48,111 bases of DNA, taken from Alphaproteobacteria bacterium. Lineage in GTDB: Bacteria; Pseudomonadota; Alphaproteobacteria; UBA8366; GCA-2717185. A program made the translations under genes and the position numbers. Below the pieces are notes generated by a model that was not told the DNA's origin, made no database searches, and worked only from the letters and a program-made list of their open reading frames with translations. The stretch spans positions 1-48,111 of the forward strand of contig JAKZTB010000167.1 in assembly GCA_047517345.1 (NCBI GenBank), given 5' to 3'. How positions within the stretch are numbered: the first letter of the stretch is position 1; the number at the start of each line of letters is the position of its first letter. Positions 1 to 48,111 of this stretch are shown here, piece after piece.

Positions 1-822
1 CTGCGCGCGGCATTGCAAGGGTGCCGGTCGCTTTACCATGTCGCGGCCGACTACCGCCTGTGGGCGCCGCAGCCGGACGCGATGTACGAGGCCAATGTCG
101 ACGGCACATGCAACTTGATCCGCGCGGCGACCGCCGCCGGCGTCTTCCGCATCGTCTACACCAGCAGCGTCGCCGTGCTCGGCCGCACCGCCGACGGCAG
201 CCCGGCGGACGAGAATACGCCGGTCACGGTCGAAGACATGATCGGGCACTACAAACGTTCCAAATACCTCGCGGAGGAAGCGGTCCGGCGTCTGGTCGTT
301 GAAGAATCGGCACCGGTTGTCATCGTCAATCCGTCGACCCCGATCGGGCCGCGCGACATCAAACCGACGCCGACCGGCCGCATGATCGTCGAAGCGGCGG
401 CCGGCCGCATGCCCGCCTATGTCGACACCGGATTGAACATCGTTCATGTCGACGATGTGGCAGACGGGCACCTGCTCGCCCACGACCGCGGCAAGATCGG
501 CGCGCGTTACCTACTCGGCGGCAAAGACATGACCCTCGCAGAAATCCTTTCCGCGATCGCCGAAATCGTCGGCCGTCCGCCGCCGCGGGTCAGACTGCCG
601 CACAATCTGATCCTGCCGCTCGCGGTATGCGCAGAAGCCTGGGCTCGGCTTTTCAAAACCGGCGAGCCGTTCGTCACCGTCGACGGTATCCGCATGGCGA
701 AGAAGCACATGTTTTTCAGCCCGGCGAAGGCGGAATCGGAATTGGGTTACACCTATCGTCCGGCGCAAGATGCGCTGCGCGATGCGGTTGCCTGGTTCCA
801 GGACAACGGGTATCTGGACTGA
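1..822 (+). CDS. hpnA: Hopanoid-associated sugar epimerase/NAD-dependent dehydratase HpnA (5' truncated by window edge)
   Basis: Extended SDR motifs YHVAADYRLW, YTSS, YxxxK (YKRSK), NPSTPIGPRDIKPTPTG. The frame is open back to base 1. Hopanoid cluster context. Confidence 0.9.
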   Translation: MRAALQGCRSLYHVAADYRLWAPQPDAMYEANVDGTCNLIRAATAAGVFRIVYTSSVAVLGRTADGSPADENTPVTVEDMIGHYKRSKYLAEEAVRRLVVEESAPVVIVNPSTPIGPRDIKPTPTGRMIVEAAAGRMPAYVDTGLNIVHVDDVADGHLLAHDRGKIGARYLLGGKDMTLAEILSAIAEIVGRPPPRVRLPHNLILPLAVCAEAWARLFKTGEPFVTVDGIRMAKKHMFFSPAKAESELGYTYRPAQDALRDAVAWFQDNGYLD

Positions 823-840
823 ATTGGCGGACGGCAAGGC

Positions 841-1824
841 ATGAAACGATCCATCGTCATCGGCGGCCTTGCAGGCCTCGCGCTATTTACCGCGTTGATC
901 GCCTGGTATGGCATCGCGGAAATCGCGGACGCTTTGCTCGCAATGGGCTGGACCGTCCTGCTAGTCGCTGTCTTCCGACTGGCCCTGCTCACCTTCGACC
1001 TGCTGTCCTGGCGCGTGTTGCTTGCCCGATATGCACGCCCGTCCTTCGCCCGGCTGTTCTGGATCCGATGGGTCGCAGATTCGGTGAACACCCTGTTGCC
1101 CGTGGCGCGTGTCGGCGGCGAGATCCTGCGGGCGCACATGCTGTATCGCCGCGGCGTCGACGCTGCCGCGGCCGGCGCGAGCGTCATGGTCGATGTGACC
1201 GCCGGGATATTCGCGCAATTGATTTTCTCGGTTGTCGGCGCAATCGCGTTCGTCGTTATCGTCGGCGGTGGCGCGAGCGCCGCCTTTAACCTTTCCGTCG
1301 GAATGGCACTGTTCGCTGTCGGTGTGGCCGTCTTATATGTGGTTCAGCGCTCGGGACTGTTTTCCAGGCTGGCCCGGTTCGCCGAAGGTGGGGTCGACGG
1401 TGCGACCTGGGAAAAACTGACCGGAGCCGCAATCGAATTCGACAGTGCGGTGGCCGCGCTTTACCGAAACAACCGACCGGTCGCGCTCTGCTGTGCCTGG
1501 CGCATCGTTGGTTGGGTCTCGGGAACGGCGGAGGTTTGGCTGATCCTCTATTTTCTCGGCCATCCGGTATCGCTCGGCGAAGCGTTCATTCTGGAAAGCC
1601 TCGGCCAGGCCGCGCGCAGCGCCGGGTTTATGGTTCCGGGCGGCATCGGTATCCAAGAAGGCGGGCTCGTGCTGGTCGGAAGCTACCTTGGATTGACGCC
1701 GGAACTGGCCTTAGCGCTATCGCTGGCGAAACGCGCACGTGAAATCTTGATCGGCCTGCCCTGCCTGATCTTGTGGCAGGCTGGCGAAGGCCGCGATCTT
1801 TGGCGCCGTCAGCGCGACTCGTGA
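841..1824 (+). CDS. HpnL-like membrane protein (lysylphosphatidylglycerol synthase TM/flippase-like family)
   Basis: Multi-TM protein with the VNTLLPVARVGGE and VPGGIGIQEGG motifs typical of the LPG-synthase-TM family. Directly downstream of hpnA. Confidence 0.75.
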   Translation: MKRSIVIGGLAGLALFTALIAWYGIAEIADALLAMGWTVLLVAVFRLALLTFDLLSWRVLLARYARPSFARLFWIRWVADSVNTLLPVARVGGEILRAHMLYRRGVDAAAAGASVMVDVTAGIFAQLIFSVVGAIAFVVIVGGGASAAFNLSVGMALFAVGVAVLYVVQRSGLFSRLARFAEGGVDGATWEKLTGAAIEFDSAVAALYRNNRPVALCCAWRIVGWVSGTAEVWLILYFLGHPVSLGEAFILESLGQAARSAGFMVPGGIGIQEGGLVLVGSYLGLTPELALALSLAKRAREILIGLPCLILWQAGEGRDLWRRQRDS

Positions 1825-1858
1825 TAGGGTCGCGACAATCGAGCCGAAGGGGCGACCG

Positions 1859-2458
1859 TTGAAAATACCGTTGTGGGATCAAAGGATCGCCAGCGATCTG
1901 GTCTGGCCGCTGGTCGATACGCCGGTCACGCCGAACCAGGTGACCACGGTCAGCCTGCTGCTTTCACTCGCGGGCGCGGCAATGTTTGCGACCGGCGGTC
2001 TTGCCGCCGCGAATTGGGGCGCCGGCCTGTTCATGCTGGGCCGCTTCCTCGATCATTTCGACGGCGAGTTGGCGCGGCAAAGCGGCAAGACCAGCCGCTT
2101 CGGGTACGTCTACGATTATGTCGCCGGCTGCCTGAGCTACAGCGCCCTGTTTCTCGCCTTGGGGATCGGGCTCCGGGACGGTCTTATCGGCGTCTGGTCG
2201 ATCGGCCTGGGCATGTTGACGGCGCCGATCATCCTGGCGACGACCTTGCTCGCCCTCAAGCTCTCCGACGACTCCGGCGGCGATGGCGACGATTATCCAA
2301 TCTTTGCGGGCTTCGAACTCGAAGATGGCATCTACCTTATCGGCCCGATCGTCTGGGCCGGGTGGATCGAACCATTCTTTCTTTGCGGTGCTGCGGGGGT
2401 CGTGCTTTTCGGGGCTTGGACGGGCAATCGTTACCTGCGCGATCGCCGGGGTCGATAG
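1859..2458 (+). CDS. CDP-alcohol phosphatidyltransferase family protein
   Basis: TPNQVT motif and DxxDGxxARxxxxxSxxGxxxD. The final Asp of the motif is Gly. The TTG start is uncertain. Confidence 0.8.
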   Translation: MKIPLWDQRIASDLVWPLVDTPVTPNQVTTVSLLLSLAGAAMFATGGLAAANWGAGLFMLGRFLDHFDGELARQSGKTSRFGYVYDYVAGCLSYSALFLALGIGLRDGLIGVWSIGLGMLTAPIILATTLLALKLSDDSGGDGDDYPIFAGFELEDGIYLIGPIVWAGWIEPFFLCGAAGVVLFGAWTGNRYLRDRRGR

Positions 2459-2592
2459 AGCCTGGTACGGGCTTGATGCCTCGCAAGAGCAACACAAGGA
2501 TATTTTGCAATTCGCCGATCTTGAGCGGTGAAAGTCGACGTGCTAGTTAGCGCGCTGACGACCGACGCCGAGAACGCGCGTCCGACGGAGCA

Positions 2593-3543
2593 ATGATGAT
2601 GGAAAAACCACCGCTTCAGGTCCTTCTCGCGAAACCCCGCGGTTTCTGCGCCGGCGTCGTGCGCGCCGTCGATATCGTCGATCGCGCGCTGAAGAAGTTC
2701 GAAGCGCCGGTCTATGTCCGGCACGAAATCGTCCATAACAAGACGGTCGTCGAAAACTTGAAAGAGAAGGGTGCGATTTTCGTCGAAGAGTTGGACGAAA
2801 TTCCCGACGGCGCCCTTACAATATTCAGCGCCCACGGCGTTTCCCGTGAGGTCGAAGACGGCGCGGAACAGCGTGGCCTGAGCGTTATCGACGCGACCTG
2901 TCCCCTGGTCAGCAAAGTCCATAATGAAGCACAGCGTTATTCGCGCAATGGATACGAGATCGTGCTAATCGGTCATCCCGGACATCCGGAAGTCGTCGGC
3001 ACAACGGGCCAGGTTCCGGGCAAGGTCCACCTGGTATCGACGCTGGAGGATGTAGGCGAGTTGGATCCGAAGGATCCGAAAATACTCGCCTATGTCACGC
3101 AGACGACTTTAAGTGTCGATGATACGCGCCACATTATCGAAGCGCTTCGCCAACGCTTTCCCGATATCGTCGGACCGGACGTGAAGGATATCTGTTATGC
3201 GACGCAAAACAGGCAAAGCGCGGTCCGCATGATGGTCGATCAGGCGGACGTCATCCTTGTCGTGGGCGCCCATTACAGTTCCAATTCCAACCGGCTGAGA
3301 GAGATCGGCGAAGAGGCCGGCGTATCGAGCTATCTCATACCGGACGCCGACGCACTCGACCCGGCCTGGCTGGAGGGCGCGCGGGTCGTCGGGGTGACCG
3401 CTGGTGCGTCGGCACCGGAAGAGTTGGTCCTCGGTCTGGTGGAACGGCTCGGCAAACTCTATGACGTCTCGGTGAAAAATTTTGAGGCGATCGAAGAAAA
3501 CGTGCAGTTTAAACTGCCCAAGGAACTGGCAGCTGTTGAATGA
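2593..3543 (+). CDS. ispH: 4-hydroxy-3-methylbut-2-enyl diphosphate reductase
   Basis: [52 protein letters not shown] motifs. Confidence 0.97.
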
Positions 3544-3591
3544 ACCGGAATTTCCGTTCCAGAAAATTTTTTGGGAAGTGGATGTGAAAGC

Positions 3592-4734
3592 GTGGCGGTA
3601 CCATTAATCCAACAACTTCGGGTCGGCGCCTATGTGATCAAGCAGCGGTTGCGTGGCATCGAGCGGTATCCGCTGGTACTGATGCTGGAACCGTTGTTCC
3701 GGTGCAATCTCGCCTGCCCCGGTTGCGGCAAGATCGACTATCCGGACGAAATTCTGAACCGCTGGCTTTCCGTCGAAGAATGCATCGCTGCGGTGGAAGA
3801 ATGCGGCGCCCCAGTCGTTTCGATTCCTGGTGGGGAGCCGCTCATCCATCGCGAGATCGGTGACATTGTCGATGCGCTCGTCGCGCGCAAGAAATTCGTC
3901 TACCTCTGCACCAACGCGTTGCTTTTGGAAAAGAAACTGCACCTTTTCAAGCCGACGCCCTACCTGACATTCTCGATCCATCTGGACGGGTTACAGGAAG
4001 AACACGACTGCGCCGTCGACCAGAAGGGCGTCTTCGAGATCGCGACACGGGCCATTCGCAAGGTGCGCGCGGCCGGCTTCCGCGTCAACGTCAACAGCAC
4101 CCTGTTCGACAATGCCGAAGCGGGGCGCACAGCTGCCTTTTTCGACCACTGCATGTCGCTGGGTATCGAAGGCATCACGGTTTCGCCCGGCTATGCCTAT
4201 GAGCGCGCGCCGGACCAGACGCATTTCCTGTCCCGACAGAAAACCAAACAGCTTTTCCGCGACATCTTCCGGTTGGGCCGGGGTAAGAATTGGCGTTTCA
4301 GCCAATCTTCCTTATTCCTCGATTTTCTGGCCGGCAACCAAGAATACCATTGCACCCCGTGGGGAAACCCGACCCGCAACGTGTTCGGCTGGCAGCGGCC
4401 CTGCTACCTGTTGGGCGAGGGTTATGCGCCAAGCTTCCGGGCGCTGATGACCGACACCGATTGGGACAGCTACGGTACCGGGAAATACGAAAAATGCGCC
4501 GAATGCATGGTTCATTGCGGCTACGAGGCGACCGCCGTCACCGATACCATCGCGCACCCGCTGAAAGCGCTAAAGGTTTTCTTCAAAGGGCCGGAACTCG
4601 ACGGCCCGATGGCGCCGGAGATCCCCTTGGAAAACCATCGGCCGGCCGAATATCTCTTCGATTCTCATGTCGAGAAAACCTTGAACGAGTTGCACGCGGA
4701 AGCAGAGCAACGCAAACGCAGCGACGCCGCCTAA
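3592..4734 (+). CDS. hpnH: Adenosyl-hopene transferase, radical SAM
   Basis: LMLEPLFRCNLACPGCG (CxxxCxxC), SPGYAYERAPDQ, C-terminal CxxCMVHCGYE. GTG start at 3592 preferred over the ORF-track start at 3571. Confidence 0.95.
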   Translation: MAVPLIQQLRVGAYVIKQRLRGIERYPLVLMLEPLFRCNLACPGCGKIDYPDEILNRWLSVEECIAAVEECGAPVVSIPGGEPLIHREIGDIVDALVARKKFVYLCTNALLLEKKLHLFKPTPYLTFSIHLDGLQEEHDCAVDQKGVFEIATRAIRKVRAAGFRVNVNSTLFDNAEAGRTAAFFDHCMSLGIEGITVSPGYAYERAPDQTHFLSRQKTKQLFRDIFRLGRGKNWRFSQSSLFLDFLAGNQEYHCTPWGNPTRNVFGWQRPCYLLGEGYAPSFRALMTDTDWDSYGTGKYEKCAECMVHCGYEATAVTDTIAHPLKALKVFFKGPELDGPMAPEIPLENHRPAEYLFDSHVEKTLNELHAEAEQRKRSDAA

Positions 4735-5426
4735 CCGACCGGGTTTTGCAGAATTTCCGATGCGACGGCGGCGAGGCTCCGCAGGGCTTCGTTGCTGTCG
4801 CGCGCAATGCGGATCAAAGCCGGCAGTTGCAATGGATGTTTAAGCAACTCGCCAAGGACAGCGAACGGTCTTCGGGAACCATCACTTGCAAGTCCGGCGA
4901 GCGCCGCAGCGGGAATTGCCCGTTCCGCCGGATCGGCAATCGCCCGGATCACTGTAAACGGCACTTCGAATTCCGACGCGGCGCGCGCCACGCCATGGCT
5001 TTCCAAATCGACTGCGATGGCGTCGCTTTGGTTGCGTAAAGCGGCCTTGTCTAGCACCTTGGATACCGCAAAATCGGTCCCCGCAACCGGGCCTTCGATG
5101 ACACGGCGCGCAGAGCCAATCGAAGCGGCAAGCGATGCACGCCGCACCGCGCACGTCCGCACGCTCTCGCCATTGGGCAGGACGACGGCTTCGGCAATCA
5201 CGATGTCGCCCGTGCGGAGAACCGGGTCGAGACCGCCGGCAATCCCGAAGCTGATAAGCCCGGCAACACCCGCATTCGCAAATTCACGCGCCGCGGCTTC
5301 CGCCTCGCGCGCGTTGCCGCCAACGGCCACGAACAAGGGCCGGGATCGTTCTGGTTGAGTTTGCGCCGCCGCGGACAAGATATCCGCTTCGACTTTCATG
5401 CCGGTGATGATACCGAGTCGGTTCAC
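4731..5426 (-). CDS. hpnG: Hopanoid-associated phosphorylase/nucleosidase
   Basis: PNP/UDP fold motifs LISFGIAGGLDP, AVDLES, VIRAIADP. The GTG start at 5426 overlaps the shc stop (GTGA). Confidence 0.85.
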   Translation of the reverse strand: MNRLGIITGMKVEADILSAAAQTQPERSRPLFVAVGGNAREAEAAAREFANAGVAGLISFGIAGGLDPVLRTGDIVIAEAVVLPNGESVRTCAVRRASLAASIGSARRVIEGPVAGTDFAVSKVLDKAALRNQSDAIAVDLESHGVARAASEFEVPFTVIRAIADPAERAIPAAALAGLASDGSRRPFAVLGELLKHPLQLPALIRIARDSNEALRSLAAVASEILQNPVG

Positions 5427-7429
5427 ATTCCGTGCGCAACCGTGGCCGCGTTCGCTGTACGCAACCGCCGGTAACGGGCGAGCGCCCATAGCGGAAAATA
5501 TACGCTGTAGCCGTGGTATCGAAGGTAGAACACACGGGGAAATCCGACCGCAGTGTGCCAAGGCTCGTGCCACTGCCCACCTTCGCGTTGTGCGTTCAGC
5601 AGAAACTCGACACCGCGGCGCACCGCATCGCTATCCACGTCTCCCGCCGCCATCAGCCCAAGGACGGCCCACGCCGTCTGCGAGGCGGTACTGGCTTTCA
5701 CGCTGTCCTTGGTTTTCGACCAATAGGAGGCACCGTCTTCTCCCCAACCGCCGTCGGAACGCTGACGGCTTTCGAGCCAGGCGACCGCCTTGCGAATATA
5801 CGGCGACGCCATGTCCTCGCCAGCGGCATTGAAGGCGCAAAGCACCGACCAGGTTCCGTAGATATAATTGGTGCCCCAACGGCCGAACCATGAACCGTCC
5901 GGCTGCTGCGTCTCCCGCAGATAGGCCAAACCGCGATCGATCGCATCCTTGCCTGATTCGTGATCGAGCTGGGCCAGCATGCTGACGCAACGCGCCGTAA
6001 CGTCCTCGGTCGGAGGGTCGAGCAACGCGCCATGATCGGCGAACGGAATATGATTCAAATAATTTTGCGTATTCTCCGCGTCGAACGATCCCCAGCCCCC
6101 AGCCTTGCTTTGCATGCCGACGACCCATTCGATCGCGCGGTCGAGTCCTTCTTTGAACTTCGGATCGCCGGATCGATCGAGCGCCATTGCGACGACGGCG
6201 GAATCGTCCACATCGGGATAATGATCGTTCGTATACTCGAATGCCCAGCCACCGGGCCGCAGACCGGGACGGTAGGCCGCCCAATCGCCCGCCACATCGA
6301 GAATCTGGCGATCGGCCATCCATTGCATCGCCTTTCCGACCGAGCCGCTTTCCCGAGGTTCGCCGGCTTCCATCATCGCCTGAACGGCCAGCCCGGTGTC
6401 CCAGACGGGCGAAAGACAAGGCTGGCAATAGCCCCGCTCTTCTTCCAAGACCAACAACTTGCGGATTGCCGCCTTCGCGGTGAGCAGGTCAGGATGGTCC
6501 TTTGAGTATCCCAATCGGTCGAAGGCCATGACCGTGTTCGCCATGGCAGGAAAGATACCACCCAACCCATCGTCGCCGTTCAACCGGTCGCAGATGAAAT
6601 CGGTCGCGGCTTTGATGCTGCGCTGCCGCCGGTTCTTGGGGAATTGGCGTTCGATCACGCGCAAAACCTTATCGAACCCGATCAGCAAGTCACCCCAGGG
6701 CGAGCCCGTCGGATTGTGCATGTAGGACCGGACTTCGTTCGCCGGCGTCAAGAACAACTCGTCGATATGGACGCCGCGCGGATTGCGCGCCCGCGGTTTT
6801 AGCGCCATCAGGATCAATAGCGGCGCGATAACCGTCCGCGACCAATAGGACACCTTCGAAAGGTGAAAGGGAAACCAGCGCGGCAGCAGCATGATCTCGA
6901 TCGGCATGACCGGTACGGCGCGCCAGGGAAGCTGGTCGAACAGCGCTAAGGTGATCCGCGTGAATACGTTGCATACGGCCGCACCGCCATGCGCGAGAAT
7001 TGCATCGCGTGCGCGCATCATATGTGGCTCATCAGGCGTATCGCCGACCAACTTCAGCGCGTAATACGCCTTGACGCTGGCGCTAATATTGAATTCGCCG
7101 CCGAAGAACAACGGCCAACCGCCATGGTCGGATTGTTTTTCGCGTAGATAGACGCCGAGTTTTTTCTCTACCTCGTCGTCGATCTCATCGAGAAAATGTT
7201 CTAGAAGAACGTATTCGGCTGGAATGGTCGCATCGGCTTCTAGTTCGAAAACCCAATGCCCGTCATCCTCCTGGCGCGACCGCAGCGAATCCCTAACGTC
7301 TTCAACGACACGATCGACCGTTGCAAGGAACGCGTCCTCTTCGCTATGTGCCCCGCCACCGACGAGTCCTTGCGTGTCCCCGGCTTGCCTCGCTGCGTTC
7401 ATGTGCCCCGCGCGATCATTTTGTCGCAT
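5423..7429 (-). CDS. shc: Squalene-hopene cyclase
   Basis: DxDD motif (HYPDVDDSA), ELEADATIPAEY, QW-type repeats (QQPDGSWFGRWG, QRSDGGWGE), GFPRVFYLRY. The start may instead be ATG 7402. Confidence 0.97.
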   Translation of the reverse strand: MRQNDRAGHMNAARQAGDTQGLVGGGAHSEEDAFLATVDRVVEDVRDSLRSRQEDDGHWVFELEADATIPAEYVLLEHFLDEIDDEVEKKLGVYLREKQSDHGGWPLFFGGEFNISASVKAYYALKLVGDTPDEPHMMRARDAILAHGGAAVCNVFTRITLALFDQLPWRAVPVMPIEIMLLPRWFPFHLSKVSYWSRTVIAPLLILMALKPRARNPRGVHIDELFLTPANEVRSYMHNPTGSPWGDLLIGFDKVLRVIERQFPKNRRQRSIKAATDFICDRLNGDDGLGGIFPAMANTVMAFDRLGYSKDHPDLLTAKAAIRKLLVLEEERGYCQPCLSPVWDTGLAVQAMMEAGEPRESGSVGKAMQWMADRQILDVAGDWAAYRPGLRPGGWAFEYTNDHYPDVDDSAVVAMALDRSGDPKFKEGLDRAIEWVVGMQSKAGGWGSFDAENTQNYLNHIPFADHGALLDPPTEDVTARCVSMLAQLDHESGKDAIDRGLAYLRETQQPDGSWFGRWGTNYIYGTWSVLCAFNAAGEDMASPYIRKAVAWLESRQRSDGGWGEDGASYWSKTKDSVKASTASQTAWAVLGLMAAGDVDSDAVRRGVEFLLNAQREGGQWHEPWHTAVGFPRVFYLRYHGYSVYFPLWALARYRRLRTANAATVAHGM

Positions 7430-7526
7430 GTTTCAATTCGAAGACCCCCCGCTACATGCGTCATCGATTTCCGTATGTCAATGACCGTTCATGCGAAAGT
7501 GAGACGGGGTGGTTCACGATCGGATT

Positions 7527-8780
7527 TTACACTATCGACATGATCGCCGCGGCGGCTTTTTGCCCCGACCGGATTGCGCTTTCTATCGTTGCGGGCAACC
7601 CGGTGTCGGTCCAGTCACCGGCGAGAAACAGGTTCCCATACTCTGTTTCGGAACCGGGCCGGAGGCGCATGGCGCTTGGCGACTGCGAGAACGTTGCACG
7701 GCGTTCCTTTACCACTCGATACGGAGGCATTTCCTCCGACAGGTCCAAGGCCTTCGCCACGTCGCGCCAGACGCGCGCGGCAATTTCCGGCGCCGGATTT
7801 TCCGCCAATGCATCCGCTGCGCTTACCGTAACCGAAACAACAGCCCCCCGAATGAACAGCCATTCCGCAACGCCGCCCAATACACCAAGAATCGGGGTCT
7901 TCCGCGTATCGGGTGGCGGCGCGGCAATTTTGAAATGAATATTGACGATCGCATGGCTACCCGTTGGGACCGGAAAATCGGGCAGTACCGATTGCAAACC
8001 AGCAGGGGGCATTGCGAACAGGATCGGGTCGGCGGCGGCAACGTCTATTGTGCCGTCGACGAATTCCAACCGCGCGACACGGCCGTCCGATATCGCCGCG
8101 CCTTTGAGGCGCATATTGAAACGGATACCGGCGCCGCGCGACTGCAGGAAGGAGAGCGCAGGCGCAACGAAGCTGTTCGAAAGCCCATCGCGCGCCATCA
8201 GGGGCCGGCAGGCACCGGCACCCCGACCGAATGTTTCCCGGAAGACCGTCCACAACGGTTTGGCCGCGGCCTGATCCATCGGCGTGTTCAAAGCGGCAAT
8301 CGCCAACGGTTCGATGAACCGGGTGAAAAGGGCGCCTGTTCCCTTGAATAGATCGCCAACGGTCGCATCCTGACCGGCCCGAGAAAGCTTGAGGACGGAC
8401 AGAAAATCGACGGCGCGCGTTCCCGGCGGGCGGCGGTTCGGCAGTAATATCCACCATGGGATCGGCCCCGCATTGAGGCGCACCGACCAGCGTTCGCCGG
8501 ATTTCAAATCGACGAAGGAAAAGACGGCACCATCGGGCCCCACAAGCGTATTCCCGGCGCCAATCTCGGACAAATAAGCGAGTGCCGATCTGTTGCCGCT
8601 CAACAGAAGGTGATTGCCGTTGTCGATCGTGCAGCCCAGGACGCTGTCGTGGAAAGACCGGCAACGGCCCCCGGCGTGGCCGCTCGCTTCGTAGAGGACC
8701 ACACGATATCCGGCGCCAGCGAGGCGAACGCCTGCAGCGAGTCCGGCCAAACCGGAGCCGACGATGTGAACACGGTTCAC
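7527..8780 (-). CDS. hpnE: Hydroxysqualene dehydroxylase (FAD-dependent)
   Basis: VHIVGSGLAGL dinucleotide-binding motif, GGRCRSF, DNGNHLLL, LAGDWTDTGLPATIESA. The GTG start at 8780 overlaps the hpnD stop. Confidence 0.92.
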   Translation of the reverse strand: MNRVHIVGSGLAGLAAGVRLAGAGYRVVLYEASGHAGGRCRSFHDSVLGCTIDNGNHLLLSGNRSALAYLSEIGAGNTLVGPDGAVFSFVDLKSGERWSVRLNAGPIPWWILLPNRRPPGTRAVDFLSVLKLSRAGQDATVGDLFKGTGALFTRFIEPLAIAALNTPMDQAAAKPLWTVFRETFGRGAGACRPLMARDGLSNSFVAPALSFLQSRGAGIRFNMRLKGAAISDGRVARLEFVDGTIDVAAADPILFAMPPAGLQSVLPDFPVPTGSHAIVNIHFKIAAPPPDTRKTPILGVLGGVAEWLFIRGAVVSVTVSAADALAENPAPEIAARVWRDVAKALDLSEEMPPYRVVKERRATFSQSPSAMRLRPGSETEYGNLFLAGDWTDTGLPATIESAIRSGQKAAAAIMSIV

Positions 8781-9679
8781 GAGAACAGGCTGTGACGCAG
8801 CGCGATCCACATTTTCTCGGCACGCGAGATTCGAACCGGTTGCGCAAGACAGTCCCAGCCACGCGCTTCGAGGCCGGCAAGCGTGCGCTGGTAGACCGCT
8901 TTCATCAGGATCGCCGGGCGCATTTTGCGGCGATCCAACCGTGGCAGAATCGCGTCGGTTTCCGCAAAGGCCTGCTTCGCGAGAATGGCCAATTCGGCGC
9001 AAACGAATGCCAGAGCCGGATCGACGAGCAAAGCGCCAGGTTCCATTGCGGAGACGTTATGCTTGTCGAGTAATTCCCGTGGGAGGTAGAGGCGCCCAAT
9101 CTGCGCGTCCTCGTACACGTCGCGCAGGATGTTCGTAAGCTGCAACGCATTGCCAAGGCTGACGGCGAGATCCGGTGCGGGTGGTCGGGTTTCGCCGAAC
9201 GCATGAATCGAAAGCATGCCGACCGCGCCTGCGACCCTGCGGCAATACAGCATCAACTCGTCCAAGGTCGGACCCCAGATCGGGCCGCGCGCATCCATTT
9301 CCATACCGTCGACGATTTCGAGGAACTCCGACTTCGGCAAATCGAAAGCCCGGATCGGACCGAGCAGCGCGCGGGTCGTCAGCCGTGTCGGTCGACCTTC
9401 ATACAGGCGCTCGATCTCAGCCCGCCATTCCGCAAGTTGCACAAGCTTGTCCAATTCGTCGCTTGGCTCGTCCGCCACGTCGTCGACTTCCCGGCAGAAC
9501 GCGTAGATCGCATACATCGCATCGCGGCCGGCCTTCGGCATGACCCGCATGCCGAGCCGGAAGGACGAGCCGGATCGTGCGACGACCTCTTGGACATGCC
9601 GTTGCGGGTCGACTGCAGCGTCGATGTCCGCGGCGACGCGGATTTCGTGTTCGTCTGTGGTTGTCTGTTGTTCGGTCAA
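8777..9679 (-). CDS. hpnD: Presqualene diphosphate synthase
   Basis: SGSSF, YAFCREVDDVAD, YCRRVAGAVG, LQLTNILRDVYED motifs of the squalene/phytoene synthase family. Confidence 0.92.
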   Translation of the reverse strand: MTEQQTTTDEHEIRVAADIDAAVDPQRHVQEVVARSGSSFRLGMRVMPKAGRDAMYAIYAFCREVDDVADEPSDELDKLVQLAEWRAEIERLYEGRPTRLTTRALLGPIRAFDLPKSEFLEIVDGMEMDARGPIWGPTLDELMLYCRRVAGAVGMLSIHAFGETRPPAPDLAVSLGNALQLTNILRDVYEDAQIGRLYLPRELLDKHNVSAMEPGALLVDPALAFVCAELAILAKQAFAETDAILPRLDRRKMRPAILMKAVYQRTLAGLEARGWDCLAQPVRISRAEKMWIALRHSLFS

Positions 9680-9717
9680 GTAACGCTCGCAGCCGAATCG
9701 GACGGCCCCCGTGTATA

Positions 9718-10611
9718 TCAGTTTTTCTTGGCGATCAGCGTAACTTCGTCACGCGCAAACCGACTAGGAGTCCTGCGCAGCGCCATCCAGACACCGCTCA
9801 GCCCGCACGTCAAAAAGCGCGGCTTGCTCAAAACGACCCTCTCGGCGAGCGGGTCGCGGCTGCGGAGCTCGATCACGAGCCGTTCGGCGATACGCAGTAT
9901 GATCGCGGCTTCCATGGCGAACCGGGTGTTCCGAATGAGGGCCGGTAGGCCGCGGGCGGTGGCGAGTAATTCTTCCGTAGCGTCGAGACAGCGATCTAGG
10001 ACCGGCCGAAGCGCCGCGCTCGAAGTGGCTTCGTCCAGCGACGCCGCCGTGGCGCCGGCGTCCCGCATCCAATCGAGAGGCAGATAAACGCGGTCGAGCG
10101 TCCGATAGTCTTCCTGGCAATCCTGCAGATGATTGAGGACCTGCAGGGCGTTGCACAACGCGTCGGATGCCGGATAGGCCTTCTTCGATTCGCCATGCAG
10201 GTCGATCAAATAACGGCCCACCGGCGATGCGGACAACAAGCAGTAACCGATCAATTCCGCCCAATTCGCATAGCGCAGCTTCACCGCATCCTGCTTGAAG
10301 GCCGCGACCAGGTCGACGCAGTGCTGCGCATCGACGTCCGTCGCCGCCATGCTGTCGCGGATGGCATGCGCTTTCGCAAAAGCGGGATCGGCTGTTTCCG
10401 ATCCGCGGACGGCTTGTTCGAAGCCATCCAAGCGCGAAACCTTGTCGTCCGGCGCAAGGTCTGGGTTGTCGGCGATGTCGTCGATCGCCCGGGCATAGGC
10501 GTAGAAGGTCGCAATATGCGGCCGCAACGGTGCCGGCAGCAGCCAGGAGCCGACGGGGAAATTCTCGTCGCCCGCTTGTTTTCCGGAAGGAGTTTCAACC
10601 GCTGTCGTCAA
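9718..10611 (-). CDS. hpnC: Hydroxysqualene synthase
   Basis: DENFPVGSWLL, ARAIDDIAD, SASPVGR, LQVLNHLQDC. TTG start at 10611 preceded by an AGAGG RBS. Confidence 0.92.
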   Translation of the reverse strand: MTTAVETPSGKQAGDENFPVGSWLLPAPLRPHIATFYAYARAIDDIADNPDLAPDDKVSRLDGFEQAVRGSETADPAFAKAHAIRDSMAATDVDAQHCVDLVAAFKQDAVKLRYANWAELIGYCLLSASPVGRYLIDLHGESKKAYPASDALCNALQVLNHLQDCQEDYRTLDRVYLPLDWMRDAGATAASLDEATSSAALRPVLDRCLDATEELLATARGLPALIRNTRFAMEAAIILRIAERLVIELRSRDPLAERVVLSKPRFLTCGLSGVWMALRRTPSRFARDEVTLIAKKN

Positions 10612-10666
10612 GATGCCTCTCTGGTCGACACAATCTAAGAGTCTGGCTCGTAATATGTTGCTGTTT

Positions 10667-11851
10667 TCATTGGCGATTGTCGAGTCGGCTGGTGCGTCGC
10701 GAATAGACGCGGCCTTTCCAGCCGCCGCCGGCACCGAGCCAATATCGCCGCGCCGAATCGATCGTCATACCGGTATACAAAACGGCCGCGATGGGCAAAA
10801 AAAGCGCGACGAAGACGGATTGCCGGTACAGCCGGACCGTGGGCCAGTAAACACCGATCATCAGGATGAGCGCCAAACCGCCGGTGAGGGCTGAAAACGG
10901 ATCGACGCCGACGAAATACCCAAAAACAGCCAGCGGCGGGACGATATAGGTGAGGAACATGCCCAGCACGGTGCCCGCCAGCCGGACCAACGAATAGTCG
11001 AGTTGCGTGTAGGCACTGCGCGCAACCATGTTCCAAACGCCCGCTAGACCGCCGTAAGGACGGGTGCTGTGGGTCTGGGACGATAGCCCGAGCCAGAGCT
11101 TGCCGCCGTGCGTCCCGATCTGCCGTGCCAGCGCGCAGTCGTCGATCAGGGCGTCTCGGATACTCTCCAGCCCGCCGGCGTCATCCAACGCGCTCCGGCG
11201 CACCAGCATGCAGCCGCCCGCAGCGGCGTAGCGTCGGCCTTCATTTACATGGGCGAAGGGATAGAGCAGCTGGAAAAAGAATATGAAGGGCGGAATCAGC
11301 AAGCGTTCCCAAATGCCGTGCATCGCTAGCATGACCATGATCGACGCGAGATCGACGCGATCGCCTTCGGCGCGCACGACCATGCGGCGCAGGTTCGAGG
11401 GTTCATGGGCGATATCCGCATCGGAGAACAAAATATAGCGCGCGTCGGGCGCGACTTGGTCCACCCGCGAGACACCCTGCGCCATGGCCCAGACCTTGCC
11501 CACCCAGCCCGGTTGCATCGGCGCCCCCCGGACCACGACGAGGCGCTCTTCGGCGCCGGCGGCCGCGGCGCGCGCAACGGATTGGGTACCATCATCGCTG
11601 CCGTCGTCGACGAGAACGATCGGGAAAGACATGGGATAATCCTGCGCCAGCAGGGACGCTATCGTGTGGCCGACGACATCGGCTTCGTTGCGCGCCGGCA
11701 CGACCGCGACAATTCCGGGCCAATTCGATTGCGGTTCAACAGCGTCTTCGCCGATACGCTGACCGGCGCGCCAGAAATTTCCGTGAAAAAACGTCAGATA
11801 AATCCAGATGGCAAGCGATAGGCCGGCGAGGATCGACAGAACCATCGCCAT
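10667..11851 (-). CDS. hpnB: Hopene-associated glycosyltransferase (GT2)
   Basis: VVPARNEA, VDDGSDDGT, GWVGKVWA, FSDADI, AAAGGCML, LIDDCALA, WNMVARSAYTQL, WKGR motifs. Confidence 0.92.
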   Translation of the reverse strand: MAMVLSILAGLSLAIWIYLTFFHGNFWRAGQRIGEDAVEPQSNWPGIVAVVPARNEADVVGHTIASLLAQDYPMSFPIVLVDDGSDDGTQSVARAAAAGAEERLVVVRGAPMQPGWVGKVWAMAQGVSRVDQVAPDARYILFSDADIAHEPSNLRRMVVRAEGDRVDLASIMVMLAMHGIWERLLIPPFIFFFQLLYPFAHVNEGRRYAAAGGCMLVRRSALDDAGGLESIRDALIDDCALARQIGTHGGKLWLGLSSQTHSTRPYGGLAGVWNMVARSAYTQLDYSLVRLAGTVLGMFLTYIVPPLAVFGYFVGVDPFSALTGGLALILMIGVYWPTVRLYRQSVFVALFLPIAAVLYTGMTIDSARRYWLGAGGGWKGRVYSRRTSRLDNRQ

Positions 11852-11854
11852 CAA

Positions 11855-12622
11855 TCAGACACGGAAGACATACTCTTTATCCGGTTCGCGTTCGATGTCC
11901 GGCGGATAGCTGCGACGTTTGTCGGCGTAGTACTTCGCGCGGTGATCGCCGGCCGAGCGCCTATTGTAGGTCACATAGAGGACACGGCGCCGCTGCGCCG
12001 TCAGGTTCGGCGCCGATTGATGCGGCGCATAGGAATCGAAAAATACCACATCGCCCGGCGCGGTCGGACAGGGTTCGAACATCATGCCGTCCATATCCAA
12101 TGCGTCGAGAGGCCGCCACTCGTCGCCCACGAGGCCCTTGTCGTGCCAACCCTTAACCATTTCCAAGCAACCGTTCTCAAGCGTTGCCGGGTCGACGCTG
12201 ACCATTGCCGTAATGTAGTAGTCGGCGTACGAATTCCACCCCGCCTGGGCGTCTTGATGCGGCTTGAACCCGTCGCCGCCCGGCATTTTCATGTTGATCT
12301 TTTCCTTAAACAGCACGGCCTCGCTGCCGAATAGCTGCGAAACCAAATCGATCAAAGGACCAGCGGTTGTCAACATTTCAAAACTGTCGTGGAAGGGACA
12401 AAAATTTTCGATCCGCGACACGAGCCTGCCGGCCCCTTCGACAACGCTGTCTTCGTAATAGACCATGTGGCGTCCCGGCGCCTCGGGCCAGCTCAAAATT
12501 TCGTCGGACCACTGCGAAATCGCACCGACAGCCGCACCGTCATACAAACCCCGAACAACGAGATAACCTTGCTGTCGAAAGGTTTCGTTTTGAGCCTGGG
12601 TTAACATCGTTTGTTTTCCCAT
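11855..12622 (-). CDS. Phytanoyl-CoA dioxygenase (PhyH) family Fe(II)/2OG dioxygenase, PhnY*-like
   Basis: HxD...H triad (PHQD...APHQS). LFKEKIN-K-PGG-GF, ENGCL, YVTYN and YYADKR..PP match my recollection of 2-aminoethylphosphonate dioxygenase PhnY*. Confidence 0.8.
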   Translation of the reverse strand: MGKQTMLTQAQNETFRQQGYLVVRGLYDGAAVGAISQWSDEILSWPEAPGRHMVYYEDSVVEGAGRLVSRIENFCPFHDSFEMLTTAGPLIDLVSQLFGSEAVLFKEKINMKMPGGDGFKPHQDAQAGWNSYADYYITAMVSVDPATLENGCLEMVKGWHDKGLVGDEWRPLDALDMDGMMFEPCPTAPGDVVFFDSYAPHQSAPNLTAQRRRVLYVTYNRRSAGDHRAKYYADKRRSYPPDIEREPDKEYVFRV

Positions 12623-12870
12623 TTCACGAATTTGCCGCGAATTCTCACATTCAGGCTTTGTACGCCCCTATCTGGCACGGTGACGTCGTCGCTTCAAGGG
12701 GCCGCGACGATAGGCCTCCTAAGAAAGTTTTCGCGCGCAATCCGAAACGGGCTATCGGATTAGTTGCGCGCAATAGACGACTTTCGAGCGCCGTTTAGAG
12801 TCCGTTAAGGACTCCCGCGCATAATTCAATCTACCGTTGGCCAATTTGCAGTCAAAGAAACCATAACAGT

Positions 12871-14544
12871 ATGAATTCATTGCTAAGTCCCTTAGCCAAC
12901 GCGAGTTCGGAGGACGACTGTCGCAGGATTGTCGATGCGCTCGACGCGCTACGAATTGGCGTTGCCATGTACGACGGTGATGAAAGGCTCACCTACTACA
13001 ACGCACATTTCCAATACATTTTTCCGTCCTTCGGAGCGCTCGGCAGTCTGACGGGCATCGCATTTCGCGATCTGTTGCACTGCAAATTAACCGCGGGAGA
13101 GATTGCCGGCCCCAACGTGGTCACCGATCCAGAAGGCTGGATTGAACGGCGGCTGGCTCGCCGCCGCGACCCCTGTGCCGGGCCGATAGACGAACGGTTG
13201 GCGGACGGCCGCTGGATACGAATCAGCGAACGAACCCTGAAGGACGGCGGGACGATTTCGGTTCATACGGATATCACCGAATCGATGGCCGGCACGCTCG
13301 GATTGCAGGAAGCGGTCGAAGGGGGCGCCGATGCGTTAGCCTTTTGGGACCAAAACGACCGGCTTGTCCTGCGCAACAGCGCGTTCGTCGAGCTGTTCAG
13401 CATTTTCGACGAGGATGTCGTGCCCGGCGTCCGATGCAAATCGATCCTCGACAATGCCGCGCGGCATTTGTTCGAAACGGCGGAAAACGATCCGGAAAAT
13501 TGGAGCGCACAGCGCCACAAGCTCCATCTGTCGCCGCAGCACCAGGAAACCTGGCAACACCGGGACGGGCGCTGGTTCCTTGTCGATGAGCACCGCTCAC
13601 GAGACGGCGGGGTCGTCACCCGCTTGTCCGATGTGAGCTCCATCAAAGAAAACGAACTCGCGATGATCGAACGCGGCACGACGCTGGCGAGCACGGTCCA
13701 TCAACTGGAAATGTCGAAATGGATATTCGAACGTCAGGCGGCCGAGCATGTCGAAGCGCTTGAGGAGCTGGCCCGCACGAAGGCGGCTGTGGAAGAGGCA
13801 AGCGCCAGCCGTTCGCGGTTCTTGAGCGTCGTCAGCCATGAATTGCGGACGCCGATGAACGCGATTATCGGGTTCTCGGAAATCCTGCAAAAGGAGCTTC
13901 TTGGCCCGCTCGGCACCGAGAAATACGTCGAGTACGCAAACGATATTTTTTCCAGCGCCCAGCATCTTTTATCGCTGATCAACGATCTGCTCGATATGTC
14001 GAAAGTGGATGCCGGCAAATGGCGGCTGAAGACGAACAATATCGATGTCGGCGACTTCATTCGGTCCTGTTGCCGTCTGATCGCGGAACAGGCGATAAGC
14101 CGTCGCATGAAGGTCGACATCGATGTCCCGGAAGCGCGAGTCGTTGCGCGCGTCGACGAGCGTGCAATTCGGCAGGTTCTGCTAAATCTTTTATCCAATG
14201 CCATCAAATTCACCGGCGACGGCGGCCAACTGCGCGTTGCCGCCGCGGTGGACGGCGACATGCTGATGGTATCCGTTTCGGACAACGGAGTCGGTATTTC
14301 AGCGGAGGACCAATTGCGAGTCTTCCGTCCCTTCGAGCAAGGCGAAAACAATCTCGACCGGACGCATGAAGGAACCGGACTCGGCCTCGCGCTCTGCAAA
14401 TCCCTGGCCGAGCTGCACCACGGCTATATCGAGCTGGAAAGCGAAGTCGGCCACGGCACAACGATCACTTTTTATATACCCCAAGACACGCGGGACGCGG
14501 ACTTCAGCGAAACCCAAACAGTCCTGCTTGCCGGCACCGGTTAG
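12871..14544 (+). CDS. Cytoplasmic PAS-domain sensor histidine kinase (PleC/DivJ-like HisKA)
   Basis: Two PAS_7-like repeats (ADGRWIRISER; RDGRWFLVDEH), H-box SHELRTPMNAIIGFSE, N-box NLLSNAIKFT, G-boxes DNGVG and GTGLGL. No TM segment. Confidence 0.9.
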   Translation: MNSLLSPLANASSEDDCRRIVDALDALRIGVAMYDGDERLTYYNAHFQYIFPSFGALGSLTGIAFRDLLHCKLTAGEIAGPNVVTDPEGWIERRLARRRDPCAGPIDERLADGRWIRISERTLKDGGTISVHTDITESMAGTLGLQEAVEGGADALAFWDQNDRLVLRNSAFVELFSIFDEDVVPGVRCKSILDNAARHLFETAENDPENWSAQRHKLHLSPQHQETWQHRDGRWFLVDEHRSRDGGVVTRLSDVSSIKENELAMIERGTTLASTVHQLEMSKWIFERQAAEHVEALEELARTKAAVEEASASRSRFLSVVSHELRTPMNAIIGFSEILQKELLGPLGTEKYVEYANDIFSSAQHLLSLINDLLDMSKVDAGKWRLKTNNIDVGDFIRSCCRLIAEQAISRRMKVDIDVPEARVVARVDERAIRQVLLNLLSNAIKFTGDGGQLRVAAAVDGDMLMVSVSDNGVGISAEDQLRVFRPFEQGENNLDRTHEGTGLGLALCKSLAELHHGYIELESEVGHGTTITFYIPQDTRDADFSETQTVLLAGTG

Positions 14545-14548
14545 CGGA

Positions 14549-15040
14549 TCAGGCGCACCGGTAGAGGTGATATCGTCCGGGCTCGACGTCGGATGGCAAT
14601 GGCACCGGGTTAAGCCCTTCGAACCGATCGAGAGATTGATCGCAAATAATCAATCCACCGCGCCGAACCAGCGGCAGGATTTTCGGTCCGAGCGCGACGA
14701 CATTGCGTTCGGTCGCCGCCGCATCGCCGAATCCGATATCCGCATGCGCCAAGGCGGCCGACGGTCCCAGCTTCTCCGCGGCATCGACGAGCGTATCCTG
14801 CATCGGGCCAAGAAAGAGGTGGGCGGCGTCGGGCCGGCAATCCGGATGCGACACCACTTCGCGGTCGAACACATAAATATCGCGATCGGGAAACAGAGAT
14901 CGAAGATGGTCGTAGGTTCGCCCATTGCCGAGGCCTAATTCGAGTATATGCCCCGGCACGCTACGAAGGGCCTCGGCGGCGGCATTCAAGCAGCTACGTT
15001 GCGCCATCAGACGCTTGATGACCGTATCCAGGCGCGTCAT
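14549..15040 (-). CDS. Small class I SAM-dependent methyltransferase (Methyltransf_17-like)
   Basis: ILELGLGNGRTYDHLR SAM-binding motif, FDR, AHADIG. Confidence 0.8.
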   Translation of the reverse strand: MTRLDTVIKRLMAQRSCLNAAAEALRSVPGHILELGLGNGRTYDHLRSLFPDRDIYVFDREVVSHPDCRPDAAHLFLGPMQDTLVDAAEKLGPSAALAHADIGFGDAAATERNVVALGPKILPLVRRGGLIICDQSLDRFEGLNPVPLPSDVEPGRYHLYRCA

Positions 15041-15054
15041 GTCGCCTTCAGCTT

Positions 15055-15226
15055 GGAGCCTGCCCGAGTAGTGCTTATAGATTGCACCGTGTTCTCAAGG
15101 GGTTGGGCTAGGGGGGTGTCGCGTTGCGGCGGCTTGACGATGCCGCCGGCACCGCCGCCGCACCCACGCCCAACACGCGCGCCTCTCCGGTCGATGCAGC
15201 TCATAAGCATTACTCGGACAGGCTCC
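15055..15226. mobile_element. MITE-like inverted-repeat element, family A copy 1 (172 bp)
   Basis: The left end GGAGCCTGCCCGAGTAGTGCTTAT matches the reverse complement of the right end (GGAGCCTGTCCGAGTAATGCTTAT) at 22/24. The right end is followed by TAG. A homologous copy lies at 46787-46939. Confidence 0.75.
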
Positions 15227-15233
15227 TAGGCGG

Positions 15234-15689
15234 TCAGCCCTGTGCTTCCGCTACCGCCTCGCGAAGGCGGGTCGTGGTTTGTTCCAGCCGGTGCGCCAAC
15301 TCGCGCATGATTTCCACCGCGATCTGCGGAAACTCGATCACTAGATTGAAAAACAAGTCCTTGGTAATGCGCAGCGTCGTGAGCTCCGTTTTGGCCCGCA
15401 CGGTCGCGGTGCGCGGAACGTCGCACAATATGGCGATCTCGCCGACGATCTCGTTCTGTTTCAACGTCGCGACGACCAGCGGCCCGCCGGGCGTATTGAC
15501 GACGATATCCGCCTCGCCGCCGATGATGATATAGGCCGAGTCACCGACGTCGCCCTGTTCGAAAAGAACATCCTGTTCCGCGAAGGTCAGCCGTTCGCTG
15601 GTGAACGCCAACAGCTTCAGCTTCGACGGTTCGATCTTTGCGAACAACGGTATATTCCGCAGCAGTTCTACTTCTTCCTGTAGACCCAT
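15234..15689 (-). CDS. Stand-alone cyclic nucleotide-binding domain protein (no HTH)
   Basis: LLRNIPLFA, LFEQGDVGDSAYIIIGG, and phosphate-binding cassette GEIAILCDVPRTATV. About 151 aa. ATG at 15689 with a GGAGG RBS. Confidence 0.9.
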   Translation of the reverse strand: MGLQEEVELLRNIPLFAKIEPSKLKLLAFTSERLTFAEQDVLFEQGDVGDSAYIIIGGEADIVVNTPGGPLVVATLKQNEIVGEIAILCDVPRTATVRAKTELTTLRITKDLFFNLVIEFPQIAVEIMRELAHRLEQTTTRLREAVAEAQG

Positions 15690-15708
15690 GGCGTTTCCTC
15701 CCGCGGCG

Positions 15709-18375
15709 TCAACCTGCTTCCAAGAGCGTCTGGAACTCGCCACCCGCCGCGCTCAGTTCATCATACGTGCCGGTTTCTAGAACACGTCCCGACTTCAGGA
15801 CGATAATCTTATCAAAATGTTGTGCGTCCGACACGCGGTTTAATATCCAAACGATGCCTTTGCCTTGATACATTTTTTTGATATTTTCCATGATCCTGCT
15901 CTGGCTGGCCGGATCAAGGGTCGCCGACGCCTCGTTGAAGATCAACAGGTCGGGCTGGCGCAGCAGACTGCGGGCGATCGCGACCTTCTGCCGCTGGCCC
16001 TGCGACAAGCGGGCGCCGCCAATGCCGGCCTGGAAATCAAGACCCGCCAAGATCACGGTTTCGCGCAGTTCGAGGTCGTCGACGACCTCGCCGATAAGCG
16101 CGCCGACCTTGTTTTCCGCTTGCGCTTGTCCGTAGGACAGCTTGCCGAACAATATGTTGTCCTGCAGCGACGCGGCCGCGTTATAGGATTCGGCGTCGAA
16201 AAAAGCGATGCTTTCACGTAGATCATCGGGCAGGCTTTCGGCAAATGTCCGCCGCGCCTCAAGAATACGCTGCATCATTTGATCGTCGATCAAATCGAGT
16301 CGATGCCGCGCGCGGATGATTTTGAATGGCAGGGACGTGAGTTGCAGGCGATCGTCGGCTGTCAACCCGTCCGGTCCCCGAGCCGCACGGCCGAGAATGG
16401 TTTGGAATTCCGGCAAGTCGTCCGATTCGATAAAGCTGAACTGTTCGAAGAATTCGTGACCCGGCGGTAGATCGGCGAAAAGTTCGAGCATCGTTTGCGC
16501 GACTTGTTTGCCCATTTCGAGGAAATCGTCGCTGAGTCCGACTTTGTTGAGAACCTCCTCGATGAAGGGGTGCTCCGCCAAGCGTTCCAGATCAAAGGTT
16601 TTGTCGACTGGCAGTCCGAACAGAATGTTTTCGGCGACCGACGCGTTGGTGTTAAAGGCGTCGGCGTCGAACGGTTCGATGAGCTGCGCCACGGCTGGAT
16701 CGGCAAAGCGTTCGCGTAGCGCCGCCCGCGCCGTCATGATACGGGCCGCGACTTCCGGTTGCTCCTCGGGGTCTATGACACCGCGCAAGCCGAAACGGTA
16801 TACGTCCTCGTCCAAATCCGCGAGTTTCAATATCTCGATCAGCCGCTGGTGAAGCCCGCTCCTGTCTTCCACTCCAGCCTCGTCGAAATCGACCCAATCC
16901 GCGAGGTAATCGTTTTCGGAATTTCCCGTGATCTTCGCCTCCGCCATTTTCGCCTTGTACGCAAATTCTTCGGAGTCTGGATACTCAGCAGGGCGAACGG
17001 GGCGGTGTTTCAACCCGTACAGTATATTGTCGCCGACCGTGAAGGCCTGCAGACTGGCATTCGAACCGACATAGGCGATCCGGCGACCGGTTGTCGACTC
17101 GGGCATTTGCGTAAGATCGACGCCGCCGATCGTGATGGTGCCGGAAGTCTTCTGGACCAGGCGCGCAAGCACCAGTCCCAAATCCGTCTTGCCGCTGCCG
17201 CCGTCGCCGACAATGGCAACATGCGTGTCCACTGGCGCGTCGAACGAGATACCTTCCAGCGACCGCACGCCGTCTTCATCGGCGAGTCCGGCGTTGCTGA
17301 CGATCAAGTCGCCCTTGATCAGCGAGGGACCGTCCTGCTCCGCATGCTGCAACTCTTCCTCCAGCATGCCGTGGGGCGCGAATTGCTCCGCCACCTGTTC
17401 GTATTTGATGCGCACGTCTTCCTTCTGCTGATACCACATCAACAGTTCCTTCCACGGGCTCGCCAGGTCCTTATACGCGGTCAGCACCGCGACCAGCGCG
17501 CCGACGGTAAGGTCGCCGTTAATGACCAGATAGCCGCCGATGGAAAAGAAGAAAAACGGCGTCAGTTTGTCGATGAAATTATTGAGAAACTTAATAAAGA
17601 ACTTGCGCTTATAAATATCGTACCGAATGTCGTAGATCGTCGAGAGCCGGTCGGTGAAGCGGGATAACTCCAAGTGCGCCGCGTCGTTGGCATGGATCTC
17701 GTTTATACCCGTCACCGTCTCGCCGAGATGGTCGGCCAACCGCCGAACGTTCTGCACCCGCTGCTTGCCGAGCGCATTGACCTTCTTTTGCAGCTTCGGA
17801 ATGACATAGCCCTGCACCGGGATGAGGGCGGCCGCAGCGAGCCCGAGCTTCCAATCCTGCAGCAGGATGTAACCGAGAATTAAAATGAGTTGCCCGCCGA
17901 AAAACATCGGATCGGCGAAAGCGATGCCGATGAAGCCGCCGAGCGGTTCGACTTCCGCCGTGATCATGGGGATTAGCTCGCCTTGGCTGATTTTCTTGAA
18001 ATGCGGCGTGGGGAAACGAAGTAGACGCGTATAGAGTTGATAGCGCAGCCGGCGCAACAAACGCTCGCCGAGACGCCCTTTAAAGACACTGATGTAGTAT
18101 TTGAAACCACCGGTGATGAATACCAGTCCCAGGTAGGTAAAGCTCAGAATGAGAAGATAAGTGACCTGACCTACGTCGACCGGGATCTCGAAGCCGAAAA
18201 TCGGCACGTCGAACGGCCCGTCACCGCCACCGGGCTTGATCGCCCTGTTGACGATAATTTTCGGTAAATCAAGCGTTACGAACAGAAATGGATAAAACGC
18301 TAGGATTACGCCAAGCAAATATAGTTGCTGCGATGCGCTGTATCGCAGTATGAACTTGAATATTGATTTTTTCAT
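15709..18375 (-). CDS. ABC exporter-type fused TMD+NBD protein with large NBD insertion and degenerate motifs
   Basis: N-terminal ABC membrane domain, Walker A GDGGSGKT, signature LSQGQRQ, Walker B LLIFNE. About 400 aa separate Walker A from the signature. Confidence 0.85.
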   Translation of the reverse strand: MKKSIFKFILRYSASQQLYLLGVILAFYPFLFVTLDLPKIIVNRAIKPGGGDGPFDVPIFGFEIPVDVGQVTYLLILSFTYLGLVFITGGFKYYISVFKGRLGERLLRRLRYQLYTRLLRFPTPHFKKISQGELIPMITAEVEPLGGFIGIAFADPMFFGGQLILILGYILLQDWKLGLAAAALIPVQGYVIPKLQKKVNALGKQRVQNVRRLADHLGETVTGINEIHANDAAHLELSRFTDRLSTIYDIRYDIYKRKFFIKFLNNFIDKLTPFFFFSIGGYLVINGDLTVGALVAVLTAYKDLASPWKELLMWYQQKEDVRIKYEQVAEQFAPHGMLEEELQHAEQDGPSLIKGDLIVSNAGLADEDGVRSLEGISFDAPVDTHVAIVGDGGSGKTDLGLVLARLVQKTSGTITIGGVDLTQMPESTTGRRIAYVGSNASLQAFTVGDNILYGLKHRPVRPAEYPDSEEFAYKAKMAEAKITGNSENDYLADWVDFDEAGVEDRSGLHQRLIEILKLADLDEDVYRFGLRGVIDPEEQPEVAARIMTARAALRERFADPAVAQLIEPFDADAFNTNASVAENILFGLPVDKTFDLERLAEHPFIEEVLNKVGLSDDFLEMGKQVAQTMLELFADLPPGHEFFEQFSFIESDDLPEFQTILGRAARGPDGLTADDRLQLTSLPFKIIRARHRLDLIDDQMMQRILEARRTFAESLPDDLRESIAFFDAESYNAAASLQDNILFGKLSYGQAQAENKVGALIGEVVDDLELRETVILAGLDFQAGIGGARLSQGQRQKVAIARSLLRQPDLLIFNEASATLDPASQSRIMENIKKMYQGKGIVWILNRVSDAQHFDKIIVLKSGRVLETGTYDELSAAGGEFQTLLEAG

Positions 18376-18452
18376 AAAACCGCGATGCGCCCCTTGGCTC
18401 CCCCGCCATGTAGCTTACCGTAGCCTCGCATTAGCGTAAACTTCTAGAATAC

Positions 18453-18466
18453 ATGCTTAATAGCAT
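18453..18466. promoter_or_regulatory. Short palindrome ATGCT-N4-AGCAT in AT-rich divergent promoter region
   Basis: Perfect 5-bp-arm inverted repeat within the AT-rich 18376-18566 gap between divergent operons. Function unproven. Confidence 0.25.
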
Positions 18467-18566
18467 AGTAATGATGAACGAATTCTACTCTTTTCGCTTT
18501 TAACGTTTCCATGCAATAGTGCGAATTCGTACAAAAGGGGGCATAACCGTGAAGGGGAAGACGGGG

Positions 18567-19787
18567 ATGAGCGGCAGACGCCGCCAACCGCGAGTACTGA
18601 TTTACAGTCACGACTCTTTCGGTCTTGGCCATTTGCGGCGTTGCCGTGCGATCGCCCACGCGATGTGCGAGGACAACGAGGATCTGTCGGTCCTGATCTT
18701 GTCGGGATCGCCGATTATCGGCAGTTTCGATTTTCGCTCCCGCGTCGATTTCGTGCGGGTTCCTGGCGTAATCAAGCTGCGCAACGGCGAATACACGCCC
18801 TTGACCCTCCCCATGGCGATCGAAGACGCGATCGAAATGCGCGCCTCGATCATTCGGCATACCGCGGAAGTTTTCGACCCCGATATTATGATCGTCGACA
18901 AGGAACCGCTTGGCCTGCGCGGCGAACTGACGACGACACTAGAGGTGATGAAGGAACGTGGCGTTCATATCGTGCTCGGGTTGCGCGACGTGCTGGACGA
19001 CCCGGATCTGCTGCTGCCGGAGTGGACACGGAAAAACTCCGTCCCGGCCCTGCAGGAATATTACGATGAGATTTGGATCTATGGCCTGCCGCAAATTTGC
19101 GAGCCGATGGACGGGTTGGACTTGCCGGCGTCGATCAACCGCAAAATAACCTATACTGGCTACCTGCAACGGTTTGCCGACGAAACGGCGACATTGGAAC
19201 TGCCCGCCGCGAGCCGCAACCGACCCTTCATTCTGATCACACCGGGCGGCGGTGGGGACGGCGAAGAGCTGGTCGATTGGGTCTTGCGCGCTTACGAGCA
19301 ATATTCGACCCTGCCGCACCCGTCGCTGATCGTCCTGGGCCCGTTCATGCAGTCCGAACGCCGGACCGAGTTTATCGCGCGCGCCGGCGAGTTGCCCGAT
19401 GTCGAGGCGATCACCTTCGACGCCCATATGGAAAGTCTTATGGCCCGCGCATTGGGAGTGGTCGCAATGGGCGGTTACAATATTTTCTGCGAAATTTTGT
19501 CCTTCGACAAACGCGCGTTGATCGTCCCCCGCACGGTACCGCGGCGCGAACAGCTGATCCGGGCGAGCCGTGCGGAAGAACTCGGTCTCGTCACGATGTT
19601 GCGCGGCGACAACGCGCGGAGCGCCGACACAATGGTCACTGCATTGCGTCACCTGCCGCAACAGCAGCGTCCGTCGGACTCGGTTGTGCCGGGCCTGCTC
19701 GACGGGCTGGAAAACGTGAATATCCTGACCCGCCGCGCGCTGGATCGCCAACCGCGCCCAGCCTTGGCATCGCGTCGGCGCGCCTGA
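18567..19787 (+). CDS. Predicted GT-B glycosyltransferase (COG4671/GT28 C-terminal-like)
   Basis: YSHDSFGLGHLRR, VDKEPLG, GGGGDG, MGGYN, PRREQLIRA motifs. Confidence 0.85.
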   Translation: MSGRRRQPRVLIYSHDSFGLGHLRRCRAIAHAMCEDNEDLSVLILSGSPIIGSFDFRSRVDFVRVPGVIKLRNGEYTPLTLPMAIEDAIEMRASIIRHTAEVFDPDIMIVDKEPLGLRGELTTTLEVMKERGVHIVLGLRDVLDDPDLLLPEWTRKNSVPALQEYYDEIWIYGLPQICEPMDGLDLPASINRKITYTGYLQRFADETATLELPAASRNRPFILITPGGGGDGEELVDWVLRAYEQYSTLPHPSLIVLGPFMQSERRTEFIARAGELPDVEAITFDAHMESLMARALGVVAMGGYNIFCEILSFDKRALIVPRTVPRREQLIRASRAEELGLVTMLRGDNARSADTMVTALRHLPQQQRPSDSVVPGLLDGLENVNILTRRALDRQPRPALASRRRA

Positions 19788-19792
19788 CGATC

Positions 19793-21016
19793 GTGACGGT
19801 CTGCGTCGTTCTGAAGGGCTATCCCCGTCTTTCAGAGACATTCATCGCCCAGGAAATTCTCGCTTTGCAACAACGCGGCATCGCGTTGCACATCGCGTCA
19901 TTACGCCATCCGACGGATAAACAGGTCCATCCGGTTCACCGGGAAATACGCACCGATATCAATTATCTCCCGGAATACCTGCACGACGAACCGGGCCGTG
20001 TCTTCAAGGCGTGGGCGCGGGTACGAAGCAGGCGCGGATATACGGCGGCGCGCGCCGCGTTCCACAGCGACCTCGTGAGGGACTCTACTCGGAACCGCAT
20101 CCGGCGATTCGGACAGGCTTGCGTCCTCGCCGACGAACTGCCGCCCGGTACGAACCGGCTGTACGCCCATTTCCTACACACGCCGGCTTCGGTTGCCCGA
20201 TATGCAGCGCTGATTACCGGGCTGCCCTGGTGTTGTTCGGCACACGCCAAAGACATCTGGACGACGCCACAATGGGAGATCGAGGAGAAACTGGTCGAAC
20301 TCGAGTGGCTGATAACGTGCACGGCGTTCGGCGCGGAATATCTCCGAGGGCTGGCGCCGAACCGCGATGTCGTCTCCTTGCTTTATCATGGGATCGATTT
20401 CGCGCGGTTTCCGGCCCCGCCGAAAAGACCGGTCCATACCGAAAAGCCCATAGCTATACTGTCGGTCGGCCGCGCCGTGGCGAAAAAGGGATATGACGAT
20501 CTATTGGATGCGCTTGCTCTTTTGCCCAAAGAGTTGGATTGGCGGTTTCGCCATATCGGCGGCGGTCCGCTGCTCGGCGCGTTGCGCGACAAGGCGGGCC
20601 GGCTGGGCTTTTCCGGGCGCATCGAGTGGCTCGGCGCGCAATCGCAGGAAACCGTTCTCACCGCACTACGGGACGCGGATATTTTCGCCCTCGCGAGCAA
20701 GACCGCGAGAGACGGGGATCGCGACGGGTTGCCGAACGTTCTGATGGAAGCGCAAAGCCAGGCGCTCGCCGTCGCCGCGACGGACACGGTGGGTATTCCC
20801 GAGCTGATCGTGGACGGCGAGACCGGGCTACTGGCGCCGCCAAACGACCCCGAGGCCTTGTCCGAAGCGCTCGCTCGGCTTATTCGAGACCCTACATTAC
20901 GCCGTCGGCTGGGCGACGCCGGTTTCCAGCGCGTACGTTCTTCATTTGCGCTGGATGTCGGCATCGACAAATTGGCCGCCCGTTTCGGTTCGGTAGAGCA
21001 TCCCGTTGCCGCCTGA
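19793..21016 (+). CDS. Glycosyltransferase family 4
   Basis: KGYPRLSETFIAQE, HFLHTP, SAHAKDIW, VGRAVAKKG, DGLPNVLMEA. The start was reassigned from the ORF-track start at 19073. Confidence 0.88.
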   Translation: MTVCVVLKGYPRLSETFIAQEILALQQRGIALHIASLRHPTDKQVHPVHREIRTDINYLPEYLHDEPGRVFKAWARVRSRRGYTAARAAFHSDLVRDSTRNRIRRFGQACVLADELPPGTNRLYAHFLHTPASVARYAALITGLPWCCSAHAKDIWTTPQWEIEEKLVELEWLITCTAFGAEYLRGLAPNRDVVSLLYHGIDFARFPAPPKRPVHTEKPIAILSVGRAVAKKGYDDLLDALALLPKELDWRFRHIGGGPLLGALRDKAGRLGFSGRIEWLGAQSQETVLTALRDADIFALASKTARDGDRDGLPNVLMEAQSQALAVAATDTVGIPELIVDGETGLLAPPNDPEALSEALARLIRDPTLRRRLGDAGFQRVRSSFALDVGIDKLAARFGSVEHPVAA

Positions 21017-22149
21017 TGCGGATCGCCTTCTATGCCCCTTTGAAATCGCCCGACCACCCAGTGCCCTCCGGCGACCGGCGCGTCGCCCGGCTGCTGCTGT
21101 CGGCGATGCGCGCTGCGGGACACGACGTCCGGGTCGCATCGCGGTTGCGCGCATACGACGATCGCGGCGACGGCCTGCGGCAAGACCAAATCAAAAACCG
21201 CGGCGCCGGATTGGCCGCGCGGTACCTACGTCGTCACGGCGCGAACCCACCCGACCTATGGTTTACCTATCATCTCTATCACAAGGCGCCGGATTGGCTC
21301 GGACCGGCGGTTAGCGACGCGTTTGCGATTCCCTACATCGTCGCCGAAGCCAGCGTCGCACCGAAGCAAGCGAACGGCCCGTGGGCCGAAGGGCATGCAG
21401 CCGTCTGCGCCGCCGTCCGGCAAGCGGCCCGTATAGTGGTGCTCAATCCCGACGATAGGGAATGCCTTACGCCGCTGGTCGGCGACAGCAACACGCTGGT
21501 CACTTTGGTCCCCTTCCTGGATACCCGCACACCACGCGCAGCAGCGGCCAAGCGCCACATTCATCGGGCTCGTTTGGCGGCGCGCTTTGGGCTTCGTGTG
21601 GATTCGCTTTGGATTACCGTAACCGCGATGATGCGCGACGGCGACAAGTTGAAATCGTATCGGCTGCTGGCCGGCGCGAAACGGCAAATGCGCGATCTGC
21701 CGTTGACTTGGCTGGTCGCCGGCGACGGGCCGGTGCGATCCGAGGTTGAAAACGCCCTCGGATCGCAGAACGTCCTTTATCTTGGCGCGCTCGGTCGCGA
21801 CGCAATCGATGCGCTTCATGCCGCCGCCGACATTGCCGTGTGGCCCGCGCTGCGGGAGGCATTCGGCATGGCTTTGCTGGAAGCGCAAGCGACGGGATTG
21901 CCCGTCGTCGCAGGGGCGTCGCCCGGTGTGGCGCAGATCGTCGACGATGGCGAGACCGGACTGTTGACGCCGGTCGGCGACGAAACGATGCTGGCGCACG
22001 CCGTGCGCCGGCTCGTCGAGGATCCGGCCCTGCGCGCGCGCATGAGGATAGCGGCAATGCGAAAATCAGAACGGGCACACGATCTAGACGCAGCGGCACG
22101 GCACATCGATCGCGTCTTGCGCGACGCCCGGGAGGCGCTGGCGGCGTGA
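21016..22149 (+). CDS. Glycosyltransferase family 4
   Basis: MRIAFYAPLKSPDHPVPSGDR, YHLYHKAPDW, EAFGMALLEAQ (E-x7-E). The ATG overlaps the upstream stop (TGATG). Confidence 0.88.
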   Translation: MRIAFYAPLKSPDHPVPSGDRRVARLLLSAMRAAGHDVRVASRLRAYDDRGDGLRQDQIKNRGAGLAARYLRRHGANPPDLWFTYHLYHKAPDWLGPAVSDAFAIPYIVAEASVAPKQANGPWAEGHAAVCAAVRQAARIVVLNPDDRECLTPLVGDSNTLVTLVPFLDTRTPRAAAAKRHIHRARLAARFGLRVDSLWITVTAMMRDGDKLKSYRLLAGAKRQMRDLPLTWLVAGDGPVRSEVENALGSQNVLYLGALGRDAIDALHAAADIAVWPALREAFGMALLEAQATGLPVVAGASPGVAQIVDDGETGLLTPVGDETMLAHAVRRLVEDPALRARMRIAAMRKSERAHDLDAAARHIDRVLRDAREALAA

Positions 22150-22742
22150 CCTTGATCGCCTTGATACGGCACGGCCCGACGGAATGGAACGAAACCGGCA
22201 TCGTCCAAGGCCGGAGCGATATTCCTTTGAGCGAGACCGGCCGCGCGAAGGTCGCGTCCTGGACCAGGCCCGACGAGATTGCGGGGTTCGATTGGGTTTC
22301 GAGTCCGTTGCGCCGGGCGATGGAAACCGCCGAAATACTGACCGGACGGGCGGAACCGACGGATGCGCGGCTGGTCGAGATGGATTGGTCCGAGTGGGAA
22401 GGGATGACGCTGCCGGATCTGCGCGCCCGGCTTGGCAATCTGATGAAAGCCTGGGAGGCCGACGGGCTCGATTTTCGCGCGCCTGGCGGCGAGAGCCCGC
22501 GAGAGGTGCAGGATAGGCTGCGCCCCTTTCTCGCCGAACGGGCTGCGGCAGGGCGCGAAACGGCCGTGGTTTGCCACAAAGGCGTCATCCGCGCGTTGTA
22601 CGCGCTTTCGGTATCCTGGGACATGACCGACAAAGCGCCGGATAAGCTGGATGACGACTGTACTCACCTTTTCGAACTTGCGCCTGACGGCACACCCACG
22701 CCGTACCGGCTGAACGTGCCGCTCACCGCGAAAAACGAATGA
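22146..22742 (+). CDS. Histidine phosphatase (phosphoglycerate mutase-like) family protein
   Basis: LIRHGPTEWN, SSPLRRA.ETA, PGGES, VCHKG motifs. GTGA overlap with the upstream gene. Confidence 0.9.
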   Translation: MTLIALIRHGPTEWNETGIVQGRSDIPLSETGRAKVASWTRPDEIAGFDWVSSPLRRAMETAEILTGRAEPTDARLVEMDWSEWEGMTLPDLRARLGNLMKAWEADGLDFRAPGGESPREVQDRLRPFLAERAAAGRETAVVCHKGVIRALYALSVSWDMTDKAPDKLDDDCTHLFELAPDGTPTPYRLNVPLTAKNE

Positions 22743-23896
22743 CGCAACGCGGCAAGCCGCGGATTTTTTTCTATGTCCAGCACTTGCTGGGCATCGGGCA
22801 TCAGGTGCGGGCCGCAGCGATCGCCCGCGCAATGCGCAACCACGGGCTGGACGTCATCTATGTCACCGGCGGTTTCGCGGATACGGTGCACGATCTCGGC
22901 GGCGCCGAGTTCGTTCAACTTCCACCGGCGCGGACGGCCGACGCGACCTTCAGCACGTTGCTCGACGCCGGTGGACGCCCAGTGGATGCCGCGTGGGAAA
23001 CGTGCCGGCGCGACACTCTTCTGGAGGTCTTCGCCCGCACCCGGCCCGATGCGCTCCTGATCGAGAGTTTTCCGTTCGGGCGCCGCCGGTTCCGGTTCGA
23101 GTTGTTGCCGCTTCTCGAAAGTGCCGCCGGCCAAATCCCCGTCGCCGCGTCGGTCCGCGATATCCTGGTCGAAAGGGACGACCCGAAGCGGACGCGATGG
23201 ATCGTGGAAACCGTCGAGAGATTCTTCGATGCGGTTATCGTTCACGGCGATCCAAATATCGTCGCATTGGACGCGACCTTTCCCGGCACAACTGCCATCG
23301 CTGATCGCATACACTATTCCGGCTATGTCGCCCCGGAAGCCGTTATTAATACGGATGGCAGCCGCCGGGGAGTCGCCGTATCGGCCGGCGGCGGCGCTGT
23401 CGGCGGACCGATTCTCCGCGCCGCTCTTGAAGCACGGCCCCTTTCGCGGCTGTCGCGCATGCCGTGGCGCCTGATTACCGGACCAAATCTGCCGAAAACG
23501 GAACGAAACGCACTAAAAGCACCGCAAGGTGTGACAATCGACACATACGTGGAAAATTTTAACCAGTTTTTATGTACTGTCGCGGTATCCGTAAGTCAGG
23601 CAGGCTACAACACGGTGTTGGATTTGTTCACAAGCCGCACAAAATCTGTTCTAGTGCCATTCGGCCAGCACGGCGAGACCGAGCAAGCCCTGCGTGCTTC
23701 GCGGCTCGCGGCGCGCGGTCATTTTCAGGTATTGCACGAATCGGATCTCACGCCGTCGGCGCTCGCGGCCGCCGTAGATGCGGCGCATGCAGGCCCTGCG
23801 CCGGACCCTTCGGAAATCGATCTCGGCGGCGCCGCAAGGACAGCGGGAATCATGGGCCAACTTGCAACTGGCCTCCCGTTTTCCCGTCGTCTATAA
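22739..23896 (+). CDS. Predicted GT-B glycosyltransferase (COG4671-like, paralogous to 18567-19787)
   Basis: YVQHLLGIGH, ESFPFGRR, SVRDIL, SAGGGAVG, SQAGYNT, ETEQALRA motifs. Confidence 0.85.
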   Translation: MTQRGKPRIFFYVQHLLGIGHQVRAAAIARAMRNHGLDVIYVTGGFADTVHDLGGAEFVQLPPARTADATFSTLLDAGGRPVDAAWETCRRDTLLEVFARTRPDALLIESFPFGRRRFRFELLPLLESAAGQIPVAASVRDILVERDDPKRTRWIVETVERFFDAVIVHGDPNIVALDATFPGTTAIADRIHYSGYVAPEAVINTDGSRRGVAVSAGGGAVGGPILRAALEARPLSRLSRMPWRLITGPNLPKTERNALKAPQGVTIDTYVENFNQFLCTVAVSVSQAGYNTVLDLFTSRTKSVLVPFGQHGETEQALRASRLAARGHFQVLHESDLTPSALAAAVDAAHAGPAPDPSEIDLGGAARTAGIMGQLATGLPFSRRL

Positions 23897-23904
23897 AATC
23901 AACA

Positions 23905-24687
23905 ATGTTTGCGGCCACACACGAAAATACCATCACCGGATGGACAGAATTGGAGAGCGAGCTAGAAGCTTGGCTGGCTTGCGGGTTTCCCGCGACTTTC
24001 TGGTGGCGCGACGACGACGCGACCCAGGCCGGGCCGCAACTCGATCGCCTGCTGGCAATCGCCGGCACGGTACCGGTCTCGCTAGCCGTAATCCCGGCGC
24101 AGGCAACCGCTGAACTGTCGGAACGGTTAAGCACGCAAGCCACCGTAACGGTGCTGCAGCACGGCCATGCGCATACCAATCATGCGCCGGCGGAATCCAA
24201 AAAAGTGGAGTTCGGCGATACAAGGCCCATGGCGACGATGCTGCCGGAAATCGCCAGGGGCCGCGAGCGGATGGCGACATTGTTCGACGACCGGTTTCTT
24301 CCGGTTTTCGTGCCACCGTGGAATCGTTTCGCGGCAGCGCTTCCCAGCGAACTGCGCCGCAAGGGTTTCGCCGGAATATCGGCCTACGGGCCGCGCGACC
24401 GGCATGCGGATATCCGCACAACGAATTGTCATGCCGATATCATAGATTGGCGCGGCAACCGAAGTTTCGTCGGAGAAGACGCGTTGCTCCAATCCGTCGT
24501 CGCCCATCTGTCCGCGCGGCGCAACGGCGCCGTCGACAGATTGGAACCAACCGGCTTGCTGACCCATCATCGCGATCACGATAACGATTGCTGGCGATTC
24601 ATCGAACAATTCGCACGGTTTATCGAGGGCCACCCGGGTGCGGCCTGGACATCGTCGGTATCGGAATTTCCGAGCGCGCCGCAATGA
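23905..24687 (+). CDS. Polysaccharide deacetylase (NodB-like) family protein
   Basis: WWRDDDA, QHGHAHTNH, FVPPWN, GLLTHH motifs of CE4-like enzymes. Confidence 0.8.
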   Translation: MFAATHENTITGWTELESELEAWLACGFPATFWWRDDDATQAGPQLDRLLAIAGTVPVSLAVIPAQATAELSERLSTQATVTVLQHGHAHTNHAPAESKKVEFGDTRPMATMLPEIARGRERMATLFDDRFLPVFVPPWNRFAAALPSELRRKGFAGISAYGPRDRHADIRTTNCHADIIDWRGNRSFVGEDALLQSVVAHLSARRNGAVDRLEPTGLLTHHRDHDNDCWRFIEQFARFIEGHPGAAWTSSVSEFPSAPQ

Positions 24688-25196
24688 CCCATAGTTATCC
24701 GCTAACAACTCTTTACGGCGACTATGTGCGCGCATTTATCGGTGTCGTTTTTATGGGCACACCGCTCTATTTCGCCTTCGGAAACACATTCATGATGGTT
24801 GTTCTCGGCAGCCTCACCCTGTTGTTTCTGCTATTCGGGATTCGTACGGGCCTTCGTCATTTTACCGTCATCAAAACATCGGCCGAGGGCATCGCTTCCA
24901 TCGGACCGCTGGGGCGCCGCCTTGCCTGGGACGACATCACCAAAGTCGATTTGAAGTATTTCTCGACGAGCCGCGAGAAAAAATCGGAAGGCTGGATGCA
25001 ATTGAAAATCTGTAACGCCGGAGGCTGCCTGAAAATGGAGTCCAGTCTGCAAGGCTTCGAACAGATCGCCTCGCAGGCCGCGAACGCGGCATTCCACAAT
25101 GGCGCGGAGATAAACGAAACGACATTGGAAAACTTCACGGCGATGGGCGTCACCGTAGATCTACCAGACGAAGACGAGCACGAGGACGACGGATGA
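24684..25196 (+). CDS. Hypothetical membrane protein (2 TM plus a soluble beta-rich domain)
   Basis: ATGA-coupled to both neighbours, with two hydrophobic helices and an acidic tail. Confidence 0.7.
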   Translation: MTHSYPLTTLYGDYVRAFIGVVFMGTPLYFAFGNTFMMVVLGSLTLLFLLFGIRTGLRHFTVIKTSAEGIASIGPLGRRLAWDDITKVDLKYFSTSREKKSEGWMQLKICNAGGCLKMESSLQGFEQIASQAANAAFHNGAEINETTLENFTAMGVTVDLPDEDEHEDDG

Positions 25197-27085
25197 CCGA
25201 AAACTTGCTTTCCGTCGAGGATCTGCACGTCTATTTCGATCTTCCCGAAGGCAAGATCGAAGCGGTACGCGGCGTTTCTTTCCGCGTCCGGCCCGGCTCC
25301 ACGGTCGCGCTGGTGGGAGAGTCCGGCTCCGGTAAGTCGGTCGTTTCGCAAGCGATCATGGGCATTTTACCCAAAGCCGCCCGTATCGGCGGCGGACGCA
25401 TAGACTTCCATAACGCCGCCCGGGGCGCGGATCCGGTCGATATCGCGGCGCTTGACCCGAGTAGTGCGCCCATGCGTGCCATTCGCGGCGATCAAATCTC
25501 GATCATTTTCCAGGAACCCATGACGTCGCTTTCGCCGTTGCATACGATCGGCGACCAGATCAGCGAAGCCCTCCACCTGCACCACCAATGTTCCAAGCCG
25601 GAGGGGGTCGAACTCACCGAGGAGATGCTGCGTCTGGTCGGTTTCCCCGATCCGGCCCGCGCGCTACGGACCTATCCCTTCGAGCTGTCCGGCGGCCTGC
25701 GGCAACGCGCGATGATCGCGATGGCATTGATCTGCCGGCCCGGACTGCTGATCGCCGACGAGCCGACGACCGCGCTCGATGTCACGATCCAGGCACAGAT
25801 TTTAAAACTGATCGTCGACTTGCAGACCGAGCTCGACATGGCCGTGCTGATCATCACGCACGATTTGGGAGTCGTTGCCAATATGGCCGACGAAATCGTC
25901 GTCATGTATCACGGCGAAATCATGGAATCGGGCACCCTGGACCACATTTTCCGCGATCCTCAGCACCCTTATCTGAAGGCCCTGCAGCACGCCGTGCCGC
26001 GGTTCGACATGGCCCCTGGAGAGCGGCTCATCCCGATCCGCGCGATCGAGCCGACGCGCGGTTTCCTACATGCGGAGAAGGCGCCTTGGCCGGACGGCGC
26101 CGACGATGCCGGACCGATGTTGAAAGTCGAGAACTTGCGAAAGGAATACACGATCCGCAAGAGCGGTTGGTTCGGCGGCGGGGAAAACAGCCGGGTCGTC
26201 GCAGTCGACGACGTAAGCTTCGAGGTCAGGCGCGGCGAATGTCTCGGCCTTGTCGGCGAGAGCGGCTGCGGCAAGACCACACTGTCGAAAATGCTCATGC
26301 GCGCCATCACACCCGACGGCGGCGCCGTCACATACAACGACCGCGGCCAAAGTCGCGACGTGCTGGCGCTCAGCCAAGCCGAACTGATCCCCTTCCGCCG
26401 CAAACTGCAGTTCATGTTCCAGGACCCCTATGGCTCGCTCAATCCGCGCATGACGGTGTTCGACATCATTACCGAGCCGCTGATCATTCACAAAATCGGC
26501 AACTTGGAAACGCGCCGCCAATATGCGCGCGAATTGATGGAGATCGTCGGGCTGAACCTGCGGCATCTGAGCCGATACCCGCATAGTTTTTCCGGCGGCC
26601 AGCGGCAGCGCATCGGTATCGCGCGCGCGCTTGCCCTGCAGCCGGACATGCTGATCTGCGACGAGCCCGTATCCGCGCTCGACGTGTCGGTGCAGGCACA
26701 GATTCTAAATTTGCTCAAAGATCTCCAGGAAGAGCTCGGCCTGACTTATCTCTTCATCTCGCACAACCTCGCGGTCGTAGACTATGTCGCCGACCGTATC
26801 GCGGTGATGTGCCGAGGCCATCTGGTCGAAACCGCGCGCAGCGAAGACCTTTTCAAGAATCCAATTCACCCCTACACGCGCGCATTGTTGCGGGCGGTCC
26901 CGGAACCCAATCCGGACCGGCCCTTGGATTTTTCCGGTATCATGCAAGACCGGGCCTCCAACCCGGCCGAGTGGCCGCATCCGTTCGCTGGCGAGGGTGC
27001 CGAGCGGCCGGTGATGCGGTGGATCAGCGACGGCCACACGGTGCGGGCGCTTCCGGACTCTGATTTAGAGGCGTGGATGTCATGA
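25193..27085 (+). CDS. Opp/Dpp-type ABC importer ATP-binding protein with two NBDs
   Basis: Two Walker A motifs ([16 protein letters not shown]), two signatures (LSGG, FSGG), DEP motifs, HPY boxes. Confidence 0.93.
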
Positions 27086-29004
27086 AATTTTATTTAATAC
27101 TTTTTTCCTTGATTTTCGCCGTCCTGACAGGGCCGGCGCTGGCGATGAAGTTCATCGAAACGCCATCCCTCAAACCGCTGGTGGAAAGCGGAAAGTTGCC
27201 TGCCGTCGAGCAACGCGTACCGGCCGATCCGTACGTCTCCCGTCTCGAGAAAAGCGGCCGCAAGATCGGGCGCCACGGCGGCGTGCTGAACACATTGATG
27301 GCGCGTTCGAAAGACGTCCGGCTGATGGTCGTCTACGGCTATGCGCGCCTGATCAAGTTCAACCGCAAACTGGAGCTCGAACCCGATATCCTGAAGCGCG
27401 TCGACGTCGAAGGGGGCCGCATCTTCACGTTTTATCTGAGACCAGGGCACAAATGGTCGGACGGCAAACCCTTCACGACGGAGGATTTCCGGTACTATTG
27501 GGAAGACGTCGCCAATCACACCATGCTGTCGCCGACCGGACCGCCGGCCACGTTGCGTGTCGACGGCGAGCTCCCGACAGTCACGATCATAGACGACCTC
27601 ACCGTGCGCTACGCGTGGTCGAAACCGAACCCGGCGTTCCTGCCGGCACTGGCGGGCGCGCGACCGTTCTACATCTATCGGCCGGCCCATTATCTGCGCA
27701 AATATCACGCCCGCTACAATAACGAGGCCGAGCTGAACGCAAAGGCCAAGAAGAAAGGCCAACGGAATTGGGCCTCCCTGCACAACAAGTACGACCACCA
27801 GTACAAAAACAAGAACACCAAACTGCCGACCTTGCAGCCTTGGATGAACACCACAGAGGGGCCGGCCGAACGGTTCGTCTTCAAGCGCAACCCGTTCTAC
27901 CACAAGGTCGATACGGAAGGCCGCCAGTTGCCCTACATCGACAGGGTCAATCTGCGCATCGCCAGCGGCAAGATCATTCCTGCCCAGGTCGGCACCGGCC
28001 AGTCCGACTTGCAGGCACGCTATCTGCGCTTCGACAATTTCACCTTCTTGAAGCGGAACGAACAGAAAAGCGGTTACCGCACCTACCTTTGGCGCATCGC
28101 CAAAGGGTCGCACATGACCTTGTTCCCGAACCTGAACGTGAACGATCCGGTTTGGCGAAAACTGATGCGCGACGTCCGCTTCCGCCGCGCGCTATCGCTC
28201 GGCATCGATCGCCACGAACTGAACCAGGTGATCTATTTCGGATTGGCGCTGGAAGCGCAGAACACGGTCCTGCCGGAAAGCCCGCTGTTTCGGAAGGAAT
28301 ACCAGAAGGCATGGACGCAATTCGACCCCGAGACCGCGAACAGATTGCTGGACGCAATGGGCCTCGACAAACGGGACGACCGAAATATTCGCCTGCTGTC
28401 CGACGGTCGGCCGCTCGAGATCATCGTCGAATCGACCGGCGAGAGCACCGAGGAAGCCGACGTGCTGGAACTCGTAACCGATAGCTGGCGTATGATCGGC
28501 GTCAAATTGCACACCAAACCGTCGCAGCGCGAGGTAATGCGCAACCGCATCTATGCCGGCGAGACCGTCATGTCGATATCGTCCGGACTGGAAAACGGCG
28601 TGCCCAGTGCGGACATGGATCCGAAAGGCTTGGCCCCGACCTCCCAGGTACAATACCAATGGCCGAAATGGGGCCAGAAATACGAGACGATCGGGCGAAT
28701 GGGCCAATCTATCGACATGCCTCAACCAAAAAGGCTGATGAATCTGCACAAAAAATGGCTCGCGGCGAGTTCCTCCGATAAACGCGAGAAAATCTGGCAC
28801 GAGATGCTGAAAATAAATGCCGACCAAATCTTCACGATCGGCCTGATTTCCGGCGTGCTGCAGCCGGTCGTCGTGCGCAACACGCTGCGTAACGTCCCCG
28901 AAGAAGGGATCTACAACTGGGACCCCGGCGCCCATTTCGGAATTTACGAGCCGGATTGTTTCTGGTTCTCTGACGCGCCGCCAAACAAAACCGCCAAGAA
29001 TTAG
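27082..29004 (+). CDS. ABC importer substrate-binding protein, family 5
   Basis: Signal peptide ending ALA, LRPGHKWSDGKPFTTED, RNPFYHKVD..G.QLPYID, FRRALSLGIDR. Confidence 0.9.
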   Translation: MKFYLILFSLIFAVLTGPALAMKFIETPSLKPLVESGKLPAVEQRVPADPYVSRLEKSGRKIGRHGGVLNTLMARSKDVRLMVVYGYARLIKFNRKLELEPDILKRVDVEGGRIFTFYLRPGHKWSDGKPFTTEDFRYYWEDVANHTMLSPTGPPATLRVDGELPTVTIIDDLTVRYAWSKPNPAFLPALAGARPFYIYRPAHYLRKYHARYNNEAELNAKAKKKGQRNWASLHNKYDHQYKNKNTKLPTLQPWMNTTEGPAERFVFKRNPFYHKVDTEGRQLPYIDRVNLRIASGKIIPAQVGTGQSDLQARYLRFDNFTFLKRNEQKSGYRTYLWRIAKGSHMTLFPNLNVNDPVWRKLMRDVRFRRALSLGIDRHELNQVIYFGLALEAQNTVLPESPLFRKEYQKAWTQFDPETANRLLDAMGLDKRDDRNIRLLSDGRPLEIIVESTGESTEEADVLELVTDSWRMIGVKLHTKPSQREVMRNRIYAGETVMSISSGLENGVPSADMDPKGLAPTSQVQYQWPKWGQKYETIGRMGQSIDMPQPKRLMNLHKKWLAASSSDKREKIWHEMLKINADQIFTIGLISGVLQPVVVRNTLRNVPEEGIYNWDPGAHFGIYEPDCFWFSDAPPNKTAKN

Positions 29005-29026
29005 AAGACGCGAAGGAACGCTCCAT

Positions 29027-30025
29027 ATGCTCGGCTACGTAACCCGAAGAATATTGGTGATGATCCCGACGCTGGTCGTGATCAGCGCGCTGGTCTTCAT
29101 CATTATTCAGCTGCCACCCGGCGACTACTTTACGACCTATATGAATGAGCTGCAGAGTCAGGGCGAGGCGGTCGATCCGGCAAAGCTGGAATTCATCAAA
29201 CAGCAATACGGTTTCGACAAGCCGATGATCGAACAGTATTTCCTTTGGCTGACCGGCATGCTGCAAGGCGATTTCGGCTATTCGTTCGAATTCAGCCGGC
29301 CCGTATCGGAAGTCGTCGGCGACCGGCTTTGGCTCAGTTTCCTCGTGTCTTTCACGACGATTCTGTTCACCTGGATCGTGTCGTTTCCGATCGGCGTCTA
29401 CTCCGCGGTCCGGCAGTACTCGATCGGCGACTACACCCTGACATTTTTCGGTTTTCTAGGGCTGGCGACGCCGAACTTCCTGCTCGCGCTCGTCTTGCAA
29501 TGGTTGGCTTTTTCCTATTTCGCGACGTCGATCGGCGGATTGATGGACCCAGATTTTATCGACGCAGGCTGGTCGGTCGATAAAATTCTGTCCGTTCTTG
29601 AACATCTCTGGGTGCCGGTCGTTGTCATCGGTACGTCCGGAACCGCCGGCATGATCCGGCGGCTGCGCGCCAATCTGCTGGATGAGCTGCACAAGCAGTA
29701 TGTCGTCACGGCACGCGCGAAAGGGCTGCCCCCCGGCCGCGCCCTGATCAAATATCCGCTGCGCATGGCGCTGAATCCGTTCATCGCCGATATCGGGAAT
29801 CTGCTGCCGGAAGTCATCTCCGGCGCCGCGATCGTGTCCATCGTCCTGTCGTTGCCGACCACCGGCCCGATGCTGCTGAACGCGCTGCAGAGCCAGGACA
29901 TGTACCTTGCGGGGTCTTTCCTGATGTTCCTCGCGACGCTAACGGTGGTCGGCACGCTGATTTCCGACCTTGCCCTTGGCGTGCTCGATCCACGAATCCG
30001 GCTCGGCGGAGGTGCGGCAAAATGA
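29027..30025 (+). CDS. ABC importer permease (OppB-like)
   Basis: LPPGD, GDFGYS, YVVTARAKGL (EAA loop), LDPRIR. Confidence 0.93.
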   Translation: MLGYVTRRILVMIPTLVVISALVFIIIQLPPGDYFTTYMNELQSQGEAVDPAKLEFIKQQYGFDKPMIEQYFLWLTGMLQGDFGYSFEFSRPVSEVVGDRLWLSFLVSFTTILFTWIVSFPIGVYSAVRQYSIGDYTLTFFGFLGLATPNFLLALVLQWLAFSYFATSIGGLMDPDFIDAGWSVDKILSVLEHLWVPVVVIGTSGTAGMIRRLRANLLDELHKQYVVTARAKGLPPGRALIKYPLRMALNPFIADIGNLLPEVISGAAIVSIVLSLPTTGPMLLNALQSQDMYLAGSFLMFLATLTVVGTLISDLALGVLDPRIRLGGGAAK

Positions 30026-31194
30026 GCGAAGCGCCGATGGAGCACTACGTCAACAAGGCGGAGTTCGATCCGAACAGGATCGTCAAGCTGACGCCGGAGC
30101 AGGAACGCTACTACATGGCGTCGCAATGGCAGCTCATGTGGTGGAAGTTCAAGCGGCACCGGCTTGCCGTTGTCAGCGGCGGCTTTTTGCTACTCACCTA
30201 TTTCTCGATCCTGATCAGCGAGACCATTGCGCCCTACGATCTCCACGCGCGGCATACGGACTACCTCTACGCGCCGCCGCAATCGGTGCATCTGTTCCAC
30301 GAAGACGCGTTCGTCGGGCCTTTCGTCTATGGCATGAAGGTCAGCCTGAACATCCGCGAATTGCAGTGGACCTATGCCGAGGACACCTCGAAAATCCACA
30401 AGATCAGGTACTTCTGCGTGGGCGACGATTACAAAGGCGCCGAATATTCCTTCTGGGGCCTTTTCAAGGGCAGCTTCCACCTCGTCTGCCCGGCGGACGG
30501 CGGAGAATTGTTTTTGTTCGGCACCGACCGGCTGGGCCGCGACGTGTTCAGCAGAGTCGTCTACGGCTCCCGGATTTCGCTCACGGTCGGGCTGATCGGC
30601 ATCACGATCAGCTTTCTCATGGGCATCACGATCGGCGGGCTGGCCGGCTATTACGGCGGATTTGTCGACGCGGTGGTACAGCGCGTCATCGAAATCATCC
30701 GGTCGTTCCCGTCTTTGCCCTTGTGGATGGCGCTGTCGGCGATATTGCCGGTGACCTGGAGTCCGATTCTGGTTTTCGCCGGGATCACCGTCATTCTCGG
30801 CATGCTCGACTGGCCAGGCCTCGCGCGCGCCGTCCGGTCCAAACTGTTGGCGCTGCGCGAGGAAGATTTCTGTACCGCGGCGCAGCTGATGGGCGCGAAA
30901 CCGAGCCGTATCATCGGACGTCACCTGATGCCGAGTTTCATGAGCCATCTGATCGCCTCGGCGACCCTGTCCATCCCGAGCATGATCCTCGGCGAGACGG
31001 CGCTGAGTTTCCTGGGCTTGGGGCTGCGGCCGCCGATCACGAGCTGGGGTGTTCTGCTGAATGAAGCGCAGAATATCAATGTGGTCGCGCTGTACCCGTG
31101 GCTGATGATGCCGGTCCTCCCGGTCGTCCTGGTGGTGCTGGCGTTCCAATTCCTGGGCGACGGGCTGCGCGACGCGGCCGACCCCTATAAATAA
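30022..31194 (+). CDS. ABC importer permease (OppC-like)
   Basis: FGTDRLGRD, ETALSFLGLG, SWG, GDGLRDAADP motifs. Confidence 0.93.
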   Translation: MSEAPMEHYVNKAEFDPNRIVKLTPEQERYYMASQWQLMWWKFKRHRLAVVSGGFLLLTYFSILISETIAPYDLHARHTDYLYAPPQSVHLFHEDAFVGPFVYGMKVSLNIRELQWTYAEDTSKIHKIRYFCVGDDYKGAEYSFWGLFKGSFHLVCPADGGELFLFGTDRLGRDVFSRVVYGSRISLTVGLIGITISFLMGITIGGLAGYYGGFVDAVVQRVIEIIRSFPSLPLWMALSAILPVTWSPILVFAGITVILGMLDWPGLARAVRSKLLALREEDFCTAAQLMGAKPSRIIGRHLMPSFMSHLIASATLSIPSMILGETALSFLGLGLRPPITSWGVLLNEAQNINVVALYPWLMMPVLPVVLVVLAFQFLGDGLRDAADPYK

Positions 31195-31203
31195 ACGTTT
31201 TAC

Positions 31204-32556
31204 TCAGCGCGACGCGATTACGACAAGATCGACGCCGGCGGAAACGCCTTCCACGGCGACCTCTTGATGGCGTTCTCGCGCCGCCGGTGCGGCATAGTTC
31301 TGCTGCGTTGCGAGATCGAAAGCCTCGCAGGTCGTCAGCGCCCGCGAGCGGGCCGTGCGATTGTGCTTTTCCAGCTTGGCGCACAAATTCACCGGATCGC
31401 CGATCACCGTATATTCGAGCCGCGTGTCGTCGCCGACGGCGCCGAAGATGATCCGTCCGGTGACGACCGCCATGCCGATCGAGATCGGCGGCTTGCCCGC
31501 CGCCGCGCGGTCCGTGTTCCACTTATCCGCGGCGTCGATCAGCGCATCGATTGCACGCATCGCATCCGCGGCATAGCTGTCGCTGGACAGCACCGCGCCA
31601 AAGGTCGCGAGAATACCGTCGCCGAGGAACTTATCGATATTGCCGCCATGTTCCTGAATGATCGGCACCATTCGGGATTCGTATTCGTGCAAAAGCTGGA
31701 TCAGGTTCGACGGATCCATATCGTTCGCCATCTTCGTGAAGCCGCGGATATCGACATTCAGGATTGCCGCTTCGCGGGCCTCGCCCTGACCCGGCCGGAT
31801 GCGTTGATCGGAATGGGTAATTTTCGACGCAATTTCAGGCGAGAAGAAGCGGGCGAGGTCGGCCGCGGCCGCCGCCTCGATAACCGACCGCTCGAGCAGC
31901 CTCCGCGCCCGGACCAGCGCGACCGCTAAAATGCCGGTGACCATCAGGATCGAGATGATCTTGTCGAATTCGGCCCCGAGCAGAATCGTATTCGACGTCA
32001 TATAGGCGACGTAGTCGCGGGTGATCATGTTGTCGTGCGGGTCGATGGAAACCACGTAGAAGACGAGGGCCGACCAACCCAGCGCGGCGCAAACGCCAGC
32101 CAACAATACGAAGCGCGCCTCGAACCGCAATGCGCGCAACGCAATGAAAATAAACACATAAAGAAGAGTCGGCACCTTCAGGTAGAACGATGCGGGCTGA
32201 TCGTACTGAATATGGAAACTCCAGATCAGCATCATCAGAAGCGTGAGATCGGCCGCCACCGACAACGACAGAAACCAGGCTGGAAGGCGGATCCGGTAGG
32301 CGAGCCAGACACGCAGCACCGAGAAAGCGAAATAAGCGCCTAGCGACATGCCGACCGGTGTCAGCCAGGGATCGATGTCCGACGTCTTCGGCGAGATCGC
32401 ATAGAGGATGCCGAACGTCACGACGATACCGAACTGGATCCAAGCGATGAGCCGTTCAGCCTCGTCCTGCTGCTCGGCGATCGCGACGCGCACCCGATCG
32501 GGGACATCGGTATTCGAACCGCTGTTGCTTACGATCTTGGCAATGGTCTTTAACAT
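31204..32556 (-). CDS. Membrane-anchored class III adenylate/guanylate cyclase
   Basis: About 6 TM helices followed by VDIRGFT, IDKFLGDGI and YTVIGDPVNLCAKLE. Confidence 0.9.
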   Translation of the reverse strand: MLKTIAKIVSNSGSNTDVPDRVRVAIAEQQDEAERLIAWIQFGIVVTFGILYAISPKTSDIDPWLTPVGMSLGAYFAFSVLRVWLAYRIRLPAWFLSLSVAADLTLLMMLIWSFHIQYDQPASFYLKVPTLLYVFIFIALRALRFEARFVLLAGVCAALGWSALVFYVVSIDPHDNMITRDYVAYMTSNTILLGAEFDKIISILMVTGILAVALVRARRLLERSVIEAAAAADLARFFSPEIASKITHSDQRIRPGQGEAREAAILNVDIRGFTKMANDMDPSNLIQLLHEYESRMVPIIQEHGGNIDKFLGDGILATFGAVLSSDSYAADAMRAIDALIDAADKWNTDRAAAGKPPISIGMAVVTGRIIFGAVGDDTRLEYTVIGDPVNLCAKLEKHNRTARSRALTTCEAFDLATQQNYAAPAARERHQEVAVEGVSAGVDLVVIASR

Positions 32557-32660
32557 GAATCCGTATTTCGCGCTGGGATTGGGCCGGATCGTTCGCCTAT
32601 TTCATCCTCCGAGACAACCCATAATCGTTTATATAATGCAATATGTCCGTTCAATCCGCG

Positions 32661-33515
32661 TCACCCTTTCTTGAGCCACAGGCTCGATTCGAGAGCGCCT
32701 TCGGGCAGCGCCAAACGATCGATAACGCCGCCTTGCAGCGACGCCGCCATGCGCGTGACGACGAAGTGACTGGCGAACAGCGGCTGCCAGCCACCGCCGG
32801 TCAACAACGCCGCGATGCCGAGTTGTTCGTTGTAGCCGCGCCACGCCCATATCGCCGGGTAATCGTCAGGCAGGAACATGTCATGAATGTGCACGACGAC
32901 GCCTTGGGCAAGGGACGGCAGGACATGATTCAACAGCATGTCCACATCGCTGCCCGGCATCAGAATATGGCTTGAATCGATTGCCAGAATGTCGCCTGCG
33001 GAAAGCGAAGCGAATGCCGTCAGACCGGCCTCCTGCGCCGTCTTGCGGACGATCCGCACACCGGCGAGCCCGTCGAGGGCCGCCCTTGGCGCCGGGTCGA
33101 TCGCGGTAATGTCGGTCGCAAGATCGCCATCCGACACCGCACGGGCAAAGAAGCGCGTCGAGTGCCCGGAACCGACTTCAACGATCCGGGTGGGCTCGAG
33201 CCGACGGACCATCGCATAGGCCGCCGCCCCGTCGAGGCGCGGAAACCAGTCCTGCCCCCAACGGGGCGCCGGCGCCGGATCGTTGCCGATCGCCAGCAGC
33301 GCATTGCGAAACGACTCGATCTCGCCGAGACAGGCGAGAAACGCATCCCTGCTGTCGTCGAACAAAGCTTCGATCGCCGCATAGGCCGGGCGAGTCCCGG
33401 CCGGCGGCACCGCACTGGCATATCGATAGGGAATCAGAAAAGCCCGTTCGTCGAAGCCCAGAACCGTTGGCAAGCCGAAACGAAGGCGCCGTCGCCAAGC
33501 ACGGAAACCGGTCAT
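32661..33515 (-). CDS. Class I SAM-dependent methyltransferase (Methyltransf_24-like)
   Basis: IVEVGSGHST, AIDP, IDSSH, HIHDMFLPDDYP, YNEQ motifs. Confidence 0.85.
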   Translation of the reverse strand: MTGFRAWRRRLRFGLPTVLGFDERAFLIPYRYASAVPPAGTRPAYAAIEALFDDSRDAFLACLGEIESFRNALLAIGNDPAPAPRWGQDWFPRLDGAAAYAMVRRLEPTRIVEVGSGHSTRFFARAVSDGDLATDITAIDPAPRAALDGLAGVRIVRKTAQEAGLTAFASLSAGDILAIDSSHILMPGSDVDMLLNHVLPSLAQGVVVHIHDMFLPDDYPAIWAWRGYNEQLGIAALLTGGGWQPLFASHFVVTRMAASLQGGVIDRLALPEGALESSLWLKKG

Positions 33516-34345
33516 GGCCGAAGGGTCATGCCCTCGCGCGCGACGAGGGTTCCCGGACGCGCCGCTTCGGCCTGTCTCGCGATGTTGTCCATGAAATCAT
33601 CGTCATGCGACGGATCGTGATGAAAAATGACCAAGGTCTTGGCGCCCGCGGCGTCGACGAGGCGTATACCCTCCTGCCAGGTCGAATGTCCGAAACCCTT
33701 GAAACGCGGATATTCGTCGTCGGTGTAGGTCGCGTCGTAAATGACGATATCGGCGCCGGCAATCAGTCCCAGGATGTTGCTGTCCGGCCCGTCCTCGAAA
33801 TGCTCCGTATCCGTCAGATAACAAATCGACCTGCCGTCGAACTCGATCCGATATCCTGTGGCGCGATTCGGATGGTTGAGCGGTGCGGTGCGGATTGTGA
33901 CGCCTTTGCGCGGCGTAACGACTTCGCCACTTTTAAAATCGTTATACGCCACGTCGGCCTGAAAGATTTCCGGCGGGACCGGGAACAACGGTGCGATCAT
34001 CATCTCGATCAAGACGTGCCGCAGCGCGTTTTCCGGCATCAAATGACCGGCCCAAAGATTGATTCGATTGCCCGGTATAAAAAAGGGAACGAAAAAGGGC
34101 AATCCGCAGACATGGTCGAAATGGGTGTGGGTGAAGAATATATCCGTATCCAGCGGCGTTTGCCCGGCCAGCGTGCCGCCTAGCTTGCGCAGGCCGGTAC
34201 CGCCGTCGAAGATCAACCGGCAATCGCCGCAGAGGACCTCCAGGCAGGATGTATTGCCGCCGTAGCGGACCGTCTCGGGACCCGGACAGGCGATACTGCC
34301 GCGAACGCCCCAAAACGTGACGCAAAAATCCTGCCGATCCGCCAT
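33512..34345 (-). CDS. Metallo-beta-lactamase-fold hydrolase (RNase Z/PhnP-like phosphodiesterase branch)
   Basis: FWGVRGS, YGGNTSC, DGGTG, THTHFDH (HxHxDH), NHP, TDTEH, GHST, FHHDP. ATG at 34345. Confidence 0.88.
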   Translation of the reverse strand: MADRQDFCVTFWGVRGSIACPGPETVRYGGNTSCLEVLCGDCRLIFDGGTGLRKLGGTLAGQTPLDTDIFFTHTHFDHVCGLPFFVPFFIPGNRINLWAGHLMPENALRHVLIEMMIAPLFPVPPEIFQADVAYNDFKSGEVVTPRKGVTIRTAPLNHPNRATGYRIEFDGRSICYLTDTEHFEDGPDSNILGLIAGADIVIYDATYTDDEYPRFKGFGHSTWQEGIRLVDAAGAKTLVIFHHDPSHDDDFMDNIARQAEAARPGTLVAREGMTLRP

Positions 34346-34486
34346 CTTTCGCGACCCCAGCGCCAACCCCTCATTCCGGAACTGCCACTTTCGCACGCCC
34401 CGGATAGGCGAGGATAACCCACCCGCAGCGCTTCGTCATGGAGGAATAGACGTTTGGAAATTTTGCGCCGAAGCCGGCGCGCGAGA

Positions 34487-34879
34487 TCAAGATGCGAAGC
34501 TGGAACGCACCTGCGCCGCCCACCGGCCGTCGCGTTTGGCGACAATCCAGAGCGAACGGAACTGCCCCAATGCCGAACCGTTTTCATGGTAACGCGTGAA
34601 CTGCACGTCGAGATGGACTTTTTCAGGGCCTGCCGCAACGACGTTGCGATAATCCCATTCGCTGCGATCCCATCCGTCGCCGGCGCGGGCGAGAAAATCG
34701 GCGAAGTACCGATCGCCCGATTCCCAAACCTGCATGCGGCCCTGGGACAATCTGAAATGCGGGAAATGCAGCGTTGCGCTAATCGCGGCTTCGTCGCGTG
34801 CGTTGAGCCCGGCCATATGCGCGTCGAGCACCGCCATCGCGGCGTCTACCGATTCTTGGTTTGTTTGTTCCGTACTCAC
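34487..34879 (-). CDS. Small NTF2/SnoaL-like hypothetical protein
   Basis: 130 aa with an N-terminal helix (LNARD), LHFPH, KVH...FTRY and DGRW...RS. GTG start with an AGAGG RBS. Confidence 0.65.
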   Translation of the reverse strand: MSTEQTNQESVDAAMAVLDAHMAGLNARDEAAISATLHFPHFRLSQGRMQVWESGDRYFADFLARAGDGWDRSEWDYRNVVAAGPEKVHLDVQFTRYHENGSALGQFRSLWIVAKRDGRWAAQVRSSFAS

Positions 34880-34904
34880 GCTTGATGCCTCTTCATGCCG
34901 CTCG

Positions 34905-36035
34905 TCAATCCTTCAGGTCCGCCCAGAAATCCTTCACCTTGGCGAAGAACCCTTCCGTCTCCGGACTGAAGGACCTGCCGGCGCCGGCCTTTTCGAACTC
35001 ATGCAACAGCTCCCGCTGTTTGCGGGACAGGTTGACCGGGGTTTCGATCCGCGCTTCGATATACATATCGCCGCGCTGGCGGGTATTCAGCACCGACATG
35101 CCTTTGTTTCGCAATCGAAACTGTTGGCCGGTTTGCGTCCCAGGCGGCACGTTGACCTTGGCTTTGCCGCCATCGATCGTCGGTACTTCGATGGCGCCGC
35201 CGAGCGCAGCCGCGGTCATCGACATGGGCACTTTGCAGTAGATATCCGCCTGTTCGCGCTGAAAAAGCCGGTGCGGACTCAGGCTTAGGAATATGTACAG
35301 ATCGCCTGCAGGCGAGCCGTTCAGGCCCGCTTCGCCTTCGCCGGACAGGCGGATGCGCGTGCCGTCCTCGACACCCGGCGGAATCTTGACCGACAGGGCC
35401 TTTTCCTTCTGCGTGCGGCCGGTACCGTTACAGCTCTGGCACGGTTTGTCGATCACCCGACCGGCTCCCCGGCAACCGGGGCAGGTCCGCTCGACGGTGA
35501 AAAAACCCTGCTGCGACCGAACTTTGCCGGCGCCCTGACAAGTCGGGCAGGTAACCGGCTGCGCGCCGCCTTCGGCCCCGCTGCCGTCGCAGGATTCGCA
35601 AGAAACAGCCGTCGGCACGCGGATTTCCGCCGAGCGGCCGCCGAATGCGTCCTCGAGCGAGATTTCGAGATTGTAACGGAGATCGGATCCGCGCCGATTG
35701 CCGCCCCGGCCGCGCCGTCCGCCGCCCATGAACTCACCGAACATTTCGTCGAAGATGTCCGCGAATCCGGAGCCGAAATCGAAACCGCCGGCCTGGCCCG
35801 AGCCACCGCTATTTTCGAAGGCAGCATGGCCGTATCGGTCGTATGCCGCGCGTTTTTCGGGATCTTTCAGAATCTCGTGCGCAAGGTTGATTTCCTTGAA
35901 CTTGTGCTCGGCCTCTTCGTCGCCCGGATTGCGGTCGGGATGATATTCCTTCGCCAATCCACGGAAGGCCTTCTTCAAGTCGTCCTGACTCGCGCCGCGC
36001 GCCACTCCGAGAATTTCATAAAGGTCCTTGGCCAT
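34905..36035 (-). CDS. dnaJ: Chaperone DnaJ
   Basis: J-domain HPD, G/F region, four CxxCxGxG zinc-finger repeats. Confidence 0.98.
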
Positions 36036-36151
36036 CCCCCACCCCTAGGGAAGCGGACGGACGGGACTCATGCCGGTCCGGCCAATGCTTGCGTATCCGC
36101 AAATTCGGCGCAGGTTCCCCAATTGCCGCCCGCACCATCTTGCTGGACAAA

Positions 36152-38071
36152 TCAGGCGGACTTGTCCTTGGTGTCTTCGTCGACTTCCTCGAAATCTGCA
36201 TCGACGACGTTTTCGTCGGCCGGCGCTTCATCGGCCGTCGGCGCTTCCGCCGTGGCTTCTTCCTGCGTCGCCTTGTAGATCGCCTCGCCGAGTTTCATTG
36301 ACGATTGCGACAAGGCTTCGGTCTTGGCCTTGATCGCCTCTCCGTCTTCGCCTTCGAGCGCTTCCTTGAGCGCGGCGACATCGGTTTCGATTTGGGTCTT
36401 GACCGCTTCTTCGACCTTGCCGCCATGTTCCGACAGATTCTTCTCCGTCGAATAGATCAAGCTATCGGCGCCATTGCGAAGCTCGATCAGCTCACGCCGT
36501 TTCTTGTCTTCAGTGGCATGCACTTCGGCGTCCTTGACCATCTGATCGATGTCTTCGTCGCTAAGACCGCCCGACGCCTGGATGCGGATTTGCTGCTCCT
36601 TGCCGGTGCCTTTGTCTTTGGCCGAGACGTTGACGATGCCGTTCGCGTCGATATCGAAAGTCACGTCGATCTGCGGCAAACCCCGCGGCGCGGTTGGAAT
36701 ACCGATCAGATCGAACTGGCCAAGCACTTTGTTGTCCGCCGCCATTTCCCGTTCGCCCTGGAAGACCCGGATGGTCACGGCGGTCTGATTGTCCTCCGCG
36801 GTCGAGAAAACCTGGCTCTTCTTGGTCGGGATCGTCGTATTGCGGTCGATGAGACGCGTGAACACGCCGCCCAACGTCTCGATGCCCAGCGACAACGGCG
36901 TCACGTCGAGCAGCAGCACGTCTTTGACGTCGCCCTGCAGTACGCCCGCCTGAATCGCCGCGCCGATGGCGACCACCTCGTCCGGATTGACGCCGCGGTG
37001 CGGTTCGCGGCCGAAGAATTCCTTCACCGTTTCGATGATCTTCGGCATGCGCGTCATGCCGCCGACGAGTATCACCTCGTCGATCTCGCTCGCCTTCAGG
37101 CCGGCATCCTTGAGCGCCTTCCGGCACGGTTCGACCGTACGCTGGACCAAATCGTCGACCAGCGCTTCGAGCTTGGCGCGCGTCAGCTTCATATTGAGAT
37201 GCTTCGGTCCGCTCTGGTCGGCTGTGATGAACGGCAGATTGACTTCCGTCGACATCGAACTGGACAGTTCGATCTTCGCCTTTTCGGCCTCTTCCTTGAG
37301 CCGCTGCAGTGCGAGCTGATCGCTCCGCAGATCGATGCCCTGTTCCCGTTTGAACTCGTCGCAGAGATATTCGATGATCCGCTGGTCGAAATCCTCGCCG
37401 CCGAGGAAAGTATCGCCGTTGGTCGACTTCACTTCGAAGACGCCGTCGCCGATTTCCAATACGGAAACGTCGAACGTACCGCCGCCGAGGTCGTAAACGG
37501 CAATGGTGCCGGTCGCATTCTTTTCCAATCCGTAGGCGAGCGCCGCCGCCGTCGGTTCGTTGATGATGCGCAGCACTTCCAGGCCGGCGATTTTACCCGC
37601 GTCCTTGGTCGCTTGGCGTTGCGAATCGTTGAAATAGGCCGGGACGGTAATAACCGCCTGGGTCACGGTGTCGCCGAGATAGGCTTCCGCAGTTTCCTTC
37701 ATTTTCTGCAGGATAAAACCGCTGATCTGACTTGGCGCGTAGGATTTGCCATCGCCGCCTTCGACCCAAGCATCGCCATTGTCGCCGGAAATAATGTTGT
37801 ACGGCACCAGTTTCTTGTCTTTCTCCACCTCCGCATCGCCCGCGCGGCGGCCGATCAGGCGTTTGATCGAAAAGAACGTGTTGGTCGGGTTGGTAACGGC
37901 CTGACGTTTTGCGGAATGGCCGACGAGACGTTCTTCGCCATCCGTGAACGCGACCATCGAAGGCGTCGTACGGTGTCCTTCCGCGCTTTCGATGACTTTC
38001 GGGCTGGAGCCCTCCATAACCGCGACGCAGGAATTCGTCGTTCCCAAATCGATGCCGATGACTTTGCTCAT
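36152..38071 (-). CDS. dnaK: Chaperone DnaK (Hsp70)
   Basis: [39 protein letters not shown] motifs. Confidence 0.99.
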
Positions 38072-38174
38072 AACGTTTTACCCTCTTCTTGCAGCAACTT
38101 TCGCCGACCTGCGGACAGCCCCGGCCAAAGTCCTTTATCGCATTGGATCACATAAAATTTACCGACAGTCGCAC

Positions 38175-38203
38175 ATATGGGAACGGCGTAAATCCGCTAC
38201 AAG
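38175..38203 (-). promoter_or_regulatory. RpoH (sigma32)-type heat-shock promoter of dnaK
   Basis: The minus strand reads CTTG-N18-CCCATAT about 100 nt upstream of the dnaK ATG, matching the alphaproteobacterial RpoH consensus. Confidence 0.7.
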
Positions 38204-38284
38204 CCAAAGAGGCGTATAAAAATTCACGAAATTCGCCATTGAGACCCGGCAAAAGCGGTAATTTCCCCGTGCCGCGCTCCGCAA

Positions 38285-38926
38285 TCAGGCTGTGGTATCG
38301 ACATGTTCGACGTCGTCGGGTGATTCGTCGGGCTTACCCTTCGCGACGCCGACCATCGCCGGCCGCAACAGCCGGTCGTGCATGACGTAGCCTGGCTGCA
38401 TCATTTCCACCACCGTGCCCGCCGTCTGGCCCGTATTCTCGAGTTCGAACATGGCTTGATGCTTTTCGTAGTCGAACTTTTCGCCAAGTGGCAGAATTTG
38501 TTGAATTCCATGCTTTTCGAATGCCGCCAACAGTTCTTTTTTGGTCATTTCGACGCCGACAACGAAGTTTTTCGCCGCTTCGTCGCCGCTGCGCAATTCA
38601 TCCGGCACCGCGGCCAGGGCCCGGTGCAGATTGTCGGCGACGTTCAGCAGATCTTTCGCCAAACCGCTGGCGGCATAACGCAACGTATCCTCGCGCTCGC
38701 GCTCGCTCCGCCGGCGGATATTTTCGGTTTCCGCCATGAGCCGCAGCATCCGGTCGTTCACGGCCGCCAGTTCAATTTCCAATTCGACGACCCGGTCTTC
38801 CGGTGTCGCTTGTTCCGCAACCTCTTCCGGCTGCTCCAGGTCGGCTTCGGCGACGGTTTCCTCGCCTTCCGTTTCCGGTGTTCCATCGTCTTTCTTTTCT
38901 TCTTCGATCATTTCTTCTTCTGTCAT
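38285..38926 (-). CDS. grpE: Nucleotide exchange factor GrpE
   Basis: AETENIRRR, VADNL.RAL, FD...HQAM, GY....RLLRPAMVGV motifs. Confidence 0.97.
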   Translation of the reverse strand: MTEEEMIEEEKKDDGTPETEGEETVAEADLEQPEEVAEQATPEDRVVELEIELAAVNDRMLRLMAETENIRRRSEREREDTLRYAASGLAKDLLNVADNLHRALAAVPDELRSGDEAAKNFVVGVEMTKKELLAAFEKHGIQQILPLGEKFDYEKHQAMFELENTGQTAGTVVEMMQPGYVMHDRLLRPAMVGVAKGKPDESPDDVEHVDTTA

Positions 38927-38943
38927 TCGTTTTTCCTTGTCGT

Positions 38944-39981
38944 TCAGCCGATCACGCGGCCGACGATCTTCGCCGTATAGTCAACCATGGGAATGATGCG
39001 TCCATAGTTCATTCGCGCCGGTCCGACAACACCGATTGCGCCGACGATCTTCTCTTCGCTATTGGAAAACGGGGCGATGATCACGGAACAACCCGCCAGC
39101 GAGAACAAATCGTTCTCGGCCCCGATAAAGATCTGCACTCCTTCGGCGCCTTCCGTCGCCTCGATCAGGCGCAGCAAGGCCTCATTGGTTTCCAATTTCT
39201 GGAAGAGTGCGCGGATGCGCTCTAAATCCTCCATCCCCGTCACGTCTTCCAGTAGATTCGCCTGACCGCGGACGATGAGTACGTCCTCGCCGACCGCCCT
39301 GTTCGACCAGGTGGCCAGACCTGCCTCGACGACGCTGCGGGTCAATTCGTCCAGTTCCGCCCGTTCCGCGTCGATCTGCGTCCGGACGCGCACCTGGGAC
39401 TCACTCAAGGTTCGTCCGGAGACATGCGCCGAAAAGAAATTGCTCGCTTCGACCAGGCTAGACGCCGGCATCCCAAGCGGCAGATCGATCACCCGGTTTT
39501 CGATCAGCCCGTCCTCGTTGACGATAACGACCAGCGCCCGTCCCGGACCGAGATTGACGAACTCGATATGTTTCAGCGGCGCTTCCCGTTTCGGCGCGAT
39601 GACGAGACCGGCACAGTGCGACAATCCGGAAAGCAACGTTGAGGCTTCTTCGAGGACTTGATTGAGCGTGCGGCCTGCGGTCGCGCACTGGGCCTCGATA
39701 TCCTTGCGGTCCGCTTCGGTCAGATTGCCGATCTCCAGTATCCCGTCGACGAAGAGCTGCAGGCCCGCATCGGTCGGCATGCGACCGGCCGAGGTATGCG
39801 GCGCGTAAAGCAGGCCGCTCTCTTCGAGGTCCGCCATGACGTTGCGGATCGTCGCCGGCGACAGCGACATGCCGAGTTTGCGCGACAACGATCGGGAGCC
39901 GATCGGTTCGCCCGTCTCGACATAGGCCTCGACGACAAGGCGCAACACCTCTCTGGAGCGTTCGTTCAGGTCTGGAGCCAT
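38944..39981 (-). CDS. hrcA: Heat-inducible transcription repressor HrcA
   Basis: GEPIGS, SPATIRNVMADLE, PHTSAGRMPT, GVVGPARMNY motifs. Confidence 0.97.
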   Translation of the reverse strand: MAPDLNERSREVLRLVVEAYVETGEPIGSRSLSRKLGMSLSPATIRNVMADLEESGLLYAPHTSAGRMPTDAGLQLFVDGILEIGNLTEADRKDIEAQCATAGRTLNQVLEEASTLLSGLSHCAGLVIAPKREAPLKHIEFVNLGPGRALVVIVNEDGLIENRVIDLPLGMPASSLVEASNFFSAHVSGRTLSESQVRVRTQIDAERAELDELTRSVVEAGLATWSNRAVGEDVLIVRGQANLLEDVTGMEDLERIRALFQKLETNEALLRLIEATEGAEGVQIFIGAENDLFSLAGCSVIIAPFSNSEEKIVGAIGVVGPARMNYGRIIPMVDYTAKIVGRVIG

Positions 39982-40016
39982 TATGAAGCGGAATGTAGTA
40001 ACGACCCCTTATGGCG

Positions 40017-40520
40017 TCAATGAGCAGGCGAATGCCGTTCGAAAAACGCCAAGACCCGTTGGCGCTGCGCGTCGGTATGCGCCGGGCCTTTCCAATCCGT
40101 AAGGCATTCGGTACCCGGCAACAGCGCGGCGAGTTCCTGGCTGATGACGGCGGGGTGCGGCGCGATCTCTCAGAGCTTCAGGCAAAAACTCGAACCGATG
40201 CAGCCGCCCAGCGTGTGAAACCGTTCTTCCCCAAGATGGTCCATCAGCGCCAGATGGTCTTCCGCGTAGGTATGCCAGCCATGGTCGGCCGCGATATCGC
40301 CGCGCGAGCTCCCGGCATTGCGTTGGTCCATCGCCACGACGCGGTAGTTCGCGGCCAGGACGTGCCTCCAATCGTTCCACGACCGGGGCGTACCGTCGGC
40401 GGCCGCGTGCCACAGATCCATGCACGACCGCATGCCGCCCGGCGCGAACAACAAGACCGGAAACCCCGAACCGTATTCCTCGTAGTGGATTTCAGCGTCC
40501 GCGCGTTTCAGTACCGGCAT
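40017..40520 (-). pseudogene. Alpha/beta hydrolase pseudogene (in-frame TGA plus probable internal deletion)
   Basis: N-terminal motifs LLFAPGG, DQRNAG.S and nucleophile elbow GGCIG. The TGA at 40170-40172 is followed in the same frame by EIAPHPAVISQELAALLP...WK...RVLAFFERH and a stop at 40017. Total length is about 167 codons, too short for a full fold. Confidence 0.7.
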
Positions 40521-40655
40521 GGCGACCTCTCCCCGTATTCCTACATTTAATTATCAAACCGCAGCACGCAACAATACAACTCCAATCGCGCTGGACACTG
40601 GTCGCTACAAAGATTAGCGTCGCCGCCGTTTCAGACGACAGCAAGGAACCGCACC

Positions 40656-41369
40656 ATGAAGCGACCATCGGGCCGTGCCCCGGACGCGTTGCGCGACGTC
40701 ATCCTGGAAACCGACGTGTCGAAATACGCGGAAGGGTCTTGCCTGGCGAAGTTCGGCGAAACCCACGTGCTGTGCACCGCCAGCATCGAGGACCGCGTAC
40801 CGCCGTTCCTGCGTAATTCCGGCCGGGGCTGGGTGACCGCCGAATACGGTATGCTGCCGCGCTCGACCGAAACCCGGATCGACCGGCGGCGCGCCGCGGA
40901 GTCCGGCCGCACCCAGGAAATCCAACGGCTGATCGGCCGCAGCCTGCGCGCCGTGACCAAACTGGACGGCTTCGGCGAGCGCCAAATCCGGGTCGATTGC
41001 GACGTTCTGCAGGCCGACGGCGGGACGCGGACAGCCGGCATCTCCGGCGGCTACGTCGCGCTTTACCTGGCATTCCGGCATATGCAGTCGATCGATGCCA
41101 TAGAGGCGATACCGCTCACAGATTCGGTCGCGGCGATTTCTTGCGGTTTGTGGGAAGGCGCGGCGGTTCTCGATCTCGACTACGCCGAAGACTCGACCGC
41201 CCAGGCGGACGCCAATTTCGTCTTCACCGGCGCGGGCGGGATCGTCGAGGTTCAGGGTACGGCAGAAGGCGACCCGTTCTCCCAAGACCAGTTTCTCGAC
41301 CTCATGGCCCTGGCGCGAAAGGGTGTTGACGCGTTGGACGCGTTGCAGAAATCGGCGCTCGGCCTGTAA
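40656..41369 (+). CDS. rph: Ribonuclease PH
   Basis: [64 protein letters not shown] motifs. Confidence 0.97.
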
Positions 41370-41391
41370 AATTCGGTTCGGAGTGACCGGC

Positions 41392-41991
41392 ATGGCGCGA
41401 AATTTCGAGGGTACCCAGTTGGTCGTCGCCAGCCACAATCCGGGCAAGATCCGTGAGATCGACGACCTGTTGCGGCCCTTCGACGTCGCACCCGTTTCCG
41501 CGGGCGAATTGGGTTTGCCGGAACCGGTCGAGGACGGGCTGACTTTCGAAGCCAACGCGGTCCTCAAGGCGGCGGCGGCGCTACGGTCGGGACTGCCGGC
41601 ATTGTCCGACGATTCCGGGCTTACGGTAACAGCGCTCGACGGCGCGCCAGGCATCTATTCCGCGCGTTGGGCCGGACCCGACAAGGATTTCGGCCACGCG
41701 ATGCAGCGCGTCCGGGACGAGGTCGCCGGCAATGCCGACCGCGGCGCGAAATTCGTGTGCGCTCTGGCATTGGCCTGGCCGGACGGGCATGTCGAAGTGT
41801 TCGAAGGCGCTGTCGCAGGCGATTTGGTCTGGCCGCCGCGCGGCGGCCGCGGTTTCGGGTATGATCCGATGTTCCTGCCACACGGCTTTACCGAGACGTT
41901 CGGTGAAATGGACCAAACGCGAAAACACGAAATCAGCCACCGCGCGGAAGCGTTCCGGCAACTCGTCGCCGCCTGCTTCGAAACCGGCTGA
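41392..41991 (+). CDS. rdgB: dITP/XTP pyrophosphatase
   Basis: [36 protein letters not shown] motifs. Confidence 0.96.
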
Positions 41992-41995
41992 CCCT

Positions 41996-43159
41996 ATGAC
42001 CGCTGGTACAGACAACGGTTTCGCGCTTTATATTCATTGGCCGTTCTGCCTGTCGAAATGCCCTTATTGCGACTTCAACAGCCATGTCCGCGAGACCGTC
42101 GACGAAGCCCGCTGGCGCAAAGCCTTGCTACGGGAACTCGACAGCGTCGCGGCCCTGTCGCCGGACCGGCGGATCGAAAGCGTGTTTTTCGGCGGCGGCA
42201 CGCCTTCATTGATGGCGCCGGCCACCGTCGGTGCGCTGCTCGACCGTGTCGCGGAACACTGGTCGGTGGCGGGCGACGTCGAGATCACGCTCGAGGCAAA
42301 CCCGACATCGGTCGAACGGGAACGGTTGGCGGACATCCGTGCCGCTGGCGTGAACAGGGTCTCGCTCGGCGTGCAGGCGTTGGACGATGCGTCGCTGCAA
42401 TTCCTGGGGCGCGGCCACAATGTCGAGGAGGCGCTCGACGCCGTGCGCACGGCCGCGAAACTGTTCGACCGCTTTTCGTTCGACTTGATCTATGGACGCC
42501 CGGAACAAACGGCGGCCGAATGGACAGGGGAGCTGCGCCAGGCACTGAACCATGTGCGGGACCATCTGTCCGTCTATCAGCTGACCCTGGAGCCGGGCAC
42601 GCCGTTTCACGCGCTGTGGCGCCGCGGAAAACTCGACCCGCTGGACGAAGAATCCGCGGCAGGCCTCTATGAAGCGACGCAAGAGGTACTCGAAGCGACG
42701 GGCCTTCCGGCCTACGAGGTTTCCAACCACGCCGCGCCCGGCGCGGAAAGCCGGCACAACCTGATCTATTGGCGCTATGGCGATTACGCCGGCATTGGAC
42801 CCGGCGCGCATGGCCGCATGACGATCGATGGCCAAAAGACCGCCACGCAACGCATTCGCAGCCCGGAAGCGTGGCTGAAACGCGTCGAGACAAGTGGCAA
42901 TGGCAGCGAGGCCCCCGAACGACTGGATAGGGAGACGCAGCTCGCCGAAGCGATGCTGATGGGGTTGAGATTGGCGGAAGGCGTTTCGGAATCGCGCATC
43001 CGCGCGATCTGCGGGCAAGACATCGAAACCGCATTCGACGCTGGGCGCCTCGGTTCGCTGGTCGAACACGGCCTGATCGTGCGGTCCGGCAACCGGCTCC
43101 GCACGACGCCCGCGGGCCGCACGCGGCTCGACGCCGTCATCGGTCACTTATTGGGTTAG
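41996..43159 (+). CDS. hemW: Radical SAM heme chaperone HemW (HemN-like)
   Basis: YIHWPFCLSKCPYCDFN, FGGGTPS, LEANP, HLSVYQLT, YEVSN, HNLIYW. Follows rdgB. Confidence 0.93.
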   Translation: MTAGTDNGFALYIHWPFCLSKCPYCDFNSHVRETVDEARWRKALLRELDSVAALSPDRRIESVFFGGGTPSLMAPATVGALLDRVAEHWSVAGDVEITLEANPTSVERERLADIRAAGVNRVSLGVQALDDASLQFLGRGHNVEEALDAVRTAAKLFDRFSFDLIYGRPEQTAAEWTGELRQALNHVRDHLSVYQLTLEPGTPFHALWRRGKLDPLDEESAAGLYEATQEVLEATGLPAYEVSNHAAPGAESRHNLIYWRYGDYAGIGPGAHGRMTIDGQKTATQRIRSPEAWLKRVETSGNGSEAPERLDRETQLAEAMLMGLRLAEGVSESRIRAICGQDIETAFDAGRLGSLVEHGLIVRSGNRLRTTPAGRTRLDAVIGHLLG

Positions 43160-43172
43160 CCCGGATTTAGGG

Positions 43173-44642
43173 TTAGTTCGTTGCCGCGGCGAAGCTCTGC
43201 GGCGCGGACCGGCGGACGACCGCGCCGTTTCGGGTGACTTCGTGGATCGTAAAGGCGCGTTCCGCGATGCCTTCCGGCTGTAACCGAAATATTCCGTCCA
43301 CACCAAGGAAACCGTTGCGGTCCGTCAAGGCCGATATCGAATAATCCGGTCCGTTTTCGCCCTGCGCCAACACCACCGCGAGCGCCGTCGCGTCATAGGC
43401 CAGGGTCGCCAGCCGCGGTGGCGCGCGACCGAAGGCTGTGCGGAACCGGTCCCCGAAGCGTCTCCGCTCTTCCTCCGGCGATCCGGCGAACCAGGCGCCG
43501 ATCAAAGCCGGTTCCGTGCCCAGGTTCGGGATCAAGTCCCATGAACGGAGTCCCAGCAAACGAACGGCTGGTTGATCGACATCGTAGTAGGACAGCAGCG
43601 AGGACAAGGTCCGTAGCCGCTCGCCCCCTTCCGGGAGCAGGACCACGTCGTAGGGCAGCGGGCCGATGGTATCCACACGCGCCAGCCGCCGCAGGGCCTG
43701 CGAGGCAATCTCACCGCCTTTTTCTTCGAGTGTTTTGCGTTGCGCCAGCAACGCTTGGTGACGGGTGTTGTAATTGGAGAAGGCCTTGACCTCGCCCGAC
43801 AGGTCCGCCGCATTCGGCGCGTAGTACATCGTACGGACGATCGACCCGCCGGCCGCGGCCGCGACCGCCCGTGCCGCGTCCACAACTGCTGTGCCATAAG
43901 CGTCGTTCGGCGCCAGTACCGCAAAACGGGACAGGCCTTCGGCGAGCGCATAACCGACGACCGCGGTGACCTGCTGGCGCGGTACGAAACCGAGAATGAA
44001 CACGCCGTCGCCGGCGACCTCCCGCGAATTCGAAAATGCGACGATCGAAATGCCGGCGTTGCGGGCGAGTGGCGCCGCGGCGCGGACGGATTCCGCGTGC
44101 AGGGGACCCAAAATCAGTTGCGCGCGCGATTTCACCGCCGCCATCGCCGCCTTTTGCGCGCCGGCTTTCGTGCCGCCGGTATCGAAGGGCATGAGGACGA
44201 ACGACTTGTCCGCGAGTTCGAACATCGAAAGCTGCGCCGCATCCAGCATGGCTTTACCCAACGGGGCGCTCGCGCCGCTCAAGGGCAGCAAAATCGCCAC
44301 ACGCGCCTCTTTTGGTGCGGTTGGGTGCCGCGCCTTTTGGGGCGGCTCGGCAGCCGGCCTTGTTTCGCCACGGTCAGGGGTCTGCTTTTCCATGACCGGT
44401 AGCGCGATCGGCGCCTTTTTCGCAACCGGGTTTTCCGGTTCGGATTTCGAAATCTGCGGGACCGGTTCGAATTTGCGGAATGTCGGTTGTTCTTTTACCG
44501 TGGCTTCTACGCAACCAGTCATGCCGAATAGCAAGAGCGTTGCAGCCGTTGCCATACCGCGAAAGCGCGATGGAGGGTCGTGGCGGTTCGAGATTCCGTT
44601 GCTTGGATGCTTCGGCGAACGCGCTGAATGTATTGATTGCAT
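43173..44642 (-). CDS. Penicillin-binding protein activator LpoA/LppC-like lipoprotein
   Basis: Lipobox-like MTGC, VAILLPLSG, ILGPL, LAYDA, GFLGVDGIFR. Divergent from rsmI. The start is uncertain (44555, 44642 or 44654). Confidence 0.8.
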   Translation of the reverse strand: MQSIHSARSPKHPSNGISNRHDPPSRFRGMATAATLLLFGMTGCVEATVKEQPTFRKFEPVPQISKSEPENPVAKKAPIALPVMEKQTPDRGETRPAAEPPQKARHPTAPKEARVAILLPLSGASAPLGKAMLDAAQLSMFELADKSFVLMPFDTGGTKAGAQKAAMAAVKSRAQLILGPLHAESVRAAAPLARNAGISIVAFSNSREVAGDGVFILGFVPRQQVTAVVGYALAEGLSRFAVLAPNDAYGTAVVDAARAVAAAAGGSIVRTMYYAPNAADLSGEVKAFSNYNTRHQALLAQRKTLEEKGGEIASQALRRLARVDTIGPLPYDVVLLPEGGERLRTLSSLLSYYDVDQPAVRLLGLRSWDLIPNLGTEPALIGAWFAGSPEEERRRFGDRFRTAFGRAPPRLATLAYDATALAVVLAQGENGPDYSISALTDRNGFLGVDGIFRLQPEGIAERAFTIHEVTRNGAVVRRSAPQSFAAATN

Positions 44643-45510
44643 GACTTTTGACACTAGTGAGCCATTGAAAACAAGTAAACCAACACCGGGCCTTTATATC
44701 GTTGCGACACCGATCGGCAACCTTCGCGACATTACCTACCGCGCGGTCGATACCCTGACAGCGGCGGATGTAATCGCCTGCGAAGACACGCGGGTGACGG
44801 CGAAGCTCCTTTCGGCATACGAAATTCGAACCGCAACGACCCCATATCACGAGCATAATGCGGCAAAAATGCGACCGCTTCTTATCGGCCGCTTGCAACA
44901 AGGTGAAATCGTCGCGCTGGTGAGCGATGCCGGCACGCCGCTGATCTCCGACCCCGGTTACAAGCTCGTTCGCGAAGCGATCGAAGCGGATATTCCGGTA
45001 ATCGCCATACCCGGCGCAAGCGCCCCTCTCGCGGCGCTCGCCGCAGCAGGTCTGCCGACGGATCGATTTCTGTTCTTGGGATTCCTGTCGGCCCGCGCCG
45101 CTCAACGCCGCGAGGCGTTGGCTGCCGTCGAAACGATCGCGGCGACACTGGTGTTTTTTGAATCACCGCGGCGGCTCGCCGATAGTCTGAAGGCCATGTA
45201 CGACGCGTACGGACCGCGAAAGGCCGTTGTCGCGCGCGAGCTGACGAAGCGCTTCGAGGAATTCCGCCGCGGCGACCTCGGCGAACTTGCCGATCACTAC
45301 GCCGCCGCGGGACCGCCCAAGGGCGAGGTCGTCGTGCTGGTCGCTCCCGCGGGGGACACGCCGCCAGCGCAGGAAGACCTCGATGCCCTGTTACGGCACG
45401 CGCTCGATGGCATGAGCGTGCGCGACGCGGCGGCGACCGTCAGTGTCGCCACGGGCCGGCCGCGGCGGGAGGTCTACGCCCGGGCGCTCGAACTGGATCG
45501 CGAAGGATGA
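44641..45510 (+). CDS. rsmI: 16S rRNA C1402 2'-O-methyltransferase
   Basis: LYIVATPIGNLRDIT, CEDTRVT, SDAGTPLISDPG, FESPRR, RELTK motifs. Confidence 0.96.
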   Translation: MTFDTSEPLKTSKPTPGLYIVATPIGNLRDITYRAVDTLTAADVIACEDTRVTAKLLSAYEIRTATTPYHEHNAAKMRPLLIGRLQQGEIVALVSDAGTPLISDPGYKLVREAIEADIPVIAIPGASAPLAALAAAGLPTDRFLFLGFLSARAAQRREALAAVETIAATLVFFESPRRLADSLKAMYDAYGPRKAVVARELTKRFEEFRRGDLGELADHYAAAGPPKGEVVVLVAPAGDTPPAQEDLDALLRHALDGMSVRDAAATVSVATGRPRREVYARALELDREG

Positions 45511-45881
45511 CCGTGTCCGCCAAAAGACGGCGTGCCTGGCGACGCGGGTTAATAGCCGAGACAGTCAGCGTCGTGTGGCTTCGACTGCTCGGCTACCGCG
45601 TGGTTGCACGGCGCCTGCGGACGCCGGTCGGGGAGATCGATATCGTCGCGCGGCGCAAAGACATTTTGGCCATCGTCGAGGTCAAGGCGCGGCGCAATTG
45701 GGAGAATGCATTCGAAGCCGTGACCCTGCGGCAAAGAAAACGGCTGGAGCGCGCTGCGCAATGGATGGTCGCCGGCCGGCCCGATTTGGGCGGCCTCAAA
45801 ATAAGGTTCGATGTGATGGCAATATCGCCTTGGCGGCTGCCGGTCCGGTTAATTGACGCATGGCGACCGGAGGATGACTAG
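45507..45881 (+). CDS. yraN: YraN family (UPF0102) protein
   Basis: G..AE, GEIDIV, VEVKAR, IRFDV, DAW motifs. Coupled to rsmI. Confidence 0.9.
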   Translation: MTVSAKRRRAWRRGLIAETVSVVWLRLLGYRVVARRLRTPVGEIDIVARRKDILAIVEVKARRNWENAFEAVTLRQRKRLERAAQWMVAGRPDLGGLKIRFDVMAISPWRLPVRLIDAWRPEDD

Positions 45882-46148
45882 TGGATACAATCTTACATAT
45901 GGTACCCCTACGACGGTTTCCCGAGCCCACCGGTTAGGCGCGCGATGCGCCGCGATGCGGGGGCCATCGCAAGCATCGCGCAACGCGGCCGGTGGGCTCG
46001 GGAAACCGCCCTCCGGGTCCCGTATCCCGGTTTCTCGGTGCGTCGAAGACCCTTGCCGATGCTACGGCATCGCCTGTGGGCCTTCTCCTGCCGAGTAGCC
46101 GGGATACGGGATCATAGGGGTACCATATGTCAGATTGTATCCACTAGT
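45877..46148. mobile_element. MITE-like inverted-repeat element, family B (about 270 bp), highly structured
   Basis: 37-bp terminal inverted repeats (45877-45913 / 46112-46148, 35/37 match) with CTAG at both ends and no coding capacity. Confidence 0.8.
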
Positions 46149-46160
46149 TAGATAAGACGT

Positions 46161-46787
46161 ATGCAGCCAACTAAACGCACCGGAGCACGCCGCACACAAG
46201 CCGCCGCTCGTTCGATCGCCGCCGCCGCACTCCTGCTGCTGGCCACGGCCCTTTCCGGCTGCGTCGGCTTAGCCGTCGGCGCGGGCGCGACCGCCGGAAC
46301 GGCGGCAATGCAGGAACGCGGGCTCGGCGGGGCCATCGGCGACACGGTGATCCAAACCAAGATTACCAGCGCCTATTTCGCCAACGACGTTAATTTCAAA
46401 CTGATCTCCGTAAAGGTACACGAAGGCCGCGTCCTTCTGACCGGCACCGCGCCGAAACCCGAAGACAGGGTCGAGGCCGTGCGTCACGCCTGGAAGGTCA
46501 AAGGCGTTAAATCCGTCATCAACGAAATCGCGGTGCAGGACGATAGCGGCATTCTGGATCTCGCCCGCGACAAATGGGTGACGGCGCAGCTGCGCTTGAA
46601 AATCACGTTCGACGGTAAAATCAAAGCGATCAACTATGCGATCGATACCGTCAACGGTACGGTCTTTCTCATGGGAATCGCACAAAACGAAGAAGAGCTT
46701 GCCCTGGTTCGCAATCATGCGCGGAGCATCGACTATGTGCGGCGCGTGATCAGTCATGTCCGCGCCAAGAGCGCCGAGACGCGTTAG
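46161..46787 (+). CDS. Dual BON-domain lipoprotein (DolP/YraP-like)
   Basis: Lipobox LSGC and two BON repeats (GRVLLTG...V.NEI; NGTVFLMG...V.RV). Downstream of yraN. Confidence 0.88.
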   Translation: MQPTKRTGARRTQAAARSIAAAALLLLATALSGCVGLAVGAGATAGTAAMQERGLGGAIGDTVIQTKITSAYFANDVNFKLISVKVHEGRVLLTGTAPKPEDRVEAVRHAWKVKGVKSVINEIAVQDDSGILDLARDKWVTAQLRLKITFDGKIKAINYAIDTVNGTVFLMGIAQNEEELALVRNHARSIDYVRRVISHVRAKSAETR

Positions 46788-46939
46788 GAGCCTGTCCGAG
46801 CAATGCTTATAGACTGCACCGTGTTCTCAAGGGTTTGGGCGGTGTTGCGTGGCGATGCCGGGGGCATCGCGAGCGGCGCCGGACGACGACGCGCCAAACC
46901 CTCGGGAACATGGCCCTTCGGGTCGACCGGAGAGGCTCC
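46787..46939. mobile_element. MITE-like element, family A copy 2 (153 bp; right TIR partly deleted)
   Basis: The first ~54 nt are about 90% identical to the copy starting at 15055. Ends are TA|GGAGCC...GGCTCC|TA, with internal hairpins. Confidence 0.75.
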
Positions 46940-46951
46940 TAGACACCCGCC

Positions 46952-47782
46952 ATGTCGATGACCGAAGAGGCGAAAAGCATACTACGCCGGATTGGGGCTG
47001 AACCCGACAACCGCTTCGAATTGGGTGAGGCCGCCCTGGCGCTTGCCGCCTTGGACCGGCCCCGCGTGCCGCTCGACAGATATCGCCGGCATCTCGAAAG
47101 GCTGGGAGCCGATCTCGGCCTGATTTCTTCCGGATGCACGACTCTCGAGGACAGGCTGGCAGCGCTCAATAACATACTCGCCGACAAGCATGGCTATGCC
47201 GGCGACCAGTTGAATTACGACGATCTGCAAAATGCCAACCTGATCCGCGTCATCGACCGCAAGAAGGGCCTGCCGGTCGCGCTGGGCATTCTGTACATCC
47301 ACACCGCCCGCACGCAGGGCTGGTCGATTAGCGGCCTTGCCTTTCCGGGCCATTTTCTGTTGCGCCTCGGCGATGGTGGGGAGCGCCTCGTCCTCGATCC
47401 GTTCAACGAAGGCGCGGCCCGTGCGCCGCACGAGCTGCGCGATCTCCTCAAGGCGATGTCCGGAATCGATGCCGAACTGCGCCCGGAGCATTTCGCCGAA
47501 GTGTCCGACCGTGACATCCTTCTGCGGCTGCAGAACAACATTAAGCTGCGTCTGATCCAGCAGAACGATGCCGCCGGCGCCGAAGCGGTGGTTTCCCGCA
47601 TGCTGATGCTCGCCCCGGAACGGACCGCGCTGTGGTGGGAAACGGGCATGTTGAATGCGCAAGCCGGGCGCCTTCAGGCCGCCATCGACGCCATCGAGCG
47701 GTTTATCGAACTGGAGGCGCGGCCGCAGCCAAGGCACGAAGCGGTTGTGTTTTTGCAGAAGCTGCAGGAACAACTGAACTGA
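46952..47782 (+). CDS. SirB1 family transglutaminase-like/TPR protein
   Basis: GD..NYDDLQNANL..VIDRKKGLPVALGILY, FPGHFLL, DPF, R..NNIK, and C-terminal TPR-like helices. Confidence 0.88.
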   Translation: MSMTEEAKSILRRIGAEPDNRFELGEAALALAALDRPRVPLDRYRRHLERLGADLGLISSGCTTLEDRLAALNNILADKHGYAGDQLNYDDLQNANLIRVIDRKKGLPVALGILYIHTARTQGWSISGLAFPGHFLLRLGDGGERLVLDPFNEGAARAPHELRDLLKAMSGIDAELRPEHFAEVSDRDILLRLQNNIKLRLIQQNDAAGAEAVVSRMLMLAPERTALWWETGMLNAQAGRLQAAIDAIERFIELEARPQPRHEAVVFLQKLQEQLN

Positions 47783-47909
47783 CGGCTTACGCCGGAAGAT
47801 TTACCTAAATATGTGCTTCATTAAATTTTGGGTTGGCTCCGCAAACCGAAACCGGACAAACTAGCGGTGAAAAACCAATCATCCGTTCTATCAAAACAGG
47901 GAGGATACG

Positions 47910-48111
47910 ATGAGAAAGACTCTTATGACGCTTGTGGCCCTGTCGGTCGGCGTCGCCGCAACAGCTGCGGCGCCGGCGTTTGCGGCAAATGTGAAGGTCA
48001 CGCCTTTAGGGTTGATGGACGGTGAATTCTGCAAATTCGACCGGGCGATGGTGTTCGAGGACCCGAACGGCACCCGCATCCTCTACGATGCCGGACGCAC
48101 GGTGGCGGGGG
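47910..48111 (+). CDS. Secreted protein, probably MBL-fold hydrolase (3' truncated by window edge)
   Basis: GGAGG RBS and signal peptide MRKTLMTLVALSVGVAATAAAPAFA, followed by VKVTPLG...DGEFC..DRAMVFEDPNGTRILYDAG. Not in the ORF track. Confidence 0.65.
   Translation, partial: MRKTLMTLVALSVGVAATAAAPAFAANVKVTPLGLMDGEFCKFDRAMVFEDPNGTRILYDAGRTVAG

Follow-up and report, generated by a model that had tools for sequence, protein, structure and literature searches.

Gene content and layout of the locus

The window, a 48,111-nucleotide stretch of an alphaproteobacterial contig, holds between positions 14,549 and 34,345 a compact set of genes for glycoconjugate enzymes, transporters and cyclic-nucleotide (cNMP) proteins. 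All 17 genes named in a first-pass annotation were found at the coordinates it gave or off by a few codons. Pfam bit scores of the flanking genes were judged against curated cut-offs. The features are:

14549..15040, minus: MT17, small SAM methyltransferase (PF12692, 172 bits), last gene of the ABC-CNB-MT unit
15234..15689, minus: CNB, stand-alone cNMP-binding protein, 151 aa, candidate reader (PF00027, 67.3 bits)
15709..18375, minus: ABC exporter-like protein, 888 aa (PF00664 and split PF00005, residues 373-472 and 713-887)
18376..18566, no strand: divergent intergenic region between the ABC gene and the GT operon, presumed promoters (sequence reading; G+C dip)
18567..19787, plus: GT-A, glycosyltransferase of GT-B fold, GT28 C-terminal-like (PF04101, 22.7 bits; TIGR00661, 35 bits)
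19793..21016, plus: GT4a glycosyltransferase (PF00534, 111 bits; EpsE-like, 136 bits, below cut-off)
21016..22149, plus: GT4b glycosyltransferase (PF00534, 92 bits)
22146..22742, plus: histidine phosphatase, branch 1 (PF00300, His_Phos_1, 138 bits; RHG at residues 8-10)
22739..23896, plus: GT-B, glycosyltransferase, paralog of GT-A (PF04101, 36 bits)
23905..24687, plus: CE4-fold protein, 260 aa, without signal peptide, candidate cytoplasmic deacetylase (predicted fold)
24684..25196, plus: small membrane protein, 170 aa (single long hydrophobic stretch, residues 30-57)
25193..27085, plus: fused double ATPase of a peptide/opine-type ABC importer (two PF00005 domains and oligo_HPY)
27082..29004, plus: family-5 periplasmic solute-binding protein, 640 aa (PF00496, SBP_bac_5, 193 bits)
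29027..30025, plus: importer permease 1 (PF00528, BPD_transp_1, and PF19300)
30022..31194, plus: importer permease 2 (PF00528, BPD_transp_1, and OppC_N)
31204..32556, minus: membrane class III nucleotidyl cyclase, 450 aa, candidate writer (PF00211, 39.1 bits against a cut-off of 21.9)
32661..33515, minus: MT24, SAM methyltransferase between the MBL and cyclase genes (PF13578, 46 bits)
33512..34345, minus: MBL-fold phosphodiesterase-type hydrolase, 277 aa, candidate eraser (PF12706, 83 bits)

The eleven plus-strand genes from 18567 to 31194 form the tightly coupled operon that had been proposed, with overlaps of 4 nt or 1 nt at the junctions and otherwise gaps of 5-22 nt after start choice. No Rfam family matched the divergent intergenic region. 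On the minus strand, the CNB gene starts 19 nt past the stop of the ABC gene; at the far end of the locus the order is MBL-MT24-cyclase, and the MBL and MT24 genes overlap by 4 nt.

GT-A and GT-B, earlier called COG4671-like, show a weak GT28 C-terminal domain in profile searches. The best NCBIfam matches of GT4b include BshA (67 bits) and MshA (65 bits), both below cut-off, and the histidine phosphatase reaches 109 bits against a CobC-like model whose cut-off is 163. The naming of the protein at 23905-24687 as a CE4 deacetylase holds for its fold, although no Pfam or NCBIfam family matched it, even at E <= 5: the AlphaFold2 model is confident (pLDDT 93.9), Foldseek ranks CE4 deacetylases or esterases highest among PDB structures (TM 0.5-0.63), and residues D36-D38, H86, H90, R141, H221 and H222 are invariant in 31 sequences. 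The 170-aa membrane protein has a weak match to the STM3941 family (18 bits). The importer ATPase scores 602 bits against GsiA and 506 bits against YejF, both below cut-off, and the solute-binding protein has a signal-peptide-like N-terminus. An importer within a biosynthetic operon may bring in substrate rather than recapture product. Genes for a polyprenyl-phosphate priming transferase, Wzx, Wzy or OPX were not found at the locus.

Conservation of the module and the pairing of CNB with the ABC protein

The gene order is met again in other genomes of an order and a class, far beyond what chance would give, and the locus is almost certainly a real conserved gene module, retained by roughly one in three of the sampled relatives. 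All counts refer to related genomes and to tblastn searches with coverage cut-offs of 40-50%. Altogether 120 loci were fetched, 20 at the order level (of 40 relatives, picked for long contigs) and 100 at the class level, in locus windows of at most 20 kb that frequently end short of the MBL gene. As had been anticipated for other alphaproteobacteria, the 11-gene operon is present in 19 of the 20 same-order loci; all 41 genomes of the order contain GT-B, whose paralog GT-A lies about 4.2 kb upstream. At the class level, 105 of 301 genomes have a GT-A ortholog, representing 86 of 248 genera. Among the 100 class-level loci, nine core operon genes stand together (within 20 kb) in 53, a homolog of the 170-aa membrane protein is present in 54, and an MT17 homolog adjoins CNB in 50. 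CNB, cyclase and MBL genes each accompany the GT/ABC operon elsewhere too, whereas a lack of such co-occurrence would have refuted the first-pass interpretation.

The role of CNB as a reader is well borne out by its neighbourhood. Both CNB and the ABC protein are present in 12 of 20 order-level and 74 of 100 class-level loci, and in all 86 of these, out of the 120 fetched, CNB immediately follows the ABC gene and shares its strand, at a distance of about 150 nt or less in 83. Only 2 class-level loci have CNB without the ABC protein and 3 the reverse. In two genera (loci L154 and L155) the two proteins are fused: the ABC ortholog, here located away from the operon and 1046 or 1062 aa long, ends in a PF00027 domain that can be aligned over the full length of the stand-alone CNB (43% identity). 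Immediately upstream of the fusion in L154 there is a different cyclase, of CHASE2 type. The phosphate-binding cassette of CNB reads GEIAILCDVPRTA; among 45 sequences, R93 and G83 never vary and the conservation of E84, T94 and A95 is 90% or higher, and RTA ends the cassette in 79 of 89 orthologs. Pairwise distances of the two proteins are correlated (r = 0.77), and the partial correlation with GT-A controlled is 0.63, matched by none of 999 label permutations, which lends weak support because the genomes are kin. CNB is thus very probably the dedicated partner of the ABC protein.

The description of that partner as an ABC exporter fits its membrane domain, which is of MsbA type (PF00664, 83 bits; MsbA model, 212 bits over residues 70-473), but overlooked a degenerate nucleotide-binding domain with an insert of about 240 aa. 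This copy has Walker A GDGGSGKT, signature LSQGQ, Walker B IFNE and Asn in the H-loop. Across 90 aligned orthologs, the Walker B Asp position is occupied by Asn in 51, Ser in 20 and Asp in 10, the H-loop position by His in 41, Asn in 17 and Gln in 12; the signature differs from LSGGQ and the Q-loop Gln is unconserved. The large conserved insert is located in the helical subdomain, and the Q-loop motif occurs three times. With canonical catalytic residues lost and the insert triplicated, the protein is unlikely to be an ordinary ATP-driven pump. Since Walker A is intact here and its Lys (69/90) or Arg (16/90) is kept in most orthologs, nucleotide binding may persist. The degenerate ATPase domain speaks against active export.

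The cyclase and the MBL-fold enzyme

The cyclase has hydrophobic N-terminal segments between residues 35 and 221 in a simple hydropathy scan, and a catalytic domain in which 16 sequences all share D269, K309, D313, T383 and N390, and likewise K394, which replaces the canonical transition-state Arg. The catalytic domain scores low, 39 bits. Its membership in a circuit with the operon is supported genome-wide but less so by position. Of 300 class-level genomes, 57 carry an ortholog. GT-A is present in 50 of these 57, compared with 104 of the 300 overall; yet just 6 of the 20 order-level loci, and 15 of 60 at the class level, have the gene next to the operon. The cyclase is therefore a facultative neighbour of the operon. 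CNB is present in all 15 class-level loci with a cyclase, and the cyclase is slightly more likely than not to feed the CNB receptor.

The proposal that the MBL-fold enzyme erases the messenger gains from its position and its motif, but is weakened by the occurrence of the family in genomes without GT-A and by a sequence closest to RNase Z, so that it is only plausible; the enzyme is possibly a cNMP phosphodiesterase. Of the 57 genomes with a cyclase ortholog, 33 have an MBL gene no more than 3 kb away from it, and three of these 33 yielded neither the ABC protein nor GT-B. The protein (PF12706) has the motif THTHFDH, which conforms to [T/S]HXHXDH, according to Thomson et al. the signature of atypical class II cNMP phosphodiesterases. 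The fold matches of its model (pLDDT 90.1) tie between ELAC1, RNase Z, YhfI and PhnP-family enzymes; YhfI is in the top three and best by target-normalised TM-score (0.79-0.81). In the sequence search against solved structures, RNase Z and ELAC1 are the nearest relatives among the matches listed (E = 1.8e-12), YhfI is not among the best 60 listed, and the matches to yeast PDE1 (E = 0.033) and Apyc1 (0.057) are marginal.

Proposed working of the module and its alternatives

The best explanation, to which we assign a probability of about 0.42, is that the locus represents a single copy of a module conserved in alphaproteobacteria and made up of three working parts. A cytoplasmic line of two GT28-like and two GT4 glycosyltransferases, the phosphatase and the CE4-fold deacetylase would start from a phosphorylated acceptor, soluble or lipid-anchored, and assemble on it a small glycoconjugate that contains amino sugar. 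An MsbA-fold ABC-like homodimer would move or release the product across the inner membrane, probably gated by the cyclic-nucleotide receptor with which it is paired, either the separate 151-aa CNB or the fused C-terminal domain. The third part would be a local cNMP supply, its level set by the membrane class III cyclase and probably lowered by the MBL enzyme, predicted to be co-transcribed with the cyclase, in the role of an atypical class II phosphodiesterase. The operon's importer, of YejA/Opp type, may take the compound or a fragment back up; the full cycle of making, export and re-import is rather doubtful, and product identity, ligand and transport direction are read from protein families. 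The first-pass interpretation is partly supported: the locus is a coherent conserved unit with a well-supported reader, and the cases for the cyclase and the MBL enzyme are weaker than claimed.

It is possible, if unlikely, that CNB controls the ABC-like protein while MBL and MT24 stand outside the circuit, the MBL enzyme cutting a glycoconjugate phosphodiester or RNA as a tailoring or salvage enzyme or being a mere neighbour. The kinship with RNase Z and ELAC1 would agree with this, as would the translational coupling to MT24, and of 196 genomes that lack GT-A, 50 have a member of the MBL family, some of these genomes measuring just 1.1 to 1.7 Mb; among 20 such genomes examined, 13 have no locus gene within 5 kb of it. 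In 16 class-level loci the gene also adjoins the operon while a cyclase is missing, and it does so without CNB or the ABC protein nearby in five loci (L035, L048, L071, L097 and L128), and in S. meliloti it adjoins the GT4b and CE4-fold genes, about 20 kb away from CNB. Against such a reading are the proximity to the cyclase in 33 genomes, including the three without ABC protein and GT-B, the phosphodiesterase signature and the YhfI-like fold. The 16 loci without a cyclase and the S. meliloti placement fit a role in sugar chemistry equally well, and it is not obvious what a methyltransferase encoded between the MBL and cyclase genes would do in a cNMP circuit.

Two further readings, each improbable, concern transport. 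The ABC-like protein might translocate nothing and, in a manner comparable with that of regulatory ABC proteins, be a membrane-bound, cNMP-responsive regulator or scaffold that switches the glycosyltransferases or the importer on and off; the motif degeneracy across 90 orthologs, the conserved insert and the obligatory pairing or fusion with CNB would suit this, but the full exporter fold of the membrane domain, the retained Walker A and the listing of the probable R. leguminosarum ortholog as required in nodules argue otherwise, the label 'ABC exporter permease' in that listing being annotation only. Alternatively, the family-5 importer might bring in an outside or periplasmic compound (peptide, muropeptide, plant glycoside), which the enzymes modify and the ABC-like protein re-exports, in a processing or detoxifying loop without de novo synthesis and recapture. 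Phosphatase with GT4 is, however, the usual mark of synthesis on a phosphorylated cellular acceptor, as established in the mycothiol, sucrose and glucosylglycerate pathways, and no importer match turned up in 16 of the 100 class-level loci in which 3 kb or more extend past the GT-B or CE4-fold gene (e.g., L139, L140, L141 and L143), so that enzymes and importer are separable. The loop draws support from the translational coupling of importer and enzymes in a single operon, from an ATPase and a solute-binding protein most like importers of peptides, glutathione and microcin C, from the absence at the locus of a priming transferase or acceptor-synthesis gene, and from mutants of the probable S. 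meliloti counterpart, which are hypersensitive to a peptide antibiotic according to Travin et al.

The first-pass annotation overlooked rhizobial counterparts with published phenotypes. In rhizobia, versions of the module overlap with the opt genes, on which little work has been done, and probably also with the PPP locus.

Gene layout and distribution of the module

Seventeen genes lie between positions 14549 and 34345 of the window, the number given by the first-pass annotation, and the listing of open reading frames, the inspection of start codons and the Pfam and NCBIfam scans bear this out, together with the tight coupling of 11 of them in one operon and the presence of two SAM methyltransferases. 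The operon diverges from the unit that contains the gene of an ABC exporter-like protein, and a second minus-strand unit, made up of the genes for an MBL-fold hydrolase (MBL), a methyltransferase and a cyclase, converges on its end.

Genes of the locus (positions in the window)
14549-15040, minus strand: small SAM methyltransferase MT17 (PF12692)
15234-15689, minus strand: CNB, stand-alone cNMP-binding protein of 151 aa, start 19 nt beyond the ABC gene
15709-18375, minus strand: ABC exporter-like protein of 888 aa (Pfam/NCBIfam)
18567-31194, plus strand, divergent from the ABC unit: operon of 11 genes, joined by overlaps of 4 nt or 1 nt or separated by gaps of 5-22 nt
31204-32556, minus strand: membrane class III cyclase, 104 nt beyond MT24
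32661-33515, minus strand: SAM methyltransferase MT24 (PF13578), 4-nt overlap with the MBL gene
33512-34345, minus strand: MBL-fold gene (PF12706, 83 bits)

The glycosyltransferases of the operon are GT-A, which has a weak GT28 C-terminal domain, its paralog GT-B, and the two GT4 enzymes GT4a and GT4b. They are accompanied by a histidine phosphatase of branch 1 with the RHG motif present, a 260-aa protein without a family match, a 170-aa membrane protein and a peptide/opine-type ABC importer that consists of a fused double ATPase, a 640-aa family-5 solute-binding protein and two permeases. The solute-binding protein is of the exported type (SBP_bac_5, with a signal-peptide-like N-terminus), both permeases belong to BPD_transp_1 and the ATPase carries oligo_HPY, the features by which a family-5 importer is recognised. 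The NCBIfam equivalog cut-offs for named importers are missed (GsiA, 602.5 against 1077; YejF, 505.8 against 834), and no named NCBIfam model gives the solute-binding protein more than 71 bits. The G+C content falls to 0.55-0.57 at window 17000-20000, which covers the putative divergent promoter region and the first operon gene, compared with 0.60-0.65 elsewhere in the locus. A Rfam scan of window 12000-36500 at gathering thresholds found no RNA family. The Pfam scan found no priming transferase, Wzx-type flippase or outer-membrane export gene within the locus, which argues against a classical polysaccharide as the product.

The surroundings of the locus hold genes of other kinds. A PAS_7/HisKA/HATPase sensor kinase (window 12871-14544) ends 4 nt before MT17 on the opposite strand to it, and a hopanoid-type cluster lies directly upstream of the locus. 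On the other side, beyond the MBL gene, the minus strand carries dnaJ, dnaK, grpE and hrcA (window 34905-39981); dnaJ also adjoins a truncated module in one locus of the class-level sample (L057).

Hopanoid-type cluster, window 13-12622 (positions in the window)
2593-3543: LytB
3571-4734: radical SAM protein with DUF3463
4731-5573: PNP_UDP_1 protein
5423-7429: squalene-hopene cyclase
7527-9002: amine oxidase
8777-10734: two squalene/phytoene synthase genes
10667-11854: GT2

The module is real and widespread. A match to GT-B is found in all 41 genomes of the same order, the window's own included, and the GT-A paralog lies about 4.2 kb from it. For a gene-neighbourhood comparison, 20-kb stretches were taken from 20 of the 40 relatives, long contigs being chosen, and searched with the window proteins by tblastn; the operon is present in 19 of these 20 loci, and of the 20 loci 12 have both CNB and the ABC protein, 6 have the cyclase, 15 MT24 and 12 MBL. 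The CNB, cyclase and MBL genes thus co-occur with the glycosyltransferase/ABC operon in other genomes. At the level of the class, a GT-A ortholog (E <= 1e-40) occurs in 105 of 301 genomes and 86 of 248 genera, as expected from the suggestion that similar gene sets recur in other alphaproteobacteria. The class sample comprised 100 of the 104 loci besides the window's own, G020 and G024 being left out, as were G111 and G120, which are weak matches of 31-33% identity. Nine core operon genes stand together in 53 of the 100 loci; 74 contain CNB as well as the ABC protein, 2 have only CNB and 3 only the ABC protein. In the 60 loci that extend as far as the last permease gene, the cyclase is present in 15, MT24 in at least 25 and MBL in at least 22, the last two being minimum counts since many of the 20-kb stretches stop there. 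GT-A orthologs also lie on 275 plasmid records, mostly from Rhizobium and Sinorhizobium. Partial modules were seen in two genomes scored as lacking GT-A (L171 434-5888 and L168 2261-5924), one with GT4b, the phosphatase, GT-B, the small membrane protein, the cyclase and MBL, and the other with MT17, CNB, the CE4-fold gene and MBL.

A predicted cyclic-nucleotide-binding protein paired with a decayed ABC protein

CNB matches PF00027 with 67.3 bits against a cut-off of 27.5, and its phosphate-binding cassette, GEIAILCDVPRTA, follows the pattern G-E...R-[ST]-A. The end of the cassette is RTA in 79 and RSA in 2 of 89 orthologs, and the pattern is not matched in 8. The position of this protein directly behind the ABC exporter, pointed out by the first-pass annotation for the window, proves to be general: the two genes share one strand in all 86 loci that hold both, with a median gap of about 25 nt and a gap within about 150 nt in 83 of the 86. 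Where the ABC gene does not adjoin the operon, an ABC ortholog is found elsewhere in the genome. In two genera, ABC orthologs of 1046 or 1062 aa end in a PF00027 domain that is 43% identical to the whole stand-alone CNB (E = 7e-40 and 1e-36), and such a fusion is strong evidence that both proteins work as one unit. CNB therefore belongs with the ABC protein, by pairing as well as by fusion. The pairwise distances among CNB proteins are also correlated with those among the ABC proteins (r = 0.77; partial correlation 0.63 given GT-A), more highly than with those of the transferases, but little weight is given to this since the related genomes compared share their history. CNB has some likeness to TIGR03896, the family of bacteriocin-transport-associated cNMP-binding proteins, in that a small cNMP-binding protein is encoded with an ABC exporter; however, it scores 42.7 bits (residues 8-137), well under the cut-off of 161, and TIGR03896 proteins accompany peptidase-containing bacteriocin exporters, not glycosyltransferases.

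The ABC protein has the membrane domain PF00664 (83 bits) followed in one chain by the nucleotide-binding domain PF00005 (69 bits, in two stretches), and with adjoining glycosyltransferases it resembles the type IV homodimeric exporters MsbA, NdvA/ChvA, HepA and PglK. Its best NCBIfam models are MsbA, HepA and the glucan exporters, but no equivalog cut-off for a named exporter is reached (211.9 bits against 602, 188.8 against 725 and 154.9 against 733, respectively), and the scores are far under the family cut-offs of 602 to 780. Unlike in exporters of the MsbA type, the nucleotide-binding domain is split by an insert of about 240 aa, so that the ABC_tran model is matched in two pieces (residues 373-472 and 713-887). 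The insert contains two extra copies of the Q-loop/post-Q-loop segment; the three copies of the whole domain begin near residues 436, 569 and 726, the second and third being identical at 11 of 19 positions. Walker A is intact in the window copy (GDGGSGKT, residues 390-397), and the residue after its Lys is E or D in 64 of 90 aligned orthologs. The catalytic set is not kept in the window protein, in which VGSN lacks the Q-loop Gln, the signature reads LSQGQ in place of LSGGQ, LIFNE has Asn for the Walker B Asp and ILNR has Asn for the H-loop His. Across the 90 aligned orthologs, Asn replaces the Walker B Asp in 51 and Ser in 20, with Asp retained in 10; the H-loop residue is His in 41, Asn in 17 and Gln in 12. 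If the ABC protein forms a homodimer, it would have two degenerate ATP sites. A dedicated cNMP-binding partner sets it further apart from the MsbA type. The description of this gene as an ABC exporter thus holds for the domain architecture but not for the catalytic ATPase motifs, which are decayed in this copy and across the orthologs, and judged by these motifs the protein is not an ordinary exporter. A receptor-coupled, catalytically decayed ABC protein is the most unusual feature of the module, and had been overlooked.

Candidate deacetylase, cyclase and MBL-fold enzyme

The 260-aa protein of the operon, previously called a CE4 deacetylase, has no family in Pfam and NCBIfam (E <= 5 or <= 0.01) and no relative at E <= 0.1 in a sequence search of the PDB. 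It has 4787 homologs at E <= 0.001, a few of which are labelled polysaccharide deacetylase by their source. An AlphaFold2 model built from an alignment of 31 sequences (pLDDT 93.9) has the CE4 fold: the top Foldseek matches in the PDB are CE4 deacetylases/esterases (5lgc, 5o6y, 7fbw, 2w3z and 3rxz), with E from 8e-07 and TM 0.5-0.63. The CE4 label comes from this predicted fold, the sequence route to CE4 having given no match. D36-D38, H86, H90, R141, H221 and H222 are invariant in the 31 sequences, and the Asp triplet and HxxxH-spaced His pair are consistent with a CE4-type metal site. Since the protein lacks a signal peptide, it should act in the cytoplasm.

The putative cyclase matches PF00211 over residues 261-400 with 39.1 bits (cut-off 21.9), its catalytic domain being divergent. 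All 16 orthologs compared share D269, D313, K309 and T383; we take D269 and D313 to be the metal-binding Asp residues, and K309 and T383 the substrate-specifying pair of adenylyl-type enzymes. The Asn-x-x-x-Arg pair of the transition state is incomplete, N390 being kept and K394, at the position of the Arg, being invariant in 16 of 16; the position is likewise K in all 13 orthologs that fit a simple pattern (13 of 20). Orthologs (E <= 1e-60) are found in 57 of 300 class-level genomes, of which 50 also have GT-A, compared with a base rate of 104 in 300, but in only 18 of the 57 does the cyclase ortholog lie within 20 kb of GT-A. CNB is present in all 15 class-level loci with a cyclase. From these ortholog, locus and neighbour counts, and from the cases of R. 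leguminosarum and of the same-order stretch L154, the cyclase is a recurrent but optional neighbour of the module. The proposal that it acts as the writer within the locus keeps the co-occurrence with GT-A, but the cyclase stands beside the operon in only 6 of 20 order-level and 15 of 60 class-level loci. In L154 (3032-9291), a 744-aa CHASE2 class III cyclase, unrelated to that of the window, lies directly upstream of an ABC-CNB fusion gene on the same strand, and a LuxR-type regulator flanks the fusion gene. In another stretch (L082; G315:C3 24021-26875), two tandem cyclase paralogs follow the importer, with an MBL gene just beyond.

Whether MBL is a cyclic nucleotide phosphodiesterase, the eraser of the circuit proposed earlier, has to be weighed against a relationship to RNase Z. 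Its motif THTHFDH, present in 32 of 35 orthologs, fits [T/S]HXHXDH, but the same motif fits RNase Z-type enzymes and therefore does not discriminate. In the accessible part of Thomson et al. 2022 (PMC9293780), PF12706 together with [T/S]HXHXDH is the signature of atypical class II cNMP phosphodiesterases (Rv1339, CpdA and YhfI). MBL resembles these enzymes (Rv1339, C. glutamicum CpdA and B. subtilis YhfI) in the PF12706 domain, the motif, a length of about 270 aa and the fold: for a model with a pLDDT of 90.1, the three best fold matches include YhfI (6KNS), in a tie with ELAC1 and RNase Z. By sequence, however, RNase Z and ELAC1 are clearly nearest and YhfI is not among the best 60 PDB sequences listed; PDEase_II is matched by 13 of 27 members, in each case at E >= 0.07.

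Gene context bears on the same question. The cyclase and MBL genes are linked: in at least 33 of 57 genomes an MBL gene and the cyclase ortholog are no more than 3 kb apart, and the pair stands alone in three genomes (G099, G193 and G309; completeness 97-98%) in which the ABC protein and GT-B were not found. In the window the two genes are predicted from their arrangement to be co-transcribed, which was counted for the eraser reading. On the other hand, 145 of 301 class-level genomes carry the family, often as multiple copies. It is present in 94 of the 104 genomes that have GT-A, but also in 50 of the 196 that do not, and in 13 of 20 GT-A-less genomes examined the MBL gene has no locus gene within 5 kb. 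MBL also stands beside the operon without a cyclase in 16 class-level loci, and in S. meliloti it adjoins GT4b and the CE4-fold gene. The case for an eraser thus keeps the cyclase linkage, the PF12706 domain with its motif and the tie with YhfI in fold, but is weakened by the closeness to RNase Z and ELAC1 and by the presence of the family in genomes without GT-A. From sequence and model together, MBL is a tentative candidate for a cNMP phosphodiesterase, at odds somewhat short of even.

Rhizobial counterparts and proposed working

At least 10 of the proteins have rhizobial orthologs by tblastn (38-67% identity), clustered on pSymB of S. meliloti and pRle248d of R. leguminosarum. The order on pRle248d is nucleotide-sugar dehydrogenase, cyclase, ATPase, solute-binding protein, two permeases, GT-A, GT4a, GT-B, a 904-aa ABC protein and CNB, with identities to the window proteins of 47-67% for the importer, 44-53% for the glycosyltransferases, 40% for the ABC protein and 57% for CNB. 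An opt operon of R. etli was reportedly described by Vos and colleagues in 2007. In the accessible text of Wheatley et al. (bioRxiv 10.1101/2020.05.07.082560), pRL110053-54 are optAD, pRL110056 is UDP-GlcNAc 6-dehydrogenase and pRL110047, a 'permease of ABC exporter', is required in nodules. The 11 consecutive numbers pRL110046-pRL110056 (opt) of R. leguminosarum 3841 fit the 11 genes of strain 248, the mapping being made by the gene order of this other strain, and the Rhizobium opt importer is therefore very probably the importer of this module. The opt stretch has another gene order than the window, led by the importer and with the ABC and CNB genes on the same strand, and it contains no GT4b, phosphatase, CE4-fold gene, small membrane protein, MT24 or MBL. 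The accessible opt literature makes no link of opt to glycosyltransferases or cNMP. On the R. leguminosarum plasmid, cyoABCD, encoding cytochrome o oxidase, lies about 2 kb beyond CNB (L052 25056-29286).

The second counterpart, at 822-845 kb of pSymB (NC_020560.1 and NC_003078.1, both compared without annotation), runs GT4b, CE4-fold gene, MBL and then importer, GT-A, GT4a, GT-B, ABC protein and CNB. It spans about 23 kb with about 18 genes, the first encoding a glycosyltransferase and the fourteenth GT-B. In the accessible text of Travin et al. 2023 (PMC10128002), the cluster for PPP, the phazolicin-protecting polysaccharide, comprises nine genes between smb21252 and smb21271; the span, the order and the names of smb21252 and smb21265 fit the pSymB stretch, a match made by gene order and count only. 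According to the same text, insertions in this cluster strongly lower fitness under phazolicin, disruption of PPP genes sensitises cells to it, the adenylate cyclase gene cyaA is likewise depleted in the phazolicin screen, and orthologs of PPP genes emerged from an Agrobacterium pyocyanin screen. Seven of the nine PPP genes have also been published as induced during Myxococcus attack. In what is accessible of Travin et al., the PPP product is seen as a surface polysaccharide barrier, and a role for a cNMP receptor, a degenerate ABC protein or an importer is not proposed. The S. meliloti version adds to the gene set of the window a DUF3095 gene (434 bits), a polysaccharide lyase (PF14099) that immediately precedes the importer and an FkbM methyltransferase beyond CNB; a DUF3095 gene lies within about 5 kb of the locus genes in both rhizobial versions (L051 4337-9649 and L052 4501-5727). 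The msbA2 operon of S. meliloti was ruled out as a counterpart, SMb21188 being at 938,297 of pSymB, and the Clr-regulated nodP2-smb21248 cluster is a different locus, of Wzx/ExoP type with 13 glycosyltransferases. The names redA/redB for the R. leguminosarum genes have no support in the literature searched.

The literature searched, which did not extend to closed supplements, holds no paper that combines cyclic nucleotide binding, an ABC exporter, a glycosyltransferase and adenylate cyclase, and none that ties these genes to a cNMP receptor or a degenerate ABC protein. The earlier view that no characterised pathway has this composition is right in that the literature searched assigns no product, mechanism or signal, but the module very probably overlaps the rhizobial opt locus and probably the PPP cluster.

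In the working that we propose, a cytoplasmic line would build a small amino-sugar glycoconjugate on a phosphorylated acceptor. The early steps of mycothiol synthesis are a glycosyltransfer followed by a phosphatase and a deacetylase, and GT4b, which resembles the BshA/MshA models, with the phosphatase and putative deacetylase acting after it, may be seen as recalling these steps. With cNMP-bound CNB in control, the ABC-fold protein would let the glycoconjugate pass through the inner membrane, and the family-5 importer would recapture it. In the most far-reaching reading the ABC-CNB pair would be a cNMP-gated translocon that works without ATP hydrolysis and is opened by cAMP or cGMP, the dedicated membrane cyclase and an alphaproteobacterial atypical class II phosphodiesterase would set the local signal, and the cargo would be an undescribed amino-sugar glycoconjugate, cycling between cytoplasm and periplasm, that shapes envelope permeability, antibiotic tolerance and nodule life. 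We give this translocon reading a probability of about one in four. The circuit of reader, writer and eraser envisaged at first keeps its reader, through the pairing and fusion of CNB with the ABC protein, and its conserved module, but its cyclase is optional and its MBL only plausible as a phosphodiesterase.

A precedent is c-di-GMP-gated secretion (the PilZ domain of BcsA, Alg44, PelD and PgaCD), in which a nucleotide receptor sits on the membrane translocation step of a glycan pathway. The module would share with it a dedicated receptor at the translocation step and a messenger synthase encoded nearby. It would differ in having cAMP or cGMP as the messenger, a CNB domain as the receptor and an ABC fold with a degenerate ATPase as the translocon; it also lacks a synthase-type GT2 and has an importer as part of the operon.

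The module is present in about one third of the sampled alphaproteobacterial genomes, and its probable rhizobial versions have surfaced, in the accessible reports, in screens for antibiotic tolerance and nodule fitness, with no product, mechanism or signal assigned to them in the literature searched. If the translocon reading is true, it would be the first case in which cNMP directly controls a bacterial ABC-fold protein and the export of a glycan, and would name a candidate cNMP phosphodiesterase for the Alphaproteobacteria. A function would also be given to a large family of ABC proteins whose ATPase sites have decayed, and cAMP and cGMP would join c-di-GMP as messengers that act directly on glycan export machinery.
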